Source: Deltaproteobacteria bacterium | GTDB lineage: Bacteria; Omnitrophota; Gorgyraeia; Velamenicoccales; Velamenicoccaceae | Assembly (NCBI GenBank): GCA_050258015.1 | Contig: JBLMXZ010000093.1 | Coordinates: 1 to 47,285 of the forward strand | DNA: 47,285 nt | Reading direction: 5' to 3' | In this document: in pieces, positions 1-47,285 of the stretch | How positions within the stretch are numbered: the stretch's first letter is position 1 | Layout: every line of letters starts with the position of its first letter | Notes under the pieces: generated by a model | The model's input: only the letters and a program-made list of their open reading frames with translations | Told to the model about the DNA's origin: nothing | The model's database searches: none | Translations under genes and position numbers: made by a program

Positions 1-3000
1 GATCCGCGCCAGGTCTTCCTTGATCTTGACGATCTCCTGCGTGTTCGTGCGGTACTGGCCGATGTGACGTTCGCGGCTCATCGACTCGTCGTTCGTCTCG
101 CTCTTCACGATGGCATCCAGGCGCTCGGTGATCTGCGCGCCGATGAGGCGGGCCGCCTCGAAGTAATCGGTGTTCTTGAGGCGTTCCAGCGCCACCTCGG
201 TCTGCTTCCTGAGGCTCGCCAGCTCGTTCTTATCGACGAACCAGATGTCCTCCACCTCGACCTCAAAGAGGCGCGACTCCAGCGGCGCCAGCTCCACGCC
301 GTCCGAATAGACGTAGTAGATGGACTTCTGCGAGTCGTATTCGAGGGTCAGGCCCGCCAGGTCCATGATGTCGCCGGGCTTGACCTCGGCCGGCAGGTAC
401 ACCTTGACGGGGACCGTCTGGACCCTGGTGCTCGACGGGTTGGCCACGGCGATGCGGAATTTGACGCTGCCGGGGGCCAGCGACGTCGAGACGACCGGCG
501 TATCCATGCCGCCCAACTTGGCCTCGAACAACTGGGACAGGAACTTGATCACGCCCGAGATCGCCTCGGTCTTCGACTGGATCTCCTTGATCGTGGGATT
601 CTCTCCGAGCGCGTCCTCGAGCATGCTCTGCAGGTCGATCCCTTCGGAATCGCCGACCAGGGTCTTGAGGCGGTCGGCGACCTGGTTGAGCAGCTTTGCC
701 TGGCTGCCCTTGTCCATCTGCTTACCCAGCAGTTCGGGCAGCTCTTCGACGCTCTGCTGCAGGTTCGTCAGGGCGAGGCCGATATTGACCGCGTTGTCGC
801 TGACCAGGACGTCCTGCAGGGTCGTCACCGCCTCCAGGACCTTCTTCGAGGCGCGCTCCGCCTCGGGGGCGGCGGCGGCAAGACCCGCTATGGCCGTGAT
901 CGATGTCGACTCGACCGTCCCGGAACCCGACACAAGGCCTCCCGTGATCGGCTCCGTGATGACATAGGTATAGGCCTTGCCCGGCGTGAAGACGCCCGTA
1001 TCCGCCTTGAGTTGATCGTACACGTAGAGACCGGTCTCCTTCTCGGTCATCGGCTTCTCGATCAGGATGGCCTTGTTGTCGTAATTGTAGACGCTCAGCA
1101 CGGGGGTCAGACGCGTCGGCCCCTGGCAGCTGAAGGTCAGCAGGTCCCCGGGCAGGGACGGGTTGGGCGAGACCGTCGCCTTCCAGGAGTACCTCTTGGC
1201 CGTGGCCTCCAGGTTCTCGCCGGCCTCAACCGCCTTGGTGGCGCCCGTCTGCAGCTTGCCGATGGCCTCCTGGGACTTCGTCTCAAAACTGGACAACGTC
1301 GCGTTGACGGTGCTGACCATCAGGTTCGTCTTATCGGTGATGATCTGTTGCTGCTGGTCCATCTTCGTCGTGATCAACTGAGTCTGGGTCTCCATCTTGG
1401 AGGTGATCAGCACGGCCTGGGTATCCAGCTTGTCGGTGATCAGGTTCTCCTGGGTATCCATCTTGTCGGTGATCAGCGTCGAGATGCCCGTCTGGAAGGC
1501 GGGCAGCGTGACGTCGCGCATCTGCTCGACCGCCTTCTGCGTATCCTGCAGACGCTGGGCCTCGGTCACCTGGAAAGAGCCGGGGGTCTTGAAGACCGCG
1601 CCGCTCGCGTTGGTGATCTTGGTGATCGTGCCGTAGGCCTTGCCCGACTGCAGCGTCGTCGGCGTCCATCTCATGTCGAAGAAACCGGCGGCGTTGGGCG
1701 AGTTGTCCGACACCGTCTGGATAAGGGTGCCGCCGTCATAGATCTCGACGGTCACGTCCGTCGCGCCCGAGACGACGAAACCGTCGCGCTCCAGCCACGA
1801 GGTGACGTTCAGGGCGTCCGACGATGTCGAGGTGGACGGCTCATACGCAAAGTCGGAATACGCGCGCCATATGTGGACGGTCGTCGTTTCAAGGTAGAGC
1901 GTGAACGCCTGGTCCGTCTTGCCGTCCTGGAAGTCGTAGTTCAACGCCTTCTCGCCGTAACCGGTCGCGACAAAGCTCGTCGTGTAGAAGCCGTACGGCA
2001 CCTCGTGGACGACGGGCGAGGTCAGCCCCGAGGCCTGCCAGACGATGTTCTCGGTGCCGGTTATCTTCTCCACCGCCGAGAGGTTCGTCAGCGCCTCGTT
2101 CGTCAACAGGTCCCGCAGTTCGAACGTGATGGTGTAGTAATCGATGGTAAAGGCCGCGTTCGAAACATCGTAAACGCGCGGATCGTTGACGTCCGAGACC
2201 CGGACCCGCACGCTCGCCGAGCGGTCGTCCGGGACGAGCCAGTCATAACTGCCGTCGTTGGGCGTGGAAGCGATGATCGTCTGGACGTCGGAAACGAAGT
2301 TGTCCTTCGAGTATTCGAGTTTGACGTCGGAGATAGTGCCCGCGTTGGTCGCCCATGTGATCGGCCGCGTCTCGAGGGCGATCCACCGCTCCCCGCCGTT
2401 GGGCGCGGTCACGGCGAAATCGCCGCGGATGGTGAAGTCCGCGTCCGACTCATCGTTCGTCATCGCGTCGTTCGGGTCCTCGATGCGCACCCGCGCGGTC
2501 AGGCTGATGGCGTCGGGTATGGTCCAGCTGTAGCTGCCCGTGTTCTGCGCCGGGTCCGCCTGGGTAACGATCGTGTTCGGATAGGTCGCCCCCGAGTCGG
2601 TCGAATACAGGAGCTTATAGCCGATGGTGCCGCCCTTGACCCAGGTCACATTATGCGCCGTTGAGACCACCCACTCCTCCCCGCCGTTCGGGGATGTCAG
2701 CGTGAAGAAGCCGCGGATACGGAAGTTCGCGTCCGAGGTGTCATAGACCGTATCGTCCGAGGTATTCTCGATGCGCACGCGGGCGCTGGGCGTCGCCGTA
2801 TCCGGGATGAGCCACGAATACGAGTTGGTGTTGCCGGTCGAGGCGACGATGGTGTTGGGATACGTCGCCCCCGAATTCATGGAGTACAGCAGCTTGACGT
2901 TGGCGATGGTGCCGGTCGTCACCCAGGTGATCGCGCTGTTCTGGTTGATGAGCCACAGCTCGCCGCCGTTGGGCGCGGTGATCCTCAAATCGCCGCGGAT

Positions 3001-6000
3001 CTTGAATGCCGCGTCCGAGATATCGTAGGCATCCGTATCGCCGATGCTCATCACGCGCACCTTGACGTTCGTCGATATGGAATCCGGTATGGTCCATGTG
3101 TGGGCGCCGTCGTTCGCCGTCGAGGCGATGATCGGCACCGCCGCGCCGAAGTCATTGAGCGAATAATCGAGCTTGACGTTGGCGACCGTCCCCACCGTCG
3201 ACCAGGTGATGTCATGGCTTTCCGCAACGGTCCAGACCTCCCCGCCGTTGGGCGCTTCCAGGGTGAATTTCGCGCGGATCTTGAGCGCGCTGTCCGAGGC
3301 ATCATAGGCCGTCGAATCCGCCAGGTCGCTGACGCGCACCTTGACGTTGGCGCTGATGGTATCCGGGACAGGGTCCCACGTCCAGACGCCGTCGTTGGGC
3401 GTCGCCGCGAGGATATACGGATACGTCGCGCCGCCGTCGACGGAGTATTCGATCTTCACGTCCGGCACGTTCGCCTGGGCGCTGGTGCACGTCCAGGTGA
3501 TATCGTGGGAACTGCCGACGTCCCACATCTGTCCGCCGTTGGGCGCGGTAACCGTCAGCCCCGTGATGATGCGGAAGTCGGAGCCCGACACGGCGTTGGC
3601 CCCCGCGTCATTGGGATCGGAGACGCGCACCTTGACGGTGTTCGAGATGCGGTCCGGCACGGTCCACGGATAGGAGCCGCTGTTCGCCGCCGCCGCCGCG
3701 ATCGTGTTGATGTCCGTCAGGAAGTTGAAGCGCGAGTATTCGATCTTGACGTTCGGGATGCTGCCGATCGTCGTCCAGGTGATGTTGTAGGTGGAGCCGA
3801 CCTTGTAGGTCTCCCCGCCCAAGGGCGCCGTCAGGATGACCGTCGCCCGGATGCGGAAGTTCCCGTTGGACACGTCGAAGGCCTCATCGTCGCTGGAATC
3901 CGCCACCCGGACGCGCACGCTGCCGGAGACGTTGTCCGGGACGGTCCAGGAGTAGGTGCCGATATTGCCCAGCGACGTGACGATGCCGTTGGGATACGTC
4001 GCCCCGCCGTCCGTCGAATAGGCAAGGTCCGCGAAGTTGATCGTCCCGCTCGTCGACCAGAGGATATCGTGGCTGGAGCCGACGATCCACGCCTCGCCGC
4101 CGTTGGGCGAGCTGATGACGAACGTCCCCTGGATCTTGAAGTTGGCGTTCGAGGCGTCCGTCACGGTCGAGTCGTCGTAATTCGTCACGCGCACGCGCGC
4201 CTGTGTCGTGATGGCGTCGGGGACCGTCCACGCGTAGGTGCCGGCGTTGGGCGTCTGGTTGATGATGGGCACGTAGGTCGCCCCGCCGTTGTCCGAATAC
4301 TCGAGCCGCACGTTGGCGATGGAGCCCACGCGGTCCCACGCGATGACCTGGCTGGAGCCCACGTTCCACTTCTCGCCGCCGTTGGGCGCGGTAAGGGTGA
4401 GATTCCCGCGGATCTTGAAGTTATTGTTGGAGATATCCCACGCGGAAGAATCGTTGGCATCCGAGACGCGCACGCGGCACGTCGTGGAGATGGTGTCCGG
4501 GACCGTCCACGGATAGGTGCCGTTGTTGGCGACGGAGGCCACGATCTGGTTCCAGTCCGTCCCGGCATTGGTGGAATACTCGAGCTTGACGTAACCGACG
4601 GTGCCGAAGGTCGTCCACGCGATATCGTGCGTGGTGCCGACGATCCATGCCTCGCCGCCGTTCGGGGCGGTGAGCAGGAAGGCGCCCTTGATCTTGAACG
4701 CGCCGTCTGAAACGTCCGACGCGTCGGTGTCCGTCGAATCCGTGATGCGGATCTTGACGTTCGCCGATATGGAATCCGGCACGGTCCAGGGGTATGTCAG
4801 GGCCGCGGCCGGCGTGGCATTGACGATCAGGTTCGGGAAGGTGGCCCCGCCGTCGGTGGAGTACTCGAGCTTGACGTTGGCGATGGAGCCGCTCTTGGTC
4901 CAGATGATGTCCTGGGCCGTGCCCACGCCCCATTGTTCGCCGCCGTTGGGCGCGGTGACGTTCAGCGTGCCGTGGATCTTAAAGACCGCGTCCGAGACAT
5001 CGACCGCGTTCGGATCGCCGATGTCGTAGATGCGCACCAGGCACTGCGTCGATATCGCGTCCGGAACGGTCCAGCCGTAGGTCCCCAGGTTCGTCTCCGA
5101 GTTCGAGATGACGCTCCAGTTCGTGCCGTTGTTCTTGGAGTATTCGATCTTGACGTTGGCGATGGAGCCGAAGGTGTTCCACGTGATGCTCTGGCTCGAG
5201 CCCACCGGCCACTTCTCCCCGCCGTTGGGCGCGGTGATCGTGAAACCGCCGCGGATGGTGAAGTTCGCGTCCGAGAAGTCGAAGACCGTGGCGTCGCCGG
5301 CATCGGCGATCTTCACGCGCACCTGGATGGACGGCCTGTCCGGGATAACCCAGTTCAGCGTCTGCAGGGCCGCATTGACCGACGTCGTGATGTTGTACGG
5401 ATACGTCGCGCCGCCGTCCGTCGAATAATCCAGCCGCGCGTTGCCGATGGAGCCGTTCTTGACCCACGTGATGCTGTGGTTGGAGTTGATGAGCCACACC
5501 TCGCTGCCGTTGGGCGCGCTCAGGATCAGGTCGCCGCGGATCTTGAAGTTCGCGTCCGAGGCGTCGAAGACGTTCGTGTCGTCCACGTTCGTCACCTTGA
5601 CGCGCACGGACGAGGAGATGGCGTCCGGCACACTCCACGGGTAGTTGCCGGTAGCGGCCGCGGTCGTGGCCACGATGGCGTTGGGATACGTCACGCCGCC
5701 GTCGAGCGAATAATCGATCTTGACGGCGGTGAGCAAGGTCCCCACGCGCGTCCAGTTGATGGACTGGGTCGTGCCCACCGGCCAGACCTCTCCGCCGTCC
5801 GGGGCGGTCACGGTCAATTTGCCGATGATCTTGAAGTCCGCGGCCGAGACGTCGTTGACGGACGCGTCGGTCGTGGCCGAAACGCGCACCCGGCCCTGGG
5901 TCGTCATGTTGTCCGGGACCGGGTTCCAGGTATAGGTCCCGCCCGCCGCGGCCACCGAGGCCGCGATCGTGTACGGGAAGGTCGAGCCGCCGTCGATGGA

Positions 6001-9000
6001 ATACTCAAGCTTGACGTTGGCGATAGAGCCGGTCCGGTTCCAGGTAATGGGATGCGAAGAACCCACCTCCCACGCCTCGGTCCCGGCGTTGGGCGACGTC
6101 AGCTCCAGAACGCCCATGATCTTGAAGTTGGCGTTCGAGATGTCGTTGACCGTCGAATCCGTCGTATCCACGACGCGCACGCGGGCCAGGTTCGAGATCG
6201 TGTCCGGGATGGTCCACGGGTAGGTTTCCGCCGAAGCGTCGGTGGAGGCGATGATGGTGTTGGGATAGGTCGAGCCGCCGTCGATGGAGTATTCGAGCTT
6301 GACCGTCGGGATGGAACCCGTGCGCGTCCACGTGATGTCGTGCAGCGACTCCACCGCCCACTGCTCGCTGCCGTTGGGCGCGGTCACGACCAGGTTGCCG
6401 CGGATCTTGAAGTCCGCGTTCGAAGTATCGAAGACCGAGGAGTCCGTCGTGTCCGTTACCTTGACGCGGCACGTCTGGGAACGGTCGTCGGGGATGGTCC
6501 ACTCATAGGTCCCCACGCCCGCGCCGATGGACGCGAGGATCAGGCTCGGATACGTCCCGCCGCCGTCGGTGGAGTACTCGAGTTTGACGTTGGCGATGGA
6601 GCCGGTCTTGGTCCACAGGATGTTGTATTTACTGCCCACGATCCACGCCTCGTTGCCGTTGGGCGCCGCGACCGTGATGTTGCCGCGGATCTTGAAGTTC
6701 GCCTCCGAATCGTTGTAGGCGTCGGTGTTGTTCGCGTCCGAGACGCGCACGCGCAGGCTCGAGGAGATGACGTCCGGGACGACCCACGGGTAGGAGCCCG
6801 TGTTGGGCGTCGAATCGATGATCGTGTTCGGGAAGTTCAGGCCCGAATCCGTCGAATACTCGATCTTGACGTTCGGGGTGGAGCCTATCTTGGTCCAGGT
6901 GATGTCGTGCGAAGAGCCCACGACCCAGACCTCGCCCCCGTCGGGGGAGGTCACGTCGAAACGCGCCTCGATGGAGAAGTCGGCGTTGGAGGTGTCGAAG
7001 ACCGTCGAATCCGAGGCGTCCGCGACGCGCACCCGCACCGCGTTGGAGACGGCGTCGGGGATCGTCCACAGGTACGCCAGCGATCCCGCGGGCGTGGAGG
7101 CGACGACCGGGTTCGGATACGCCTGCCCGCTGTTCGTCGAATAATCGATCTTGACGTTCGAGATGGAGCCCGACATCGTCCAGCTGATGTTGTGCTGGGT
7201 CTGGACCCCCCACTGCTCCCCGCCGTTGGGGGCCTGGACGGTCAAGACGCCGACGATCTTGAAGTTGTTGTTCGACGTGTCGGTGATGGTCGAATCGGTG
7301 GTGCTCGTTATCTTTATCTTCATCGTCGCGTTGATGTGGTCCGGGATCTGCCACGGGTAGCTGCCGGTGGCCGCGTCGGTCGACGCGATGATAACGGTGT
7401 CGTAACTCGTGCCGCCGTTATCGGAATATTCCAGTTTCACGTTCGAGACGGCCGAGCCGTAGCGCGCCCACGTGATGTTCTGGGTCGTGCCCACGCCCCA
7501 GGCCTCCCCGCCGTTGGGCGTCTGAAGGACCACGTATCCTTTGATGAAGAAATTGGCGTCGGACTCGTCCGTTACCAGCGAATCGTTGACGTCCGTTATC
7601 TTGACGCGGACCTGATCGCTGATGGCGTCCGGCACACTCCACGGGTAGGTCCCGGTCAGGCCGTTCGTCGAAGCGACGATGGTGAACGGATACGTCGACC
7701 CGCCGTTCGTGGAATACTCGAGCTTGACGGGCGTGACCGAACCCGCGCGCGACCAGGTGATGTTCTGAGACCCGCCGACGACCCACTCTTCCGTCCCGTT
7801 GGGCACGAGCAGGGTCAGCCGGCCGCGCACGATAAAGGTCGCGTCCGAAACGTCGGCGACCGTGTCGTTCGTCGTGTCTTTGACGCGGACCTTCATGGTG
7901 TTGGTGATGGCGTCGGGGACCGTCCAGTCGTAGTTCTGCGGCACGCCCGAGGCGCCGGCCGCGAGGGTGACGATGTTGACCGTGTAGTCCTCGGTCGCGA
8001 ACGCGTTGGTCGAATACTGCAGCCGCACCTGCGCGAACGTCCCGGTCGGGGTCCAGGTGATCTGATGCGGATCGCCGACGTACCACTCCTCGGTGCCGTT
8101 GGGGGCGTTCACCAGGACCTTGCCTTTTATCTCGAAGACATTGTCCGACTCGTCCCATACCGCGGAGTTGGCGGCGTCGCGCACGCGCACGCGCACGTTG
8201 GTGCCGATGCGGTCCGGGACGCTCCAGGAGTAGCTGCCGTCCGTCGCCGGGACCGTGGCGATGAGGTCGCCGCCTGCATAAGCGCCGCCGCCGACGATGC
8301 CGCCGTTCGTGGAGAAGTGCAGTTCTACGTTCTGCACCGCGCCCGCCTTCGTCCATGTGATCGCGTAGGCGTCACCCACCCGCAGCGAGATGCCCGTGGC
8401 GGAAGGCGTCACGAGCGTCACGGAACCCTTGACGATAAAGTTATTGTCGCTCTCATCCTTGACGCTGCTGTCCGCCGCGTTCTCCACCCGGATAAGCCCC
8501 TGGGTGGTCAAAGGCGTCGAGCCGCTGATGGCCCAATCCCATGTCCCGAGCGACGCATCGACGGCAAGGGTATTGAGCTTGGTCCAACTCGTCCCGTTAT
8601 TGGCCGAGTAATAGATATTAACGGAAGCGATGGAACCCGTCTTGGTCCAGGTGATCGGATACGTCGAAGCCACGTTCCAGGACTCGGTGCCGTCGTTGGG
8701 CGAGGTGACGGTCAAGGACCCTTTTATCTTGAAGTTGCCTTCCGAATCGTCGTAGGCCTCGCTGTTGTTGGGATCCGAGACCCTGATCTTGCAGCTGTTG
8801 GAGATGGCGTCCTGGACCGTCCACGGATAGCTGCCGGTATTGCTCGCCGCGTCCGTTATCGTCGTCCAGCTCGTCCCGTTGTTGGTGGAATATTCTATCT
8901 TGACGTCGGTGATGGCCGAACCCTGCCGCGACCAGGTGATGTCGTAGTTGGAGCCGACGATCAGTATCTCCTGGTCCACCGGGGCCGTGACCGTGAAGTT

Positions 9001-12000
9001 GCCGGCTATCTTGAAGACCGCGTCGGACTCATCGAACACGATGGACTCGTTATCGGCATCGGCGATCTTGATCCTGCAGGTATTGGAGACATGATCCGGG
9101 ACGGGGTTCCAGGCCCACAGCGACACGGATTCCGCATCGACCGTGGCCAGAGGCGTGACGACATAGCCGCTGCCGTAGTCCACGTAGATGTTGACGTTGC
9201 CCACGGTGCCGGTCTTGGCCCACGTGATGTTCTGGGACGTGCCCACGGGCCAGTTGTTGCCGCCGTTGGGCTGCGATACGGTAATGCTGCCCGCGATGCT
9301 GAAGACCTCCGAGAGGCCGTAGACGTTGGGGTTGACCGTGTCGACGATCTTGACGACCACGTTGTTGGAGACGTTGTCGGCCACGCCGTTCCAGTTCGCC
9401 TGGCCGAGGGTCGCGTCGACGTTGTTGGCGATGGTCTTGTCAAAAGGACCCGAGACGCCGTTGGTGGAGTAAAGAAGGTTGACCAGGGTGACCTTGGTGG
9501 AACCGCCGATGTTCCACTGAACGCCGTTGGTATTGTTGGAGCCGACGCGGATGACGGCGCCCAGGCCCGGCGCGGTCACCGTTATCTTCGGCCGGATGGA
9601 GAAGGGCGCGACCGAGACGCTGAAGACGTCGTCGTAGTTGTTGACGTCCGAGACGCGGACATAGCAGGTCTCGGAGTTCAGGTCCGCGACGCTCCAGTCG
9701 TAGGAGTTCGCCCCGGCGGTATGGCCGCCGTGGTTGGCCTCGATGGTCGCGTAGGAGCCGGCGAGCGAGGTCTTGTACTCTATCTTGACGTTGGTGACCG
9801 TACCCGAGGCGTCCCAGGTGATCTGCTTGGTCTCCCCCTTGTACCAGATCTGGCCGGACTCGGGGGCCGTGACGTCGAGGCCGCCCAGGATCGACAGGGC
9901 GTCCGAGGTGTCGCGCACGACGGTCGGCTGGTGGTCGGGGTCGTAGACGCGGACCTTCAGATTGCTCGTCAGGCTGTCGGGCAGGTTGGTCCACTGGTAC
10001 GACTGCTGGACGCCGGTGGCGCCGGCCGGACGCGTGACGTTCAATAAATAGGTAGCGAAGTCGTCCTTGGAGGCCTGGACCTGCACGTTCGTGTAGGTGC
10101 CGGTCGGGGTCCAGAGGATGTTCTCGTTGGTGCCGACGGTCCACTTCTCCGTCCCTGCCGGCGCGTCGAGGGAGATCTGGCCGATGATCTCGAAGGTATT
10201 GTCCGAGACGCCGTAGGCCTCGGAGTTGGCCTTGTCGACGACCTTGATCTTCATGTGCTTGCCCACGATCAGGTTCGGGATGTCCCAGTTATAGGATGCG
10301 GGCGTGGCCGGCACACCGGCCGCGGTCGTGATCTCGTTGGGATACGTCGTGCCGTCGTTGGTCGAATAGTAGATGCGCACGTCGGAGACGGGCCCCGAGG
10401 TCGACCAGGTGATGGCATAGGGGTTGCCCGTGCCGTAGGTCATGACGATGTTGTCCGCCGAAGGCGTCAGGACCGTGATGGCGCCCTTGACCATGAAGTT
10501 CTGGGAGACGCCGTAGACGGTCGTGTAGGCGCCGTCGACGATCTTGAGCTTGGCGCCGGTGGCCGAGAGGATGTCCTGGTCCGTGGGGATGTTCCACTGG
10601 TAGGTGTTGGCGCCGGCCGAGACCGCGTAGCCGGAGGCGACGGTGTAGGCATAGTTGTCCGTGCCGCCGTCCTTGGAGTACTTGATGTTGACGGTGTCGA
10701 TCTTGCCCGTGACGTTAAAGAGGATGTTCTGCTGCGACCCGACGGCCCACTTGGCCGAGGAGGTCGGGGCCGTGACGCTGAGGGCGCCGTGGATCCAGAA
10801 GTTCGAGCTCTCCTTGGCGGTGGCCGGCTGCACGGGGTTGGAGGCCGTCAGGCGGACCTTACAGGTCGTGGCCGCCGTGGTCGAAGGCACGGTCCACGGG
10901 TAGATGCCGGAGTTGGTGGCATTGCTGGCCAGGGTCGACCAGGAGGTGCCGTTGTAGAACTCGACCTTGACCTCGGTGACGTCGGTGCCGGTCGGGGTCC
11001 AGGTGATGTCGTAGGCGTCCCCGGAAGTCAACGGCGAACCGTCGGGCGTCAAGAAGGCGAAGCCGCCGATGATATGGAAGACCGCGTCGGACTCATCCAC
11101 GACGACCGTGGGGTTGTTGACGGCGGCGATCTTGATCTTGCAGGAGTTCGAGACCTCGTCCGGAATGGGGTTCCAGGCGAAGACCGAGACGGTCTCGGCG
11201 TCTATGGGCGACGGGTTGATGGGCGATATCTCGTAGCCCGAGCCGTAGTCCACGTAGATGTTGACGTTGCCCACGGTGCCGGTCTTGGTCCAGGAGATGT
11301 TGCGCGAGGCGCCCACGGGCCAGTCCTCGTTGCCGTTGGGGGCCTGGACGGTGATGCCGCCGACGATGTTGAAGATCTCCGACAAACCGTAGACGTTGGT
11401 ATTGATCGTATCGGCCACGCGCACGACGACCGTGTTCGAGACGTCGTTGGCCACGCCGTTCCAGTTCGCCTGGCCGAGGCTCGCGTCGACGTTCGAAGCG
11501 ATGGTCTTGTCAAAGGGACCCGCCACGCCGTTGGTGGAGTAGGCGATGTTGACGCTGGTGACCTTGGCCGAGCCGTTGCGGCTCCACTGCACCGCATTCG
11601 TGTTGTTCGAGCCGACCCTGATATTGGCGCCGAGGGCCGGGGCCGAGACCGTGATCAAGGGCCGGATGGCGAAGGCCTCGGCCGAAGTCCCGTAAACGCT
11701 GTTGTTGGCGTGGTCATAGACGCGCACCCAGCAATCCTCGGAGTTCTCGTCCGGGACGGTCAGCGGATACGAGTTCGCGCCGTCGGCGTGTCCCGTGTCG
11801 TTCGTCACGATGGTCTTGTTGAAGGAATCGCCGGAGGCGGTCTTGTATTTGATATCGACCGCGCCGATGTTGCCGGTCTCGGTCCACGTGACCTCCTTCG
11901 ACTGCCCCTTGACCCAGACGGTCGTCGCCCCGCTCGGCTGGACGTTCGAGATGCCGCCGATGACCTTGAAGGCGCCCTGGGACACGTCCGACACGGGGAT

Positions 12001-15000
12001 GCCGCCGATGCTCGTCACGCGCACCTTGAGCGTGTCGGCATTGGTGATGTCGTCGATGCCGGGCGTCCACGGATAAGGGCTGTTGGCCGAAGGATAGCTG
12101 GAGGTAATGGTGCGTGTATCGGAGGCGAAGTTGTCGGCGGAGTACTCGATCTTGATGTTGCCTATGGAGCCGGTCTTGGTCCATGTGATGTCGAAAGGCG
12201 TACCGACGGTCAGCGTGTTGGCGCCGTCCGGTGCCGTCAGGTCGATGGAACCTTTAAGCGTGCTGGCCGCGGTCGTCTCGACCTTGACGTCGGGGTTGCC
12301 GGCGTCCACCACGCGGAAATGGACCTGGGAGGAGATGTTGTCCGTCGGGGCCCAGGTCTTGCTCAAGCCCACAACGTCGTCGCCGATCTGCGTCCAGTTC
12401 GTCTTATTATTAAAGGAAACGAAGATGTCGAAAGCCGCGATGTTGCCGAACTTCGTCCACGTGATGTCGTACGGCGTGCCCACCACGAGGGTGTCGCCCG
12501 CGTCGGGATCCGGCGTCGACAGGAAGATGCTGCCCACGATGGCGTTGTCCGTATTCGAGACGTTCTCGTCGGTCGGGTCGGTGGCGCCTATCGGCAGGAC
12601 CTTGACCTTGACCGTGGCCGAAGGCGCATCCGGAATGGTCCAGCTGAAGCCTGTCGTCGGGCCGATGGAGGAATCCAGGTCTTCGGCGCCGGTGATGGCG
12701 GTCCAGACCGCGTGGGGCGCATCCGTGGAATAATACAGGGCCACATGACCCACCTGCCCCGTGCGGCTCCACTTTATCGTATAGGGCGTATTGATCGAGA
12801 GGTTGACCCCGCCGTCCGGCTGGGTAACATCCACCTTGCCCTTGATCGTAAACCAGCCGACGGACTGGTCCGAGACGGCCGAATCGCCGACCTTGGAGAT
12901 GCGCACGATGCATTTGTTGGAGAGCGTGCTGTTGGGGATCTGCCAGTTATAGGTAAGGGCAGCCTTGTCTATTTCGACGATCTCGTAAGGCGCCCCCACC
13001 GGCCAGGTCGATCCGCCGTCATCGGAATACTGGAGCTTGACCAGTTGTCCCGCCGCGAACCCCTTCGTCGTCCACGTGATGGCGTGGAGGTCCCCCACGA
13101 CCCATCCCTCCCCGCCCACGGGAGACCCGAGGGTCACGGTCGGTTTGATCTTGAAATCGGCGACGGAACTGTCCTGGACGGTGATGTCCAGCGCGTCGCG
13201 CACGCGGATACGCACGTGGTCGGAGACGACGGCCGAGCTGTTGGGGATGGTCCACGTGTAACTGCCGGCGGGTCCCGACGTCGACCCTACGACGGCGCCC
13301 GTATAACCGTTGTTACCGCTGTTGGTATCGTAGTCGATGGCGACGTTGGCGATCGAACCCGTCAAAGACCACGTGATATTCAGGTCCGTCTCCACTTCCG
13401 CGGAAAGCTCGGGATTGTTATCCGGGTAGCTCAGGATGACGCCGCCCTTGACCGCGAAGCCCGGGTCCTCCGTGACCGAATTGACATAGGTGCGGTCGGA
13501 GACCTGTTCGATCTTGAGCTTGCCCTGGGTCGTCGGCTGGTTGGGGACCGCGAGGGCATACGGCTGGCTCGTCCCGGCGTCTATCGTGGCCAGGGCCGCC
13601 CCGTACGCGCTGCCGCCGTCGGCGCTGAAGAAGATCTCGATATTACCCAGCGTGCCGGCGTAATTCCACGTCACGTCGATAGGGTCGCCGCCGATATAGT
13701 AGATGCCGCTCGTGGTGGGTGCCGTCATGCTTATCTTGCCTTTGATCGCGAAGCTCTCGGACTCCTTTTGGACCTCGGTCTCGTTGCCGACCTGCGTCAC
13801 CTTGATCTTGTTGTCCGTGCCGATGGTGTTGCGGCCGCCCCACGTCGCGGGAATCGTCCAGGTGTAGCTCTGCGGGCCGCTGGCGCCGGCCTCGCCGCTG
13901 GTGACGGGCAGGTACTCGGCCCCGCCGTTGTCGGAGTAATAGATGTTGACCGTGCCCAGATCGCCGCAGTTCTTCCACTCGATCAGGTGCGTGCTCGGCA
14001 GCGCGGCGCTGTTGACGCGCAGGGCGTCCGTGCCCGTGTTCGTAGAATCCGGCGAGGTGACGACGATCTTTCCTTTGATCGTGAAGTCCTGCGCGGAGGT
14101 GGCAGAGACATAGCTCGGCGCGTTGGCGCTCATGACCTTGACGCGCACGTGGCTGCCGATGGCGTTGGGGACCGCCCAGCTGTATCCGTCGAGGTTGGCG
14201 ATGGCCGCCCCGCCGGCGATAAGCTTATCATAACCGTCGTTGCCGCTGTTGGTGTCGTACGCGAGCTTGACCTGGCTGATGTTGCCGTAGGTATCCCAGG
14301 ATATCTGGTAGCTGTCCGTCGCGTCGTCCGGATCGTCGACCTCGAGGGTCTCCAGGCCGTTGGGTTGCGACAGGACCAGTTTGCCCTGGATAATGAGGGA
14401 ATTATCCGAGACGTCCGAGATGGTGGCGTCGTCGCTGAACTCGACCTTGAACTTGATATTCGCGTTGCGGTCGTTGGGGATGACGTTATCCGGTATGGGC
14501 TGCCACAGGTACGAGCGCGCGCCCGAGCCCGCCGGGTAATCCGTGACGATGGTGTTGTTGTACGGCTCCCCGCCCGTCGTCGAGTAATAGATATCGACCG
14601 AGGAGATGTCGCCCACCGCGGTCCACGTGATCTGGTGGTTGGTGCCGACCTCCCAGGTGGGCGTCCCATCGCCGTTCGACTCGCCCGTGATGGTGATGGA
14701 CCCCTTGATGCTGAAATCATAGGCGCTGGCGGCATAGACCGAGCTTTCCTTGCCGACCTGGTAGACCTTGACGCGCACGTTCGGCCCCACGATGCCGGCC
14801 ACGTCCTCTATCGTCCACTTGTAGCCGATATCCGCCCCGCCGGAAGGAATATTGTCCGAGGCGACGCCGTCGGCGATGAATCCCTGGTAATCGTCGCTGT
14901 CGCCGGGCGTGCCGTTGGCGCCCTTGCCGGAGTTGGTGTCGTAGCGCAGGTTCACCAGTCCGAAGCCCGCCGGGTTCGGCGTCCACTTGATATAGACCTC

Positions 15001-17727
15001 GTCGCCCACCTGATGGCTTATCCCCGTCGCGTTGGGATAGACCAGGACAAGGCTCCCCTCAACGGCGAAGAGTCCCGTTATGCCGCCCGTCCCGCCGTTC
15101 TCGTCCTCATCCCCATCGAGACCGACCCTTACCTTATTGGTCACCCCCATATGCGCCTGGACCGGCGTCCAGTTGAAATACCCCTGGCTCATCGGCACCG
15201 TTCCCAGAAGGATATCGTAGGAGGTCCCGCTGTTCTTGGACAAGCGCACGTTCGCGTCTCCGGAGAAGGTCCCGGTCGGCGTCCACTGGATGGTCTTCTG
15301 CGTCCCCACATGGAGCGTCTCGCCCGCGTGCGGCTCGGTCACCGAGACCAACCCCTTTATCTTAAAATTGTTGTCGCCCTCGTCATATATATAGGTATGG
15401 TCATGGTCCTGCACCCGGATCTTGACCGTATCGCTGATGGCGTCCGGGACCGGCCAGGAGTAGGGGCTCGCGTTCGGGATACCCGCGGGAGGCGTAACGG
15501 TCACCGCTCCCGTTCCCTTGTCGTAGAGGATGTCTACGGTCGTCACGGTCCCCTGCGTCGTCCATTCGATGTCATGGGTCGTGCCCACGCGCCAGACGAT
15601 GCCCGAACCGCTGGGCGTCGTCACGGTCAAGGTCTGCTGGATGGTAAAGTCCGAGCCCGAGGCGTCGCCGACGCTCGGAAAGTCTATGGAGACGACCTTG
15701 ATGCGGGCCTGGGAGGTGCCGGGCGCGGTCGGGGTCCACGGAAAGGGAGACGAGTCCGCCGCGATGCCGGCGGCGATGGTCTCGGTATAGGTGCCGCCCG
15801 AGTTGCGCGACAGCTTGATATCCACGCCGTTCGTCATGAAGGTCGAGCCCTTGACCGTCCAGATGACATCGTTGGATTCGCCTATCTTCCACGTCTGACC
15901 GCCTGTCGGCGCGGATAAGGTGATCTCGCCCGACACCGAGAAGTTGGAGTCCGAGGTATCGTAGACGCGGGACTCCTCGCCCACCTGCTCGACCCTCACG
16001 CGCACCTGATCGCCCAGGGGCAGCGGCCCCGTCGTCCAGTTGATGGCATAAGGGCTGGAGCCCGCGGCGAGGCCCGTGGCGATGGTCGTCGAATAGCTGG
16101 TGCCGGAATTCGTGCTGTACTTGAGGGCAACGGTACGGCCCGTCGTCGGGCCATAGAAGGTCCACTGAATATTCGTCGGGTCTGTATAGGCGATCGTCTC
16201 CCCGCCCACCGGGTAGGTCAAATCCAGCTTGCCGATGACCTCGAAGTTCGCGTCGGAGGTGTCCGAATAATAGGAGTCGTCGCCGCTCGCGTAAGAAGAA
16301 TCCCTCACCTTGATGCGTGTCGTAGCGCCGATGACCGCGCCGTCCGCCGCGGACGGCGTCCACGAATAGCTGGTGCTGCCGGAGCCGCTGTTGGTCACAC
16401 CCGAAGCCAGCGTGATGGGATACGTCCCTCCTCCGTCATTGGAAAGGAGGATGTTGACCGTCGCGACGCGCGCCGGCGCGTACCACGTGATGTCGTGCGC
16501 CTCGCCGCACTTCCACAGCTCCCCGCCGTTGGGCGAAAGGACTTTCATGGGCTCAAGCTGCACGCCGAAATAATCCATGACGGATATCTGGCTATTGTCG
16601 CCCCTCTCGGCGCGTATCGTGGTGTCATTGAGGAATTTGACGGCGGAGCGCGCAACGTCATTGGCCGTCCCGCCGCCGAAACAGTCCAGGGAGCTTACGG
16701 AGAACCGCCATTTGGAATTGAAGCTCCGGGAAAAGCCGAAATCCGCGTAACCGTAGGTGTTGGCGACCTTGGGCAGGAGACCGGAACCGTTCTGGGAAAA
16801 ACCGAGGCTGCCCAGCTCGATACAATAATAATAGATATCGCTCACCCCGCCGATGTTCCTCTTGTTGAAAACGACCGTCAGATCGGACCCGAGCGATCCG
16901 CGCCACCATTGGTCCAAGCTTCCGTCCGACGTTGTAAAGCTGAAGACCAAAAAGGCCTTGCTGCGGTCCACGGCCGTGGACAGGGTGCTGGTGACCATGA
17001 CGTCGCCGGAGGTGGCCTGGACGAGGCCGCACTGGACGGTCGAGTCGTCGCGCAGGTGCACGACCTGATACCACGCGTCGACGGCGTTGGTGGTGCCGGC
17101 GCGCCAGATCTTGATCTGGTCCTGCGTCGGCGCCGTGTTGTAGATGACCTGGGAGGCCAGCTGGATATCGATGATCTGGCCGGCGTTGTTGGAGGCGCAG
17201 TTCGTCGGATACGCCAAACTGAATGTCTTGCCTGAGGGGAAATCGTGGGTGAGGTTGACGGTCGCCGAGGTGGCCCCCACGGAAAAGCTCGCGGTGCCGC
17301 TCTCCACCTCGAAGGCGTCCGACACGACGACGTAATACTTGATGCCCTGGTCCGCCTCGGTGGAAGAGGCGTTGCGCAGGAACTCGATCTGGTTGTTGCT
17401 CGTGCCGCTCTGGGTGGAAGGATTAAAACGCGCGGCCCACGCCTGGTACTTGGGCGTGGTCTGCTGCGTGTAGAAGGTAAAGAAAATGACGGACCGGGTC
17501 GTATCGACGCTCTCCGACAAAGTCTCGAGCTTCTGGCTGAGGCTCTGCGTGCTGAACTCGCCCGAGAAGACGCGCGTGCGCGCCTCGGCAGACCCCGTCC
17601 CCAGGCCGACGATAAAGGCGGCCGCCAGGCACAGCGTTGTGAGGGTCCCCAGGAAGGCCTTGAGTCCGCGTCGTGCCGCTGTGCAACGCAGGGCCGCGCG
17701 CCGGCCGGTCCATGTCAAAGCCTCCAT
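1..17727 (-). CDS. Giant exported repeat protein (fibrillar adhesin-like); only the first 5,909 codons are present, the C-terminus lies beyond the left edge
   Basis: The minus frame whose codons end on coordinates divisible by 3 is open from ATG 17727 (GGTGAGGA just upstream) to base 1. The supplied track has no ORF in this frame, consistent with no in-window stop. Hand translation gives MEALTWTGRRAALRCTAARRGLKAFLGTLTTLCLAAAFIVGLGTGSAEA... (signal-peptide-like) at the start and ...HIGQYRTNTQEIVKIKEDLARI at bases 90-1. G/C third-position bias fits this frame. All long + strand ORFs here are Arg/Gly/Asp-rich mirror frames. Confidence 0.9.
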   Translation of the reverse strand, partial: MEALTWTGRRAALRCTAARRGLKAFLGTLTTLCLAAAFIVGLGTGSAEARTRVFSGEFSTQSLSQKLETLSESVDTTRSVIFFTFYTQQTTPKYQAWAARFNPSTQSGTSNNQIEFLRNASSTEADQGIKYYVVVSDAFEVESGTASFSVGATSATVNLTHDFPSGKTFSLAYPTNCASNNAGQIIDIQLASQVIYNTAPTQDQIKIWRAGTTNAVDAWYQVVHLRDDSTVQCGLVQATSGDVMVTSTLSTAVDRSKAFLVFSFTTSDGSLDQWWRGSLGSDLTVVFNKRNIGGVSDIYYYCIELGSLGFSQNGSGLLPKVANTYGYADFGFSRSFNSKWRFSVSSLDCFGGGTANDVARSAVKFLNDTTIRAERGDNSQISVMDYFGVQLEPMKVLSPNGGELWKCGEAHDITWYAPARVATVNILLSNDGGGTYPITLASGVTNSGSGSTSYSWTPSAADGAVIGATTRIKVRDSSYASGDDSYYSDTSDANFEVIGKLDLTYPVGGETIAYTDPTNIQWTFYGPTTGRTVALKYSTNSGTSYSTTIATGLAAGSSPYAINWTTGPLPLGDQVRVRVEQVGEESRVYDTSDSNFSVSGEITLSAPTGGQTWKIGESNDVIWTVKGSTFMTNGVDIKLSRNSGGTYTETIAAGIAADSSPFPWTPTAPGTSQARIKVVSIDFPSVGDASGSDFTIQQTLTVTTPSGSGIVWRVGTTHDIEWTTQGTVTTVDILYDKGTGAVTVTPPAGIPNASPYSWPVPDAISDTVKIRVQDHDHTYIYDEGDNNFKIKGLVSVTEPHAGETLHVGTQKTIQWTPTGTFSGDANVRLSKNSGTSYDILLGTVPMSQGYFNWTPVQAHMGVTNKVRVGLDGDEDENGGTGGITGLFAVEGSLVLVYPNATGISHQVGDEVYIKWTPNPAGFGLVNLRYDTNSGKGANGTPGDSDDYQGFIADGVASDNIPSGGADIGYKWTIEDVAGIVGPNVRVKVYQVGKESSVYAASAYDFSIKGSITITGESNGDGTPTWEVGTNHQITWTAVGDISSVDIYYSTTGGEPYNNTIVTDYPAGSGARSYLWQPIPDNVIPNDRNANIKFKVEFSDDATISDVSDNSLIIQGKLVLSQPNGLETLEVDDPDDATDSYQISWDTYGNISQVKLAYDTNSGNDGYDKLIAGGAAIANLDGYSWAVPNAIGSHVRVKVMSANAPSYVSATSAQDFTIKGKIVVTSPDSTNTGTDALRVNSAALPSTHLIEWKNCGDLGTVNIYYSDNGGAEYLPVTSGEAGASGPQSYTWTIPATWGGRNTIGTDNKIKVTQVGNETEVQKESESFAIKGKISMTAPTTSGIYYIGGDPIDVTWNYAGTLGNIEIFFSADGGSAYGAALATIDAGTSQPYALAVPNQPTTQGKLKIEQVSDRTYVNSVTEDPGFAVKGGVILSYPDNNPELSAEVETDLNITWSLTGSIANVAIDYDTNSGNNGYTGAVVGSTSGPAGSYTWTIPNSSAVVSDHVRIRVRDALDITVQDSSVADFKIKPTVTLGSPVGGEGWVVGDLHAITWTTKGFAAGQLVKLQYSDDGGSTWPVGAPYEIVEIDKAALTYNWQIPNSTLSNKCIVRISKVGDSAVSDQSVGWFTIKGKVDVTQPDGGVNLSINTPYTIKWSRTGQVGHVALYYSTDAPHAVWTAITGAEDLDSSIGPTTGFSWTIPDAPSATVKVKVLPIGATDPTDENVSNTDNAIVGSIFLSTPDPDAGDTLVVGTPYDITWTKFGNIAAFDIFVSFNNKTNWTQIGDDVVGLSKTWAPTDNISSQVHFRVVDAGNPDVKVETTAASTLKGSIDLTAPDGANTLTVGTPFDITWTKTGSIGNIKIEYSADNFASDTRTITSSYPSANSPYPWTPGIDDITNADTLKVRVTSIGGIPVSDVSQGAFKVIGGISNVQPSGATTVWVKGQSKEVTWTETGNIGAVDIKYKTASGDSFNKTIVTNDTGHADGANSYPLTVPDENSEDCWVRVYDHANNSVYGTSAEAFAIRPLITVSAPALGANIRVGSNNTNAVQWSRNGSAKVTSVNIAYSTNGVAGPFDKTIASNVDASLGQANWNGVANDVSNTVVVRVADTINTNVYGLSEIFNIVGGITVQAPNGNEDWPVGASRNISWTKTGTVGNVNIYVDYGSGYEISPINPSPIDAETVSVFAWNPIPDEVSNSCKIKIAAVNNPTVVVDESDAVFHIIGGFAFLTPDGSPLTSGDAYDITWTPTGTDVTEVKVEFYNGTSWSTLASNATNSGIYPWTVPSTTAATTCKVRLTASNPVQPATAKESSNFWIHGALSVTAPTSSAKWAVGSQQNILFNVTGKIDTVNIKYSKDGGTDNYAYTVASGYAVSAGANTYQWNIPTDQDILSATGAKLKIVDGAYTTVYGVSQNFMVKGAITVLTPSADNIVMTYGTGNPYAITWSTSGPVSDVRIYYSTNDGTTYPNEITTAAGVPATPASYNWDIPNLIVGKHMKIKVVDKANSEAYGVSDNTFEIIGQISLDAPAGTEKWTVGTNENILWTPTGTYTNVQVQASKDDFATYLLNVTRPAGATGVQQSYQWTNLPDSLTSNLKVRVYDPDHQPTVVRDTSDALSILGGLDVTAPESGQIWYKGETKQITWDASGTVTNVKIEYKTSLAGSYATIEANHGGHTAGANSYDWSVADLNSETCYVRVSDVNNYDDVFSVSVAPFSIRPKITVTAPGLGAVIRVGSNNTNGVQWNIGGSTKVTLVNLLYSTNGVSGPFDKTIANNVDATLGQANWNGVADNVSNNVVVKIVDTVNPNVYGLSEVFSIAGSITVSQPNGGNNWPVGTSQNITWAKTGTVGNVNIYVDYGSGYVVTPLATVDAESVSLWAWNPVPDHVSNTCRIKIADADNESIVFDESDAVFKIAGNFTVTAPVDQEILIVGSNYDITWSRQGSAITDVKIEYSTNNGTSWTTITDAASNTGSYPWTVQDAISNSCKIRVSDPNNSEAYDDSEGNFKIKGSLTVTSPNDGTESWNVASTYPITWTKTGSIASVNIYYSANNGTSWTKLNTLAVDASLGTWDWAISGSTPLTTQGLIRVENAADSSVKDESDNNFIVKGSVTLVTPSATGISLRVGDAYAITWTKAGAVQNVELHFSTNGGIVGGGAYAGGDLIATVPATDGSYSWSVPDRIGTNVRVRVRDAANSAVWDESDNVFEIKGKVLVNAPNGTEEWYVGDPHQITWTPTGTFAQVRLQYSTNAFATEDYTVNIVTLAAGASGVPQNYDWTVPDAITNTMKVRVKDTTNDTVADVSDATFIVRGRLTLLVPNGTEEWVVGGSQNITWSRAGSVTPVKLEYSTNGGSTYPFTIVASTNGLTGTYPWSVPDAISDQVRVKITDVNDSLVTDESDANFFIKGYVVLQTPNGGEAWGVGTTQNITWARYGSAVSNVKLEYSDNGGTSYDTVIIASTDAATGSYPWQIPDHINATMKIKITSTTDSTITDTSNNNFKIVGVLTVQAPNGGEQWGVQTQHNISWTMSGSISNVKIDYSTNSGQAYPNPVVASTPAGSLAYLWTIPDAVSNAVRVRVADASDSTVFDTSNADFSIEARFDVTSPDGGEVWVVGSSHDITWTKIGSTPNVKIEYSTDSGLNFPNTIIDSTPNTGSYPWVVPDVISSSLRVRVSDANNTDAYNDSEANFKIRGNITVAAPNGNEAWIVGSKYNILWTKTGSIANVKLEYSTDGGGTYPSLILASIGAGVGTYEWTIPDDRSQTCRVKVTDTTDSSVFDTSNADFKIRGNLVVTAPNGSEQWAVESLHDITWTRTGSIPTVKLEYSIDGGSTYPNTIIASTDASAETYPWTIPDTISNLARVRVVDTTDSTVNDISNANFKIMGVLELTSPNAGTEAWEVGSSHPITWNRTGSIANVKLEYSIDGGSTFPYTIAASVAAAGGTYTWNPVPDNMTTQGRVRVSATTDASVNDVSAADFKIIGKLTVTAPDGGEVWPVGTTQSINWTRVGTLLTAVKIDYSLDGGVTYPNAIVATTAAATGNYPWSVPDAISSSVRVKVTNVDDTNVFDASDANFKIRGDLILSAPNGSEVWLINSNHSITWVKNGSIGNARLDYSTDGGATYPYNITTSVNAALQTLNWVIPDRPSIQVRVKIADAGDATVFDFSDANFTIRGGFTITAPNGGEKWPVGSSQSITWNTFGSIANVKIEYSKNNGTNWSVISNSETNLGTYGWTVPDAISTQCLVRIYDIGDPNAVDVSDAVFKIHGTLNVTAPNGGEQWGVGTAQDIIWTKSGSIANVKLEYSTDGGATFPNLIVNATPAAALTYPWTVPDSISANVKIRITDSTDTDASDVSDGAFKIKGAFLLTAPNGGEAWIVGTTHDIAWTTFGTVGYVKLEYSTNAGTDWNQIVASVANNGTYPWTVPDTISTTCRVRVSDANDSSAWDISNNNFKIRGNLTLTAPNGGEKWNVGSSQVIAWDRVGSIANVRLEYSDNGGATYVPIINQTPNAGTYAWTVPDAITTQARVRVTNYDDSTVTDASNANFKIQGTFVISSPNGGEAWIVGSSHDILWSTSGTINFADLAYSTDGGATYPNGIVTSLGNIGTYSWTVPDNVSGSVRVRVADSSDDEAFDVSNGNFRIRATVILTAPLGGETYKVGSTYNITWTTIGSIPNVKIEYSRFNFLTDINTIAAAAANSGSYPWTVPDRISNTVKVRVSDPNDAGANAVSGSDFRIITGLTVTAPNGGQMWDVGSSHDITWTCTSAQANVPDVKIEYSVDGGATYPYILAATPNDGVWTWDPVPDTISANVKVRVSDLADSTAYDASDSALKIRAKFTLEAPNGGEVWTVAESHDITWSTVGTVANVKLDYSLNDFGAAVPIIASTANDGAHTWTIPDSISTNVKVRVMSIGDTDAYDISDAAFKIRGDLRITAPNGGELWLINQNSAITWVTTGTIANVKLLYSMNSGATYPNTIVASTGNTNSYSWLIPDTATPSARVRIENTSDDTVYDTSDANFRIRGFFTLTSPNGGEEWVVSTAHNVTWVKGGTIGYKLLYSTDSGATYPNTIVTQADPAQNTGSYSWTIPDAISLTARVRIEDPNDAMTNDESDADFTIRGDFAVTAPNGGERWIALETRPITWATNAGTISDVKLEYSKDNFVSDVQTIIASTPNDGSYDWLVPDDRSASVRVRVSDVNDPRVYDVSNAAFTIDYYTITFELRDLLTNEALTNLSAVEKITGTENIVWQASGLTSPVVHEVPYGFYTTSFVATGYGEKALNYDFQDGKTDQAFTLYLETTTVHIWRAYSDFAYEPSTSTSSDALNVTSWLERDGFVVSGATDVTVEIYDGGTLIQTVSDNSPNAAGFFDMRWTPTTLQSGKAYGTITKITNASGAVFKTPGSFQVTEAQRLQDTQKAVEQMRDVTLPAFQTGISTLITDKMDTQENLITDKLDTQAVLITSKMETQTQLITTKMDQQQQIITDKTNLMVSTVNATLSSFETKSQEAIGKLQTGATKAVEAGENLEATAKRYSWKATVSPNPSLPGDLLTFSCQGPTRLTPVLSVYNYDNKAILIEKPMTEKETGLYVYDQLKADTGVFTPGKAYTYVITEPITGGLVSGSGTVESTSITAIAGLAAAAPEAERASKKVLEAVTTLQDVLVSDNAVNIGLALTNLQQSVEELPELLGKQMDKGSQAKLLNQVADRLKTLVGDSEGIDLQSMLEDALGENPTIKEIQSKTEAISGVIKFLSQLFEAKLGGMDTPVVSTSLAPGSVKFRIAVANPSSTRVQTVPVKVYLPAEVKPGDIMDLAGLTLEYDSQKSIYYVYSDGVELAPLESRLFEVEVEDIWFVDKNELASLRKQTEVALERLKNTDYFEAARLIGAQITERLDAIVKSETNDESMSRERHIGQYRTNTQEIVKIKEDLARI
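1325..1490 (-). repeat. Five in-frame 33-nt (11-aa, hendecad) repeats in the post-array coiled-coil region of the giant CDS
   Basis: ggtgatcag-type cores at 1336, 1369, 1402, 1435 and 1468, exactly 33 nt apart. Translation: LITDKMDTQEN LITDKLDTQAV LITSKMETQTQ LITTKMDQQQQ IITDKTNLMVS. Confidence 0.8.
2150..16550 (-). repeat. In-frame array of about 49 tandem ~93-100-aa beta-sandwich (Ig-like; Kre9/KNH-type 'Ser-Thr-rich GPI-anchor family'-like) domains inside the giant CDS
   Basis: Period ~282-300 nt. The + strand motif gccgccgttggg (PNGG on the minus strand), or degenerate versions, recurs near 2392, 2680, 2963, 3243, 3533, 3815, 4097 ... 15908, 16210, 16527 (counted by eye). Verified unit (4693-4983): FKIHGTLNVTAPNGGEQWGVGTAQDIIWTKSGSIANVKLEYSTDGGATFPNLIVNATPAAALTYPWTVPDSISANVKIRITDSTDTDASDVSDGAFKIKG. 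The family name is from memory of the motif pattern, not a search. Confidence 0.85.
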
Positions 17728-17788
17728 GGTCCTCACCTGCCTTTCGGGGCTAACTCCGTTGGGATATTTAAGGCTGTTATCCATCTTC

Positions 17789-18310
17789 CTATTCTTCCTC
17801 GGGCTCCACTTCCTGGGCAAAGGTCACGACCGGCAGCACCCAGTACGCGACCACAACGTCCTTCATCGCCACATCCGGCGCCAGCTCGAACTCGATCAGA
17901 TAGGCATCCGGCTGCTCGATGACCTCTTTGCCCTCCTCGCGCATCTTCTTGCGCATGCCCTTTCTCATGACCTTGGTCAGGTCGAGCGCCGCCGCGCCGG
18001 CCTTCTTGTCGGCGCTGCGCAGGACGGCCTGGCTGCCGGAACCCGGCAGGGCCGTCGCCGGATCGTAGAGCTGATAGAGCTTCTCGATCGCGACCGCGTT
18101 GTACTGCTCGTCCAGGTCCCGCATGTCCGTGGAGCGCACGCGCGCCGCGGCGACCGGGATGCGGGCCGCCTCCCCTTCCGGAAGGGCGATCGTGCCCGGC
18201 GTCACCTGGATGACCATCGCCTTCTTGACGGGTTGCGGCTCTTCGGCGCCCGCCCGCGCCGCCGCGAGGAAAACAGCGGCCAAAGCAAAACAGAAGATTT
18301 TCGTTTTCAT
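17789..18310 (-). CDS. Small secreted hypothetical protein (173 aa) with signal peptide and acidic C-terminus
   Basis: ORF track. N-terminus MKTKIFCFALAAVFLAAARAGAEE is signal-peptide-like. The ATG overlaps the upstream stop as ATGA (18307-18310). The stop lies 61 nt before the giant gene start. No family recognised. Confidence 0.75.
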   Translation of the reverse strand: MKTKIFCFALAAVFLAAARAGAEEPQPVKKAMVIQVTPGTIALPEGEAARIPVAAARVRSTDMRDLDEQYNAVAIEKLYQLYDPATALPGSGSQAVLRSADKKAGAAALDLTKVMRKGMRKKMREEGKEVIEQPDAYLIEFELAPDVAMKDVVVAYWVLPVVTFAQEVEPEEE

Positions 18311-19464
18311 GGTTCGGCCCTCCTGTAATCCATGCTCACAAAAGAGAAATCCTGCGACGCGCCGTCTTGGGCGCGCAGGCTCAAGACACCCTGCATCCGG
18401 CCGTCCTCGACTTCGGCATGCCAGGACCCGGTCGAACCCTTCTCGCTCGTCTGCATCGTCTCCCAGGTCAGGCGGCCGTTCTCTTTTATTAAGGTATAGT
18501 GCGAGGCCGGATACCCGTTGAGCTCCAGGTTCTCCGAGGACATCTTTCCGTCCTTGAACGTGATCTCATCCACGGTCTGAAAGGGCGTGCCCGCCACGAA
18601 TTTGATCTGCCACACGCTGCCGTCCAGCCCCACGATGTCAAAGGGAATGACGACCCGGCCCGCTTCCGGCGCGGATTCTTCAACGACCGCCGAGGCCGAA
18701 TCGGTCCTTCTCTGGTTCTTCTGGTGAGCGTAAAAAAGGACGGAGCCGGCCACGGCCGCCACCACCATGCTCGAGATGAGCGGCAGGACAAGGCGCTTTT
18801 TGCGGGGGGCCGCTTCTTCCGCCTCCGGCTTCTCCAGCATCTCATAGATCCTCTTGGCAAAGTCCTCCGAACCCAGGCAGATCTTGCGGTGGAGCTCCTT
18901 ATGGAACGTGCGCCCCTCCTCCGCAGGCTGCTGTCTCATGTAATCCGAATAGGTTGCGGCCGATAAATGTCCAAGGACCTCCTTGACCTCCTCTTTCATG
19001 TCCACGACCCGCACCCCCTGCGGCGCAAATTCCGTGTAATGGCCGAGGCTGGAATAGGGGTAGTCCGCTTCGCGGCCCACGTGCGAAGGGTTCAGGTGGA
19101 TATAACGGGTCAAGCGCAGCAGATAGGGGTCCTTTTCGATGATCGTGGCGCGATAGCGCCCCCGGAAGAGATGACCCTGGCGGTTGTACTTTTTGTTGTA
19201 ATACTTGGTGTAGGCCGAGGTCAGATTGTGCATGACCTCGGAAAGCGTGCCGCCGCCCGCAGGGGTCTCAAGGAGGAGGTGCAGATGGGTCGGCAGAAGG
19301 ACAAAGGCAAAGAGGCGCGCGCCCTGCTGGGTCTTGTACTTGGCCAGGAGTTCCAGGTAGGCCGCATAGTCTTCGGCATCGCCGAAAAGATTCTGCCCCT
19401 GGATCGCCCGGGTCGTAATATAGTACAAAGCGCCTTCTATGTTTATTCTGGGAGCCCTTGGCAT
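18307..19464 (-). CDS. Membrane-anchored protein: N-terminal RAYT/IS200-like Y1 HUH domain (COG1943-type), one TM helix, ~110-aa extracytoplasmic beta-rich domain
   Basis: HUH motif in LLPTHLHLLLE. GHLFRGRYRATIIEKDPYLLRLTRYIHLNP matches the G-x-lf/w-q-gRY ... rYIhxNP signature, including the catalytic Tyr position. TM segment LVLPLISSMVVAAVAGSVLFYA. SD AAGGA lies 6 nt before ATG 19464. Confidence 0.8.
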   Translation of the reverse strand: MPRAPRINIEGALYYITTRAIQGQNLFGDAEDYAAYLELLAKYKTQQGARLFAFVLLPTHLHLLLETPAGGGTLSEVMHNLTSAYTKYYNKKYNRQGHLFRGRYRATIIEKDPYLLRLTRYIHLNPSHVGREADYPYSSLGHYTEFAPQGVRVVDMKEEVKEVLGHLSAATYSDYMRQQPAEEGRTFHKELHRKICLGSEDFAKRIYEMLEKPEAEEAAPRKKRLVLPLISSMVVAAVAGSVLFYAHQKNQRRTDSASAVVEESAPEAGRVVIPFDIVGLDGSVWQIKFVAGTPFQTVDEITFKDGKMSSENLELNGYPASHYTLIKENGRLTWETMQTSEKGSTGSWHAEVEDGRMQGVLSLRAQDGASQDFSFVSMDYRRAEP

Positions 19465-19528
19465 CTTCTGTCCTTTTTTGCCTTGACTCTTTCCGGTTCC
19501 CTGTTTTCTATTCTTTTTTTATCATTCA

Positions 19529-19570
19529 TGCCTGGCACTTCTTTCATTTTTCTCGTTTTGTGCCTGGCAC
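19529..19570. promoter_or_regulatory. Two copies of the palindrome TGCCTGGCAC (core TGCC-N-GGCA), 32 bp apart, in the 5' UTR between the leader terminator and the first cistron
   Basis: Exact 10-nt copies at 19529-19538 and 19561-19570. Because the core is self-complementary, the two copies can also pair with each other in RNA (10 bp with one central A.A mismatch, 22-nt loop). Confidence 0.3.
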
Positions 19571-19584
19571 CTTGCGCATGCCAC

Positions 19585-19615
19585 AAAAAAAGTCTCAGGC
19601 AAAATTACCTGAGAC
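19585..19615 (-). terminator. Rho-independent terminator in the leader of the RAYT-like/giant-gene operon
   Basis: Minus strand: GUCUCAGG-uaauuuug-CCUGAGAC (perfect 8-bp stem, 19592-19615) followed directly by U7 (19585-19591). It lies 120 nt upstream of ATG 19464. Confidence 0.7.
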
Positions 19616-19619
19616 TTAG

Positions 19620-19765
19620 AAACTAAGTTGCAGTTTCGGCAGCCCAACTATCCGCCAACTTTCTTTGGCGGACTTGTGGCTTTGCGTCCCCAGGTTTCCC
19701 TGCCTCCCTTTCGGGAGTTCTGCATAAAGCAGAGGTTTGCCTTTTCGTACTGCTCCGATCTGTCA
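19620..19765 (-). promoter_or_regulatory. Candidate c-di-GMP-I (GEMM-I)-like riboswitch aptamer
   Basis: Minus-strand RNA contains GGCAAACC (19734-19741) and GGGGACGCAAAGCCAC (around 19678-19691), which I recall as the two hallmark blocks of the class. It also has GAAA-capped hairpins (CUCCC-GAAA-GGGAG, CAGG-GAAA-CCUG). A long P2-like hairpin UCCGCCAA-agaaag-UUGGCGGA is flanked by CCACAAG/AUAGUUGG, which resembles a tetraloop receptor. The terminator follows. The segment between the two blocks is longer than in the textbook example, so the assignment is tentative. Confidence 0.4.
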
Positions 19766-19770
19766 CTATA

Positions 19771-19799
19771 AATATAACATTTTCAGGGGTGTTTTTCAA
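19771..19799 (-). promoter_or_regulatory. Sigma70-like promoter for the leader and operon
   Basis: Minus strand TTGAAA (19794-19799), 17-nt spacer, TATATT (19771-19776). Confidence 0.5.
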
Positions 19800-19813
19800 T
19801 GCTTCACCGTCCT

Positions 19814-19848
19814 CCCCTTTTCGGGTGCCCTTCGGATGCCCTTCGGGC
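19814..19848. promoter_or_regulatory. Three direct 11-bp repeats phased one helical turn apart, immediately upstream of the -35
   Basis: + strand ccccttttcgg / gtgcccttcgg / atgcccttcgg (19814-19846). Minus strand CCGAAGGGCAt CCGAAGGGCAc CCGAAAAGGGG. Confidence 0.3.
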
Positions 19849-19931
19849 TAACAAACAGCAAAAAATACGCCCCAACTCTTCTTTGAGCAAGAAGTTATGC
19901 GTTCCTTGCCGTTAAGCGGCGTTTTTCTGCC

Positions 19932-20105
19932 TTATTTCTTTAAAAGGCTCAACGCGATCGACAGCAGGAAGCACACGCCGGCGAACTGCAGGAACGCCTC
20001 CGCTTCGAGGCCGACCGGAGGCACCGGCGCGACCAGAAGACGCGACACGATCCCGATCACGATGCTGACGACGCCCAGGGCTACGACGACCTTGTTAACG
20101 CTCAT
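19932..20105 (-). CDS. Small (57 aa) two-TM membrane protein, hypothetical
   Basis: Within ORF 19932..20147. An internal ATG at 20105 is preceded by GGAGG with a 5-nt spacer. Sequence: MSVNKVVVALGVVSIVIGIVSRLLVAPVPPVGLEAEAFLQFAGVCFLLSIALSLLKK. Confidence 0.55.
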   Translation of the reverse strand: MSVNKVVVALGVVSIVIGIVSRLLVAPVPPVGLEAEAFLQFAGVCFLLSIALSLLKK

Positions 20106-20162
20106 ACCGCCTCCTCTTCGTCCTTTGCAGTCACCGCTTGTCTTCAAGGCAAGGGTTAAGAT

Positions 20163-21212
20163 CTATATCCCGACTCTCTCGTGCACTTCTTCCATCTTGT
20201 GCAACCGCCGCCCCATCACCATCAAAAGCCCCACCAGGACAAACATGATGCCGCTCTGCAGGATCATCAACAATCCGAAGATCCAGTCCGAGGCATCGGA
20301 GATGATGAGCGCGCTGATACCCATGGAAGCGCTGATGGCAAAGATAAAAAAGATGGCGCCCCGCGGCCCCAGCCCCAGGTCCATCAGGTAATGATGGAAG
20401 TGATCGCGGCCCGCGTATTCGAACCACTGAACCACGGTGCGCACCTTATGCTCTTTGATGCGCATGAACGTGGTGAAGGTCATGTCGAAAATGGGCACCC
20501 CCAGGATGAGGATGGGCACGATCACGCGCAGGATGTTCTCGCCCGCCCAGCTGCCGGTCAAGGCGAATCCCGCCAGGGTAAAGCCCAGGAACATGCTCCC
20601 GCCGTCCCCCAGGAACATCTTGCCCCTGCTGAAGTTGTGAGGAAAGAAACCCGCGCAGGCCCCCATGACCGCGGCCGGAAGGAAGATAAGATCGACCTGA
20701 CCGGTCGTCAACAGGATGATGAAAAAGAAGAAGGCCGCCACGATCGCCAGGCCCGCGCACAGGCCGTCGGCGCCGTCCAGGTAATTGAAGGCATTGGTGA
20801 TGCCCAAGATCCACAGGAGCGTGATGAGGATCTCGAGGATCTTGCCCCACCAGACGTTTGGGAGAAAACTGATGCGCAGGCCGTTGGCGATAAGGAGGAA
20901 GGCGGCCGCCAGCTGCACGACGAGACGCACCCGGGCGGATATCTCGCGCTTATCGTCCATAACGCTGATGACGAAGATGAGGGTCGAGGCGAGGAAGAGC
21001 GCCTGGTGGGACCGGGCGTAGAGAGGCACGACGAAGGAGCCTGCGATCACGCCCAGATAGACCGCCGCCCCTCCCAGCAGAGGCACCGGCTCCCGCTGAA
21101 GCTTTCGGGCGCAGGGAACGTCGACGACGCCCCACCGCAGGGCCAGAGCCCGGAACAGGGGCGCCGACAGAAGGGCTACCAGGAACGCCACCAGAAAAGA
21201 GGTCAGCGTCAT
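20163..21212 (-). CDS. Polyprenyl-phosphate sugar-1-phosphate transferase, MraY/WecA family (glycosyltransferase family 4), initiating enzyme
   Basis: The multi-TM protein starts MTLTSFLVAFLVALLSAPLF. NAFNYLDGADGL and FLGDGGSMFLG motifs are typical of the family. The start overlaps the PIG-L stop as ATGA (21209-21212). The longer 530-aa ORF in the track is an out-of-frame overlap with PIG-L. Confidence 0.85.
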   Translation of the reverse strand: MTLTSFLVAFLVALLSAPLFRALALRWGVVDVPCARKLQREPVPLLGGAAVYLGVIAGSFVVPLYARSHQALFLASTLIFVISVMDDKREISARVRLVVQLAAAFLLIANGLRISFLPNVWWGKILEILITLLWILGITNAFNYLDGADGLCAGLAIVAAFFFFIILLTTGQVDLIFLPAAVMGACAGFFPHNFSRGKMFLGDGGSMFLGFTLAGFALTGSWAGENILRVIVPILILGVPIFDMTFTTFMRIKEHKVRTVVQWFEYAGRDHFHHYLMDLGLGPRGAIFFIFAISASMGISALIISDASDWIFGLLMILQSGIMFVLVGLLMVMGRRLHKMEEVHERVGI

Positions 21213-21823
21213 AGGGTCTTCAGGATCCTCAGCGCCTTGAACCCTTCGGCGTATTTCACCCGGCCCTGATATCCCCGGAAGACGGCGCAGGACTTGGCGC
21301 TCTCGAGGATGCTCAGGTTCTTGACGCGGGTGCGGTGCACCTGGGAACAGTGGACCCTCAACAAGGTGAGCTTCTTCGTCATAACGCGGCTGATATCGAC
21401 GAAGACGTCCGGCTCGAAGGCCTGTGTCGTCGGGACCTCGTAATACAGGACCTCCCGTATGTAGCGCGAGGCCGAGAGCGCCGCGCGGGCGAGCGCCCGG
21501 TGGTCCTGATGGATATCGGCGAGGTAGTTGAAAAGAACGAGATCGGGCCTGGTCTTTTTGATGGTCTCTTCGATCAGCGTGATCACGCTGCGGTCGCGCG
21601 GCACCTCGGTATCGATAAAGTCGCCCCAAAAGACCCGGCGGGCCTTCATGTAGTGGGCGGCGCGCTCCTGTTCGCAACGGCGCTTCTCGGGGGACCCCCC
21701 CACCCCGCCCGAGGTCAGGACCAGAAGAAAGACCTGGTGTCCTTTCTGGGCGCAACGCATGAGCGTGCCCCCGCAGCCGAACTCGATGTCGTCGGGATGG
21801 GCGCCGATGGCGAGAATATTCAT
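21209..21823 (-). CDS. PIG-L/LmbE-family N-acetylglucosaminyl deacetylase
   Basis: MNILAIGAHPDDIEFGCGGT... and HQDH motifs. GAGGGAG lies 8 nt upstream of the ATG. Confidence 0.85.
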   Translation of the reverse strand: MNILAIGAHPDDIEFGCGGTLMRCAQKGHQVFLLVLTSGGVGGSPEKRRCEQERAAHYMKARRVFWGDFIDTEVPRDRSVITLIEETIKKTRPDLVLFNYLADIHQDHRALARAALSASRYIREVLYYEVPTTQAFEPDVFVDISRVMTKKLTLLRVHCSQVHRTRVKNLSILESAKSCAVFRGYQGRVKYAEGFKALRILKTL

Positions 21824-21842
21824 ATAAAGAACTCCCTCGCTG

Positions 21843-21924
21843 CAGCTGTTTAGCTGATTCGCTGATTAGCTCATTAGTAAAACCGTTGCGCTAAACAACG
21901 AAACAGCAAATCAGCTAATCAGCT
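21843..21924. repeat. Intercistronic hairpin element built from tandem octamers (type AGCTGATT)
   Basis: Left arm AGCTGTTT AGCTGATT CGCTGATT AGCTCATT (21844-21875). Right arm AAACAGCA AATCAGCT AATCAGCT (21901-21924), which is the inverted array. Confidence 0.7.
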
Positions 21925-21929
21925 TTTTG

Positions 21930-22748
21930 TTATACGCCTAAGCTCGCGACAACGTCTTCCGCGATGGCGCGGTCGATGCGCGTGGCGTTGTTGTTGAACC
22001 CCGACAAAAGGCACATGTCGCAGATCTGGTTGATGCGCCGCGGGATGCCGCCCGAATTCTCGAAGATGGAATCGACGGCGTCCTGCGAGAAGACGTCGGT
22101 GCCGCGCGCGCCCGCGATCTTAAGGCGGTGCCGGATATAGTTGCCGGTGTCGTGGATATCGAAGGGCGCCAGATGATACCCGAGCGCGACCCGCTGGACG
22201 AAGGGCTTATGTTTGCGCGCCTTCTCCATGAGCTCGGACTGCCCCATCAGGATAAGGGTCAGAAGGAATTTCTCCTCCGTCTGGAAATTCAACAGCAGCC
22301 GCAGCTCCTCGAAGATCTCGTCGTCACGGATCATGTGCGCCTCGTCGATGATGACGAGGGTCTCCTTGCCGTCCTGGCTGTTGTTGACGAGGACCTCTTC
22401 GATGCGCTGCAGGAACGTGTCCGCCGACATCTCGTTGAGCTTCTCGGAGAGCTCCGTCACCCCCAGCTGCCGCGCGATGGCGCGCAGGAGCTCCACGGAC
22501 TTCAGATACGGATTGCTGATGAAGGCGATGCGGTAGACGTTCTTGTTGAGTTTATCGAGAAGGGTGCGGCCCAGGACCGTCTTGCCGCAGCCGAAGACGC
22601 CCGTCAGCATCGCCGCGCCCTTGCGCTGCTCGACGACATATAGAAGGCGGAAGAGCGCCTCCTCATGCTCTTTGGAATAATACAGGAACCGCGGGTTGGG
22701 CGTGTTCTCGAACGGTTTCTCTTTCAGGCCCCAATGCGCTTCATACAT
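21930..22748 (-). CDS. ExeA/GspA-like AAA ATPase (AAA_22-type)
   Basis: Walker A GVFGCGKT and Walker B LVIIDEAH. N-terminus MYEAHWGLKEKPFENTPNPRFLY is typical of the ExeA family. Confidence 0.8.
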   Translation of the reverse strand: MYEAHWGLKEKPFENTPNPRFLYYSKEHEEALFRLLYVVEQRKGAAMLTGVFGCGKTVLGRTLLDKLNKNVYRIAFISNPYLKSVELLRAIARQLGVTELSEKLNEMSADTFLQRIEEVLVNNSQDGKETLVIIDEAHMIRDDEIFEELRLLLNFQTEEKFLLTLILMGQSELMEKARKHKPFVQRVALGYHLAPFDIHDTGNYIRHRLKIAGARGTDVFSQDAVDSIFENSGGIPRRINQICDMCLLSGFNNNATRIDRAIAEDVVASLGV

Positions 22749-22811
22749 AGCTCACCCCCCACTTCCACCCCGGCGGAATCTTACCGGTGCTCCGCGCGAG
22801 GAGACCGGCGT

Positions 22812-23498
22812 TCATTTTTTGAACAGCGCGGCGCCGCCGGGTCCCTCGTTGAACAAAAGATCGACGGCGCTCAGGCACGGGACAAAATCCTCGTCGCGCT
22901 CGGCGAAGAGCTGCGCGTAACGCGGATGCGCGAACTCCTGGTACACGACGCGCTGGCCGGCCGCGCGGAAAAGGCCCTCTTCCAGATACGCGCGTCCCCC
23001 GGCGCCGGACAGATACGTGGCGGCCCCCAGGGCCCGGCCGATATCGACGAGCCGCTGCGTCTTGGCGCCGGAGGTCCCCAGCTCGGACTCCAGCACGGTG
23101 CGCGTCGCGATACCGAACCTTTCGCAGAAGAAACGGATCGTGGCGACGTTTAGGTCCATGAGCCGCTCCCACCCGAGCGCGTACAGCGATTCAAAAAAAC
23201 CGATCTCGGCGTCAAAAAAAGGCGCGCGGCCGTACCAGGCCTTAAGGCTCTTCAAATGCTGCGCGCGCCAATCGCGGCCGTTGTCGATGCGCACATCGCG
23301 CAGGGCGATGCCTTGCTTATAATGAACGGGCACCGTTAACCACTGCACGCCGTCCTTGGTGCGGATCTTATTGCGGTTCTGGAATTCCCGGTGCTTGTAC
23401 TGCACGGTGTCCAGGAACACAAAGACGTCCGCCCGCGCCATCTTGTCAAAAAATCCGAGCCAGGGAATATATTGAGGCTGATGCGCCGCGTAAACCAT
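22812..23498 (-). CDS. WbqC-family protein
   Basis: N-terminus MVYAAHQPQYIPWLGFFDKMARADVFVFLD matches the WbqC-like signature (QP-Y-PWLGYF). Confidence 0.75.
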   Translation of the reverse strand: MVYAAHQPQYIPWLGFFDKMARADVFVFLDTVQYKHREFQNRNKIRTKDGVQWLTVPVHYKQGIALRDVRIDNGRDWRAQHLKSLKAWYGRAPFFDAEIGFFESLYALGWERLMDLNVATIRFFCERFGIATRTVLESELGTSGAKTQRLVDIGRALGAATYLSGAGGRAYLEEGLFRAAGQRVVYQEFAHPRYAQLFAERDEDFVPCLSAVDLLFNEGPGGAALFKK

Positions 23499-23502
23499 TT
23501 TT

Positions 23503-23532
23503 ATTATAATACCACAACTCCCTATGAATCAA
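23503..23532 (-). promoter_or_regulatory. Possible internal sigma70-like promoter giving a leaderless or near-leaderless WbqC mRNA
   Basis: Minus strand TTGATT (23527-23532), 18 nt, TATAAT (23503-23508), then AAAA, then ATG 23498. Confidence 0.3.
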
Positions 23533-23556
23533 GAAGATAAAATATAAAGATGCGGT

Positions 23557-23580
23557 CCCGTCCCGGCCAACCGGGACGGG
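23557..23580 (-). terminator. GC-rich hairpin after the PHP-like gene (attenuating terminator or processing hairpin)
   Basis: CCCGTCCCGG-ccaa-CCGGGACGGG is a perfect 10-bp stem. On the minus strand it is followed by ACCGCAUCUUUAUAUUUUAUCUU, which is U-rich but not an immediate U-tract. Confidence 0.45.
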
Positions 23581-23596
23581 CGGGCGCGCAGGAAGG

Positions 23597-25189
23597 CTAA
23601 CCCTTGGTGTCCTTGCCGGTCTTCTCGGCCGTCACCTTCGGGATCGCAAAGATGGGGTTGGTCACGATGGTCTGCGGCCCCCGTGTGATCACCACGCGGT
23701 AAAAAGACGCCTTTTTAAGCGGCTGCGGGTCCACGTAGAAAAAGCCCAGCGGAAGGGCGTGGTCTTCCTCTTTGACGACCTCTCCATTGCGAATGACCGA
23801 AACTTTGATGTCCTTCGGCCCCGTGTCCGGGCGGCGCGGCACCTCCGGCTCCTGGGCGGCCTGCTCCTCCTGCGATCCTTTGCGGTCGGCCGTTACGGCT
23901 ACGATCGGAGAACCTGAAATAACGGCGATAGAACCCGGCCCGACGCGTTGTCCCGTGCTCGAATCCATGACGGAAAACTCATGCAATAATAAAGGGTCGT
24001 CCGCGCCGCCGGCGGTCGCGTACATCCGTCCCCCGCGCATCGCGTCCAGGATATCGTGCCAGTTCAAGGCCTCCCCGAGAACATACGTTCGTGTCCCCTC
24101 CATGCGACGCAGCAGCTCCTGACGGCTGCCTGTGTCGAAGGACATGCCGGAAACCGCCCAGACAGGGGCCGCGCGCTCCCCGCGGCAATATTCCATCAGA
24201 GCCCTATCCCACTGCCCGCCAGGCGCTCCGACGATCTTAAGGCCCTCCGGGAAGACACAAAATCCCGTGTAATCCTTAGTCTCCATTATCGCCCCGGGAT
24301 GAGCGAGAGTCTCATAACGAACGCCATCGTGCTCCCCCGAATTGGCCGCTTCGGGATGGGCCCAGAATGTCAGACCCCCTTCGCCCCGGACGTAATCGAT
24401 AAAGTCCTGGTAGGGCCGGTAACCGGCAGTCCGGGAATATTGATCGTATCCTTGTGGCAAAAAAGGATTTTCGTTTATGATAAAAAGAAGACCAAGACAG
24501 GCCGCGCCGATGCCCGTCAAGCGCCACCTCAGGGAGAACCGGCTGCAGACAACGCCTTTCTCGTCCGCGTAATCATACTCGCGCCGGTAAAACAGGAACG
24601 CGCCCGCCCCGAGCAAAACAAAAGGGAACAGCCGGAAGATATCCACCCAGCGCCACGAGCGCGCGATCGTTGACGGCCGCGCCACATTGGGCAAATGCCT
24701 CAGATCCTCCGCGTCCGTAAGGCCGGCAACGAGGATATGGCGATGCCAATTATTGAGCCTCAGGGAACCTGAAAAAAGAGAACCCGTCCAGTAATAAAAA
24801 GGCGCTGCCTCAACCCCGGGGATGATGATAAGGTCAGGGTATTTTCTGGAATAAAAGCTTATGTCATGCAAATAGTTAGAATATCCGTATGATGAAACGG
24901 ACTTCTCGGATTCCGATCTCTTGAGCAGGTGTTGCAAAGGCCACAGCCCATATTCCCAGCGCATGGTATCCCTGTCCATGATAATGAGGGCTTCCAGGCC
25001 CGCCTCGTGCGCCGTGTCAAAGACCTCCTCCATCGTAAAAGAACCGTCGCTTACCGTAGTGCTGACCTGAAGGCCTACGGGCATCCACCGCCAGACAAAC
25101 CCCTGCGCGTCCGCCGCATATAAGCGGGGGGCGAACCATAATAGGGCCGCGAAAAGCAGCGCCCCTCCTATCGCGTTCTTAGGCCTCAT
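23597..25189 (-). CDS. Membrane-anchored protein with a PHP-like domain (N-terminal metal-binding His motif not conserved); function unknown
   Basis: ORF track. ATG 25189 gives MRPKNAIGGALLFAALLWFAPRLYA, a signal/anchor. VSDGSFTMEEVFDTAHEAGLEALIIMDRD resembles the PHP block h-H-x-H-T-x-x-SDG ... iaiTDH with the His residues replaced. A second TM segment lies mid-protein. The functional call has low confidence. Confidence 0.6.
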   Translation of the reverse strand: MRPKNAIGGALLFAALLWFAPRLYAADAQGFVWRWMPVGLQVSTTVSDGSFTMEEVFDTAHEAGLEALIIMDRDTMRWEYGLWPLQHLLKRSESEKSVSSYGYSNYLHDISFYSRKYPDLIIIPGVEAAPFYYWTGSLFSGSLRLNNWHRHILVAGLTDAEDLRHLPNVARPSTIARSWRWVDIFRLFPFVLLGAGAFLFYRREYDYADEKGVVCSRFSLRWRLTGIGAACLGLLFIINENPFLPQGYDQYSRTAGYRPYQDFIDYVRGEGGLTFWAHPEAANSGEHDGVRYETLAHPGAIMETKDYTGFCVFPEGLKIVGAPGGQWDRALMEYCRGERAAPVWAVSGMSFDTGSRQELLRRMEGTRTYVLGEALNWHDILDAMRGGRMYATAGGADDPLLLHEFSVMDSSTGQRVGPGSIAVISGSPIVAVTADRKGSQEEQAAQEPEVPRRPDTGPKDIKVSVIRNGEVVKEEDHALPLGFFYVDPQPLKKASFYRVVITRGPQTIVTNPIFAIPKVTAEKTGKDTKG

Positions 25190-26300
25190 GCGCCGACTCC
25201 GCGTAGAGCTGCTCAAAAGCCGCGAGCATCTTTTCCTCGCTGAATTCTTTTTTGGTCCAATCGTGGGCCCGCGCCCCCATCTGCGCGCGCAGGTCGCCGT
25301 CCCCGACCAGCCGCAGGACGGCGGCCGCTATTCCCGCCGCGTCGCCCGGTGCGACGAGGAGACCCGTTTCCTCTTCGCGGACGACTTCCGGGATGCCGCC
25401 CACGCGCGCGGCGACCGCCGGGATGCCGCGGCCCGCCGCCTCAAGAATGACGCGGCCGACCGCCTCGTTGCGCGACGGGACGACGAGAACGTCCATGCGC
25501 TGCAGACACGCCTGCGCGTCCTCGACCCAGCCGGCGAACTCTATCCTGTCGAGGAGTCCCAGGGCGCGGCTGCGCTCCTCGAGATAGCGGCGCATGGAGC
25601 CGTCCCCCGCGACGAGAAAGCGGACGCGCGGCGCCGCCGGCGCGATGCGCGCCGCGGCCTCGATGAAAAACTCGGGCCCCTTGACCGGTTCGAGGCGGCC
25701 GAGGAAACCCACGCAGACATCCCCGGCCGGACGCCGCGCGGGGATATCCACGGGGACAGCGACGCCGCCCGGTATCACGCGGATCTTTGCGGCGGGACAG
25801 ATGCGATAGGCGAGCATATCCTCTCTCTCGAGTCGCGTCGATACCACGATGCGGTCGCAGTAACGGGCTGCGATCCGCTCGGCCCGCACGACGAGAGAGC
25901 TGCCGAGGGCGCCGAAGTAACCGTAAAAATCGTGGCCGTGCGGGGAATGAACGACGACCGGCACCCCTGCCCGGCGGGCCGCGATGCGGCCGAGCACTCC
26001 GGCTTTGGCGGTATGCGTATGGACGATATCGAACCTTTCGCGCCTCAAGATATCCGACAGGCTGCGGTAGGCGCAGGCGTCACGCAGCGGGTTTATGGAG
26101 CGCCGCAGCGACGGCACCAGGACCGCCCCGTCCCGCGCCTGCTCGAGGAAGCGCCGCGTCCGCTCGGAAGGTTCCCGTGTCCATCCGTAGATGAGCGTCG
26201 CGGAGAATCTCTGCGGGTCCAGTCTCTGCGCAAGCAGGCGCGCGATATCCGGCGCTCCGCCCCTGTCCAGGCGCGTTATGATGTGGCAAACCTTTATCAT
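25179..26300 (-). CDS. GT4-family glycosyltransferase
   Basis: MIKVCHIITRLDRGGA... and EAVGRVILEAAGRGIPAVAARVGGIPEVV (E-x7-E region). Start chosen at ATG 26300, because the upstream 18 codons of the track ORF start with GTG and are encoded by the octamer-repeat arm. Confidence 0.8.
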   Translation of the reverse strand: MIKVCHIITRLDRGGAPDIARLLAQRLDPQRFSATLIYGWTREPSERTRRFLEQARDGAVLVPSLRRSINPLRDACAYRSLSDILRRERFDIVHTHTAKAGVLGRIAARRAGVPVVVHSPHGHDFYGYFGALGSSLVVRAERIAARYCDRIVVSTRLEREDMLAYRICPAAKIRVIPGGVAVPVDIPARRPAGDVCVGFLGRLEPVKGPEFFIEAAARIAPAAPRVRFLVAGDGSMRRYLEERSRALGLLDRIEFAGWVEDAQACLQRMDVLVVPSRNEAVGRVILEAAGRGIPAVAARVGGIPEVVREEETGLLVAPGDAAGIAAAVLRLVGDGDLRAQMGARAHDWTKKEFSEEKMLAAFEQLYAESAHEA

Positions 26301-26313
26301 AAAAATCAGTTGG

Positions 26314-26438
26314 CAAGTAAGCGAGTTAAGCGAATAAACGAGTACAACAGGCACTGACGCCGAAAGACAAAACTCCCAAAAACACTCTTATTTCACCTTT
26401 CCAACTCGTCAACTCGTTCACTCGCTAACTCGTTTAAC
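26314..26438. repeat. Intercistronic hairpin element built from tandem octamers (type AACGAGTT/AACTCGTT)
   Basis: Right arm AACTCGTC AACTCGTT CACTCGCT AACTCGTT (26403-26434). Left arm AGCGAGTTA AGCGAATA AACGAGTA (about 26320-26345), which is the inverted array. Spacer of about 55 nt. Confidence 0.7.
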
Positions 26439-26441
26439 TAT

Positions 26442-26480
26442 CTAATATCTATACAGCTCCGTGCAGCGCCTGCAGGCGGG
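26442..26480 (-). repeat. 39-bp duplicate of the 3' end of the radical SAM gene (orphan gene tail)
   Basis: 26442-26480 versus 26534-26572 are 37/39 identical. Both read PACRRCTELYRY-stop. The two differences are synonymous (GAG/GAA, CTG/TTG). Confidence 0.8.
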
Positions 26481-26533
26481 CGCCCCACCATAATGTCCCC
26501 TTCCAGGTAGTCCCCGCCGGAAGGCGGTCAAAA

Positions 26534-27658
26534 CTAATATCTATACAATTCCGTGCAGCGCCTGCAGGCGGGGAAAATCCCTTCCTTCTTCAGCGCCTGG
26601 CGGTAACGCACGGCGTCCGGGCTGTTCCAGATCTTCAGGAACTCCGTCTCCTTCACGTTGCCGAAGGCGAACGAACAATTCAGGCACGGCCGCACCCCGC
26701 CGTCGGGAAAGACATAGGCGCATACCCAGGGGCTCATGCAGCGCGGGGCGTATTCCGAAGGCAGATAGTCCGGTCTCATGTAATATTCGACCAGCCCCTT
26801 CTCGGTGAAATTGGGATAAAAATCGACGCTGAAGGGCGCGGGTCTGCCGAGGACCTGCTGCATCTTGACGAAGAGCTTCTTCGGGTCAATGCCCGGATCG
26901 AAGACGAACCCCTCCCAGGCGCGCGACGAACACCCGAGCATCGCGTCGACGCGCCGGTGCTCGTCCAGCGCCTTGCGGCCGACAAAGATGAGATTGTGGA
27001 ACGTCAGGGAGTCCGCCTGGGCCTCCCGCGCCACATCGAGCAGAGTCTCGAGGCGCTCATAGTTATACCGGGTCACGGTGCACTGGAGATTGATCAGGGG
27101 TTTCTTGCGGCCCAGCTCCTTTTTCGCGGCGTTCACCTCGCGGATGCCGTTCATGATGCGGCCGAAGACCCCGGGCAGGCCCCGGATCTCGTCATGAAGA
27201 GCGCCGTCTCCATCGACGGAGATGTTGAGCTCGTCCCAGCCCATCGTCACCAAGTCGACCGCAAAACGGTCGAGGAGCGTGCCGTTGGTGATAACGAGCC
27301 CGTGGAGGTCCTTCTCCTTGACCGACTTCATGATCGGCAGGATCGCGGGATGAAGCAGCGGCTCTCCCCCGAAAAGCGTGATATTGGGATGGAACCCCTC
27401 GACCTCCTCAAGCACGCGGCCGACCGTTTCCTGCGGCAGGGCGTCGGCGAGCGCCGCGCCCCCCTCCTGCTTCGTGACGCCCTTATCGCCCCACTGGCCG
27501 CACATCCTGCACCGTAAATTGCACAGCCGCGTCAGGAAGAACGTGATCGCCTCGGGCGCGGGGCCCCTGCCGTCGGCGTTCTTGTAGGCCGCGTAGGCCC
27601 GCAGCCGCTTGAGCGCGACCCGAATCGCGTAACCGGGCTGCCGCACGGCCTTGCCCAT
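26534..27658 (-). CDS. Radical SAM protein with C-terminal SPASM/twitch-type Cys-rich domain
   Basis: CNLRCRMC (CxxxCxxC). The C-terminal region has CMSPWVC...CLNC...CRRC. ATG 27658 is preceded by AGGAG with a 4-nt spacer. Earlier in-frame starts at 27688 and 27694 lack an SD. Confidence 0.85.
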   Translation of the reverse strand: MGKAVRQPGYAIRVALKRLRAYAAYKNADGRGPAPEAITFFLTRLCNLRCRMCGQWGDKGVTKQEGGAALADALPQETVGRVLEEVEGFHPNITLFGGEPLLHPAILPIMKSVKEKDLHGLVITNGTLLDRFAVDLVTMGWDELNISVDGDGALHDEIRGLPGVFGRIMNGIREVNAAKKELGRKKPLINLQCTVTRYNYERLETLLDVAREAQADSLTFHNLIFVGRKALDEHRRVDAMLGCSSRAWEGFVFDPGIDPKKLFVKMQQVLGRPAPFSVDFYPNFTEKGLVEYYMRPDYLPSEYAPRCMSPWVCAYVFPDGGVRPCLNCSFAFGNVKETEFLKIWNSPDAVRYRQALKKEGIFPACRRCTELYRY

Positions 27659-27725
27659 GAATCTCCTAAGATTACGCCATGGCAACATAAACACCCTCAG
27701 AAAAACCGCTCATGCTCCGTTAAGC

Positions 27726-27815
27726 TTCGAAGTCCGAAGACCGAAGTCCGAAATCCGAAAGATCCCGAATGTAAAGGCTTCTTCGGATCTCGGAATTCAG
27801 ACATCGGATTCGCGG
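27726..27815. repeat. Intercistronic hairpin element built from tandem heptamers (type TCCGAAA/TTTCGGA)
   Basis: Left arm ttcgaaGTCCGAAGACCGAAGTCCGAAATCCGAAAGATCCCGAA. Right arm TTCGGATCTCGGAATTCAGACATCGGATTCG. The left arm is ~80% identical to the left arm at 45767-45802. Confidence 0.7.
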
Positions 27816-27817
27816 GT

Positions 27818-28999
27818 TCATTTGAGTTGTTCCCTTATCACTTCGATCATCACCTCTATATCCCCCGGCGTCACCAACGGATGCACCGGAAGCGTCACCA
27901 GGCGCTGCGCCAAATACTCGGCATTCGGGAACGCCTCGCCGCCGGCGATATCGAAGATGCGGTGCAGGGGCCGGACATACAGCCGCGAGGCCTCGATGCC
28001 GCGGCCTTCCAGGCGGTCAATGACGTTAGGGACGTACGCCGTCTCTTCGATGACGACGGGCAGCCGGTTCAAGACGGGATGCGCCTCGGATGTCCAGCGC
28101 GGCAGGCGGACCCCCGGGATATCGGACAACCCCTGCATCAGGGCCGCGGCGTTGGACCGGCGCGCGGAAAAAGTCCGCTGGCTCGACGCCAAGAGCCGGC
28201 GGCCGAAGGCCGCCTGAAAACCCGTCAGGTGCGCCTGGGGAATATCGAGCGGCACGCTCGTTTCCTTATACCGCGCGATCCAACGGCTCAAGAGGCCGTA
28301 AACACCCGGCTTGAACGCCAGACAAAGACCTCCCAGCTTGACGACGACATCCGCGTATTCCCCTAATCCGGGGCCTTTCAGTCCCATCCACGCCTCGCGC
28401 AGGAGAGCCCCGATCCGGGCATCCGAGGTCAACGCGCACCCGCCCGCGTAGACCGGCAGGTTCTTGCCGCGGTTGAAACTATAAAACGACGCGTCCCCGA
28501 AGGCCCCGACCGGCCTGCCGCCTATTGTCGCGCCAAAGGCCTGGGCAGCATCCTCGATGAAAAAAACGTCCCTCGGCAGGCGTTGCCGCAGCATCGCGGC
28601 CGCTGTCCAAGGAATCCCGAACATATGCACGCCCACCACCGCGAGCGTCCGGCCGTTGACGCGCCTCAACAGATCATCCGCGTCGGCGTTGAGATCATCC
28701 GAGGAGATATCGCAGCACGCCGGTTCCAGGCCCGCCTTCCGGATGGCGACGACGAGGCTCGGCGCCGTATAACACGGCAATAACACCTCCCGCCGGGAAC
28801 TCAAACGGCACAGGGACCGCAGGATCAACAGGAACGCCGCGCTTCCCGAATTGAGGAGAAAAGCGCTCTCCTTGCCGGCCCAGGCCGCCAGGTCGCGGCC
28901 GAATCGCTCCCGGACTCCGGCGTCCACAAGGCCGCGCCAGGCCAGGCACCAGTCGCTCCACCGCAACGGGTATCCGATGAGCGGCAGCTTCCTAGACAT
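27818..28999 (-). CDS. DegT/DnrJ/EryC1/StrS-family PLP-dependent sugar aminotransferase
   Basis: FIEDAAQAFGA and SFNRGKNL (PLP-Lys region). Start chosen at ATG 28999 (MSRKLPLIGYP...), overlapping the upstream stop by 8 nt. The longer track ORF is out-of-frame overlap. Confidence 0.8.
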   Translation of the reverse strand: MSRKLPLIGYPLRWSDWCLAWRGLVDAGVRERFGRDLAAWAGKESAFLLNSGSAAFLLILRSLCRLSSRREVLLPCYTAPSLVVAIRKAGLEPACCDISSDDLNADADDLLRRVNGRTLAVVGVHMFGIPWTAAAMLRQRLPRDVFFIEDAAQAFGATIGGRPVGAFGDASFYSFNRGKNLPVYAGGCALTSDARIGALLREAWMGLKGPGLGEYADVVVKLGGLCLAFKPGVYGLLSRWIARYKETSVPLDIPQAHLTGFQAAFGRRLLASSQRTFSARRSNAAALMQGLSDIPGVRLPRWTSEAHPVLNRLPVVIEETAYVPNVIDRLEGRGIEASRLYVRPLHRIFDIAGGEAFPNAEYLAQRLVTLPVHPLVTPGDIEVMIEVIREQLK

Positions 29000-29657
29000 T
29001 CTTCTGGGCCTCCAGAATGATGATGGGCGCCCACCGCTTGACCGGGAAGTCGACATGGAGCGCCCGGCGCACGACACATCCGTGCTGCCTCAAGACCGCG
29101 ACGATATCCTTCTCGTAATAGGTGCTCAACGGGTGGTTCTTCGTCGAAGCGTCATAATACTTGGCCAGGACGTACTTGAGGCGCAGCAACGCGTTCGCCC
29201 GGTTGCGGAATTCGATGATCAGGCGGCCGCCGGGTTTGCATACCCGGACCATCTCGCCGATGACGGCGCGCGCCGCCGTGAAACCCGGCAGGCACATAAA
29301 ACAGTTGATACAGACGACCGCGTCGAAAAAGATGTCTTCGCAGGGCAGGCGCCGCGCGTCCGCCTCTATGAGATGCGCTTCGGGAAGCCCCTCTTCGTGA
29401 AGACGCCGGCGGCAGCGCTCCAGGATGTCAGGCCAGGAGTCGACGCCCCACGCCTCGATCTCCTTGTTGCGGCGCAGGAGCTGAGCAAGAAAAAGGCCCT
29501 CGCCGCACGCGACCTCAAGGACACGCCCCCTGTAGGCGGCCGCGATGCCGTCGGCCAGGCGCCGGACTTTGGCCTGCCAGTAGCCGGCAGAGAACTCCCC
29601 GCGTTCCTCGGGTCGGGAAACCCGCCGATGAAACCAGCGATAGAGCCGGTCTATCAT
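28992..29657 (-). CDS. Class I SAM-dependent methyltransferase
   Basis: Motif I VLEVACGEG. GGAG lies 6 nt before the ATG. Confidence 0.8.
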   Translation of the reverse strand: MIDRLYRWFHRRVSRPEERGEFSAGYWQAKVRRLADGIAAAYRGRVLEVACGEGLFLAQLLRRNKEIEAWGVDSWPDILERCRRRLHEEGLPEAHLIEADARRLPCEDIFFDAVVCINCFMCLPGFTAARAVIGEMVRVCKPGGRLIIEFRNRANALLRLKYVLAKYYDASTKNHPLSTYYEKDIVAVLRQHGCVVRRALHVDFPVKRWAPIIILEAQKNV

Positions 29658-29712
29658 GTTTTACTCCAGGGGTTCGGCGCGCCTGGCCCGGACACAGAGA
29701 GCGGCGCCACGC

Positions 29713-31641
29713 TTACTTTTCTGAAAACACATAGAAGACCTTGTCCCGGCCGGGACAGAACATACGATGCGCCCAATACGCGAACAGAAGACCGCGCTGC
29801 TGCGCATCAAGACCCAACGCCTTTCCATACTGGTCCAGGGCGTACCGTACGGCCGTGGACAAGGCGCTGGAGCGCAGGTAAATAATATCGAGATAGCGGC
29901 GGAAAACATCCGGCCTCAAATGAACGCCGTCCTGCTGCCACATAGAGTGCGCGTGGACATAGCGCAGGATGAACTCCATCAGGTCCATCAACGGCAGCCC
30001 CTGCATGGAGAAACAGTCCCAGTCGATCACCCGCAGGCCCTGCGGCGTCGCGAAAACGTTCGCGGGCCGCAGGTCGCCGTGGCACACCACGGCCGGCACA
30101 CGCACGGCAGACGCCTGAGCAAAAAAGGCCTTCTTGGGGACGAACGCCGCCAGATCCTGGAGCAGCGACCGGACGGCATCCCCCTCGAAGACAAAACTGC
30201 CGACGACCGAGACGCGATGAAAAGCCGAAAGCCAGGCCGTGACCGCGTTCAGGTGACCGATAAACTCGCGCTTCCAGAACGGGCTGCGGCGTTCGGCCCG
30301 GCGCCGCAGGGAAATACCCGGCACGAAGGTCTCGCGGACCAGGAACGCGCCCCCCTCTTTCCAGGAGCGCAGGACCTGCGGCACCGAATGAGCCAAAAGC
30401 GGCTCCGGATGGGCGTAAAGGGAGCGCATAAGGGCGCACATCCGCTGCCACCTGTCCGGTTGATCGTCGCGGTAGATCTTAAGGACGGTCGCCGGCCGGT
30501 CCGCGCCGGACTCAAAGGAGAACTGAGAGACGCGCTCCACGCCCTGATGAAGGATCGTGTTGCACGCGACGGCCGCGTCCCCGCCCGCGCCTTTCTGGGC
30601 GAAGATGCCGAAGTCGGGAACGAAGTATTTCACCAGCCCGTAAAGCCGCAAGGCCCGCGTCACGGTGATGAAGAACCGCTGGAAGCGGTTGCGCGAAGAG
30701 ACGAAATCACCCAGGAAGAAACGGACCCATCGCGCGTCGTCCAGGGGCAGGAAATAATAGAAGCGCCGGTAGGTGGGCAGCGGCGCAAAGAAACACGCGC
30801 GGCCGAACCCCGCCGCTTTAAGCAGGCGCTTGTGCTCCCCATATGTGTACGTGTACTCCCTGAAATCCTTCCCCCGCGCCAGACGGCTGTACAGATTGGC
30901 CACCGGCCGCGGCAGGATCGGCGCGAAACGCAGGCCCGAATGGGTATCGCGCAGGCCCAGAAAATTGATGACGGCCCAGCGGTTCTCGATCGCCACATAC
31001 AAGATGCCTCCGGGCTTAAGGACGCGGCAGGCCTCCTTGAGCGCCGCCGCCTGGACACGGGCAGGGTCGCCCTCCTGCGTCGAGGGTATCCACTCAAGCA
31101 CCCCGTTGAGCACGATGCCGTCGAAGAACCCATCGGCAAAGGGCAGATGTGTCGCCTCGCCGCAAACGGGGATCACGCCGGGGCACCTCTCCTGCTGCCG
31201 GCGCAGCATGAGCAAGGCCGAACGCTGCGGCACGATATCCAGCCCGTATACCTCGTCGAACCGCTGCGCCAGGGGAAAAGACAAAGCGCCCCAGCCGCAG
31301 CCGACGTCCAGCACGCGCGCGGTCCGGGGCAACGACACCAGGTACGTCCAGTTGGCCCGGCGCTTGTCCGTCAGATACTCATAATATCCGGGGTCACGCT
31401 CCCCGAAGAAATCCTTGACCGCAGCCAACCAGCCCCTTTGGCGACAGGCCTCCAGGAGCCGGTCCATCACCTGCGGCGGATATTCTCCCCAATACCGGTC
31501 GCGCTCCCGGCGGAAGTCGGCAACGCCGTCCTGAACGGGCCACCGGACCGAGCACGACGCGCAGACCAGACCCTGGCCGTCCCGCTTCAAGGCGGCTCGA
31601 CATGCCGGACACGCGAAATCATTCCTATTCACCTGATCCAT
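29713..31641 (-). CDS. Three-part fusion: Trm112-like zinc ribbon, SAM methyltransferase, and APH/choline-kinase-like phosphotransferase (WbdD-like architecture)
   Basis: CPACRAALKRDGQGLVCASC. Motif I VLDVGCGWG. Kinase block VVCHGDLRPANVF...RVIDWD. Confidence 0.8.
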   Translation of the reverse strand: MDQVNRNDFACPACRAALKRDGQGLVCASCSVRWPVQDGVADFRRERDRYWGEYPPQVMDRLLEACRQRGWLAAVKDFFGERDPGYYEYLTDKRRANWTYLVSLPRTARVLDVGCGWGALSFPLAQRFDEVYGLDIVPQRSALLMLRRQQERCPGVIPVCGEATHLPFADGFFDGIVLNGVLEWIPSTQEGDPARVQAAALKEACRVLKPGGILYVAIENRWAVINFLGLRDTHSGLRFAPILPRPVANLYSRLARGKDFREYTYTYGEHKRLLKAAGFGRACFFAPLPTYRRFYYFLPLDDARWVRFFLGDFVSSRNRFQRFFITVTRALRLYGLVKYFVPDFGIFAQKGAGGDAAVACNTILHQGVERVSQFSFESGADRPATVLKIYRDDQPDRWQRMCALMRSLYAHPEPLLAHSVPQVLRSWKEGGAFLVRETFVPGISLRRRAERRSPFWKREFIGHLNAVTAWLSAFHRVSVVGSFVFEGDAVRSLLQDLAAFVPKKAFFAQASAVRVPAVVCHGDLRPANVFATPQGLRVIDWDCFSMQGLPLMDLMEFILRYVHAHSMWQQDGVHLRPDVFRRYLDIIYLRSSALSTAVRYALDQYGKALGLDAQQRGLLFAYWAHRMFCPGRDKVFYVFSEK

Positions 31642-31680
31642 GCTATCCGATATCCGATCGAAAGACCGACACGCACATGG

Positions 31681-33831
31681 CTACGCGCGCTCCAGAAGTT
31701 CCCGGGCCGCCGTCACGACGCCGCCGGGGGTGATGCGCTTAAGACACCACAGATCCCGGCAGCTCATTCTATCACAAGGCGCGCACGATACGCGCTCATG
31801 CAGCACGATCGCCTTATCCGATAGGATCCGCGGATCAAACCGCGTCAGGTAGCCGGGACCGAAGAGCGCCACCATGGGGGTCTTGAGGGCCGCGGCCACA
31901 TGCATCGGCCCGGTGTCGTTGGTGACAAAGAGGCGGCATCGCTCCAGAAACGCCGCCAGTTCTTCCCACGACAGGCGGCCGGCGGCATTGACGACCCGGT
32001 ACCCCTTCAGGAGGCCCTCGAGCTCCTCTCCCAGCCCCTCCTCCCCCTTGCCCCCGGTCACCACCAGGACGCCGGGGCAGATATCGAGGATCTGCTTCAT
32101 CGCGGTCCCGAAGTGCGCCAGCGGCCAGCGGTGCGACGGCGCGCCGCCGGGATTGACCCCGATCAGGCGCGCGCCCGCATCGATGCCCTGCGCGCCCAAA
32201 AGAACGGAGACGGCCTGCCGGGCCTGCTCCGGGATGTCCACCCTCAAAGACGCATCGTCGACCGCGACGCCCAAGGCGCGCACCGTATCCAGGTCGTATT
32301 CCATCTCGTGCTTCTCGCCGCGCGTCGTCTCCGGCACCTTGACGGTCAAAAAGAAACCGCGCCCGTCCGTATCGCGGCCCACGCGACGCCGCGCGCCCAC
32401 GAGCCAAAAGAACAACGCCATCTTCCAAGCGCCCGTCAGCGAATGGAGGGTGCGCATATTGACGGCGACGTCGAACCGCTCCCGCCGCAGGGCCAGCGCC
32501 AGCCTCCAGAAAGACCGCCCCCAGCCGAGAACAAAACGGCGGCCGCCCTCCTCGTAGCCCGTGAACGGCCGCACATCATCGAAACACCCCAGGCTGCGCG
32601 CGAAGGCCGCCGTGCGGGGCACCCCGCAAAAAACAAGGCACGCCTGAGCAAAATGCCGGCGCAGGGCCCGGAGGGCCGGCGACGACAAAAAAAGATCGCC
32701 GATCCCGCCCAAATTGACGACAAGGATCCGGGAGACGGCGGGCTGCGGCACGGGAACACGACGCGCCAACCCCGAATAGACGTCCTCGATGAGCCGCGTA
32801 TTTTTCACCAGATCGAAACAGGCCTCGGCCCGTTGCCGCGCTTTCCTACCCGCCTCCATAAGCTGACCGGGCCGCGCCATGAGGTCCGCCAGCAGACGCG
32901 CCAGGTCGGTCTCATCGCCGTTGCGAAAGATGAAAGCTTCCAGCTCCCCGCCCACCACTTCGGGATTGCTGGGGATATCGCTGACGATGACCGGCCGCCC
33001 CAAAGCCATCGCTTCGATGAGGGCGCGCGACAACCCCTCGCCGTGGCGCGACGGCAGGATGACCGCATCCAACCGCCGCATCCGTTCGACAGCGTCCGCG
33101 ACGAACCCCTCGAAGACGATCCGTCCGTCTCCGGCGGCCAGTTCCTTAAGGTAACGGGTATACCCTTGCCTTCCTTCGCCAAAAATGGAGACGGATACGG
33201 GCGCGTCCTTGAGACGCCGGACGGCCCGGACAAGGACGTCGATACCCTTGCGTTCTTCGAGCCGGCCGAAGTAGCCGAGACGCAGAACGCCGTCCGCGGG
33301 CCGCGGCGGCGCGGCCGCCAGCGCGTCCAGCTCAACGCCGTTATAAACCACGGAGACCTTCCCCTGCCGGTCCCATCTCTCGAAACGCCTGGCGGCGGCC
33401 CGCGAGACGGCGATCATGCGGTCGACAAGGCCATAAAGCATCCTGTCGACCCATGCCGCCGAATCCGTTACCCGCAGGTGCAGCAGAATGCGCGCGCCGC
33501 GCCGTCGTCCGGCATGCCGGGCGTAAAAGGTCTCCCGGACGGAATCGGTAGAGACGATATCCGCCTGCGTCTCCTCCAGGATACGCGCGAGGGCGCGATG
33601 GGTCCGAACGAGGGCCGCGACGTTCAGACTCCTCAGGCGCGCCGGCTTCAGGACGAAGACCGCCACCCCGAGGGCCTCGACCGCCGCCTTTAAATCCCCC
33701 GCCTCGGGCACGACGAGGAACGGGCAGAATCTCTCTTTATCCAAATGCCTGATGAGCAGATAAAGGCTCCTTTGGCCGCCTCCCTGCATCGAGCCGAAAC
33801 ACGTTATGTAAAGAATACGGATCTTTTTCAT
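31681..33831 (-). CDS. GT4 glycosyltransferase fused to a GT9 (heptosyltransferase-like) domain
   Basis: The N-terminal half has MKKIRILYITCFGSMQGGGQRS and EGLSRALIEAMALGRPVIVSD. The C-terminal half has ILVVNLGGIGDLFLSSPALRAL and LFVTNDTGPMHVAAALKTPMVALFGP. Confidence 0.85.
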   Translation of the reverse strand: MKKIRILYITCFGSMQGGGQRSLYLLIRHLDKERFCPFLVVPEAGDLKAAVEALGVAVFVLKPARLRSLNVAALVRTHRALARILEETQADIVSTDSVRETFYARHAGRRRGARILLHLRVTDSAAWVDRMLYGLVDRMIAVSRAAARRFERWDRQGKVSVVYNGVELDALAAAPPRPADGVLRLGYFGRLEERKGIDVLVRAVRRLKDAPVSVSIFGEGRQGYTRYLKELAAGDGRIVFEGFVADAVERMRRLDAVILPSRHGEGLSRALIEAMALGRPVIVSDIPSNPEVVGGELEAFIFRNGDETDLARLLADLMARPGQLMEAGRKARQRAEACFDLVKNTRLIEDVYSGLARRVPVPQPAVSRILVVNLGGIGDLFLSSPALRALRRHFAQACLVFCGVPRTAAFARSLGCFDDVRPFTGYEEGGRRFVLGWGRSFWRLALALRRERFDVAVNMRTLHSLTGAWKMALFFWLVGARRRVGRDTDGRGFFLTVKVPETTRGEKHEMEYDLDTVRALGVAVDDASLRVDIPEQARQAVSVLLGAQGIDAGARLIGVNPGGAPSHRWPLAHFGTAMKQILDICPGVLVVTGGKGEEGLGEELEGLLKGYRVVNAAGRLSWEELAAFLERCRLFVTNDTGPMHVAAALKTPMVALFGPGYLTRFDPRILSDKAIVLHERVSCAPCDRMSCRDLWCLKRITPGGVVTAARELLERA

Positions 33832-34949
33832 GAGCCCGCGCCCGCAGCGCGCGCCAACTGCGCCTGCAACGCCCGCCAGACCTCGTCGACCGAAATATTC
33901 AAAAGACAGGCGTGCCGGCCGCAGACATCCTTATAGCAGGGCTGACACGCGATCTCTTTGCCGACCAGGATATCCCGGGGACCGCGCGGCCGCCACAGGA
34001 CGGGGTCGGCCGGCCCCAGCCATGAGACCGTGGGCACGCCCAGACCGCACGAGATATGCAGCGCCCCCGAATTGTTGCACACCGAGACATGGCACAACGA
34101 CAACAAGGCCATGAACTGACGGATGGACAAGTCCGAAAAAACGCGCGCGCGCCTGTCCGTAAGAGCGGCCCGCGCCTTGTCCAGCAGATCTTTCTCGTTC
34201 GGGCCGCCGAAGAACAGCAGGCGCGCCTCCGCGACACGCTCGAGCAGGCGGTTGCCCAGCGCCAGGAAGCGCTCCAGAGGCCAGCGCTGGGACGGATAAT
34301 AGGCGCCGGGGTGAAAGGCGACCTTGACGCTGTTGCCGTCCAGGCCTTCGCGGACCAGAAGATTCGCCGCCCACCGCTTCTCCTCGTCGCTGATATACAG
34401 GGACGGCTCCCTCTCCTGCGCCTCGATGCCGAGGGACCGCGCGATATCCAATACCTGGTCCACCATATGCTGCTCCTTACCTTCCCGGGGGCCGCGCAGG
34501 TTAAAGCACACCTCCCGGCCCGCCTTCTCAAAACCGACGCGGTAGCGCGCCCCAAGAAGCAGCGTATGCCACGCCGGACGAAAGAGATAGGTATAGTAGG
34601 CATCGACCGCCAGGCCGATCTTCAAAGAGCGGCCCAGCCGCCGCAGCTGGCTCTCGTCCTCATAGATAAGGACCTCGTCCACGCAGGGATGATGTTCGAC
34701 GACGGCGGCGTTGACGCGCGACCCCAGAACGATGATCCGCGCCTGGGCAAAGGCGCGCCGCAGGGCTTTAAAGAGCGGCGTCGTCAGCACCATGTCGCCG
34801 ATGCGGTCGTGGCGCACCACCAGGACCGTCCTGACCTCCTCGGGGCGCATCTTCTTGAGCGTCAGCCGCCGCAGGACCCACCAGGGCAAAAGAACGAGGA
34901 ACCGCGCGACCAGATACATATCCCTCAGGGTGTTGCGGCTGACGATCAC
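33828..34949 (-). CDS. GT9-family (heptosyltransferase-like) glycosyltransferase
   Basis: VLVVRHDRIGDMVLTTPLFKAL and VCNNSGALHISCGLGVPTVSWLGP. Start taken as GTG 34949, overlapping the upstream TGA (GTGA). The alternative is ATG 34919. The stop overlaps the next ATG as ATGA. Confidence 0.8.
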   Translation of the reverse strand: MIVSRNTLRDMYLVARFLVLLPWWVLRRLTLKKMRPEEVRTVLVVRHDRIGDMVLTTPLFKALRRAFAQARIIVLGSRVNAAVVEHHPCVDEVLIYEDESQLRRLGRSLKIGLAVDAYYTYLFRPAWHTLLLGARYRVGFEKAGREVCFNLRGPREGKEQHMVDQVLDIARSLGIEAQEREPSLYISDEEKRWAANLLVREGLDGNSVKVAFHPGAYYPSQRWPLERFLALGNRLLERVAEARLLFFGGPNEKDLLDKARAALTDRRARVFSDLSIRQFMALLSLCHVSVCNNSGALHISCGLGVPTVSWLGPADPVLWRPRGPRDILVGKEIACQPCYKDVCGRHACLLNISVDEVWRALQAQLARAAGAGS

Positions 34950-35842
34950 GACCCCGCCCCTTTCTCCCGTGTCCCGGCCCGCCCCTTGCGCAGATCGATC
35001 ACCAGCGTCTCCGACCAAAGGTAAGAGCACCAAAAAAGATCGAGAAACGCATCCAAGAGGACGCTCAGGGCGAAGAGAACGCGGTGGCGGTCCAGGGGCG
35101 CCCCGCCCCAGATCACCCCGCCTGTTCCGCGGATGGCGCGTACCCGAAAGCCCTCCCCGGAGACCAGGCGGTGCCACGCGGCGGCGCCTTTGACCGAAAT
35201 ATGCTTTCGCCGTGTGTTCTCCTCGTGCGGGTCCGTGATCTTCATGACCCGCCTGTCTTTCTCCTCGCTGCCTGTGCGTTTATCGAGAGCGAAGGTCCGC
35301 CGCAGCCATCCGCCGCTCAATGCGTTCAAAGCACGAAAGGCCGCAACGGGCAACCGCGGGCCGCCATTGGGCGTCGTCAGGACCGCCGCCCCGCCCGGCT
35401 TGAGCACGCGGTAGATCTCGCGCAGAAGCTCCGGCGGACGCGCCACATGCTCAATGATCTCGAGAGCCGTCACCACGTCGAAGGAAGCGTCCGGGAAAGG
35501 CAAACGGCAGCCGTCGGCCACCTCAAAACGGCACCGGGAGACCTCGAAAAAAGCCGCTTTTCTGCGGGCGAGTTCCACGTCCATCTCCGAAATATCCACG
35601 CCCGTTATCTCAAGCGCGCATTTGTCCCCGACGGTATCAAGCAGATACAGGGCGAGGGAACCGTTGCCGCAACCGATATCAAGCAGGGACGCCCGCCGCA
35701 GCCCTCTTTCCTTAAGGGCCCGCGCCACCGCCTGCTCGGTCCTGCGCCGCCGCATCCAAAACATATATCGGTTCGAGAACGATGTGCTCCCCGACCCCTC
35801 GGCCTCCAGGAAACTCAAGAAATACGTCTCTTCGCGGTTCAT
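34946..35842 (-). CDS. Class I SAM-dependent methyltransferase
   Basis: Motif I LLDIGCGNGS. ATG 35842 is preceded by GGAGG and overlaps the upstream stop as ATGA. Confidence 0.8.
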   Translation of the reverse strand: MNREETYFLSFLEAEGSGSTSFSNRYMFWMRRRRTEQAVARALKERGLRRASLLDIGCGNGSLALYLLDTVGDKCALEITGVDISEMDVELARRKAAFFEVSRCRFEVADGCRLPFPDASFDVVTALEIIEHVARPPELLREIYRVLKPGGAAVLTTPNGGPRLPVAAFRALNALSGGWLRRTFALDKRTGSEEKDRRVMKITDPHEENTRRKHISVKGAAAWHRLVSGEGFRVRAIRGTGGVIWGGAPLDRHRVLFALSVLLDAFLDLFWCSYLWSETLVIDLRKGRAGTREKGAGS

Positions 35843-36930
35843 CGTTCCTCCCTGTGCCCGCCCTTTCTGAAATCCTCCACGCATCGGATAAGCTCGCGGA
35901 CACGGTGGGTATAGGTATGCTGGCCGTTCGCCCGTTGCCGAGCCCGATCGGCCATCGCCCGGCGCTCCTCTTCATGGCCGAGGTAGTAGCGGATATGCGC
36001 CTTCAGCTCGTCTGTGTCCCGATAAACGGCCATCTCATCCCCGGGCTTGTAGAGGCGCTCCAGTTGCGCAACGGCGGGTGTCAGCAGGAAACCGCCGCAG
36101 GCGGGCACTTCGAAGACCCGCGGTGTCACGTTGAACAACTGCCGGCGCGCGCCGAACAAAACATGAATGTCCAGGTTCACGCGCGCAGCATTGTAGATCT
36201 TTACCGCGTCTTCGCCGGTTACGTTCTGCTCCCGGTAGAACGCCGCCAGGGCCGGATCGCGGTCCCGCCACCCTCCCCAGATCCCCAGGCGGAATTCCGT
36301 CAACTCCTTAAGGACGCTTACCCTCCCGGGGCTAAGCGACCCTACGAACGCCACGTCCGCCCCCCACCGCTTCCTCTCGCCGGCATCAAGATCGAGGGAA
36401 CGATGCGTTGCAACGCAACACCCCAACGGCAACGTCCGGGCCTGAGGCAGCGACGCGCCCGCCTCCTTCAAGACGCTCAGATCATCGACAAGAAAAAGCA
36501 AGTCATAAACGGGCAGGACACGCTGCACGAGGTCGCGCCGCGACGCATACAGAAGCGAATCATGGAACCAGTTCGCGGTCACGGCCCCGGTGCCTTTGAC
36601 CTTGGCCAGCGTCTCCGGGCCGATATTCTCTCCGCAAAAGACAAGAAAGAGCTCGGGCGCGAAGGCCCGGCAACGCTCGAGCAGCCGGCGGTTCATGTCC
36701 CGGTCAACGGCTGCGCGCACGCCCGTCACGTCATAAGGGGACGGTGTCTTGGGCCAGACGCGCCGCAGCGCCTTTTTCAAAGGCTGCACCAACGGCCAGC
36801 GGCTGTAGCCGCGGCGCCGGAAATCGAAGACCGCGACCTCATGCCCCTCCTCCATCAACGCCTTGTGGGCGTATTGCGTAACGCGGCCCAGGGCCGTCCC
36901 GTCCCACGGCGCGCACAAAAATATTCTCAT
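35839..36930 (-). CDS. CgeB-family / DUF3880-type glycosyltransferase-like protein
   Basis: Starts MRIFLCAPWDG. The C-terminal block TPRVFEVPACGGFLLT is typical of Glyco_trans_1_2/CgeB proteins. The N-terminal 54 codons of the track ORF are rejected. Confidence 0.7.
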   Translation of the reverse strand: MRIFLCAPWDGTALGRVTQYAHKALMEEGHEVAVFDFRRRGYSRWPLVQPLKKALRRVWPKTPSPYDVTGVRAAVDRDMNRRLLERCRAFAPELFLVFCGENIGPETLAKVKGTGAVTANWFHDSLLYASRRDLVQRVLPVYDLLFLVDDLSVLKEAGASLPQARTLPLGCCVATHRSLDLDAGERKRWGADVAFVGSLSPGRVSVLKELTEFRLGIWGGWRDRDPALAAFYREQNVTGEDAVKIYNAARVNLDIHVLFGARRQLFNVTPRVFEVPACGGFLLTPAVAQLERLYKPGDEMAVYRDTDELKAHIRYYLGHEEERRAMADRARQRANGQHTYTHRVRELIRCVEDFRKGGHREER

Positions 36931-36937
36931 CCCGACC

Positions 36938-37954
36938 TCATTTTGTCGCGACGACCTCGATCTCTTCGCCCGCCGGCAGGCCGAAACGGCACAAGAGCTC
37001 TTCCTGAAAGACGAACCAGCCGCGGCCCTTCTCCCGCCGGGAAAGACAGGGATCCGTCCGGCCGTCGCGACGGATGCGCGTGCTGTGATCAAAGGCCGAA
37101 CCCGCGGCCTTCGTCAGGATGCGCACCTGTATGCGCTTAAAGGCAAAACGGGACAACAGCAGGCGCAGGCTCTTCGGCGCAAAGCCGAAAAGGTGGCGCG
37201 GCGGATCCAAAAGGTACCACCGTCGGCCGAAGCGCCTGTGCCCCAGGCTCAGGACATTGGGTACGCGCAGCGCGAGGCGCGCCCCGGGCCTGAGCCAGCG
37301 GAAGACCGTCCCCAAGATCCCGGCCGGGTCCGGAGTATGCTCGAGGACGTGTATCAGCGTCACCCAATCGGCGCTCCCGTCTTCGATCTTTGCCTCAGCC
37401 GGGATCCCCTCGAAGACATCGATGCCGCGCCGGCGCGCCGCGGCCGCGCCCTGGGGCTGCGGTTCGATGCCCCGCACGCGCCAACCAAGGGATTTCACGA
37501 TCGCCAGATAATTTCCCTCGCCGCAGCCAACATCAACGGCTAAGGCGCCGGGCCGCTCCGGAGCCGGCGGAAGGAGCGCCCCCAGGTCCCACGTCGCCCG
37601 CTGCCTCAACCACGGCAATAAGCCCAGCGTCTTTCCCCAAAATATGTCCGCGCGCGTACGGCCGGGCATGTCGTAACCGTAAAAACCGCAAAGGATCATC
37701 CGGCGGACCCTCTGCCGAAGGCCGTCGAGCGGACGGTGCGCCGTCTCCCCCGCACACGAAGCCGGATAGGAATACTTCTCTTCCGGAAAAAGCTCAGGCA
37801 GCGGATCGAGCCAAAGAAGGTCGCACCGGCGGCAACGCCGCATAGAAAAAACGCCCTCAAGGCCGAAGCGCACGTCCCTAAGCCCCTCATAAAACAAGAC
37901 GCCCTCGGCGCCGCAGGCGACACAGCGCATCTGGCTCACACCCGCCTCTCTCAT
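36938..37954 (-). CDS. SAM-dependent methyltransferase with N-terminal Cys4 zinc ribbon
   Basis: CVACG...CRRCD. Motif I AVDVGCGEGN. ATG 37954 overlaps the upstream stop as ATGA. The alternative is ATG 37930. Confidence 0.75.
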   Translation of the reverse strand: MREAGVSQMRCVACGAEGVLFYEGLRDVRFGLEGVFSMRRCRRCDLLWLDPLPELFPEEKYSYPASCAGETAHRPLDGLRQRVRRMILCGFYGYDMPGRTRADIFWGKTLGLLPWLRQRATWDLGALLPPAPERPGALAVDVGCGEGNYLAIVKSLGWRVRGIEPQPQGAAAARRRGIDVFEGIPAEAKIEDGSADWVTLIHVLEHTPDPAGILGTVFRWLRPGARLALRVPNVLSLGHRRFGRRWYLLDPPRHLFGFAPKSLRLLLSRFAFKRIQVRILTKAAGSAFDHSTRIRRDGRTDPCLSRREKGRGWFVFQEELLCRFGLPAGEEIEVVATK

Positions 37955-38565
37955 GCCTGGCCTATGCTCCGGACGACGCGCGCCGGAACCCCTAACGCAA
38001 GGGAGTGCGGCGGGATGTCGCGCGCAACGACCGCGCCGGCCCCGATCACCGACCCCGCGCCGATCGTGACGCCGTCGAGCACGACGACATGGGCGCCGAT
38101 CCAAACACTCGCCTCTATCCGGATGCCTTTGCCTATCATCTCCCGGCTGAAGCGGCCGGTCCCCAAAAGCGCCATATCATGCTCCGAAGCCACGATAACG
38201 CAATGGCTGGCGATATGCACGTCGTCGCCGATGGTGACGCCGCCGTAGCCGTAGACGACCGCGTAATCGTTCACCGTGCAGGAACGGCCGATGCGGATCG
38301 CGCCGTTGTTGGCCTTGAGGAGCGCGAAAGGATATATCGTCGTCGCGTCCCCGATCTCGATGGACCCCTTGGGGCCGTTGGCGGTAAGGCGCGCGTGGCG
38401 CTCGAGGACCACATCGCCGCCAAGCCGGACGCGGCGCGGATATTCGATACGCGCCAAGGGCGAGACATAGGTGTTGGCGCCGAAACCCCCTAAACCCCTT
38501 AATAAACACAGTCCCGCCTTGACGGCCCCCTTGCAAACGTTCCTTCGGACCGGGATCTTTTCCAT
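37951..38565 (-). CDS. Left-handed beta-helix (hexapeptide-repeat) acyl/acetyltransferase
   Basis: Hexapeptide runs IGDDVHIASHCVIV, IEASVWIGAHVVVLDGVTIGAGSVIGAGAVV. ATG 38565 has a strong SD (AAGGAGA, 4-5 nt). The alternative ATG 38634 overlaps the Wzx stop. Confidence 0.8.
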   Translation of the reverse strand: MEKIPVRRNVCKGAVKAGLCLLRGLGGFGANTYVSPLARIEYPRRVRLGGDVVLERHARLTANGPKGSIEIGDATTIYPFALLKANNGAIRIGRSCTVNDYAVVYGYGGVTIGDDVHIASHCVIVASEHDMALLGTGRFSREMIGKGIRIEASVWIGAHVVVLDGVTIGAGSVIGAGAVVARDIPPHSLALGVPARVVRSIGQA

Positions 38566-38630
38566 GTCTTCTCCTTGGTCTTGCCTGCAACAGGTTTCCT
38601 TCGCGGGGTCCGCCCCGAGGCCCGCGGCAG

Positions 38631-40166
38631 TCATCTCTTCACGAACTTACGCAACGCATGGACAAAGACTTCGCGCTCGTAGGCATCGACGAGCCTGAAG
38701 CCGCGAACCAACGCAACATACAGGACGGTGAAGACCGCGCCGTCGAAAAAAAGGCGGCCGAAAAGAACGAGCCGCCCGCCCTGTCCCGCCAATCGGGCCG
38801 GCATGAAAAAAGTGACGGCCGCCGCCAGGAGGCTGGCCGCCAGCGGCCCCAGGACGCTGCGCCCCAGGAAACGCGCCACCGAAAATTTCAGATAACGATG
38901 GAAGCGCGCCATAAACCAAAGGCTGCCCGTCAGCGCCGCGGCGGCCGTCCCCCAAAGGGCGCCCACAAAACCGATGCGCCGGATCAGCGCAAAACTCAAG
39001 AGGATATTGAGGGCCGCCAGGAGGATCGAACCGCCGAGCTCAAAACCCAGCACGCCTATGCCCCGCGCCATGTAGCGGCCGACGGACGTCACCAGATAGA
39101 CGCCGTACGCAAGGGTCAGGAACTGGACCGCCAGGACCGATTCGGGCCGCGCCATTATCCCCATCCATGCCCGGATGATGAGGCCGGCATGCAACACCGC
39201 GAAACAACATAACGGCGCCAGCAGCATCATCATGTATTTCGTTCCGCGCACGTACAGGTCCTCCAGGCGCCGCTCGTCTCGCATGACATGGAGCTCCGAG
39301 GCGGCGGGCAGGACCGACGGCAGGAATAAGGCCGGAAGGAGATTGGTGATGTTGGCGACCTTGGCGCCTATCTCGTACAGGCCTCCCAGCGTAACACCCG
39401 CGAGCGCCCCCAAAAGCACCTTGTCGACGCCTTTGTTGATAAGCTCCGCGAAAGCGATGACCTGCATCTTGATCCCGTAAAGGAGCGCCGATCCGAAAAG
39501 TCTTGCGTCAAAGAAAGGGCCCTTGGGGACGGCCCTCGGCAGAAGGCGCGCGACGAAGACGATGCGCAGACAGGCGGCGAAGGCCACCATCAGGAAGCTC
39601 GCCAGGACCACGCCGGCAACCCCGTATCCCGCCTCCAGGAAATACACCGTAAAACCGATATTGGCGGTCACCGCCGCAATGAGAATACCGTTCTCGATAT
39701 CCATGCGCTGCAGGCCGAAGAGGACGGTCTTAAGAATACCGAAGACGCCCCTGAGGAACATGACGGCGAGCAGCCCCGCCAGGATGGTCGCGGCCACGGA
39801 CAGCCACGCGGCGTCGATGCGAAAAAGCCCCAAGAGCGGACGCCGCAGGAACCAAACGCACAGCGTCACCGCCCCGAAAAAGAACAGGTAGTACACGAAA
39901 GCCATACGCACGAGACGACCCAATGCATCGAAATCCTTGCGGGCATGATGTTCCGAAACGAACTTGACGAGCGAAATATTGATGCCCGTGATATCCAGGA
40001 CCGTCACGTACCCCAGGGCCGCCTCGAGCACCACAAAGAGACCATATCCTTCGAGCCCGACCTTGGCGATGATGTAAGGGGTCAGGAAGAGGCTGACCAA
40101 CACCCACCAGGCATAGCCGAAGGAACTAAAGAGCGTATTGTGTATGACCTTCTCCGATATCTTCAT
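38631..40166 (-). CDS. MOP-superfamily polysaccharide flippase (Wzx-like)
   Basis: 511-aa polytopic membrane protein. The N-terminus and length are typical of 'polysaccharide biosynthesis protein' flippases. Confidence 0.75.
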   Translation of the reverse strand: MKISEKVIHNTLFSSFGYAWWVLVSLFLTPYIIAKVGLEGYGLFVVLEAALGYVTVLDITGINISLVKFVSEHHARKDFDALGRLVRMAFVYYLFFFGAVTLCVWFLRRPLLGLFRIDAAWLSVAATILAGLLAVMFLRGVFGILKTVLFGLQRMDIENGILIAAVTANIGFTVYFLEAGYGVAGVVLASFLMVAFAACLRIVFVARLLPRAVPKGPFFDARLFGSALLYGIKMQVIAFAELINKGVDKVLLGALAGVTLGGLYEIGAKVANITNLLPALFLPSVLPAASELHVMRDERRLEDLYVRGTKYMMMLLAPLCCFAVLHAGLIIRAWMGIMARPESVLAVQFLTLAYGVYLVTSVGRYMARGIGVLGFELGGSILLAALNILLSFALIRRIGFVGALWGTAAAALTGSLWFMARFHRYLKFSVARFLGRSVLGPLAASLLAAAVTFFMPARLAGQGGRLVLFGRLFFDGAVFTVLYVALVRGFRLVDAYEREVFVHALRKFVKR

Positions 40167-40262
40167 GGCGCCCCGACGGATCCCGTTCCGATCCTGTTTT
40201 TTGCTTCTGCGTTACCGGTGACCTGTTCCCGCGCAATCTGCTCTTGCATTAGATAACGCCCG

Positions 40263-41870
40263 TCACGTACCCTCCAGCTCCATAGCCGGCGCCGCCCCGG
40301 CCACGCCCACGATATCCGGCAAGACGACGACCATGGCAAAGATGAACCAGAACGGCTCCATAATACGGATGATGATGAAGGAAGCCGCGGAAAAGGCGTG
40401 GATAAGAATACCGAAGTATCCCGCCAGAAAGCCGGCGGCGATGCTGTAGGCAAACGGGTGATGCGCGACCTGCCGGCTCGTATGCCGGGCCATAAGGTAT
40501 ATCCGCCGCAACAGGAAAAGAAAAGCCCACAACCCCAAAAGCCCCACCTCTATCATCACGCGCGTGTACTGGTTGTCGACGACCGAGCCGCCGGGGATAC
40601 CGTGCCCCAGCACGGGTCTCTCGAGGACCTTGCGCCATCCCACCTTCCACGATTCGATGCGCGCGGCGCCGGACTTGTCTATCGTCACCTCGCGGCCGGC
40701 GACCTTGTATGTCTGGCCCGAGGCAAAGGTCGCCCGGACGCGCTTGCGCACGGAGGCCGGCGCGATCAGGGGCGCCGCGACCGTGAGCGCCACCAGGCAA
40801 AAGACCAGGATAAGCCTGTTGCGGCGCGCGAAATGAACCAGGGCCACGCACATGACGATGAACCCCAGCCAGCCGCCCCGCGAAAGCGTAAAGAGCAACG
40901 CCAGCCCGGCCACCGCCAGCAGGACCTGCAGACGAGTCTTGTAGCGGGGCAGGCCGTTGTGCATCAGAAGGCTGATGACCAAAGCCAGCATGAGGATCAG
41001 ATAGCCGGCCAGCGTATTCGCCTCACCGCCCTCGCCCTCGAACGGCGCCGTGGCCCGCATCCCCATGACGAAATACGAATACAGGGCGTAACAGCTGACC
41101 AAAAAACAGGTAAAGAAAATCAGGAGCAGGAAAGAACGCACCTGCCGCATCTCGTTGATGTTGTTGACCACGAGAAAATACAGAAGGAAATACTCGAAAT
41201 ATTTTAGAAAGTAAAAGAAGGAGCGCAGGATGCTGCCTTCCCCGCCGATCAGCATGATGGCGGTGGAGACCACGCAGACAAAGGCGTAGACGAGGATGGG
41301 GCCGTTCAAGGCCGTGCGCTTCAGGACGCCGAGCTCCTTAAAGACCGCGAGCTTGGCCAGCCACCCCATAAAGATGACGATCAGCAGGATGTCGTCCAGG
41401 CGGATCGTGATGGCCCTGTCCGATATAGAGCCCAGGTCGATCTCGGGGGACAACAGCATCGAGACGATGAGCACGGCCAGCGCGAAATCCGTCCGCATGA
41501 AGGCGAGGACGAACATCACGAACGCCAGGAAGATATAGAAGAAGTAGTCGGCGGCGAAGGAGCCGAGGCGGCCGATGTTGAGGCCGAAGAGGGCGGCGAC
41601 GACGATGAACAGGACGAGCAAGACCGTCGAGGCCTGTCCCGAAAGGGACGCCTTCGGCAGTCCGCAGGACGCCTTCGGCAGTCTGCAGGACGCCTTCGGC
41701 AGTCCGCAGGACGCCTTCGGCAGTCCGCAGGACGCCTTCGGCAGGACACGCAAGCCCGCCGCAAGGCCGGACAGGAAAGACCCCATGCCTGCGGGCCTTC
41801 CTAAAACCCAAAGGGAGTCACGCCGGGTGACTCCCTGTTGTCCCGTTCCTTTTTCCTGTGGCATCCGCAT
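40263..41870 (-). CDS. O-antigen ligase/polymerase-like (Wzy_C-type) membrane protein with an N-terminal heptapeptide-repeat tract
   Basis: Polytopic protein. LFTLSRGGWLGF is the typical Wzy_C block, and a large loop follows it. The true start is uncertain (M1 at 41870 or M29). The repeat tract lies upstream of the first TM. Confidence 0.75.
   Translation of the reverse strand: MRMPQEKGTGQQGVTRRDSLWVLGRPAGMGSFLSGLAAGLRVLPKASCGLPKASCGLPKASCRLPKASCGLPKASLSGQASTVLLVLFIVVAALFGLNIGRLGSFAADYFFYIFLAFVMFVLAFMRTDFALAVLIVSMLLSPEIDLGSISDRAITIRLDDILLIVIFMGWLAKLAVFKELGVLKRTALNGPILVYAFVCVVSTAIMLIGGEGSILRSFFYFLKYFEYFLLYFLVVNNINEMRQVRSFLLLIFFTCFLVSCYALYSYFVMGMRATAPFEGEGGEANTLAGYLILMLALVISLLMHNGLPRYKTRLQVLLAVAGLALLFTLSRGGWLGFIVMCVALVHFARRNRLILVFCLVALTVAAPLIAPASVRKRVRATFASGQTYKVAGREVTIDKSGAARIESWKVGWRKVLERPVLGHGIPGGSVVDNQYTRVMIEVGLLGLWAFLFLLRRIYLMARHTSRQVAHHPFAYSIAAGFLAGYFGILIHAFSAASFIIIRIMEPFWFIFAMVVVLPDIVGVAGAAPAMELEGT
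41647..41745 (-). repeat. 4.7 copies of a 21-nt in-frame tandem repeat encoding (LPKASCG)n
   Basis: gacgccttcggcagtccgcag x4 (one copy has c>t) plus a 15-nt partial copy. Reads LPKASCGLPKASCGLPKASCRLPKASCGLPKAS on the minus strand. Confidence 0.9.
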
Positions 41871-41893
41871 CGGGCCCGCCGGCGCCGTCCCCT

Positions 41894-43828
41894 TTACGCT
41901 TCCTGGTCCTCGGGCTTCTCTTTCTTATAACGGTATTTATATTTGTAGTAATAGGGATACGTCAGCATCGTGTATTCGATCTGGGAGCGGATATTGTTGA
42001 GGATGACGCCCGTGATACGGCCGCCCGTAGCCTCCACCTGGACCTTGGCCCGCATCAATGCCTGGCGCGCGGTCTTGCCGATCTCGTAAACGAGCAGGAC
42101 ATTGTCCACGAGCGGCGCGATGATGCTCGCGTCCGCGATGGGAAGGACCGGCGGGGAATCGATCAGGATAAGGTCGAAGTCCTTCTTCGCCTGCTCGAGC
42201 AGGTCCTGGAAACGCTTCGACGTCAGGACGGCCGCCGGATTGGATGGGATATCCCCGCTCGTGATGATAAAGGTATTCTCGATACCCGGGAATTTGAGGA
42301 CTTCATCGAGACCCAGGTCGCCCAGCGCCATGTCCGAGACGCCCTTGATGAGGCCGCGGTAATCCAGGAGCCCCTCAAGATATTCGCGCAGGCCGTTCTC
42401 GCGCTTCAGGCCGAACGCGCGCGCGACGGCCGGCCGGCGCAGGTCCGCCGAAATGAGCAAGGTCCGCAGTCCGCTCTGGGCGCAGATAAGCCCCAGATTG
42501 ATGAGAATGGTGGTCTTGCCTTCCGCGGGACCCGCGCTCGTGACAAGGAAGACCTTCTTGTAGTCGGGGTTGATCTTAAGGTTCGCCTGGATATTGCGGA
42601 ACGACTCCGCGGCCACCGAATTGGGCTTATGGTGCACGAAGAGCCGCACGTAAAGGTTCATCTCGCGCTTCTGCTGGGTCCGCGCGGTGATCGGATGGAT
42701 GACGTCCTTGATGGTCTGCAGAAAACCGCGCTGCGCCTCGTCCGCGATCTCCGCCTTGATGGAGGGCACGACGCCGAGGACAGGCAGTTTGAGGATGTTC
42801 TCCACGTCCTCTATGGTGCCCATGGAAGGATCGATGGTCTCGAAGAAAAAGGCGAGCGCCACGCCCACGACGAGCCCCAGGACGGCGCCGATCAAAAGGA
42901 CCATCACCTTGTTGGGCTCCACCGGCGCCGTCGACAGGACCGCCGGATCGACGATCGAGATGTCGCTGACCTTCTGGGCCTCGGTGATGCGCGCCTCCTC
43001 GAGCTTCTCCTTCAGGATGCCGTAAAGCTTCTTGTTCGCCTCGACCTCGCGCTGGATGCGGCCGTATTCCAGCTCATCCGTCGAGAAATCCCCGATCTGG
43101 GACTCCAGCTCCTTGATCTGCTGGCGCATCTGGATGATCTTGGGGTGTTTCTCGGTGTACTTCTGCAGGAGCGCGCTCAACTCGAACTGCAGGTCCATGA
43201 TCTTCTTCTGGATGGGCTCGGCCAGGCGGATCTGGTCGGCCCGGTCGCCGAACTCCCGCAGCTTGTCCTCGGCGACGGCCAGGCGCCCCTCCAGCTCCTT
43301 GAGCTGATCGGAAATGAACTCCCGCGCCGCGCGGGCCTGCTTGGTCTTCTCCAGGAGGTTCTGCTGGATATACACCTGGGCGGCCGCGTTGGCGACATCC
43401 ATCGCCCGGCGGGCATCGGTATTGCGCACGTTGATGCGGATGATGTTCGTGTTCTCGACCTTTTTCGTCTCGACCTGGCGCTGAAGGTCCGCGACGATGC
43501 GGTTGGCCTCGTCCGGCGCCGTGGCCGGCGTTATCAACCCCAGTTGGCGCGCCACCCCGTCCATCACCGGGAAACCCCGGATGATCTTGGTCTCGCTTTC
43601 CATGATGTCTTCGGGGTTATAGACGATCCACTCGGTAAGGAGGCCCGCGATACTCTTGCGCTCCTCGATCTTGATGGAGCTGGAAGCCTCGTAGATGTAG
43701 GGCTGTTTGGAGACGTTCTCGAAGGTGGTCAGGAAGATGACGGCAAAGGAGCCCGCGATGAGGAGCTTGCGCTTGAGGAAGATCCTCAAATAATCCTGCA
43801 GGTTCAGCTCATATTGCATGGCGCTCAA
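41894..43828 (-). CDS. Polysaccharide co-polymerase (Wzz/chain-length domain) fused to BY-kinase (Wzc/EpsG-like tyrosine autokinase)
   Basis: Walker A SAGPAEGKTT, A' LLISADLRRP, Walker B LILIDSPPV. C-terminal Tyr cluster TYPYYYKYKYRYKKE. N-terminal TM plus a coiled-coil periplasmic region. Confidence 0.85.
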   Translation of the reverse strand: MSAMQYELNLQDYLRIFLKRKLLIAGSFAVIFLTTFENVSKQPYIYEASSSIKIEERKSIAGLLTEWIVYNPEDIMESETKIIRGFPVMDGVARQLGLITPATAPDEANRIVADLQRQVETKKVENTNIIRINVRNTDARRAMDVANAAAQVYIQQNLLEKTKQARAAREFISDQLKELEGRLAVAEDKLREFGDRADQIRLAEPIQKKIMDLQFELSALLQKYTEKHPKIIQMRQQIKELESQIGDFSTDELEYGRIQREVEANKKLYGILKEKLEEARITEAQKVSDISIVDPAVLSTAPVEPNKVMVLLIGAVLGLVVGVALAFFFETIDPSMGTIEDVENILKLPVLGVVPSIKAEIADEAQRGFLQTIKDVIHPITARTQQKREMNLYVRLFVHHKPNSVAAESFRNIQANLKINPDYKKVFLVTSAGPAEGKTTILINLGLICAQSGLRTLLISADLRRPAVARAFGLKRENGLREYLEGLLDYRGLIKGVSDMALGDLGLDEVLKFPGIENTFIITSGDIPSNPAAVLTSKRFQDLLEQAKKDFDLILIDSPPVLPIADASIIAPLVDNVLLVYEIGKTARQALMRAKVQVEATGGRITGVILNNIRSQIEYTMLTYPYYYKYKYRYKKEKPEDQEA

Positions 43829-43882
43829 GGCGGTCCGTCCTTATGTTGAGGCAGGCGCGGATATGGCGTAACTCTTTGATTT

Positions 43883-43911
43883 ATTAAAACATAAAAGCAA
43901 TTGCCATTCAA
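43883..43911 (-). promoter_or_regulatory. Candidate sigma70-like promoter of the long glycan operon, in the AT-rich divergent region
   Basis: Minus strand TTGAAT (43906-43911), 17 nt, TTTAAT (43883-43888). Confidence 0.35.
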
Positions 43912-44051
43912 CAAAAACTTGAGCCTTCAGGGGCCTTTTTGCCGTTACCCGGCATGCATAACGGCAGCCTTCACAAGCCCGCCGCACCAGGGGATCCCGG
44001 CAATGGGATTGAAGGAATGCCCCGGCCGTGTTACGATGGCGTGAAGCGCTT

Positions 44052-45755
44052 ATGGACACCTTCCCCTTTATCGGCATCGGACGGATCTCCAAGACCTTCA
44101 GGCCGGCACCGGCCTTGCGACGGATGCTCCTGCGCCCGTGGGACAGGCCGGCGCCTGTCCGCGCCCTCGCGGACGTCAGCCTGGACGTGGAGCGCGGCCG
44201 CGCGGTCGCCCTCCTGGGGCCCAACGGCGCCGGCAAGACGACGCTCTTGAAGATCTGCGCGACCCTCATCCTTCCGGACGCCGGCCTGGTCACGATCGAC
44301 GGCCTGCGGGTCGGCCGCGACGATGAAAGGATCAAACAGCGCCTGGGCCTGGTGACCTGCCAGGAAAGAAGCTTCTATTGGCGCCTGACGGGCCGCGAGA
44401 ACCTCCTCTTTTTTGCGGCGCTCCAGGGCCTCGACAGGACGCGGGCGCGCCGGCGCGTCGAGGAGCTGTGCGCCCTCTTTGATGTCCGTTACGCGGACCG
44501 GCGCTTTGATACCTACTCCGCCGGCATGAAGCAGCGCTTCTCTCTCATGCGCGGCCTGCTGGCCGACCCTGGGCTCCTTCTCCTGGACGAGCCCTTTCAG
44601 AGCCTGGACTTCGCCTCGGCAATACAGCTGCGGACATTCTGCCGCGACGTCCTCGTTCAAAAAGAAGGCAAGACGCTCCTTTTCGCCACGCACCAGGTCG
44701 GCGAGGCCGCGGACCTGTGCACGCGTTTCGTCATTTTGAACGAAGGCCGGCTCCGGGCATCGGGCACGCTCGACGACGTGCGCGCGGCCGCGGCCGCTCC
44801 TGCGGCGACGCTCGCCGAGGCCTACCTCAAGCTGACGGCCCCACAGACCCTCCCGCCTGAACGCGTTGAAAGAATTCCGCGGCAGGCCTGCGCCGCGGGG
44901 ACCGGGACCGATCGCACGGCGGACAAAGACCCCTTCAGGACAAGGTCCGCGGTCGCAAAGGCCCTGGCCTTCCTTAAAAAAGACTTCCTCGTCGAATCAA
45001 GCTACAAGCTCGCCTTCCTCTTCAACGCGTTCTCGGTCCTGGCGAACGTCCTCGTGTATTATTTCATCGACAAACTCTTCGGCAACCGCCTGGCGCCGCA
45101 CCTGGAGGCCTTCGGCGCCTCCTACTTTTCCTATGTCCTGCTGGGGCTCGCCTTCTTCAGCTACGCGGGAACGGGGCTGGGCTCCTTCGCGCACCGCCTG
45201 CGCGCCGAGCAGGTGGGCGGCACGCTCGAGGCCGTGCTCGTGACCCCCACCCCGCCGGCAACGCTGCTGCTCTCGCTGTGCCTGTGGAACTTCTGCGTGG
45301 CGACCTTCGACCTTCTCGTGTATCTGGCGCTCGGCGCCTTCCTCTTCCATATCGGCTTCGGCAACGTCAATCTGCCGGCGGCCCTCCTCGTCTTCTTCCT
45401 GACCGCCGTCTCCTTCAGCGGATTGGGGATCCTCTCGGCGAGCTTCATCCTCGTGCTCAAGCGCGGCAACCCGGTCAGCTGGGTCGTCAGCACCCTTGAA
45501 GGCCTGCTCGGCGGGGTTTATTTTCCCGTGAGCGTCCTTCCGGGATGGCTGCAGGCCGTCAGCCGCTGCCTGCCCATCACCTATGCCATACGCGCCATCC
45601 AGCTCTCCGTCTACAAGGGTTACGGTATCGGCCAGCTCACCTCCGAGATCGGTGTCCTGCTCGCCTTCTCCCTCCTGCTCGCTCCCCTGGGCCTGTTCGT
45701 CTTCCGCTCGGCCCTCACCCGCAGCCGGGTCAACGGCTCGCTGGCCCAATATTAA
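44052..45755 (+). CDS. Fused ABC transporter: N-terminal ATPase plus C-terminal ABC-2-type permease (Wzt/Wzm-like exporter in one polypeptide)
   Basis: Walker A GPNGAGKTT, signature YSAGMKQRF, Walker B LLLLDEP. An Ala/Pro-rich linker follows, then a 6-TM ABC-2-like domain. ATG 44052 is preferred over GTG 44028. Confidence 0.8.
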   Translation: MDTFPFIGIGRISKTFRPAPALRRMLLRPWDRPAPVRALADVSLDVERGRAVALLGPNGAGKTTLLKICATLILPDAGLVTIDGLRVGRDDERIKQRLGLVTCQERSFYWRLTGRENLLFFAALQGLDRTRARRRVEELCALFDVRYADRRFDTYSAGMKQRFSLMRGLLADPGLLLLDEPFQSLDFASAIQLRTFCRDVLVQKEGKTLLFATHQVGEAADLCTRFVILNEGRLRASGTLDDVRAAAAAPAATLAEAYLKLTAPQTLPPERVERIPRQACAAGTGTDRTADKDPFRTRSAVAKALAFLKKDFLVESSYKLAFLFNAFSVLANVLVYYFIDKLFGNRLAPHLEAFGASYFSYVLLGLAFFSYAGTGLGSFAHRLRAEQVGGTLEAVLVTPTPPATLLLSLCLWNFCVATFDLLVYLALGAFLFHIGFGNVNLPAALLVFFLTAVSFSGLGILSASFILVLKRGNPVSWVVSTLEGLLGGVYFPVSVLPGWLQAVSRCLPITYAIRAIQLSVYKGYGIGQLTSEIGVLLAFSLLLAPLGLFVFRSALTRSRVNGSLAQY

Positions 45756-45766
45756 GGGAAAAGCTA

Positions 45767-45864
45767 TTCGATGTCCGAGATCCGACATCCGAAATCCGAA
45801 ACAACAAACAGCATCCGCGATACCAGGGTTTCGGACATCGGAAAACGGACTTCGGACCTCGGGG
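45767..45864. repeat. Heptamer-array hairpin element (type TCCGAAA/TTTCGGA) between convergent genes
   Basis: Left arm TTCGATGTCCGAGATCCGACATCCGAAATCCGAAAC (45767-45802). Right arm GTTTCGGACATCGGAAAACGGACTTCGGACCTCGGGG (45828-45864). Same family as 27726-27815. Confidence 0.7.
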
Positions 45865-45924
45865 CAAAAACAACAGTTTGTAAGGCTGGAAGGCCTGGTC
45901 TTTTTGTCTCACGCTGCCCGCTGA

Positions 45925-47055
45925 TCACGAGGCAAAGAGACGGTGGAGGTAGTCGGAAGGCCTGATGCGGGCGGGGTCTTTCTGGCGCACGACGGCCATG
46001 TCGCGGCGGGGAACAAAGATATTCTCGAAGAGGAAACGGAGGCGATCGACAAGACCCGGCTGCATGCCGAGGAGCGCCCAGCGCAGCCGGCCGAAGAGAC
46101 CTGCCGGCCGGCGGCACAGGGCGGCGGTGATAAAGACGCGCTCGAAATAACTGATATGCCCGGGCTTAAGACGCTCGTGAACGAAAGACGGGATATCGTC
46201 GACGGGAAAACCCCAGCCCGCAAGCACGGTCAGGGCGTGATGGACGTAACGCTGCCAGCCGCACTCATGGGCGCGCGCCACTACCTGCTGCCAGAAGGAA
46301 ACATCCCTGCCGCGGCGCACGGCATCCAGGTCAAAGATGAGGATGAGCGGCGTGAAACCGTGCCCGAAGGCGTGCAAGCACAGGTAGACAAAAGTATCCG
46401 CGGGACAAAGCGTGCGCACGCGGCAACCGCAGACTTGCGCTCCTTCGGCCGCGCCCCATATTTTTTCCATCGGCACGTTGTCGAGGGAGCGGCGCGGCCC
46501 CAGGTAAAGGTTGACAAGGTGCCAATACAGATGAACGATGGCGCCCTGCGGCTCGTGGTAGAGCAGGCTGTTGTGGTACGGGTTGAGGCGCGCGACCGCC
46601 GTTTCCGGAAGTCCGCATGAATACCCTAGATCGGCGAGGAGACGATGGGCCCGCGCCAGGTCAAGCGGACGGACCAGGATATCGACGTCCGTCATCGGCC
46701 GCACGCCGGGATCCTGATAAACGGTCTCGGCCAGAACGGGCCCTTTAAAGACGATGAAATCGACGGCCCCCTCCTCCAGCTTCCGGAATACCTGCTGGAA
46801 GAGATACGACTGGCGCAGGTAACGGGCGGTCGTCGCCCGATAGGTGTCCTCAAAAGCGCGGACCGTTTCATCCCGGCCACCGCGGAGAGAACGGGACAAC
46901 AAGGACGCCGTGCGCTCGCGAAGGGCCGCCCGGAAAAATTCCCGGCCGTCGCGATCCCGGTGTCCTTCGGCCTGGCCTTGGCCCTCTCCCCGGCCCGCGA
47001 GCGCGACCATACGCTCATTGTAACGCCTGCGTAAAAAAATCTCGGAAGGCGTCAT
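45925..47055 (-). CDS. Uncharacterised nucleotidyltransferase-family protein (NTP_transf_5-like)
   Basis: FIVFKGPVLAETVYQDPGVRPMTDVDILV matches the KG...R...D-hD-hLV block of that family. ATG 47055 overlaps the upstream stop as ATGA. Confidence 0.65.
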   Translation of the reverse strand: MTPSEIFLRRRYNERMVALAGRGEGQGQAEGHRDRDGREFFRAALRERTASLLSRSLRGGRDETVRAFEDTYRATTARYLRQSYLFQQVFRKLEEGAVDFIVFKGPVLAETVYQDPGVRPMTDVDILVRPLDLARAHRLLADLGYSCGLPETAVARLNPYHNSLLYHEPQGAIVHLYWHLVNLYLGPRRSLDNVPMEKIWGAAEGAQVCGCRVRTLCPADTFVYLCLHAFGHGFTPLILIFDLDAVRRGRDVSFWQQVVARAHECGWQRYVHHALTVLAGWGFPVDDIPSFVHERLKPGHISYFERVFITAALCRRPAGLFGRLRWALLGMQPGLVDRLRFLFENIFVPRRDMAVVRQKDPARIRPSDYLHRLFAS

Positions 47056-47285
47056 AGGGCCTTCTCCAGCACGACCCGCCAACGGCCCGTCTCTTGCGCT
47101 TCCCGCGCGCAAGAGCGTTCCCATCGCTTATCGGGACAGGAAACAAACACAAGAGAACGGTAAAAATTTACGAGGCGCGGCCTGTCCGCAAAAACATGGA
47201 GCCGCACTCCGCGGGCGCCGCGCTGCCGCGCCAGGACGCACGCCGCCTCCACCAGACGCCGCCCAATGCCGCAGCTACGCCACAG
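47052..47285 (-). CDS. GNAT-family N-acetyltransferase, C-terminal fragment (5' end beyond the right edge)
   Basis: The frame is open to base 47285. LWRSCGIGRRLVEAACVLARQRGARGVRLHVFADRPRLVNFYRSL is GNAT motif A/B-like. Confidence 0.65.
   Translation of the reverse strand: MWRSCGIGRRLVEAACVLARQRGARGVRLHVFADRPRLVNFYRSLVFVSCPDKRWERSCAREAQETGRWRVVLEKAL

Follow-up and report, generated by a model that had tools for sequence, protein, structure and literature searches.

The 47,285-nucleotide stretch of DNA analysed here (the window) carries a real gene on its minus strand, and sequence analysis confirmed that it encodes an exported, membrane-anchored repeat protein of approximately 6,000 residues. 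We favor, with a probability of about 0.6, the interpretation that this protein forms a cell-surface attachment fibre regulated by c-di-GMP. Giant ORFs are already known in Candidatus Omnitrophota; what appears to be new is the conserved context of this one. Its most informative features are the riboswitch and partner genes found upstream and the ATPase and pilus genes found downstream.

The giant open reading frame

Reverse-complement translation of positions 1 to 17727 gave 5,909 codons without a stop, running from the ATG at 17727 to base 1 and corresponding to codons 1–5909 of the protein. In a six-frame translation with no stop required, only this frame was stop-free, and the remaining five contained 5 to 343 stops per frame. 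The chance of an equally long open frame was estimated at ~10^-70 from the mononucleotide composition. The GC contents of the first, second, and third codon positions were 0.52, 0.48, and 0.89, respectively, and the third-position value (GC3) in ten Pfam-supported genes of the window was 0.82. The original prediction, which had claimed that this frame is open and coding and that it was missing from the supplied ORF list because it leaves the window without an in-window stop, was borne out on these points. The four plus-strand ORFs listed instead (64–2664, 3100–4710, 4933–10047, and 10255–15918) had been taken for mirrors of the minus frame. They are indeed codon-aligned antisense shadows of the giant ORF, rich in Arg, Gly, Val, and Asp, with a first-position GC content of 0.89–0.91 and poorer codon usage. 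For annotation, it should be noted that ORF callers requiring an in-window stop miss giant genes and that such antisense shadow ORFs are spurious. The start at 17727 is favored over an alternative in-frame ATG upstream at 17784, because homologues of the N-terminal region align with it from matching offsets (query 23–45 versus subject 24–44).

Homologues terminate 78–127 aa past the equivalent of the window edge (78–100 aa in all but one of more than 100 loci). The full protein is therefore estimated at ~6,000 aa, with ~1.5% of it off-window and the stop codon expected about 270 nt past base 1. This 3' end and the genes downstream of it lie outside the window and are deduced from relatives at ~80% identity. 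The claim that the gene extends beyond the window is thus upheld, but the window carries ~98.5% of it and not merely its 5' part.

Misassembled repeats, or a non-functional or antisense reading behind the long ORF, could in principle account for such a frame. The N-terminal half (aa 1–2786) has no closely related assembly for comparison. Neither the GTDB representative genomes nor the JGI metagenomes contained an exact match to a 50-mer taken at the left edge of the window, and a window neighbour gene had a match only on a 2-kb Logan contig. However, DNA identity between the repeats does not exceed 77–81%, which is low enough for short reads to be placed. The giant ORF is collinear with the related loci L003 and L002 at ~80% protein identity, and the C-terminal 1,700–3,100 aa are matched in the same order by four independent assemblies at ~80% identity, compared with ~44% out of register. 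Misassembly of the C-terminal half is accordingly unlikely. The strong coding signature of the frame and the conservation of the N-terminal head, the tail, and the neighbours across genomes with GC contents of 0.33 to 0.63 also speak against an artefact, which we consider scarcely credible.

Architecture of the giant protein

The first 49 residues (17581–17727, minus strand) form a putative cleavable signal peptide with an R/K-rich n-region, a hydrophobic stretch at aa 21–47, and a predicted cleavage site AEA↓RT. This stretch is the sole hydrophobic 19-mer segment across the 5,909 aa, and the motif A-x-A↓RT(K/R)V(Q)SG at the cleavage site is kept in the homologues P0027–P0035. It is followed by a compact all-beta head at aa 50–395 (16543–17580, minus strand), which contains three to four internal "VQSG...VD..KSF" units. 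An exhaustive HMMER scan detected 11 head homologues at E<1e-10, each of them N-terminal on a long Omnitrophota protein; a word-indexed search with the head retrieved none. The head showed no match in Pfam, NCBIfam, or PDB sequences. Its AF2 model was all-beta (pLDDT 87.9, pTM 0.83), and the fold search returned nothing stronger than a weak similarity to the C-terminal domain of PCSK9 (TM 0.49). Judging from the model, the head would be a novel all-beta domain without an informative structural relative.

A self-built HMM delimited 49 contiguous Ig-like repeats of ~93 aa, joined by 2-aa linkers, at aa 396–5198 (2134–16542, minus strand). Pairwise identity between repeats averaged 34% at the protein level (maximum, 73%) and 51% at the DNA level (maximum, about 77–81%). 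Segments of the array matched Pfam Kre9_KNH (PF10342) with 71.6–108.4 bits (gathering cut-off, 24.6 bits), and 26 of the 49 single repeats matched it at E≤0.01; repeat 1 scored 26.2 bits over profile positions 1–89 of 94. A search of PDB sequences with the repeat profile gave nothing significant. By these measures, the array consists of old, diverged Kre9/KNH-type Ig-like domains. The prediction of one genuine gene, whose product is a giant exported repeat protein, agrees with the signal-peptide-like N-terminus and the 49 repeats.

In the AF2 model of the conserved tail at aa 5199–5909 (1–2133, minus strand; pLDDT 77), a pair of beta-sandwiches is followed by a long helix, a third sandwich, a helical bundle, a fourth sandwich, and terminal helices. 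Its homologues comprise 26 protein clusters and 63 species-level genome loci with 25–83% identity in the best segment, and almost all of the genomes with a tail homologue belong to Omnitrophota. Nothing significant was found for the tail in Pfam or NCBIfam, or with the tail profile in PDB sequences. Foldseek gave only generic Ig/FN3/macroglobulin strings; the best matches include extender regions of giant adhesins, namely 6xi3 of the Marinomonas ice-binding adhesin MpIBP and 2yn3 of Salmonella SiiE. Functions were not assigned from these fold matches, which were weak for the head and generic beta-sandwich for the tail. The long helix, a single helix of ~105 residues at aa ~5408–5513 (1189–1506, minus strand; residues 210–315 of the tail model), contains five 11-residue "LITDKMDTQxx" repeats whose register is visible in the sequence, and it is probably a coiled coil for oligomerisation. 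Altogether, hmmscan, AlphaFold, and Foldseek resolved Kre9_KNH repeats, a confidently modelled all-beta head, and a modular tail, and yielded weak or generic fold matches.

The original prediction had placed the anchor or sorting signal off-window. In each of the 61 genome loci with a contig covering the 3' end of the gene, the protein closes with the TM motif TW..IF..F.GLL..FF.W..Q, and the C-termini of homologues consist of this TM helix followed by a Lys/Glu-rich charged tail of 35–45 aa. It is likely from these homologues that the protein in the window ends in the same way, with a conserved TM helix located no more than ~90 residues past the window edge and a short charged cytoplasmic tail, in agreement with the predicted off-window membrane anchor.

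The protein had also been proposed to be a fibrillar adhesin or a surface-layer-type protein. The long stalk of a fibrillar adhesin is present in the form of the 49 tandem Ig-like repeats, and the signal-like N-terminus and the off-window TM helix deduced from homologues would provide for export and for a putative surface anchor. No adhesive, lectin, or enzyme domain was recognised in Pfam, NCBIfam, PDB, or the fold search. The stalk supports the proposal, but it is not accompanied by a known domain for adhesion, an anchor of the S-layer type, or an RTX or sortase signal, and the choice of an adhesin over a surface layer is tentative. An S-layer protein was rejected, since no SLH or lattice/anchoring domain was found in Pfam or NCBIfam. 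The protein resembles the SiiE, MpIBP, and LapA/Bap-type adhesins in its multi-thousand-residue export, its string of ~90–100-aa beta-sandwiches, and its distinct tip and base. These adhesins are substrates of type I secretion systems (T1SS); they carry RTX and secretion signals at the C-terminus and a retention module at the N-terminus, whereas the giant protein has an N-terminal Sec signal, a C-terminal TM anchor, and no RTX or BIg Pfam match. An RTX/T1SS adhesin was also rejected, because no segment matched HemolysinCabind/RTX and the homologues end in a TM helix and a charged tail.

The upstream unit and its regulatory RNA

The giant gene is the third gene of a unit that begins with a sigma-70-like promoter match (TTGAAA-17 nt-TATATT with an extended TG; 19771–19799, minus strand), which is a consensus match only, at 10 of 12 positions. 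It is followed on the same strand by a c-di-GMP-I class riboswitch aptamer (Rfam RF01051, clan CL00126; 19635–19751), which scored 48.5 bits (gathering, 35; E 1.5e-6) over model positions 1–87 of 87. The GGC-variant model gave 43.1 bits in the window (gathering, 59). One hairpin of the aptamer contains a 41-nt insertion, and in score the aptamer falls between the canonical and the GGC-variant model; the ligand is therefore not certain. At the orthologous spot of the related locus L067, a match of the same clan was found (GGC-variant model, 62.2 bits; gathering, 59), and the leaders of the related loci L065 and L066 gave weak, sub-threshold riboswitch matches. A scan of the leader revealed an intrinsic-terminator-like hairpin with a 12-bp stem and a T-tract (19584–19617, minus strand), and the leader fold had a z-score of −5.6. 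The hairpin is likely to be the expression platform of the riboswitch.

The first gene (18307–19464, minus strand) encodes a 385-aa Y1_Tnp/REP-transposase-like protein (Pfam PF01797; NCBIfam NF047646 below its cut-off), in which the Y1 domain is joined to a TM helix (aa 224–247) and a conserved C-terminal beta domain. Orthologues occupy the same position in L065, L066, and L067, with 37–44% identity in the first two. A mobile element was rejected on account of the synteny in four genomes and the fused TM helix and conserved domain; the label "IS200-like transposase" in annotations therefore denotes a fixed, membrane-anchored component of the locus. The Y1-like gene overlaps by 4 nt the second gene, which encodes a 173-aa protein with a signal-like N-terminal segment (17789–18310, minus strand) and is separated from the giant gene by 61 nt. 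A gene of 152–176 aa is in the equivalent position in all three related loci; similarity of the 173-aa protein was detectable only with the L065 counterpart (37%), and no family was matched in Pfam or NCBIfam.

Riboswitches of the GEMM-I class control surface genes in other bacteria, such as pilA1 and CD2831 of Clostridioides difficile and gbpA of Vibrio cholerae. As in these leaders, an aptamer and then an intrinsic terminator precede putative surface-attachment genes in the window. The window unit differs from them in belonging to another phylum, in having a Y1-transposase-like membrane protein as its first gene, and in the 41-nt insertion in its aptamer.

Farther upstream on the same strand lies a glycan/EPS biosynthesis cluster (20163–43828), identified with Pfam and NCBIfam. 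It includes genes for Wzc-like, Wzy_C, flippase, GT1/GT4/GT9, methyltransferase, and DegT proteins and those for radical SAM-SPASM, WbqC, XrtA-ATPase-like AAA, PIG-L, and WecA-like proteins. Synteny of its proximal part extends to L065, L066, and L067. The neighbours of the window were not found in the loci baited with the tail, because the upstream flanks of these loci fall inside the giant ORF. PEP-CTERM/exosortase sorting, which the XrtA-like ATPase and the chain-length proteins had brought to mind, was rejected: the matches were below cut-offs and the C-terminus was of the wrong type. Moreover, the window contains no exosortase gene and the C-termini of homologues no PEP motif.

The glycan genes are compatible with a different role, in which the giant protein would be a structural part of the envelope, that is, a spacer, scaffold, or carrier. 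It could, for instance, be a Ser/Thr-rich protein with heavy glycosylation, building or tethering a surface coat that is produced by the upstream glycan genes. Its composition (Thr 11.5%, Ser 9.4%, and Asn 6.5%) would suit such a role. The conserved cluster directly upstream includes a flippase and a WecA-like initiating transferase, together with a Wzy_C/O-antigen-ligase-like protein of a type also used by O-oligosaccharyltransferases. Additionally, the available passages of the literature propose a "coat" made from a Velamenicoccus giant protein, and a single Foldseek match of the tail was to the S-layer protein 7ptp, with a low TM-score. On the other hand, glycosylation is only putative, and SLH and other S-layer anchoring domains are absent from the Pfam and NCBIfam results. 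A single TM anchor with a ~200-nm linear Ig array is better suited to a filament than to a lattice, and c-di-GMP control and type IV pilus neighbours suggest attachment behaviour. A coat function therefore seems improbable.

Downstream genes and related systems

An epsilon-subunit gene is located 3' of the giant stop on the same strand in all 60 genome loci, often at −18 to +50 nt, and is followed by a c-subunit gene (59/60 loci) and by those for b-delta, alpha, gamma, and beta. Type IV pilus (T4P) genes and MshEN and PilZ c-di-GMP receptor domains are found further downstream in relatives. In a reverse test, metagenome loci were recruited with the c subunit as bait and kept if 1 kb or more of upstream sequence was present; the giant tail was directly upstream in 46 of these 48 loci, a set biased towards the same clade. 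A scan of the giant-epsilon gap of L003 for sigma-70 promoters and terminators gave one weak terminator-like site, no more than in shuffled sequences. The most likely role as an attachment fibre is supported by the MshEN/PilZ domains and the T4P genes downstream in relatives. ATPase/T4aP loci and giant ORFs are tied to attachment also in the available part of Seymour et al. (PMC10066038).

According to the attachment-fibre interpretation, the giant protein would be exported by Sec through its cleavable signal peptide and become a type-I membrane protein, with the C-terminal TM helix in the cytoplasmic membrane and the charged tail in the cytoplasm. The head would be at the distal tip of a ~200-nm stalk of 49 Ig-like domains. 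The base of ~800 residues would be composed of beta-sandwiches and long helices, one of which could oligomerise as a coiled coil through its 11-residue repeats. The riboswitch-led unit, if co-transcribed, would make the membrane-anchored Y1-like protein, the small secreted protein, and the giant protein, and c-di-GMP would control it through the leader riboswitch and terminator. The fibre may act together with the glycan-synthesis genes and the downstream T4P genes during attachment to cells or surfaces, in bacteria that are ultra-small and probably host-dependent. A point against this interpretation is that Omnitrophota are considered diderm: with its anchor in the inner membrane, the fibre would need to pass through an outer membrane, unless these cells lack one.

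The ATPase block departs from a canonical F1Fo operon. No subunit a was found in the block of relatives or in the window, and 26 of the 60 c subunits, including those of the closest relatives of the window, are without the ion-binding carboxylate; Glu is kept in the other 34. The epsilon of the block consists of the N-domain only, and gamma and delta are far below the equivalog cut-offs. The alpha and beta subunits of L003 score above the canonical atpA and atpD cut-offs and below those of MMOB1660/1670 (Mycoplasma gliding). In an alternative reading, the giant protein would serve the adjacent a-less F-type ATPase as its working part outside the cell: the TM helix and the cytoplasmic "AKK.AFP" tail would dock on the c-ring or the b-delta stator, and ATP hydrolysis would move, tension, or extrude the fibre. 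The fixed order of giant, epsilon, and further ATPase genes, the result of the reverse test, and the reduced or missing subunits fit this idea, and conservation of the TM helix is unusual for a passive anchor. The ATPase of the ATPase/T4aP locus is also labelled non-respiratory and Mycoplasma type-2/3-like in the available part of Seymour et al. (PMC10066038). However, synteny alone shows no physical or functional link, the c-baited loci are skewed towards one clade, and the ATPase block lies outside the window. The alpha and beta subunits exceed the atpA/atpD cut-offs, with lower scores against the Mycoplasma gliding models, and the giant protein has no detectable similarity to any characterised family. 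Because 34 of the 60 c subunits retain Glu, many of the complexes could be conventional ATP synthases whose subunit a is encoded at another site in the genome. Such a motor-coupled fibre is thus doubtful. It is slightly less probable still that the fibre, the a-less ATPase with its often carboxylate-free c subunit, and the type IV pilus genes constitute one c-di-GMP-controlled machine, in which the ATPase would run backwards and, as a motor or tensioner, work on the fibre through the TM helix of the latter. If true, ultra-small bacteria would have a new kind of apparatus for surface motility or attachment that has converged with the gliding of Mycoplasma.

The gliding machinery of Mycoplasma mobile combines an F1-like type-2 ATPase with the giant surface proteins Gli349 and Gli521 ("legs"), of which Gli521 is C-terminally anchored. 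The ATPase and giant-protein genes of gliding Mycoplasma are not known to be adjacent. The two systems are alike in pairing a non-canonical F1-type ATPase with a multi-thousand-residue, TM-anchored surface protein in a small, host-associated bacterium; they differ in that alpha and beta of L003 are atpA/atpD-like and a c subunit is present in the Omnitrophota block. Mechanical coupling of ATPase and fibre as in M. mobile could be imagined purely by analogy.

In the available passages, the giant proteins published for Omnitrophota are "Archaeovorins", Dockerin-type proteins, and tandem-repeat scaffolds (10.1101/2023.11.21.568195; 10.64898/2026.06.07.730766; PMC10066038). Those of West-Roberts (2023), Nielsen & Lui (2026), and Seymour (2023) have at least 10,000–20,000 aa and many TM helices, and they carry SecA_DEAD, dockerin, TSP3, lectin, or enzyme domains (same sources). 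The original prediction had called the size class rare, which holds in general but not for Omnitrophota, where such proteins are common and already published. As far as these passages go, the protein described here shares with them the phylum, a membrane anchor, a large extracellular part, nearby secretion or pilus genes, and ancient, diverged repeats that do not reflect recent tandem expansion. It differs from them in its ~6,000 aa, two hydrophobic segments, Kre9_KNH domains, membership of a conserved family, and fixed neighbours. Giants of the Archaeovorin/Dockerin type exceed 10,000 aa and combine numerous TM helices with SecA_DEAD, dockerin, TSP3, or peptidase C39 domains; membership of this group was rejected, because the protein described here has ~6,000 aa and one hydrophobic segment plus one deduced from homologues and matches none of these Pfam families. 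The passages of West-Roberts, Seymour, and Nielsen & Lui contained no mention of Kre9_KNH repeats or of ATPase adjacency.

Compared with most Omnitrophota giants, this family stands out by its phylum-wide conservation, fixed partners on both sides, and a recognisable regulatory RNA. Giant proteins and the "symbiotic" F-type ATPase/pilus locus of Omnitrophota have each been proposed for host dependence, separately and without a mechanism. The idea that giant ORFs may encode adhesins is now open to specific experiments on c-di-GMP switching, co-transcription with the ATPase genes, and contact of the TM helix with the c-ring or stator.

The repeat unit shares the PF10342 profile with fungal Kre9/KNH proteins. 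These are single-domain proteins of the cell wall, small in size and held there by a GPI anchor; the likeness is at the level of the fold and implies no functional equivalence. One homologue of the giant protein bears the PGAP name "GPI anchored serine-threonine rich family protein".

The giant open reading frame

Six-frame translation was performed on the minus-strand frame running from ATG 17727 to base 1, which the original prediction had described as open throughout. Its reverse complement consisted of 5,909 codons without a single stop, whereas the other five frames of positions 1 to 17727 contained 5–343 stops. From the base composition, the probability of so long an open frame arising by chance is approximately 10^-70. 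The ORF bears the compositional signature of coding DNA, with a GC content of 0.89 at third codon positions compared with 0.82 in ten Pfam-supported genes of the window (window GC content, 62.5%). Four long plus-strand ORFs (64–2664, 3100–4710, 4933–10047, and 10255–15918) were codon-aligned antisense shadows of the giant ORF, with a GC content of 0.89–0.91 at the first codon position and abundant Arg, Gly, Val, and Asp; they had been regarded as mirror ORFs, and this view was borne out. The giant ORF itself was missing from the ORF listing solely because its frame leaves the window without a stop, as had also been supposed. An alternative in-frame ATG is located upstream at 17784, 4 nt past the stop of the upstream gene. 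Position 17727 was retained as the start because alignment offsets of the N-terminal homologues were equal in query and subject and because AGGTGAGGA stands just before this ATG.

Architecture and distribution of the protein family

The giant protein comprises a signal peptide, a novel head, 49 Ig-like repeats, a conserved base, and, by homology, a transmembrane (TM) anchor. Its composition includes 11.5% Thr, 9.4% Ser, 9.1% Val, 8.7% Gly, 6.5% Asn, and 0.3% Cys. The single hydrophobic segment among the 5,909 residues (aa 21–47) is preceded by an Arg/Lys-rich stretch and followed by AEA↓RT, and the motif A-x-A↓RT(K/R)V(Q)SG was found again in homologues. The N-terminus is thus predicted to be a cleavable Sec signal peptide. 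The all-beta head (aa 50–395) had no match in Pfam, NCBIfam, or PDB sequences. An AlphaFold2 model of the head with the first two repeats was all-beta (pLDDT 87.9, pTM 0.83), and the only compact structural match of the head was a weak one to the PCSK9 C-terminal domain (TM 0.49). Eleven homologues of the head were obtained at E<1e-10, every one N-terminal in a long Omnitrophota protein of like layout.

The repeat array (aa 396–5198) is formed by 49 contiguous repeats of approximately 93 residues, which are joined by two-residue linkers and have the consensus ..APNGGE.W.VG....ITWT..G....V...YS...G..Y...I.....Y.WTVPD..S....VRV.D..D..V.D.S...F.I.G. As remote members of the Ig-like family Kre9_KNH (Pfam PF10342), the repeats exceeded its gathering score, 26 of the 49 doing so singly. 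They are old, with identities between repeats averaging 34% (maximum 73%) in protein and 51% (maximum 77%) in DNA, and the longest near-repeat in the array was 300 nt at 81%. Repeats 30–49 are mutually closer (40–60% identity) than repeats 1–29 (about 20–35%). Repeats R16–R19 and R23–R26 (window approximately 9164–11533) are block copies seven units apart with a spacing of 2,064–2,070 nt, representing an ancient duplication of a multi-repeat block; R17/R24 (73%) and R18/R25 (65%) gave the top identities in the array.

It was considered that the giant ORF might be an assembly or reading artefact, and the original prediction had pointed to the repeat region in this respect. An independently assembled relative (L003) aligned with residues 2787–5909 in one collinear HSP at 80.7% identity, whereas out-of-register alignments reached about 44% at most. 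Another relative (L002) was likewise collinear, as were L069 and L070 in a DNA comparison. Because of this collinearity and the low out-of-register identity, misassembly is very unlikely for the C-terminal half, which is the scope of this check, the N-terminal half being without a comparator of equal closeness. An artefact as the origin of the whole ORF is also very unlikely.

The conserved tail module (aa 5199–5909) matched no family in Pfam or NCBIfam and no PDB sequence. Its model (pLDDT 77) contains two beta-sandwiches, a helix of approximately 105 residues, a sandwich, a helical bundle, a sandwich, and terminal helices, and Foldseek returned only generic sandwich strings, including extender regions of giant adhesins. 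The long helix carries five 11-residue LITDKMDTQxx repeats. Since a periodicity of 11 residues is of the kind seen in coiled coils, oligomerization through this helix is plausible.

A search with the tail yielded 26 protein clusters and 63 species-representative genome loci, nearly all of them in MAGs or SAGs of Candidatus Omnitrophota; the giant protein belongs to a family whose sequence is conserved phylum-wide. The GC contents of the nearest loci (L002, L003, and L035) were 0.61–0.63, the same as that of the window. Several MAGs with this Omnitrophota-specific locus (L002, L003, L006, L025, and others) have record titles naming 'uncultured Planctomycetia', the 'Patescibacteria group', or 'Deltaproteobacteria', which are probably binning or labeling errors. 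In 61 of the 63 loci, namely those whose contig extends to the gene end, the protein runs 78–127 residues (78–100 except in L060) past the point matching the window edge. This continuation consists of a linker, a TM helix of approximately 23 residues, and a Lys/Glu-rich tail. Several positions of the helix (TW..IF..F.GLL..FF.W..Q) are at least 90% conserved phylum-wide, and a conserved AKK.AFP motif lies C-terminal to it. By homology with these 61 loci, the anchor earlier postulated to lie off the window corresponds to the C-terminal TM helix. Because the homologues end at this distance, the protein of the window is approximately 6,000 aa long, and the ORF is a real, nearly complete gene for it. 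In 47 of the 63 loci, the ORF was still open at the upstream end of the available sequence, and 24 loci showed 3,000 residues or more; one MAG had the gene divided between two contigs (at least 5,474 aa combined). Therefore, giant size is typical of the family. In the MAG L065, gene calling divided the orthologue (10001–17887) into an ORF of 1,299 aa and another of at least 1,320 aa, with 27 nt between them; the split is a stop or frameshift, either a possible sequencing error or a genuine disruption.

Flanking genes on both sides

An AT-rich gap of approximately 700 nt (19465–20162) lies upstream of the Y1-like gene. On the minus strand, it contains a promoter-like site (19799–19771), a full-length c-di-GMP-I riboswitch aptamer (19751–19635; RF01051, 48.5 bits versus a gathering score of 35), and an intrinsic terminator-like 12-bp hairpin with a T-tract (19617–19584). 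One hairpin of the aptamer is enlarged by an insertion of 41 nt. Downstream on the same strand is a gene (19464–18307) whose 385-aa product combines a Y1_Tnp/REP-transposase-like domain with a TM helix and a C-terminal domain that is conserved. The next gene (18310–17789), which overlaps it by 4 nt, encodes a 173-aa protein whose N-terminus is signal-like. The giant gene begins 61 nt further on, and no terminator-like site was seen on the coding strand of this spacer. The gap of a related locus, L067, contains a c-di-GMP-I-clan aptamer above gathering (62.2 bits versus 59), and weak matches were present at the corresponding place in L065 and L066. On the basis of these aptamers, the giant gene is most likely in a unit controlled by a cyclic-dinucleotide riboswitch.

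The order rSAM/SPASM, GT1, WbqC, (AAA), PIG-L, GT4, gap, Y1-like gene, ~150–176-aa gene, and giant gene is kept in three other Omnitrophota genomes, L065, L066, and L067. In tblastn searches of L065 and L066, whose GC contents are 0.39–0.41, the enzymes of the window showed 33–63% identity and the Y1-like gene 37–44%. The Y1-like orthologues (L065 8219–9415, L066 8276–9433, and L067 8329–9525) share an 'IS200-like/REP tyrosine transposase' domain fused to a TM helix and to a conserved C-terminal domain of approximately 130 aa; the HLHLL (HUH) motif was invariant in the four genomes, and the Tyr of YIHLNP was present in three. Because it holds the same position in all four, the Y1-like gene is a fixed component of the locus, and a mobile element was ruled out. 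Its product resembles an HUH protein that has been domesticated and anchored in the membrane.

The downstream context, left of window base 1, was read from relatives. The next same-strand gene after the giant's stop was epsilon-like in all 60 loci with sequence there, often at −18 to +50 nt, and encodes the N-domain only. A 70–75-aa ATP-synt_C protein follows in 59 of the 60 (PF00137 above gathering in 7 of 10 tested), and then a b-delta fusion, alpha, gamma, and beta. This F-type ATPase block spans 9720–14830 in L003 and is present in 59 other loci. Directly after it are a stand-alone MshEN protein, a PilB-like ATPase (MshEN and PilZ), and PilC (L003 14857–18842; approximately 40 other loci); the MshEN and PilZ c-di-GMP receptor domains are a second c-di-GMP-sensing layer in the locus. 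In the reverse test, using metagenome contigs baited with the c subunit, the giant tail was directly upstream in 46 of the 48 loci whose upstream sequence reached 1 kb and in 30 of the 31 where it reached 2.5 kb. The giant gene has fixed neighbors on both sides and a riboswitch match in its leader. L034 (SAG AM-311-M22) was the only locus in which epsilon and c were not adjacent to the giant gene but lay approximately 9 kb beyond its stop; an insertion or rearrangement could account for this.

Subunit a was absent from the downstream block. Alpha and beta scored above the canonical atpA and atpD cut-offs, and epsilon, gamma, and delta far below theirs. The column of c that aligns with the ion-binding carboxylate of reference sequences, in a tentative register that the Pfam match supports without proving, held Glu in 34 of 60 loci and Gln (19), Leu (3), Val (2), Phe (1), or Ala (1) in the other 26. 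The nearest relatives of the window have Leu there. The ATPase has been described as non-respiratory, Mycoplasma type-2/3-like, and 'symbiotic', beside type-4a pili in all Omnitrophota classes, and the searched passages of that report mention no adjacent large gene (Seymour et al., PMC10066038). Given the adjacency, a mechanical coupling of the giant protein to this a-less ATPase was weighed and is considered improbable.

Proposed function and the glycan cluster

Our preferred reading, with a probability of roughly 0.6, is that the giant protein would be a c-di-GMP-controlled attachment fiber of type-I topology, extended from the cell and acting with type IV pili and surface glycan in the manner of fibrillar adhesins. 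Ig-like domains are roughly 4 nm long, so that the stalk of 49 repeats alone would measure about 200 nm, near the diameter of such ultra-small cells.

That Omnitrophota encode a giant surface protein is in itself unsurprising. Two preprints (West-Roberts 2023, 10.1101/2023.11.21.568195; Nielsen & Lui 2026, 10.64898/2026.06.07.730766) deal with proteins that reach 10,000 aa or more and differ in domain content; their flank analysis, in the text covered, notes secretion and pilus genes and mentions neither the ATPase block nor a Kre9_KNH-repeat giant family. Our literature search found no paper joining Omnitrophota with an F1-like ATPase or a c-di-GMP riboswitch. As far as searched, four features are new: the sequence-conserved giant family, the anchor module at its C-terminus, the unit of three genes led by a riboswitch, and the near-obligate adjacency to an a-less ATPase/pilus block. 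In this context, what the 'symbiotic' ATPase locus does becomes open to experiment.

A long glycan or EPS cluster is located further upstream on the same strand as the giant gene. Alongside these genes, the giant protein could be envisaged as a structural or glycan-carrier coat, which seems unlikely to us. A PEP-CTERM signal was not found in the giant protein, and an exosortase was absent from the window. On the tested features, the giant protein falls outside each of four groups: RTX/T1SS, S-layer, PEP-CTERM, and Archaeovorin/Dockerin. An XrtA/PEP-CTERM-system-like ATPase (21930–22748) scored 220 bits versus a cut-off of 324.5, and a chain-length-determinant/tyrosine-kinase fusion (41894–43828) scored 176 bits versus 279 for the XrtA type. 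A 530-aa ORF with a WecA-like GT4 domain (20163–21823) overlaps the PIG-L deacetylase gene (21209–21823) in another frame; its true start is probably near 21150, because orthologues align only from residue ~202. Two unusual fusions are encoded in the cluster: a 642-aa protein with Trm112-like, methyltransferase, and APH phosphotransferase domains (29713–31641) and a 716-aa protein joining GT4/GT1 with a GT9 heptosyltransferase (31681–33831).

Follow-up and report, generated by a model that had tools for sequence, protein, structure and literature searches.

How are the giant genes of Candidatus Omnitrophota controlled, and how are their products handled? These genes are a current puzzle, and to our knowledge nothing is known on either point. 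The window analysed here, a stretch of 47,285 nucleotides from an Omnitrophota genome, poses the question in a concrete form, as one end of it is occupied by a giant open reading frame preceded by two small genes on the same strand. The original prediction saw in this row a compact unit of an HUH-domain membrane protein, a small secreted protein and the giant protein, the first two being partners of the third. The three genes are laid out as follows.

18307-19464, minus strand: gene of the 385-aa HUH membrane protein.
17789-18310, minus strand: gene of the 173-aa small secreted protein (class B), its start overlapping the upstream stop (ATGA).
1-17784, minus strand: incomplete gene of the giant secreted protein, at least 5,909-5,928 aa, with a likely start at ATG 17784 and an alternative one at 17727.

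These reading frames are those predicted, and the genes of the 385-aa and 173-aa proteins indeed share positions 18307-18310 on the minus strand. The giant frame is free of stops between 17727 and the first position of the window, which amounts to at least 5,909 aa. A gap of 61 nt had been reported ahead of it; this holds only if translation starts at ATG 17727, and it shrinks with the in-frame ATG 17784, placed only 4 nt past the stop of the small gene. The additional residues encoded from ATG 17784 (..SPERQVRT-MEALTW) are conserved in L095 and L096, two relatives with a gap of 5 nt or a negative one; the packing of the unit is probably tighter still than first stated.

The claim that no terminator separates the cistrons also stands, in that no convincing one was found between them: the sole strong terminator, whose 12-bp stem and T-run occupy 19617-19590, lies in the leader, 5′ of the first cistron, and the other minus-strand candidates of the terminator scan are 5-bp stems only. 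In total, terminator-like sites are near chance (7 found vs 3.6 ± 2.1 expected). The upstream neighbourhood is a Wzx/Wzy polysaccharide locus. An ATPase encoded at 21930-22748 scores 220 bits, below the PEP-CTERM ATPase equivalog cutoff of 324.5, and exosortase is absent among the window ORFs scanned, which leaves the locus outside the XrtA/PEP-CTERM systems. The three proteins of the unit gave no match to the PADLOC models of anti-phage defence.

Is the row of genes more than a local accident? We assembled a census of 47 non-redundant loci with full-length homologues of the 385-aa protein, at identities down to about 30%, mostly from uncultured Ca. Omnitrophota. The three-gene linkage recurs strongly in it. 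A c-di-GMP-I riboswitch lies directly 5′ of the HUH gene in 41 of the 43 testable non-redundant loci; a small ORF with a signal peptide follows the HUH gene in 36 of 40; and an ORF with a homologous giant-protein head is found downstream in 28 of 29, each time running off its contig, with lengths of, for example, 6,237-8,192 aa. As a negative control we took 75 generic Y1_Tnp loci (940 kb): none of the 75 has an adjoining riboswitch, and none of the unit's other features occur there either. Recurrence in 47 non-redundant loci excludes chance adjacency: the unit of HUH membrane protein, small secreted protein and giant protein is real. We found no prior description of this arrangement as a system in the literature, as the original prediction had supposed. 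Variants devoid of the HUH gene exist too, in three related loci that represent one independent lineage; these consist of the riboswitch, a small protein of class A and the giant protein only.

The giant protein carries a long signal peptide and a conserved head of about 400 aa, followed by diverged Ig-like (Kre9_KNH) repeats. A search for full-length relatives of the head returned none, and a complete giant ORF is present in none of the loci. Such a giant secreted protein would probably serve as a cell-surface fibre or adhesin.

The N-terminus of the 173-aa protein, MKTK / IFCFALAAVFLAAA / RAGA-EE, resembles a signal peptide by inspection. Its predicted structure has a ferredoxin-like α/β core with a disordered basic insert at residues 86-115, in the one model of five that attains a pLDDT of 67, and no match in the PDB goes past E 0.09; we tentatively describe small protein B as ferredoxin-like. 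The slot between the HUH and giant genes can in fact be filled by either of two families, A and B, the window carrying the rarer class B. For small protein A, Pfam gave no more than sub-threshold hints, to OB-type folds such as DUF5666 and CusF. Distant homology of A and B was ruled out by BLAST and profile-profile comparison (hhalign probability 9%); with two unrelated folds in the slot, its function may differ between classes.

Class A pairs with giants whose N-terminus, once mature, reads A[VY]Q[IV]K[RK]V, and class B with those that have ART[KR]V there. The small-protein class follows the type of giant head, independently of the HUH gene phylogeny: the window's HUH protein is closest to that of the class-A locus L083 (56% identity), whereas its giant head is closest to that of the class-B locus L128 (293 bits vs 35 for L083). 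As inheritance of the small protein goes with the type of giant head and not with the HUH gene, we infer that it is the giant's partner. The HUH protein, in contrast, has the look of a regulatory module of its own. Linkage suggests the dedicated partnership that the original prediction had put forward.

What could such a module regulate? The single structured leader predicted ahead of the unit turned out to be a c-di-GMP-I riboswitch with a terminator, preceded by a promoter-like site.

19771-19799, minus strand: sigma-70-type promoter-like site, TTGAAA-17-TATATT with TG, about 20 nt 5′ of the aptamer.
19635-19751, minus strand: c-di-GMP-I (GEMM-I) riboswitch aptamer (Rfam RF01051), with a 41-nt insertion in one stem-loop.
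19583-19617, minus strand: intrinsic terminator, a 12-bp stem AAGUCUCAGG..CCUGAGACUU followed by a U-run, as the riboswitch expression platform.

The window aptamer matches RF01051 with 48.5 bits (gathering score 35, E 1.5e-6), and those of the homologous loci with 36-64.5 bits; that of L092 fits the GGC variant RF03167 better. The ligand-contact positions, which we take to be the equivalents of G20 and A47, look canonical; by the same presumed numbering, the G20 equivalent of L005 is an A. In 72% of homologous loci, compared with 1.6% of control windows, an equivalent promoter that matches at 10 or more of 12 positions precedes the aptamer by 13-26 nt. Every leader that we read has an intrinsic terminator 15-30 nt 3′ of the aptamer, its arms TC(T/C)CAGG..CCTG(A/G)GA kept across loci. 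The leader sequences thus indicate a riboswitch with a terminator platform in cis-regulatory position; we found no earlier report in the literature of such riboswitches in Omnitrophota. Folding of truncated leaders, as a guide to riboswitch polarity, gave no consistent partner for the 5′ arm of the terminator.

Past the terminator, the leader of the window contains two copies of a 14-nt motif, AAAGTGCCAGGCAC.

19560-19573, minus strand: box 1, AAGGTGCCAGGCAC, its core beginning 14 nt past the terminator T-run.
19528-19541, minus strand: box 2, GAAGTGCCAGGCAT, a direct repeat of box 1 at 32 nt downstream, 74 nt 5′ of the ATG.

These two are the only matches in the 47-kb window, where 0.07 would be expected by chance, and none was found outside leaders in about 2.4 Mb of loci. 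The motif is asymmetric, its copies are direct repeats, and both orientation and position are constant, the distance from the T-run to box 1 being fixed at 12-16 nt across loci. The spacings between boxes are 20-22, 30-33, 42, 52-53 and 64 nt, which amounts to a period of 10.5-11 nt (p about 0.005). In many loci box 2 stands only 20-25 nt ahead of the start codon, which places the boxes inside the 5′ UTR and leaves no space for a second promoter; we accordingly rejected the boxes as upstream sites of such a promoter. Nor do they form a sigma-54 promoter, their spacing being unfit for −24/−12 elements by inspection.

The boxes are missing from the three related HUH-less loci. In the rearranged locus L001, they remain with the displaced riboswitch and giant leader and not with the HUH gene. 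One independent HUH-less lineage and one rearranged locus are therefore the sample from which the link between boxes and HUH gene is read.

The 385-aa protein itself combines three parts in its AF2 model (pLDDT 86): a RAYT-like HUH domain with a helical extension (residues 1-215), a single membrane helix (231-258) and an 8-stranded β-barrel (283-382). We read the model as placing the barrel in the periplasm and the HUH part in the cytoplasm. The HUH identity proposed for this protein is borne out by Pfam Y1_Tnp (PF01797; 36.8 bits, cutoff 23), and the NCBIfam equivalog REP_Tyr_transpos (NF047646) reaches 72.3 bits, under its cutoff of 80, over residues 5-138 only. The best PDB match is E. coli TnpA_REP (4ER8), both by sequence (E 2e-5) and by fold (Foldseek E 7.7e-8, TM 0.74); the top Foldseek matches, 4ER8, 2F4F and 2XQC, span E 8e-8 to 1e-4.

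The window protein retains the HUH motif (H60, H62) and Y121, which aligns with tyrosine 115 of TnpA_REP, presumably the catalytic residue of that enzyme. Of the roughly 126 members of the family, 17 carry H, F, C or Q in place of Y121 and about 12 have substitutions of the HUH histidines, all three catalytic residues being present in about 80%. By comparison, H123, R103 and K87 are invariant, and E110 varies once. The members at L081, L004, L092, L115, L155 and L130 lack catalytic residues and keep operon and boxes. Loss of the catalytic Tyr/His in about 20% of members with the operon and boxes kept points to a nucleic-acid-binding module rather than a transposase, and the invariant basic and aromatic residues of the fold speak for retained nucleic-acid binding.

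From the anatomy of the unit, its conservation, the domain folds and the patterns of co-inheritance, we propose an operon for a giant surface protein that is gated by c-di-GMP and equipped with a head-specific periplasmic partner and a transposase-derived, ToxR-like regulator; we hold this to be, by a modest degree, the probable account. Transcription would begin at the sigma-70-type promoter and next reach the c-di-GMP-I aptamer with its terminator platform, where c-di-GMP would gate expression of the whole unit, read-through transcripts encoding all three proteins. The first product would be a single-pass membrane protein whose cytoplasmic RAYT-type HUH domain has been exapted for nucleic-acid binding. 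In the manner of ToxR, it may bind the two phased boxes behind the riboswitch terminator, and its periplasmic barrel could read an envelope or export signal and couple it to operon expression. The small periplasmic protein would act as a specific partner, chaperone or adaptor, of the giant N-terminal head.

The more specific form of this account, in which the HUH domain is the reader of the phased 14-nt boxes and the barrel a sensor of giant export or assembly, would make the protein a new class of transmembrane transducer, in series with the c-di-GMP riboswitch. We advance it tentatively, with the odds somewhat against it. As far as we know, Y1/HUH domains (IS200/IS605, RAYT) bind single-stranded hairpin DNA and not phased duplex sites, which counts against the preferred account as a whole.

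Alternatively, the boxes and terminator arms could be purely RNA elements: an extended expression platform, a translational control near the ribosome-binding site or a site for some other RNA-binding factor. The HUH protein would then be non-regulatory: its barrel would assist in the giant protein's export, anchoring or assembly, and its HUH domain would be a scaffold or have some unrelated role. The position of the boxes within the 5′ UTR, with box 2 often ending 10-14 nt before the ATG, is as expected for such elements. As CCAGGCA/UGCCUGG occurs both in the terminator arms and in the boxes, and GGCA/UGCC both in these arms and in the conserved core of the aptamer, a chain of alternative pairings is conceivable. 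The barrel domain also exists by itself, encoded in neighbouring secretin-type loci, which suggests a role in envelope machinery. A helix between box 1 and box 2 nonetheless shows no covariation (18 paired vs 15 unpaired variant cells; a score as high as the observed one arises in 312 of 2000 shuffles), and we rejected this RNA stem. The boxes are conserved in sequence, beyond structure, as an asymmetric motif, and their helical periodicity of spacing is unexpected for an unstructured RNA spacer; the invariant residues of the HUH fold argue in the same direction. On this evidence we regard a role at the RNA level only as unlikely, if the most serious of the alternatives.

Catalysis offers another explanation: an active HUH domain might nick or join single-stranded DNA at the hairpin and boxes, for instance to attach the locus covalently to the membrane, to make a DNA-level switch or to set off local DNA processing coupled to giant-gene expression. 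Besides the conserved triad of the window protein and of most of its relatives, two features agree with this: the closest structure is a REP-hairpin nuclease, and the leader, in which a terminator-like hairpin is followed by elements close to the ribosome-binding site and then by the gene, resembles the left end of IS200. We nevertheless judge it improbable. Many members, among them a 76%-identical relative with Y to F at the catalytic tyrosine, have lost Tyr or His in independent events and kept operon and boxes; the boxes do not vary in orientation or position; and neither dispersed copies nor a second end nor rearranged alleles were seen in the window and the loci.

The comparison with RAYT (TnpA_REP) and IS200/IS605 runs along the same lines. 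The fold is shared, the window protein has the HUH motif and the tyrosine, and like RAYT genes the 385-aa gene is single-copy, domesticated-looking and adjoined by a short palindromic motif. In contrast to these enzymes, the HUH domain of the 385-aa protein continues into a membrane helix and a periplasmic β-barrel, its gene has a fixed operon position behind a riboswitch, its catalytic residues are dispensable in about 20% of the family, and the box motif is, within the loci scanned, confined to leaders as phased direct repeats instead of being dispersed like REP/REPIN. That the gene is an ordinary mobile IS200/RAYT transposase and a chance neighbour of the giant gene, as the database labels 'transposase' and 'RayT' of its homologues would have it, is next to impossible, as the synteny fixed in the 47 loci to about 30% identity refutes it, and the domain fusion, the lack of riboswitch and boxes at generic Y1 loci, the score under the RAYT equivalog cutoff and the failure to see a right-end element all stand against it.

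Returning to the preferred account of a membrane-bound regulator, the 385-aa protein has in its AF2 model the topology of ToxR and CadC, in which a nucleic-acid-binding domain at the cytoplasmic N-terminus is joined by one membrane helix to a domain in the periplasm; the likeness is one of architecture only. As with ToxR-ToxS, the next gene encodes a small periplasmic partner, its start overlapping the preceding stop; ToxS itself has a lipocalin-like barrel. The direct-repeat boxes, as candidate sites near the regulated genes, recall those systems too, the co-occurrence of boxes with the HUH gene and the box phasing being correlative only as regards a site binding of the ToxR/CadC kind. There is no homology in sequence or fold, however: the cytoplasmic domain is HUH/Y1 and not winged-helix (OmpR-type), so the 385-aa protein is an analogue of ToxR/CadC and not a member of the family. 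In addition, the candidate boxes lie in the transcribed leader past the terminator and not 5′ of the promoter, and the small partner tracks the giant protein, not the regulator.

The riboswitch has precedents too. c-di-GMP riboswitches control adhesin and pilus genes, as does Vc1 with gbpA in Vibrio cholerae, or those of surface-protein and pilin genes in Clostridioides difficile. The same order of a GEMM-I aptamer and terminator platform ahead of a surface or adhesion gene is present here; the differences are the added transposase-derived membrane protein and twin boxes, a cargo of about 6,000-8,000 aa or more, and the Omnitrophota lineage.

Altogether, the unit provides a concrete, testable control for giant genes, made of a c-di-GMP-sensing RNA, a conserved cis-element and two accessory proteins. 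A membrane-tethered nucleic-acid-binding module would be a new fate for domesticated HUH transposases. Three uncharacterised protein families are defined along the way: the periplasmic β-barrel domain, with 706 cluster representatives, and the small secreted classes A and B. The module of promoter, riboswitch, terminator and boxes is short enough for in vitro or heterologous reporter work without culturing.

Giant secreted proteins of Omnitrophota have been described with a focus on those of 30,000 aa and more, located near secretin/T2SS-like genes and a PPIase and with a link to c-di-GMP hinted at by PilZ genes (West-Roberts et al. 2023, 10.1101/2023.11.21.568195; 2026 preprint, 10.64898/2026.06.07.730766). 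Neither of these two works mentions the riboswitch, the HUH membrane protein, the small partner or the boxes. Our loci come from the same phylum and encode giant secreted proteins as well, and some of them share the described context, with secretin or T2SS-like genes and also a PPIase gene on their 5′ side; their giants are smaller than the proteins in focus there, and in the window it is the polysaccharide locus that lies upstream.

The giant gene of the window closes a conserved single unit, in which a promoter, a c-di-GMP-I aptamer, a terminator and twin boxes precede the genes of an HUH membrane-barrel protein, a small secreted protein and a giant secreted protein. All its elements lie on the minus strand:

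About 20 nt upstream of the riboswitch, minus strand: promoter-like site TTGAAA-17-TATATT
19635-19751, minus strand: c-di-GMP-I riboswitch (Rfam, 48.5 bits; gathering score 35)
19617-19590, minus strand: intrinsic terminator (12-bp, with U-run), directly downstream of the riboswitch
19528-19573, minus strand: two direct copies of AAAGTGCCAGGCAC (cores 19570-19560 and 19538-19528), between terminator and ATG
18307-19464, minus strand: 385-aa ORF, first cistron
17789-18310, minus strand: 173-aa ORF, second cistron
ATG 17727 to window position 1, minus strand: giant ORF without a stop, at least 5,909 aa

The structured leader placed ahead of the trio by the original prediction is the Rfam-matched riboswitch; the ATGA overlap of the first two cistrons is present on the minus strand, and no convincing terminator was found within the trio, as had been read. 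The 61-nt gap before the giant gene is instead probably 4 nt. An in-frame ATG lies at 17782-17784 on the minus strand, 4 nt past the stop of the small gene, and is the probable giant start because the residues gained from it (..SPERQVRT) are kept in two homologous loci, L095 and L096. In relatives sharing these residues, the giant gene starts 5 nt after the small gene or overlaps it. A start at ATG 17784 would give the giant signal peptide a ~45-residue N-region before its hydrophobic core.

Full-length homologues of the 385-aa protein (360-450 aa, annotated in databases as "transposase/RayT") come almost all from Ca. Omnitrophota MAGs. Loci were gathered from species-representative genomes (L001-L005), exact look-ups (L081-L092) and a scan of metagenomes that used the barrel domain as seed (L093-L172). 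A census with an HMM for each part counted 47 non-redundant (below 90% identity) full-length HUH genes. Searched with a covariance model made from 11 Rfam-validated aptamers, 41 of 43 testable loci have a riboswitch immediately ahead of the HUH gene, every one on the coding strand; L129 has none and that of L001 is displaced. In 72% of loci the aptamer is preceded by a strong sigma-70-type promoter; the frequency in control windows is 1.6%. The order aptamer, terminator, boxes holds in every HUH-bearing leader, and both arms of the terminator keep their sequence across loci (TC(T/C)CAGG(T/C)A ... TGCCTG(A/G)GA). This layout recalls the left end of IS200, which carries a terminator hairpin. We propose that c-di-GMP would gate transcription of the operon by attenuation.

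Judging from aptamer sequences, ligand specificity may vary among lineages. The L005 aptamer (9779-9875) has an A at the presumed equivalent of Vc2 G20, assuming the G20/A47 numbering of Vc2, and an A there marks cGAMP-sensing GEMM-Ib; for the L092 aptamer (9770-9848) the best-scoring model is that of the c-di-GMP-I-GGC variant (RF03167, 63.6 bits).

The boxes are confined to the leader. AAAGTGCCAGGCAC matches twice in the window, with 0.07 expected by chance, and no copy was found outside the leader in the window or in ~2.4 Mb of loci. Every HUH-bearing locus has the twin direct repeats (L086 9944-9987, for instance), with the box 1 core beginning 12-16 nt past the terminator T-run. Box 2 frequently ends 10-14 nt ahead of the ATG, which puts both boxes inside the transcript; they could then be RNA-only elements, with the HUH protein serving in assembly. 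Covariation gives no support to a box1:box2 RNA helix. The motif is asymmetric, its 5' AAAG conserved and its 3' flank not, and the spacings of the two copies (20-22, 30-33, 42, 52-53 and 64 nt) follow a 10.5-11-nt periodicity (p ~0.005 on distinct values, by Rayleigh and permutation tests alike). The related loci L142, L150 and L163 keep riboswitch, class A small protein and giant without an HUH gene; boxes are absent there and the terminator sequences are unrelated. In L001, where the HUH gene stands apart from the giant gene, boxes remain on the riboswitch leader. We favour a reading in which the HUH membrane protein, exapted from a transposase, would be a ToxR-like regulator acting on the boxes; compare the ToxRS architecture, with its lipocalin-like ToxS.

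The inter-box spacer of sister loci L115 (8986-9061) and L155 (7639-7702) is built of AAGGTT-type hexamer repeats and measures 64 nt and 52 nt, respectively, a difference of 12 nt. In HUH-less L142, a 317-aa membrane protein of unassigned family (14032-14985) is the first cistron between riboswitch and class A gene.

The 385-aa protein matches Pfam Y1_Tnp, and the NCBIfam RAYT model below its cutoff. Its AF2 model (92 homologues, pLDDT 86) has three parts:

aa 1-215: N-terminal alpha/beta domain with a helical extension
aa 231-258: single long hydrophobic helix
aa 283-382: eight-stranded beta-barrel

Its nearest solved structure in both sequence and fold is that of E. coli TnpA_REP in complex with a REP hairpin (4ER8), whose catalytic Tyr115 aligns with Y121; that the HUH domain is still catalytically active is an unlikely alternative. 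Among ~126 family sequences, 17 carry H, F, C or Q in place of Y121 and ~12 have substituted HUH histidines, whereas H123, R103 and K87 are invariant and E110 is changed once. Members without catalytic residues (L081, a 76% identical relative with Y changed to F, and L004, L092, L115, L155 and L130) still have operon and boxes, so DNA cleavage is unlikely to be the conserved function of the family; the simplest reading is retained nucleic-acid binding.

The barrel resembles lipocalin-like barrels weakly and has no Pfam family; its 706 cluster representatives are mostly stand-alone secreted proteins of 150-270 aa. Such paralogues also lie a few kb upstream in secretin/PPIase-type loci, HUH-less ones included (L001 8883-9578; L115 5786-6436 and 6501-7118; L142 9911-10405; L150 9911-10414).

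A chance adjacency of the trio is excluded by recurrence of the neighbourhood, the check that the original prediction asked for: a small signal-peptide ORF directly follows in 36 of 40 testable loci, and 28 of 29 have a homologous giant head ORF, always running off the contig, at a distance of up to 2.5 kb. Neither boxes nor a neighbouring riboswitch occur at 75 generic Y1-transposase control loci (940 kb).

On longer contigs, the giant genes as called encode 6,237-8,192 aa. A long signal-peptide-like N-terminus is followed by a ~400-aa head homologous across loci, then by diverged Kre9_KNH Ig-like and reelin-subrepeat-like domains. At the DNA level the giant gene has no tandem repeats of near-identical sequence, and the C-terminus of its product falls outside the window. 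By inference, the giant is most likely a secreted surface fibre or adhesin.

The small-protein slot is taken by two families that are unrelated to each other. Class A (27 clusters) matches Pfam only below threshold, at OB-type folds (DUF5666, CusF). The AF2 model of class B (9 clusters, the window among them; pLDDT 67) had no significant match in the PDB; it suggests a ferredoxin-like core into which a disordered basic stretch is inserted. The class follows the type of giant head, with mature N-termini A[VY]Q[IV]K[RK]V for class A and ART[KR]V for class B, and the pairing conflicts with the phylogeny of the HUH gene: the HUH protein of the window is nearest to class-A locus L083 (56%), whereas the giant head of the window is nearest to class-B locus L128 (293 bits, versus 35 bits for L083). 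Small protein and giant head are thus inherited together as one module, HUH gene and leader as another. The small protein would be a periplasmic partner specific to the giant head.

Two papers on giant genes of Omnitrophota (10.1101/2023.11.21.568195; 10.64898/2026.06.07.730766) describe T2SS-like genes ahead of them and PilZ genes after them, and make no mention of a riboswitch, the HUH membrane protein or the boxes. A literature search found nothing relevant on this riboswitch in Omnitrophota or on membrane-bound RAYTs. GEMM-I riboswitches, the HUH/Y1 fold and Omnitrophota giant proteins are parts of known kinds.

Upstream of the trio, on the same strand, the window holds a large Wzx/Wzy-type polysaccharide locus, with a Wzc-like kinase, Wzy, Wzx, many glycosyltransferases and methyltransferases, a radical-SAM/SPASM enzyme, WbqC, an ExeA/PEP-CTERM-type ATPase, PIG-L and a WecA-like GT4. 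In many loci, a block of WbqC, ExeA-like ATPase, PIG-L deacetylase and WecA-like GT4 precedes the riboswitch (window 20163-23498, minus strand; also L003, L081, L083, L086, L088 and L090, the ATPase missing from L086 and L088). It is followed by a small membrane ORF of 57-71 aa in the window (19932-20147, minus strand), L081, L083 and L090. Other loci have a secretin/T2SS-like block in its place; the operon therefore ends two alternative envelope-biogenesis loci. Inside the polysaccharide locus lies a conserved protein of 474-539 aa without a Pfam family, its sole match a weak one to CehA/McbA metallohydrolase (NCBIfam):

Window 23597-25216, minus strand
L081 4253-5827
L083 4217-5701
L086 4304-5743
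L088 5866-7290

The polysaccharide locus of L090 also contains a second, short Y1_Tnp gene (961-1614, 217 aa) without the membrane-barrel fusion.

Follow-up and report, generated by a model that had tools for sequence, protein, structure and literature searches.

The 47,285-nt stretch of DNA analysed here (the window) carries the first gene of a giant surface-protein operon controlled by a c-di-GMP riboswitch, and the same arrangement is found across Omnitrophota. The gene encodes a transposase-derived protein with a membrane anchor, and two short palindromes related to the repeats of its soluble relatives lie in the leader. We think that a selfish element and its own binding sites have probably given rise here to a new kind of regulator, one that is tethered to the membrane. 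The explanation that we favor, tentatively and at slightly less than even chances, is that it is a domesticated TnpA-Y1 protein (RAYT/TIRYT-type), mostly non-catalytic across the family and tethered to the membrane, that binds the palindromes and either regulates the operon of the giant gene or tethers it.

From the N- to the C-terminus, the protein consists of a RAYT-type HUH/Tyr core, a helical linker, one transmembrane (TM) helix, and an 8-stranded beta-barrel (Table 1). The start codon is backed by a conserved N-terminus, MPRxPRI, where M1, R3, P5, and R6 are invariant in the members in which this end is present. The core matches the Pfam profile Y1_Tnp (PF01797) over residues 32-123 (E=4.9e-9, 36.8 bits, for a cut-off of 23) and the NCBIfam profile REP_Tyr_transpos (NF047646) over residues 5-138, the latter with 72.3 bits, slightly short of the equivalog cut-off of 80. 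The AF2 model, built from 93 homologues, has a mean pLDDT of 86.8, and above 90 in the core. It shows an HUH-fold core of the order beta-alpha-beta-beta-alpha-beta-alpha (residues 13-128), helices at 140-211, a long helix at 230-256, and eight strands at 283-382. The top Foldseek match in the PDB is the E. coli TnpA-REP (4er8; E=6.5e-7, TM score 0.74 over its 165 residues); 2f4f, 2xqc, and 2vjv are also matched, each with a probability of 1.00, as is 4er8. The original prediction had recognized a Y1-HUH fold in the N-terminal region, and both the Pfam match above the cut-off and the match to 4er8 bear it out.

Table 1. Features of the operon, in the direction of transcription (positions in the window).
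Feature	Position	Strand	Remarks
Sigma-70-like promoter candidate	19771..19799	minus	TTGAAA, 17-nt spacer with TG, TATATT
c-di-GMP-I riboswitch aptamer	19635..19751	minus	Rfam RF01051
Intrinsic terminator	19583..19617	minus	12-bp stem, 4-nt loop, T7 run; terminator scan
Palindrome 1, GTGCCAGGCAC, REP/TIR-type site	19560..19570	minus	Starts 14 nt after the T-run
Palindrome 2, GTGCCAGGCAT	19528..19538	minus	32 nt downstream of palindrome 1
Shine-Dalgarno-like AAGGA	19471..19475	minus	6 nt ahead of the ATG; read from the sequence
Family gene (membrane-anchored Y1 protein)	18307-19464	minus, 19464 -> 18307	ORF, 385 aa
RAYT/TnpA-Y1 HUH core	19045..19464	minus	Residues 1-140; Pfam, NCBIfam, AF2, Foldseek
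Helical extension and linker	18820..19044	minus	Residues 141-215; AF2 helices 140-211
Single TM segment	18727..18792	minus	Residues 225-246; hydropathy and AF2 helix 230-256
Extracytoplasmic 8-stranded beta-barrel (predicted)	18319..18618	minus	Residues 283-382; AF2
173-aa protein, Sec-type signal peptide	17789..18310	minus	Start overlaps the upstream stop (ATGA)
Giant ORF, at least 5,909 aa	1..17727	minus	Runs off the window; no stop from 17820 to base 1

Both catalytic motifs are intact in the window protein. The HUH motif is H60-L-H62 inside THLHLL (nt 19279-19287), and the single tyrosine is Y121 inside RYIHLNP (nt 19102-19104). The 59 residues that separate them lie within the range of about 58-67 published for TnpA-Y1 proteins (PMC6006769). 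Beyond the core, a serine motif (YPYSS) and an LGSxxF motif are common to the window protein and to soluble relatives that combine Y1_Tnp with Bac_DnaA_C; a core extension that contains a conserved serine motif beyond the Tyr helix is described for TnpA-Y1 subclass 2.1 (PMC6006769). Y135-P-Y-S-S139 is nearly invariant in the family, and S139, G198, and F202 are invariant or nearly so. Where the soluble relatives have Bac_DnaA_C, after the extension and linker, the window protein has no Pfam match to a C-terminal HTH (Bac_DnaA_C, HTH_23, or HTH_28) and continues instead into the TM helix and the barrel. The TM segment, preceded by PRKKR, is the only hydrophobic segment of the protein, and 115 of 118 family members have one such segment. 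A topology with the N-terminus inside and the barrel in the periplasm is suggested by the lack of a signal peptide, by a weak K/R bias across the TM segment (3.47 vs 2.93, following the positive-inside rule), and by the Sec signal peptides of free-standing versions of the C-terminal domain. Profile matches to PrgH, S6OS1, and CcmE over the TM region were discarded as noise.

We found 325 homologues, more than 100 of which span 98-100% of the query (33-82% identity, 360-450 aa). The full-length ones are nearly all from Omnitrophota, as is every member with a name given. Such a protein might have arisen as an artefact, if a frameshift or a misassembly had fused a transposase gene to a membrane-protein gene, but we regard this as next to impossible. 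We found nothing in its favor: more than 100 independent full-length homologues from many samples have the same architecture, which rules out a frameshift origin, and AF2 is confident over all domains. With the Y1_Tnp match and the HUH fold, these homologues establish that the architecture is real, and they support the earlier view of a domesticated Y1-HUH domain with a membrane anchor, a combination that is unprecedented.

The closest soluble relatives (33-50% identity over residues 1-215) belong to TnpA-Y1 subclass 2.1, or TIRYT, in which Y1_Tnp is followed by a Bac_DnaA_C or HTH tail (Quentin et al. 2018, PMC6006769; Di Nocera et al. 2013, PMC3733652); Bac_DnaA_C is found in those of loci L061 and L056. 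The window protein shares with this group the motifs GHLF(Q/R)GR(Y/F)K and YIHLNP, the post-core serine motif, and LGSxxF, as well as the link to short repeats or terminal inverted repeats rather than to classical REPs. It differs by the TM helix and extracytoplasmic domain that replace the HTH tail, by its fixed genetic context, and by the catalytic decay of its family. Neither of the two articles mentions membrane-anchored members of TnpA-Y1 or TIRYT.

Directly upstream of the family gene is a c-di-GMP-I riboswitch, which the original prediction had overlooked. The aptamer matches RF01051 with 48.5 bits (gathering score 35, E=1.5e-6) and obtains 80.5 bits with our own model R1; its first arm has an insertion of ~31-41 nt bearing extra hairpins. 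By analogy with the Vc2 aptamer of Vibrio cholerae, we take the bases assigned to ligand contacts (the G preceding GCAAAC, the A following ACGC, and the C ahead of the 3' strand of P1) to be of the c-di-GMP types. The intrinsic terminator that follows serves as the expression platform, and a stem followed by a T-run occurs at the equivalent place in nearly all family leaders. The aptamer precedes the gene, in the same orientation, in 54 of the 57 family loci, compared with none of the 20 soluble relatives (Fisher p=1e-15). Of 16 related loci, 15 have an RF01051 match, with scores of 44.8-66.1 bits, and in 14 of these it is directly upstream of the family gene. The promoter candidate, a consensus match alone, has 10 of the 12 consensus bases and an extended -10, and is ~20 nt upstream of the aptamer. 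When leaders from nine loci were folded by minimum free energy, in full and in truncated form, no consistent anti-terminator emerged that would tell an on-switch from an off-switch. We rejected the idea that another sigma-70 promoter lies behind the terminator, ahead of the gene, as there is no credible -10 and the start codon is too near in many loci, and also a PyrR match in the leader (23.5 bits for a gathering score of 54), which is merely the terminator.

Behind the terminator, and upstream of the family gene, stand two copies of AAAGTGCCAGGCAC arranged as a phased direct pair. The first palindrome begins 13-16 nt after the T-run in 39 of 45 loci (12-16 nt in 41 of them). The spacing between palindromes clusters across the family at 20-23, 31-33, 42-43, 53, and 64 nt, with a period of 10.5-10.7 nt that corresponds to whole helical turns (R=0.87 for all values, p about 4e-4 for unique values). 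The original prediction had suggested testing the TGCCNGGCA sites for binding and cleavage. They are indeed conserved partner sites, present in the leaders of nearly all family loci and around soluble Y1 genes, but the copies in the window make poor hairpins. TGCCNGGCA occurs just twice in the window, both times in the leader of the family gene. Over 644 kb of Omnitrophota loci, we counted 62 exact copies, 56 of them in leader windows and the other 6 within the same operon, so that high-copy dispersal was found neither in the window (2 copies) nor in the family loci sampled. The window gene is not flanked on both sides in the manner of REPtrons: the two copies are upstream, and the gene overlaps the next ORF with no palindrome behind it.

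The same motif does flank soluble Y1 genes on both sides in loci L132, L177, L151, and L186, as REPs flank RAYT genes, and it forms dispersed arrays in other metagenomes, which indicates that the palindrome is the cognate repeat type of this protein clade. The published motif GGGGWSAS is adjacent to some of these palindrome arrays. The soluble homologues flanked by the motif have no riboswitch, and their sequences are no closer to the membrane family than those of other soluble relatives. A literature search with the motif string matched eukaryotic primers only.

The window copies fold poorly as single-stranded DNA (-2.6 and -0.8 kcal/mol), no better than shuffled sequences, the centre base of the palindrome is free to be A or T, and the half-site changes of loci L009, L025, and L050 are uncompensated; we rejected the hairpin reading on these grounds. 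A/T-extended copies of the palindrome in other metagenomes fold well. The uncompensated changes, together with the helical-turn spacing, point to recognition as duplex DNA. We also rejected a sigma-54 promoter, since TGGCAC is present on the opposite strand without a TTGC at the correct distance.

Co-occurrence cannot prove that the reader of the palindromes is this protein rather than another factor, and this weighs on the explanation that we favor. The palindromes might be read by an unrelated transcription factor, or act as RNA, for example as an extension of the riboswitch platform or as mRNA-stabilizing REP-like hairpins, in which case the job of the membrane protein would be unconnected to them. 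They are in the transcribed leader, where action at the RNA level is conceivable, their distance to the terminator is fixed, and their CCAGG core resembles the terminator arms; in loci L004 and L027, which have an altered gene order, they come after the riboswitch and not with the RAYT gene. Yet the motif flanks soluble homologues that lack the riboswitch, sites set apart by whole helical turns are characteristic of duplex DNA and not of RNA, and an additional riboswitch of locus L030 that serves a different gene has no palindrome behind it. We judge another reader, or a role as RNA, to be unlikely.

Catalytic residues are frequently lost in the family. The HUH motif and/or the tyrosine are absent in 28 of 59 members, compared with 1 of 20 soluble relatives (p=4e-4), and the losses take several forms: QLN, SLT, RLS, or ESH for HUH, and H or F for the tyrosine. 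All the members concerned have kept the operon and nearly all the riboswitch. The HUH core is nevertheless the best-conserved domain of the protein even in catalytically dead lineages (pairwise identity of 0.51, vs 0.34 for the barrel), and G97, R103, and H123 are invariant. A role in binding rather than cutting would fit this pattern of catalytic loss in almost half of the members beside a core that remains the best-conserved domain.

The protein could instead still be an active nuclease of the RAYT/TIRYT type, at least in lineages like that of the window, that would nick and rejoin DNA at the leader palindromes. The purposes that can be proposed for it are a DNA switch, a site-specific swivel relieving the supercoiling caused by transcription of a membrane-inserted giant gene, or residual mobilization of the repeats. 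HUH and Tyr are both intact in the window protein and in 31 of the 59 members; catalysis may thus still be of importance in the window's lineage, which counts against our favored explanation. H60, H62, and Y121 are conserved at 92-93% in the 118 closest homologues, and the palindromes are the REP-type repeats of the clade. We consider an active nuclease improbable, given that the catalytic residues were lost in various ways while the palindromes and the operon were always kept, that the repeats are not dispersed in the Omnitrophota loci, that the window copies fold poorly as single strands, and that the conserved polysaccharide genes on the flanks argue against mobility.

Downstream of the family gene, a small ORF with a signal peptide occurs at the equivalent position in about 50 loci, frequently with the ATGA overlap. 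These small secreted proteins are not one sequence family but at least 4 unrelated ones: the clusters obtained by iterated HMM searches and hhalign, four in number, have only the signal peptide in common. The giant ORF has an N-terminal signal anchor, followed by Kre9_KNH Ig-like and Reelin-subrepeat-B repeats (Pfam). In 37 loci, a homologous giant ORF begins 400-900 nt after the family gene, and the order of family gene, small secreted protein, and giant ORF is conserved in about 37 loci. The tie to a giant gene that had been suggested is thus that of a shared operon with conserved synteny, although the giant gene had been placed on the wrong strand: the true giant ORF is encoded by the minus strand and continues beyond the edge of the window. 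The chromosomal neighborhood of the family gene is conserved in up to 19 loci, including the flanking polysaccharide genes.

The barrel belongs to a family that is absent from Pfam and NCBIfam. Modelled alone by AF2, it reaches a pLDDT of 91.5, and neither Foldseek nor a PDB profile search returned a significant relative, the weak matches being to lipocalins, NHBA, and fHbp-like proteins. A profile search gave 1,543 cluster representatives, most of which are free secreted proteins. Free versions of the barrel have Sec signal peptides and occur beside secretins and giant genes. One example has, in order, a free barrel, a 171-aa protein, and a 6,823-aa giant. In subfamily 2, the barrel is absent while the HUH core, the linker, and the TM segment are retained. 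Locus L203 has the same riboswitch and palindromes, followed by a RAYT-like gene that is catalytically dead and by a giant of 6,457 aa; the barrel has a gene of its own.

These variants bear on a further possibility, to which we give a low probability, that only the anchor and the periplasmic domain are essential, serving the giant protein and its small secreted partner as chaperone, anchor, or assembly factor, and that the HUH domain is an evolutionary passenger with no function on nucleic acids. Barrels without the HUH domain do occur in similar neighborhoods, and a complex in the periplasm is suggested by how tightly ATGA couples the gene to that of the small secreted protein. The passenger, however, is the best-conserved domain of the protein, catalytically dead lineages included, with its G97, R103, and H123 invariant, and subfamily 2 and L203 keep the HUH core, the linker, and the TM segment with a barrel that is different or absent.

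According to the explanation that we favor, the HTH tail of a soluble relative would have been swapped for a membrane anchor and a periplasmic beta-barrel. The conserved Omnitrophota operon that it heads comprises, in order, a putative promoter, the c-di-GMP-I riboswitch with its terminator, two phased REP-derived palindromes, the family gene, the small secreted protein, and the giant Ig-repeat surface protein. The HUH core would no longer transpose but bind the two leader palindromes, for which catalysis is not needed. The tether and the periplasmic domain, elsewhere a free-standing partner of secretin and giant-protein loci, would make the protein a one-component regulator of the ToxR type, tying operon read-through or expression to how far the giant protein has been exported or assembled, on top of the control by c-di-GMP. 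Such coupling is plausible because the barrel also exists as a free secreted protein beside secretins and giant genes. The fixed position of the first palindrome, 13-16 nt beyond the T-run, suggests that the bound protein meets RNA polymerase at the termination point, where it may act as a roadblock or a termination modulator. Further points speak against this scheme. The known RAYT and IS200-type Y1 enzymes bind single-stranded hairpins, which the window copies form poorly, and we know of no precedent for a Y1 core that binds duplex DNA. Not every member has the part that would sense in the periplasm, since subfamily 2 lacks the barrel. Finally, the K/R bias that bears on the topology is weak.

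A variant of this scheme, which we deem rather unlikely, is tethering in cis during translation. The HUH domain would leave the ribosome first and, with transcription and translation still coupled, seize the palindromes just upstream of its own gene; insertion of the TM helix would then pin the 5' end of the operon to the membrane beside the export machinery. A gene of at least 18 kb, and far longer in relatives, would thus be transcribed, translated, and exported at one spot, and the protein bound 13-16 nt beyond the riboswitch terminator would set how often polymerase terminates. If true, a selfish element and its terminal repeats would have been turned into an anchor between DNA and membrane and into a gate for giant genes.

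Should the favored explanation hold, the HUH/Y1 transposase superfamily would have its first member with a membrane anchor, and this would be a clear case of a transposase and its terminal repeats co-domesticated into a regulatory circuit. The giant genes of Omnitrophota, thought to serve in attachment or predation, would gain a defined control region made of a riboswitch, two operator-like sites, and a dedicated membrane protein, so that their switching-on would become directly testable in vitro and in heterologous hosts. The analysis also brings out two undescribed families: the widespread periplasmic beta-barrel domain, which forms about 1,500 clusters at 50% identity and is tied to loci of secretins and giant proteins, and the REP-like repeat GTGCCWGGCAC, present in several phyla.

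Several known systems resemble parts of this arrangement. The E. coli TnpA-REP/RAYT (4er8), our top structural match, has an HUH motif and a single Tyr with equal spacing (59 residues), and is likewise a single-copy domesticated gene with a cognate short palindrome nearby. In contrast, the window protein scores below the NCBIfam equivalog cut-off (72.3 vs 80), its palindromes are upstream only, as a phased direct pair, and undispersed in the region sampled, and its family has a TM helix and a predicted periplasmic barrel, is half catalytically dead, and heads a riboswitch-controlled operon. The IS200/IS605 TnpA, a minimal core without extensions from multicopy elements with subterminal hairpins and often tnpB, differs as well: the window motif is YIHLNP rather than Y---Q, the protein has extensions that bring it to 385 aa, there is no tnpB, and the chromosomal neighborhood is conserved (up to 19 loci). 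ToxR, TcpP, and CadC combine a nucleic-acid-binding domain at the cytoplasmic N-terminus with one TM helix and a domain in the periplasm, and act at direct-repeat sites near the genes that they regulate. The window protein has the same predicted topology and direct-repeat sites close to genes, a resemblance of topology and logic only, as its N-terminal domain is an HUH fold and theirs an OmpR-type winged helix with no homology to it; its sites are moreover inside the transcribed leader, downstream of a riboswitch terminator.

Adhesin genes controlled by c-di-GMP riboswitches are known in Bacillus thuringiensis (cbpA, PMC7423583) and in Clostridioides difficile (PMC6200980), where a c-di-GMP-I aptamer and a terminator platform also precede a large surface-protein gene. 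The window operon differs from these in being led by a membrane-tethered transposase derivative, in having palindromes between the terminator and the first gene, in its cargo, a giant gene of at least 18 kb, and in its phylum, Omnitrophota. The published giant-gene loci of this phylum contain the same kind of giant ORF, with nearby secretion-system genes and links to c-di-GMP (10.1101/2023.11.21.568195; PMC10066038), namely PilZ genes downstream and GGDEF domains within the giants (West-Roberts et al. 2023; Seymour et al. 2023). In these accounts we found no mention of a riboswitch, a RAYT/IS200-like gene, or palindromes upstream of the giant genes, and literature searches for a tie between Omnitrophota giant genes and a riboswitch or a RAYT came back empty. 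As for the rest of the window, where the original prediction had tentatively connected the protein with hairpin arrays, the heptamer and octamer arrays show no link to the family gene, and the window also contains an AAA_22/ExeA-like gene.

The original prediction described a transposase-derived HUH/Tyr domain joined by a helical linker and one TM helix to a beta-rich end, and this layout was borne out. In the 385-aa protein, residues 32-123 match Pfam Y1_Tnp (36.8 bits, cut-off 23), residues 5-138 match the NCBIfam REP-associated tyrosine transposase (72.3 bits, slightly under the equivalog cut-off of 80), and both H60-L-H62 (HUH) and Y121 are present. The only match of a PDB sequence search was E. 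coli TnpA-REP. Foldseek also placed TnpA-REP first (4er8, TM 0.74 across all 165 residues), followed by the IS200, ISDra2 and IS608 transposases, which identifies the N-terminal region as a Y1-HUH fold. The AlphaFold2 model (mean pLDDT 86.8, input of 93 homologues) continues with short helices, a long helix and eight strands (see table), and 115 of 118 homologues have one hydrophobic segment. More than 100 of the 325 relatives retrieved by protein search share this layout, with lengths of 360-450 aa, 98-100% query coverage and 33-82% identity, which excludes a fusion artefact caused by frameshift or misassembly. Those of them that are named stem almost exclusively from genomes of Candidatus Omnitrophota.

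The core belongs to the TnpA-Y1 superfamily and is nearest to subclass 2.1, or TIRYT (Y1_Tnp plus a Bac_DnaA_C or HTH tail). It has the serine motif and the LGSxxF segment in common with this subclass, but lacks the defining HTH tail. RAYTs have repeats on both sides of the gene as well as dispersed repeats, whereas the gene studied here lacks such flanks and the family loci lack dispersed copies. The 2018 survey of the superfamily (PMC6006769) nowhere uses the word 'membrane'. Within the literature searched, the protein is an architecturally and, by its proposed role, functionally new form of domesticated HUH transposase.

Coordinates of the features in the window, in the protein and at related loci with altered gene order
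Feature	Position	Strand	Remark
HUH-TM gene	19464-18307	-	385 aa
HUH core	residues 13-128		AlphaFold2 model
Six short helices	residues 140-211		AlphaFold2 model
Long helix	residues 230-256		AlphaFold2 model
Eight beta-strands	residues 283-382		AlphaFold2 model
Promoter-like site	19799-19771	-	around the aptamer
c-di-GMP-I aptamer	19751-19635	- (gene's strand)	Rfam, 48.5 bits, gathering score 35
Intrinsic terminator	19617-19583	-	12-bp stem and T-run
Leader, 119 nt	between terminator and gene		both TGCCNGGCA sites, the sole two copies in the whole window
173-aa ORF	17789-18310	-	Sec-type signal peptide; between HUH-TM gene and giant ORF
Polysaccharide/LPS-type cluster	20163-41870	- (gene's strand)	upstream of the riboswitch
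Short-unit intergenic arrays	21844-21924; 27728-27759; 45774-45801; 19820-19846
Altered gene order	L004:9546-9700; L027:1543-1760; L039 about 7450

The gene is preceded by a riboswitch. Among 80 related loci from species-representative genomes, the aptamer lies directly upstream in 14 of the 16 tested with Rfam. With a covariance model built from the aptamers that Rfam matched in related loci, 54 of the 57 membrane-family loci (those with an HUH-TM gene) that had enough upstream sequence show the aptamer on the gene's strand, no more than 500 nt ahead of it, versus none of 20 soluble relatives from other phyla (Fisher p about 1e-15). Many aptamers of the family, among them the window's (19635-19751, minus strand) and those of seven retrieved loci (L002, L018, L019, L023, L030, L036 and L048), have an insertion in the first hairpin arm; they measure 114-142 nt versus the usual 85 or so, with lower Rfam scores. 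The window's insertion is about 31-41 nt long and forms two additional small hairpins. Another aptamer, L011:2494-2570, is unique among 16 aligned in having A for G (AGAGCAAAC versus AAGGCAAAC in the others), at what we take to be the G20 position of Vc2; in Geobacter aptamers, the change of G20 to A accompanies selectivity for 3'3'-cGAMP.

The proposed tie to the neighboring giant gene is supported by a conserved, same-strand order of aptamer, terminator, palindromes, HUH-TM protein, small signal-peptide protein and giant ORF. Homologues of the last begin 400-900 nt past the family gene in 37 loci and extend beyond the 6-kb flank retrieved. Our six-frame scan of the window showed a minus-strand frame without a stop codon between 17820 and base 1, where it leaves the window. 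With 17727 as its likely start, its product has at least 5,909 aa, with a signal-anchor-like N-terminus and Kre9_KNH Ig-like and Reelin-subrepeat-B repeats. Two plus-strand ORFs (4933-10047 and 10255-15918) were discarded as its antisense shadows. The ATG of the 173-aa ORF overlaps the stop codon of the HUH-TM gene. The position of this small ORF is conserved and a signal peptide is always present, but its sequences fall into at least four unrelated families. A short subfamily (328-342 aa) has a helical tail in place of the barrel; in its loci the riboswitch is the same, the palindrome is a variant, and three small ORFs precede a large one. The control elements of L004 and L027, riboswitch and palindrome, are found 3' of the HUH-TM gene, directly 5' of the small-ORF/giant-ORF part; in L039, where the aptamer was not found, the palindrome alone precedes that part. 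Given these gene orders, it is the giant gene, not the HUH gene, that the control region follows. PilZ genes and GGDEF domains are noted in papers on the giant genes of Omnitrophota (10.1101/2023.11.21.568195; PMC10066038), and these papers mention no riboswitch, RAYT or IS200-like gene upstream. In Firmicutes, c-di-GMP riboswitches before adhesin genes are known (PMC7423583, PMC6200980). The system is real and conserved, and undescribed in the literature searched.

Conservation of H60, H62 and Y121 amounts to 92-93% in the 118 closest homologues. In the species representatives, which are sampled more evenly, 28 of 59 membrane-family members have lost catalytic residues (HUH in 10, Tyr in 6, both in 12), with replacements that vary by lineage; HUH and Tyr are intact in 19 of 20 soluble relatives (p=4e-4). 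Palindromes and operon are retained in the dead members, as is the riboswitch in nearly all of them, and G97, R103 and H123 remain invariant. Catalysis is dispensable in the family, and continued nuclease activity is an unlikely role, although the window's own protein, with HUH and Tyr intact, may still nick in its lineage. In the dead lineages, pairwise identity is highest in the HUH core (0.51, versus 0.34 in the barrel and 0.27 in the linker). This speaks against a purely periplasmic role with the HUH domain as a passenger, to which we give a similarly low probability. Together with the retained palindromes and operon, it points to selection on a non-catalytic property of the core, for which nucleic-acid binding is the obvious candidate.

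The putative target, AAAGTGCCAGGCAC, follows the terminator in nearly every family leader, usually in two copies. The 644 kb sampled from family loci have 56 exact copies in the 350 nt preceding the gene and 6 at other positions, and these 6 all belong to the same operon. Of 45 loci, 39 have 13-16 nt between the T-run and the first palindrome (41 have 12-16 nt), and the sequence in between is not conserved. Spacings between copies cluster at 20-23, 31-33, 42-43, 53 and 64 nt, a period of about 10.6 nt (Rayleigh R 0.87 for all values, 0.73 for unique values, p about 4e-4). The center is freely A or T, several half-site changes are uncompensated, and the window's palindromes fold weakly as ssDNA (-2.6 and -0.8 kcal/mol, equal to or worse than shuffles). 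These properties favor recognition of duplex DNA on one helix face over recognition of hairpins. Duplex iterons are the targets of other HUH domains, for example in plasmid RepB and AAV Rep.

Metagenome contigs scanned for two copies of AAGTGCCAGGCA gave at least 120 loci. Among the matches listed, a family gene follows 29 of the 131 motif pairs; the downstream sequence is too short for 8, and the remaining 94 have other contexts. The covariance model detected the aptamer in 25 of 120 motif-pair loci, again among the matches listed. Other-context examples that we read are intergenic arrays, tandem or inverted, on contigs with GC of 0.47-0.69 where measured; array periods are about 10-11, 19, 25 and 44 nt (e.g. 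L094, L109, L128, L096, L186, L081). Some arrays adjoin GGGGWSAS, the published TIRYT motif (PMC3733652). In L132, L177, L151 and L186, the palindrome occurs on both sides of soluble Y1 genes, the classical REPtron/TIRtron layout, with inverted downstream copies in L177 and L151; these palindromes have A/T-extended arms and, unlike the window's, form stable folds (-5.5 to -8.0 kcal/mol, z about -3.5). GTGCCWGGCAC, which looks like a REP/TIR-type repeat and is not mentioned in the literature searched, is hence probably the cognate repeat of this Y1 clade, and in the Omnitrophota loci sampled it persists only as one leader's phased pair. No other indirect evidence speaks as strongly for the HUH domain as the reader of the leader sites; that another factor reads them, or that they act as RNA, seems improbable to us. 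Separately, L123:2678-3352 and L199:517-1194 encode a soluble Y1 paralogue of 224 aa in which HUH and Tyr are intact. It lies between inverted repeats of its own (GGGACGGTTCTCCCCGCCCAGC...), about 1 kb upstream of riboswitch and membrane-family gene.

Modeled alone, the C-terminal domain is an eight-stranded up-and-down barrel (pLDDT 91.5) that weakly resembles lipocalins and the NHBA and fHbp barrels (best E=1.4e-2); no relative was found in PDB, Pfam or NCBIfam. Its profile matched 1,543 of 1.84 billion cluster representatives (931 at E<=1e-10), mostly proteins of 150-250 aa. In the stand-alone proteins that we read, a signal peptide precedes the barrel, and a tail rich in Pro, Ala and Glu leads to a basic C-terminal end with GWF or WW; the signal peptide supports the predicted extracytoplasmic location. 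The basic end might be a sorting or anchoring signal. In the protein set P0121-P0261, P0184 has three tandem barrels. Barrel genes often adjoin genes for secretins, TPR and very large proteins (loci L201-L210). In one context the barrel is followed by a 171-aa protein and a 6,823-aa giant with repeats as in the window's giant; another runs secretin, TPR protein, barrel, large protein. In L203, genes for a secretin, a 348-aa protein and the barrel come first. Farther along, an aptamer and terminator are followed by two palindromes with a spacing of 21 nt, by a RAYT-like protein that is catalytically dead (HUH changed to QLQ and Tyr to F; 39% identity over residues 1-220) and by a giant of 6,457 aa. 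These neighbors suggest that the barrel is a partner of the giant-protein and secretin system, fused here through the membrane to a core predicted to bind the repeats.

We tentatively favor, at somewhat less than an even chance, a reading in which the cytoplasmic core would bind the two leader palindromes without cutting. Membrane tether and periplasmic partner domain would then form a ToxR-like device linking the export state of the giant protein to expression of its operon, in series with c-di-GMP control. The fixed 13-16-nt offset suggests that a roadblock modulates termination, since the protein, when bound, would meet the polymerase's leading edge while RNA polymerase sits on the T-run. 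The control region is well defined and open to experimental test.

The polysaccharide cluster includes GT4 (WecA-like), PIG-L, AAA_22 (ExeA-like), WbqC, GT1, radical SAM/SPASM and DegT genes, methyltransferases, two GT9 heptosyltransferases, a flippase and a Wzy_C ligase. Several of these genes recur in synteny in 9-19 related loci, which argues for vertical inheritance and against mobility. The original prediction also envisaged coupling to the window's hairpin arrays, and here we found no link between these short-unit arrays and the HUH protein. They comprise AGCTGATT x4 with its inverted complement behind it (arms of 34 nt, 79% complementary), CGAAGTC x4.6, TCCGAAA x4 and TTCGGATGCCC x2.5; similar heptamer arrays sit within the L020 and L035 leaders. 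Finally, the ORF for Wzy_C (O-antigen ligase-like; 40263-41870, minus strand) contains, within its 3' end, a 21-nt tandem repeat, GGACGCCTTCGGCAGTCCGCA (41646-41744, 4.7 copies, 97% identity).

Follow-up and report, generated by a model that had tools for sequence, protein, structure and literature searches.

A predicted c-di-GMP-I riboswitch with a four-way-junction first hairpin in the leader of an Omnitrophota giant-gene operon

Introduction

Members of the Omnitrophota are uncultured and mostly ultra-small bacteria, and carry giant genes of tens of kilobases that are suspected to act in attachment to, or predation on, other cells. We know of no regulation of these genes. The locus studied here, on a 47,285-nt stretch of contig JBLMXZ010000093.1 (the whole stretch analysed, referred to below as the window), raises the question of what governs transcription into an operon that includes such a gene. 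An initial annotation had pointed to a c-di-GMP-I-like riboswitch and an intrinsic terminator in the leader of the operon, and allowed that the resemblance might reflect either a variant or a coincidence. From the matches, folds and comparisons described below, the 5′ leader is probably a class I c-di-GMP (GEMM-I) riboswitch that controls the intrinsic terminator of a three-gene operon. All features lie on the minus strand of the window unless stated otherwise.

Results

The giant-gene operon

The name giant-gene operon, given in the initial annotation, was borne out by a minus-strand frame of 5,941 codons without a stop, which begins at 17823 and is still open at position 1. It is easily overlooked, since lists of open reading frames leave out those that are open at the window end. 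The giant gene itself (1..17784, with the start at ATG 17784 or 17727) includes >5,900 codons, and its predicted product contains repeated Ig-like (Kre9_KNH) and Reelin-subrepeat-B-like matches. Two smaller genes precede it. Gene 1 (18307..19464) predicts a 385 aa protein with a Y1 (IS200-like) transposase-type N-terminal domain (PF01797, E = 4.9e-9), one membrane segment and a conserved C-terminal domain, and in an alignment of this protein family the catalytic residues are lost in several orthologues. Gene 2 (17789..18310) overlaps gene 1 by 4 nt and predicts a 173 aa protein with a signal-peptide-like N-terminus; an equivalent gene is found in orthologous loci. The operon is thus tightly packed, and comprises genes for a Y1-transposase-like membrane protein, a small secreted protein and a giant Ig-like-repeat protein of >5,900 aa.

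Two long plus-strand frames in the same DNA (4933-10047 and 10255-15918), which could be taken for giant genes, were rejected as arginine/glycine-rich antisense artefacts of the minus-strand gene, the DNA being 62% G+C. A polysaccharide-synthesis cluster is located upstream of the operon on the same strand.

Promoter and terminator

The promoter described in the initial annotation is present. It is of the sigma-70 type (19771..19799) and consists of a -35 hexamer TTGAAA (19799-19794) and a TG-extended -10 hexamer TATATT (19776-19771) separated by a 17-nt spacer, with 10 of 12 hexamer matches in addition to the TG before the -10. Transcription is predicted to start near 19764. Both hexamers are invariant in two close relatives (L004 and L008) while the spacer varies, and a promoter scan returned 2 sites against 0.6 expected.

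The intrinsic terminator (19585..19617) occupies the same relative position in all orthologous leaders. Its stem and 4-nt loop span 19617-19590 and are followed by a seven-U run (19591-19585). The U7 tract had been recognised before; the stem had been taken to be 8 bp long and is in fact made of 12 pairs, 10 of them Watson-Crick followed by a U-G and an A-U pair. The 191-nt leader folds with z = -5.9 relative to dinucleotide shuffles, and the aptamer described next is situated between the conserved promoter and this 12-pair U7 terminator. Promoter, aptamer, terminator and open reading frame are all on the minus strand and appear in the same order in orthologues.

A c-di-GMP-I aptamer

The whole window was scanned against all 4,227 Rfam families at their gathering thresholds, and the sole match was to RF01051 (c-di-GMP-I) at 19751..19635 on the minus strand. 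A covariance search with this family had been proposed beforehand as the test of identity, and the match reaches 48.5 bits, where 35 is the gathering score, with E = 1.5e-6 over the whole window; it covers the model at full length, positions 1-87. The alignment includes a 41-nt insertion in place of a stem-loop tip that is 10 nt long in the consensus. RF01786 (c-di-GMP-II), the other model suggested, gave no match in the window at its gathering score, and none in 19400-19900 even at E<=10. In a permissive scan of 19400-19900 the c-di-GMP-I-GGC variant (RF03167) reached 43.1 bits, under its threshold of 59 bits, and at the position that marks this variant (G at A47, GCGAA) the window reads GCAAA. 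The assignment of the leader aptamer (19635..19753 when P1 is included) to the c-di-GMP-I (GEMM-I) class is supported by the RF01051 match, by orthologues and by covariation, and the aptamer is predicted to bind the class ligand.

Both conserved blocks named in the initial annotation, GGCAAACC (19741-19734) and GGGGACGCAAAGCCAC (19691-19676), are present, and the aptamer ends in the tail GCCGAA (19640-19635). The closing helix, P1, pairs GCAGU (19753-19749) with ACUGC (19634-19630) and, beyond a 1-by-2 internal loop, CG (19747-19746) with CG (19638-19637), a geometry that matches P1 of the RF03167 consensus. The first hairpin is predicted to have a GC/GC 2-pair helix, an AAA internal loop, seven further pairs and a GAAA loop, and is described in detail below. 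An AAA linker then leads to P2 (19641..19681), which corresponds to the long hairpin with internal loops reported earlier (19681-19641). P2 has a bulged A and an AG bulge, GCAAAGCC-A-CAAGUC ... GAU-AG-UUGGGCU, and a variable distal stem-loop. When its proximal helix was examined in 15 leaders, with the variable distal part replaced by GAAA, 96% of cells were paired against 16-41% for slid controls, and compensatory (both-side) changes were seen in 7 of 10 pairs.

A tetraloop/receptor pair had also been invoked for this aptamer. This part of the initial annotation was not upheld, as P2 contains no canonical 11-nt GNRA tetraloop receptor and the corresponding columns are deleted in the cmscan alignments of the window and of all Omnitrophota relatives. 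With P2 lacking a canonical receptor, a tertiary contact can only be inferred, and it would be expected to differ from that of the type 1 form. A receptor is not needed for GEMM-I membership, and about half of the family members have one according to Weinberg 2007.

Four-way junction in the first hairpin

The spacing between the two conserved blocks is 41-42 nt and is filled by three hairpins, so that the region is not a loose one. The initial annotation had described it as about 40 nt with extra hairpins, including the two capped by GAAA (19717-19704 and 19702-19691), and had left open whether this meant a variant or a coincidence. The extra length is due to an insertion supported by covariation and does not point to coincidence; the insertion forms a four-way junction common to about 30 other sequences.

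The inserted module (19704..19732) lies on the 5′ strand of the first aptamer hairpin and comprises two hairpins, H1 (CUGC-UUUAU-GCAG, 19732-19720) and H2 (CUCCC-GAAA-GGGAG, 19717-19704). The third hairpin, H3 (CAGG-GAAA-CCUG, 19702-19691), aligns with the canonical hairpin of relatives in a MAFFT alignment. A 3-pair stub, GGG (19690-19688) paired with CCU (19735-19733), closes the junction, so that H3 and the 3′ strand of the stub together occupy 19688..19702. Stub and H3 add up to seven pairs topped by a GNRA loop and correspond to the distal stem and tetraloop of the canonical aptamer. If the 30 nt of H1 and H2 are left out, the window reads GGCAAA-CCUCAGG-GAAA-CCUGGGG-ACGC, a normal 7-pair stem with a GNRA loop. 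The stub probably stacks on H3, which would preserve the position of the tetraloop.

Among Omnitrophota leaders, the insertion was found only in the window and its close relatives (L004 and L008, and L083, L085 and L112 from metagenomes); the other leaders have a canonical 6-pair stem with a GUAA, GAAA or GUGA loop. Within the close relatives the H1 loop varies and the H3 loop remains GNRA. In L004 and L008, CUCCC/GGGAG of H2 is replaced by CCGCG/CGCGG, which amounts to three compensatory pairs.

A scan of metagenomes with the pattern GGCAAACC-N28-58-GGGGACGCAAAGCC returned 46 loci, of which approximately 30 fold into the three hairpins in a row, enclosed by a CC(U)/GG(G) stub. Some 12 of the 46 proved to be canonical aptamers that have a further copy of GGCAAACC upstream, and these were left out of the subtype. 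Of 28 distinct sequences folded one by one, 27 have a GNRA third loop. A covariance model built from 16 longer members, excluding the window and its clade, scores the window at 55 bits over its full length (E about 1e-9). In a 31-sequence alignment, which was fitted to the model and so somewhat favours structure, 91.9% of cells in the junction module pair, as against 72.5% in shuffled sequences and 33-46% with slid partners; the per-sequence folds, which use no model, agree. In this alignment both sides have changed in 17 of the 23 pairs of the module (H1 7/8, H2 7/7, H3 3/4). Conversion of the first hairpin into a four-way junction by a two-hairpin insertion is therefore well supported as a real and recurrent feature, predicted from covariation in approximately 30 sequences together with the agreeing folds.

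RF01051 detects 8 of 12 four-way-junction loci above its threshold, and the form is therefore placed as a subtype within that family. Aptamers of this form sometimes occur in tandem in environmental sequences. In a limited search of the literature, which does not prove absence, no description of a four-way-junction GEMM-I aptamer was found, and this structural subtype could be new.

Orthologous leaders

Relatives of gene 1 were found at 75 loci in a species-representative genome set. Nearly all of the full-length relatives are in Candidatus Omnitrophota genome bins, the closest being labelled 'uncultured Planctomycetia'. Of the 16 loci scanned, 10 have an above-threshold aptamer of RF01051 or of the same clan directly upstream of the homologous gene, and in one more (L015) it is located just downstream of the gene, bringing the total to 11 of 16. 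The purpose-built covariance model added a match in L003. Two full-length orthologous loci (L014 and L050) have no aptamer at the Rfam threshold. An examination of covariation in homologous leaders had been recommended in the initial annotation, and it revealed the same aptamer, retained through compensatory changes, in other Omnitrophota genomes.

In the aptamer-bearing orthologues the order is aptamer, terminator, palindrome and start codon. The terminators have a CCAGGC/GCCUGG-type stem, and one or two copies of the palindrome AAGUGCCWGGCACUU are found before the start codon. The window has two copies of this palindrome, GUGCCAGGCA(C), at 19570-19560 and 19539-19528 (span 19528..19570), and the corresponding hairpin is GUGCCAGGCAC. 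Within the window the palindrome occurs in the leader only, and within related loci in the equivalent leaders only; this distribution led to rejection of a dispersed REP-like repeat for the window. A sigma-54 promoter, suggested by TGGCAC, was also rejected, the central W not being conserved in orientation and no -12 GC being present at the right spacing. Downstream, the orthologous loci have genes in the order Y1-like, small secreted protein and a very long open reading frame that runs off the locus. As judged from these alignments, most Omnitrophota relatives have a predicted aptamer, a terminator and the palindrome in front of the orthologous gene.

Expression platform

Two small hairpins can form between P1 and the terminator. 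Hairpin A (19619..19637; GAAACUG-CAACU-UAGUUUC) appears in minimum-free-energy folds and is proposed as an anti-antiterminator. It uses the P1 3′ strand and therefore excludes P1. In six relatives its stem is invariant while 4 of the 5 loop positions vary, and analogous P1-excluding hairpins were identified, in part by reading of the folds, in L009-L013. Hairpin X (19614..19628; ACUUAG-UUU-CUAAGU) is proposed as a small antiterminator. Its 5′ arm falls within the sequence of the loop and 3′ arm of hairpin A, and on the 3′ side it overlaps with the terminator base. The initial annotation had this hairpin sharing 2 nt with the terminator, which is correct for the 8-pair core; since the stem has 12 pairs, the overlap with the full stem is 4 nt, and the bottom four pairs of the terminator use the 3′ arm of hairpin X. 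P1, hairpin A, hairpin X and the terminator thus form a chain of four mutually exclusive helices.

Assuming that this chain operates during transcription, binding of c-di-GMP would lock P1 (GCAGU/ACUGC), the stacked stub and H3 serving as the canonical 7-pair stem with GNRA loop so that the binding core folds normally. Locked P1 would prevent hairpin A (GAAACUG/UAGUUUC), and this would free hairpin X (ACUUAG/CUAAGU) to occupy the bottom terminator pairs adjoining the U tract. With the base of the terminator blocked, transcription would read through into the operon, which makes this an ON switch. Without ligand, hairpin A would form, hairpin X could not, and the full terminator would form and stop transcription near 19585.

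Polarity is the weakest step of the explanation, and we lean only weakly towards ON. Complementarity between the linker and the terminator arm, as expected for a hairpin of the ON type, has a combined p = 0.03 over 11 leaders. In L004 and L008 hairpin X contains a U-U mismatch, and no obvious counterpart of it was seen in L009, L011 or L015. Hairpin X with a shortened terminator is calculated at -15.3 kcal/mol, against -18.0 kcal/mol for the full terminator. In equilibrium folds the full terminator forms whether the RNA is constrained (bound-like) or unconstrained, so that such folds do not tell ON from OFF and regulation, if there is any, has to be kinetic. The lean also draws on a prior expectation: where a GEMM-type riboswitch lies upstream of adhesin or pilus genes, it is usually an ON switch that induces them.

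The same riboswitch could work with the opposite polarity, which we consider rather unlikely. The 5′ arm of the terminator, AGUCUCAGGU, would then pair in the absence of ligand with the aptamer strand ACCU-GGGAC (19695-19686, or CCU at 19735-19733 together with GGGAC) to form an antiterminator, and hairpin A would keep the P1 3′ strand occupied; c-di-GMP would lock the aptamer and free the terminator arm, and transcription would stop. ACCU-GGGAC is the best upstream partner of this arm in the window and in all close relatives (-11.9 kcal/mol, 9 pairs), but the complementarity has p = 0.12 against dinucleotide shuffles of the upstream sequence (p = 0.018 if the arm is shuffled), and the pairing would have to invade a pre-formed local helix. 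In statistical terms neither this pairing nor the ON-type hairpin makes a strong case. The unconstrained minimum-free-energy fold of the transcript before the terminator 3′ arm holds both this pairing and hairpin A at -59.0 kcal/mol, although a fold that lacks the pairing, compared at a slightly different transcript length, is only 0.3 kcal/mol worse. In L002, L010 and L013 the best partner is likewise the 3′ strand of the first aptamer hairpin, whereas in other lineages it is located elsewhere. The aptamer-competing hairpin of L076 overlaps the terminator arm and reads as OFF logic. A precedent exists in Cd1, a known c-di-GMP-I riboswitch that is an OFF switch with coexisting aptamer and terminator; against it stands the prior that control of adhesin-like genes is usually ON.

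Ligand specificity

Whichever way the switch works, its predicted ligand depends on the core of the aptamer. In Vc2, G20, A47 and C92 are ligand-contacting positions and C44-G83 is the inter-helix pair. By the Rfam alignment, the equivalents in the window are G19741, A19683 and C19639, all canonical, with C19686 and G19648 as the probable counterpart of the inter-helix pair. This assumes that Vc2 numbering has been transferred correctly to the RF01051 model positions, a mapping that should be robust because neighbouring candidate positions carry identical bases. With these three positions canonical, the predicted ligand is therefore c-di-GMP and not cGAMP.

An A at position 20 reportedly marks the GEMM-Ib riboswitches, which sense cGAMP; it is absent in the window, where G19741 is found. 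For a long time aptamers of the GEMM-Ib kind carried a c-di-GMP-I annotation, the position equivalent to G20 is A in one orthologous leader (L013), and the peripheral architecture of the present aptamer is unusual, so that recognition of 3′3′-cGAMP or another ligand might be considered, the four-way junction then being the mark of an altered specificity. Such a change is very unlikely given the G, A and C at the G20, A47 and C92 equivalents, and given that the insertion sits at the periphery, at a distance from the binding-site junction, and that relatives with a canonical first hairpin have the same core sequence. Even less credible is a chance resemblance or decayed relic in a leader controlled only by the terminator and a binder of the GUGCCWGGCAC palindromes. 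In its favour, the palindromes are conserved as well as the aptamer is, and the aptamer is missing at the Rfam threshold in two full-length orthologous loci (L014 and L050). Against it, the score is above the Rfam threshold, 11 of 16 related loci retain the aptamer, 10 of them at the orthologous position, every helix has compensatory changes and the binding-site nucleotides are intact. A c-di-GMP-binding aptamer remains the preferred reading.

Discussion

A conserved c-di-GMP riboswitch before a giant-gene operon would represent a concrete and testable regulatory input. If the ON polarity is correct, c-di-GMP would switch on giant surface proteins that are thought to mediate host-cell attachment or predation. 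According to the giant-gene literature, PilZ genes lie downstream of Omnitrophota giant genes and many of the encoded proteins contain GGDEF domains; a c-di-GMP riboswitch upstream is a coherent addition to these. The word riboswitch is absent from the West-Roberts et al. 2023 preprint, from Seymour et al. 2023 and from a 2026 preprint on Omnitrophota genomes.

We propose tentatively, as something short of probable, that the four-way-junction subtype belongs to a phylum-conserved composite leader, made up of aptamer, terminator and GUGCCWGGCAC hairpins, that gates the giant-gene operon. The first gene appears to encode a domesticated, often catalytically dead Y1-transposase domain on a membrane anchor, and its product may bind the GUGCCWGGCAC hairpins. 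The first hairpin can be viewed as a natural experiment in which a peripheral helix has become more complex without loss of the tetraloop geometry or the binding core. Even as annotation only, the result is useful as a correctly recognised member of a well-known riboswitch class; the structural subtype, the phylum-wide association with giant genes and the conserved palindrome beside a domesticated Y1-transposase-like gene add to its value.

Comparison with known systems

Vc2 of Vibrio cholerae, the structural reference for RF01051, shares with the window the GC/GC two-pair helix, the AAA internal loop, a GNRA-capped distal stem, the AAA linker and the P2 hairpin, as well as, by alignment, the equivalents of G20, A47 and C92 and the C44-G83 pair. 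The window differs from it in the 30-nt two-hairpin insertion that makes the first hairpin a four-way junction, in having P2 without the 11-nt receptor, and in its transcription-terminator platform.

Cd1 from Clostridioides difficile (OFF) and pilM from Geobacter metallireducens (cGAMP, ON) resemble the window in that an aptamer is followed by an intrinsic terminator and competing helices that involve the P1 3′ strand exert control. The pilM terminator overlaps the aptamer directly and the Cd1 antiterminator is formed by the P1 3′ strand paired with a terminator arm, whereas in the window P1 and the terminator are separated by the small hairpins A and X. PilM has A at position 20 and senses cGAMP; the window has G there.

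GEMM aptamers that lack the receptor are reportedly labelled 'type 2'. The window is like these in having P2 without the 11-nt receptor, and its relatives carry GYRA loops (GUAA, GUGA, GCAA). In the original description of the class (Weinberg 2007), the first hairpin of GEMM-I has a 2-pair plus a 6-pair stem and a GNRA loop; the window differs in its four-way junction, a form not mentioned in the available text of that paper.

With the giant genes of other Omnitrophota (West-Roberts et al. 2023 preprint; Seymour et al. 2023), the giant gene of the window shares a very long open reading frame, few annotated domains and adhesion-type repeats. Some of the published giant proteins have been named Archaeovorins (West-Roberts et al. 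2023 preprint). The surroundings differ in that the cluster upstream of the operon is for polysaccharide synthesis, unlike the type II secretion of published giant-gene loci. GEMM-I is a long-established class, to which the aptamer of the window adds another member.

Leader palindrome and upstream repeats

In all orthologous leaders, the stretch from the terminator to the start codon contains one or two copies of AAGUGCCWGGCACUU, a palindrome or hairpin found at matching leader positions in the related loci L002–L011, L015, L050 and L076. Two copies are present in the minus-strand leader of the window (19570–19560 and 19539–19528) beside a UGGCA half-site (19583–19579), and the palindrome does not occur outside the leader anywhere in the window. 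The flanking sequences in L006 and L007 diverge yet lengthen the hairpin to 14–17 pairs, a pattern of sequence change that points to a single-stranded hairpin, in RNA or ssDNA, rather than solely a double-stranded operator. Directly 5′ of the −35 element, the minus strand of the window also carries two copies of CCGAAGGGCA followed by CCCGAAAAGGGG (19846–19814), which are either small hairpins capped by GAAG or GAAAA, or repeats. These elements are absent from L004 and L008, two of the close relatives that share the four-way-junction aptamer.

The Y1-transposase-like gene and a possible regulated core

The first gene of the operon (19464–18307, minus strand), which has orthologues in L003–L015, L050 and L112, predicts a protein whose Y1 (IS200-like) transposase-type domain is accompanied by a membrane segment and, at the C-terminus, by a conserved domain. 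The orthologues in L006 and L007 have RLE in place of the HUH motif, those in L014 and L050 have KVY, and the catalytic Tyr of RYIHLNP is replaced by H or Q in seven orthologues. From these sequences, the Y1 domain looks like a domesticated, non-catalytic form, and it may bind the leader hairpins.

In L015, the Y1-like gene is followed by the aptamer, terminator and palindrome (5364–5446) and then by the small secreted-protein gene, and in L005 the palindrome alone of this set (5417–5427) was seen between the same two genes. As the leader elements are located 3′ of the Y1-like gene in these loci, the regulated core may consist of the small secreted protein and the giant gene.

Gene context

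The operon is preceded on its own strand by a cluster of the polysaccharide or O-antigen-like synthesis type (20163–43828, minus strand). Its Pfam matches include GT4, PIG-L, an ExeA-like AAA_22 ATPase, WbqC, radical SAM/SPASM, DegT, a methyltransferase, GT1/GT9, a flippase, Wzy_C and a GNVR/AAA_31 chain-length regulator. The long plus-strand ORFs at 4933–10047 and 10255–15918 were rejected as artefacts that arise antisense to the giant gene on the minus strand, in DNA of high G+C content. The ORF listing omits the true giant ORF because it extends past the window end.

Aptamer variants

Among metagenome loci recovered with a pattern of widely spaced conserved blocks, L078, L082, L087, L092, L093, L095, L101, L102, L114 and L119 carry a second exact GGCAAACC approximately 20–25 nt 5′ of the canonical aptamer, which could serve as a decoy or provide an alternative 5′ strand. 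In L081 (2727–3024), L097 (7882–8108) and L106 (1224–1492), four-way-junction c-di-GMP-I aptamers occur as tandem pairs. In the orthologous aptamer of L013 (3779–3875), the equivalent of the ligand-contacting G20 of Vc2 is A, in the context AAAUA-GC-AAACC, and the inner pair of P1 is compensated (CA/UG). On sequence, this aptamer is a candidate for a switch to cGAMP-type specificity within the same operon family.
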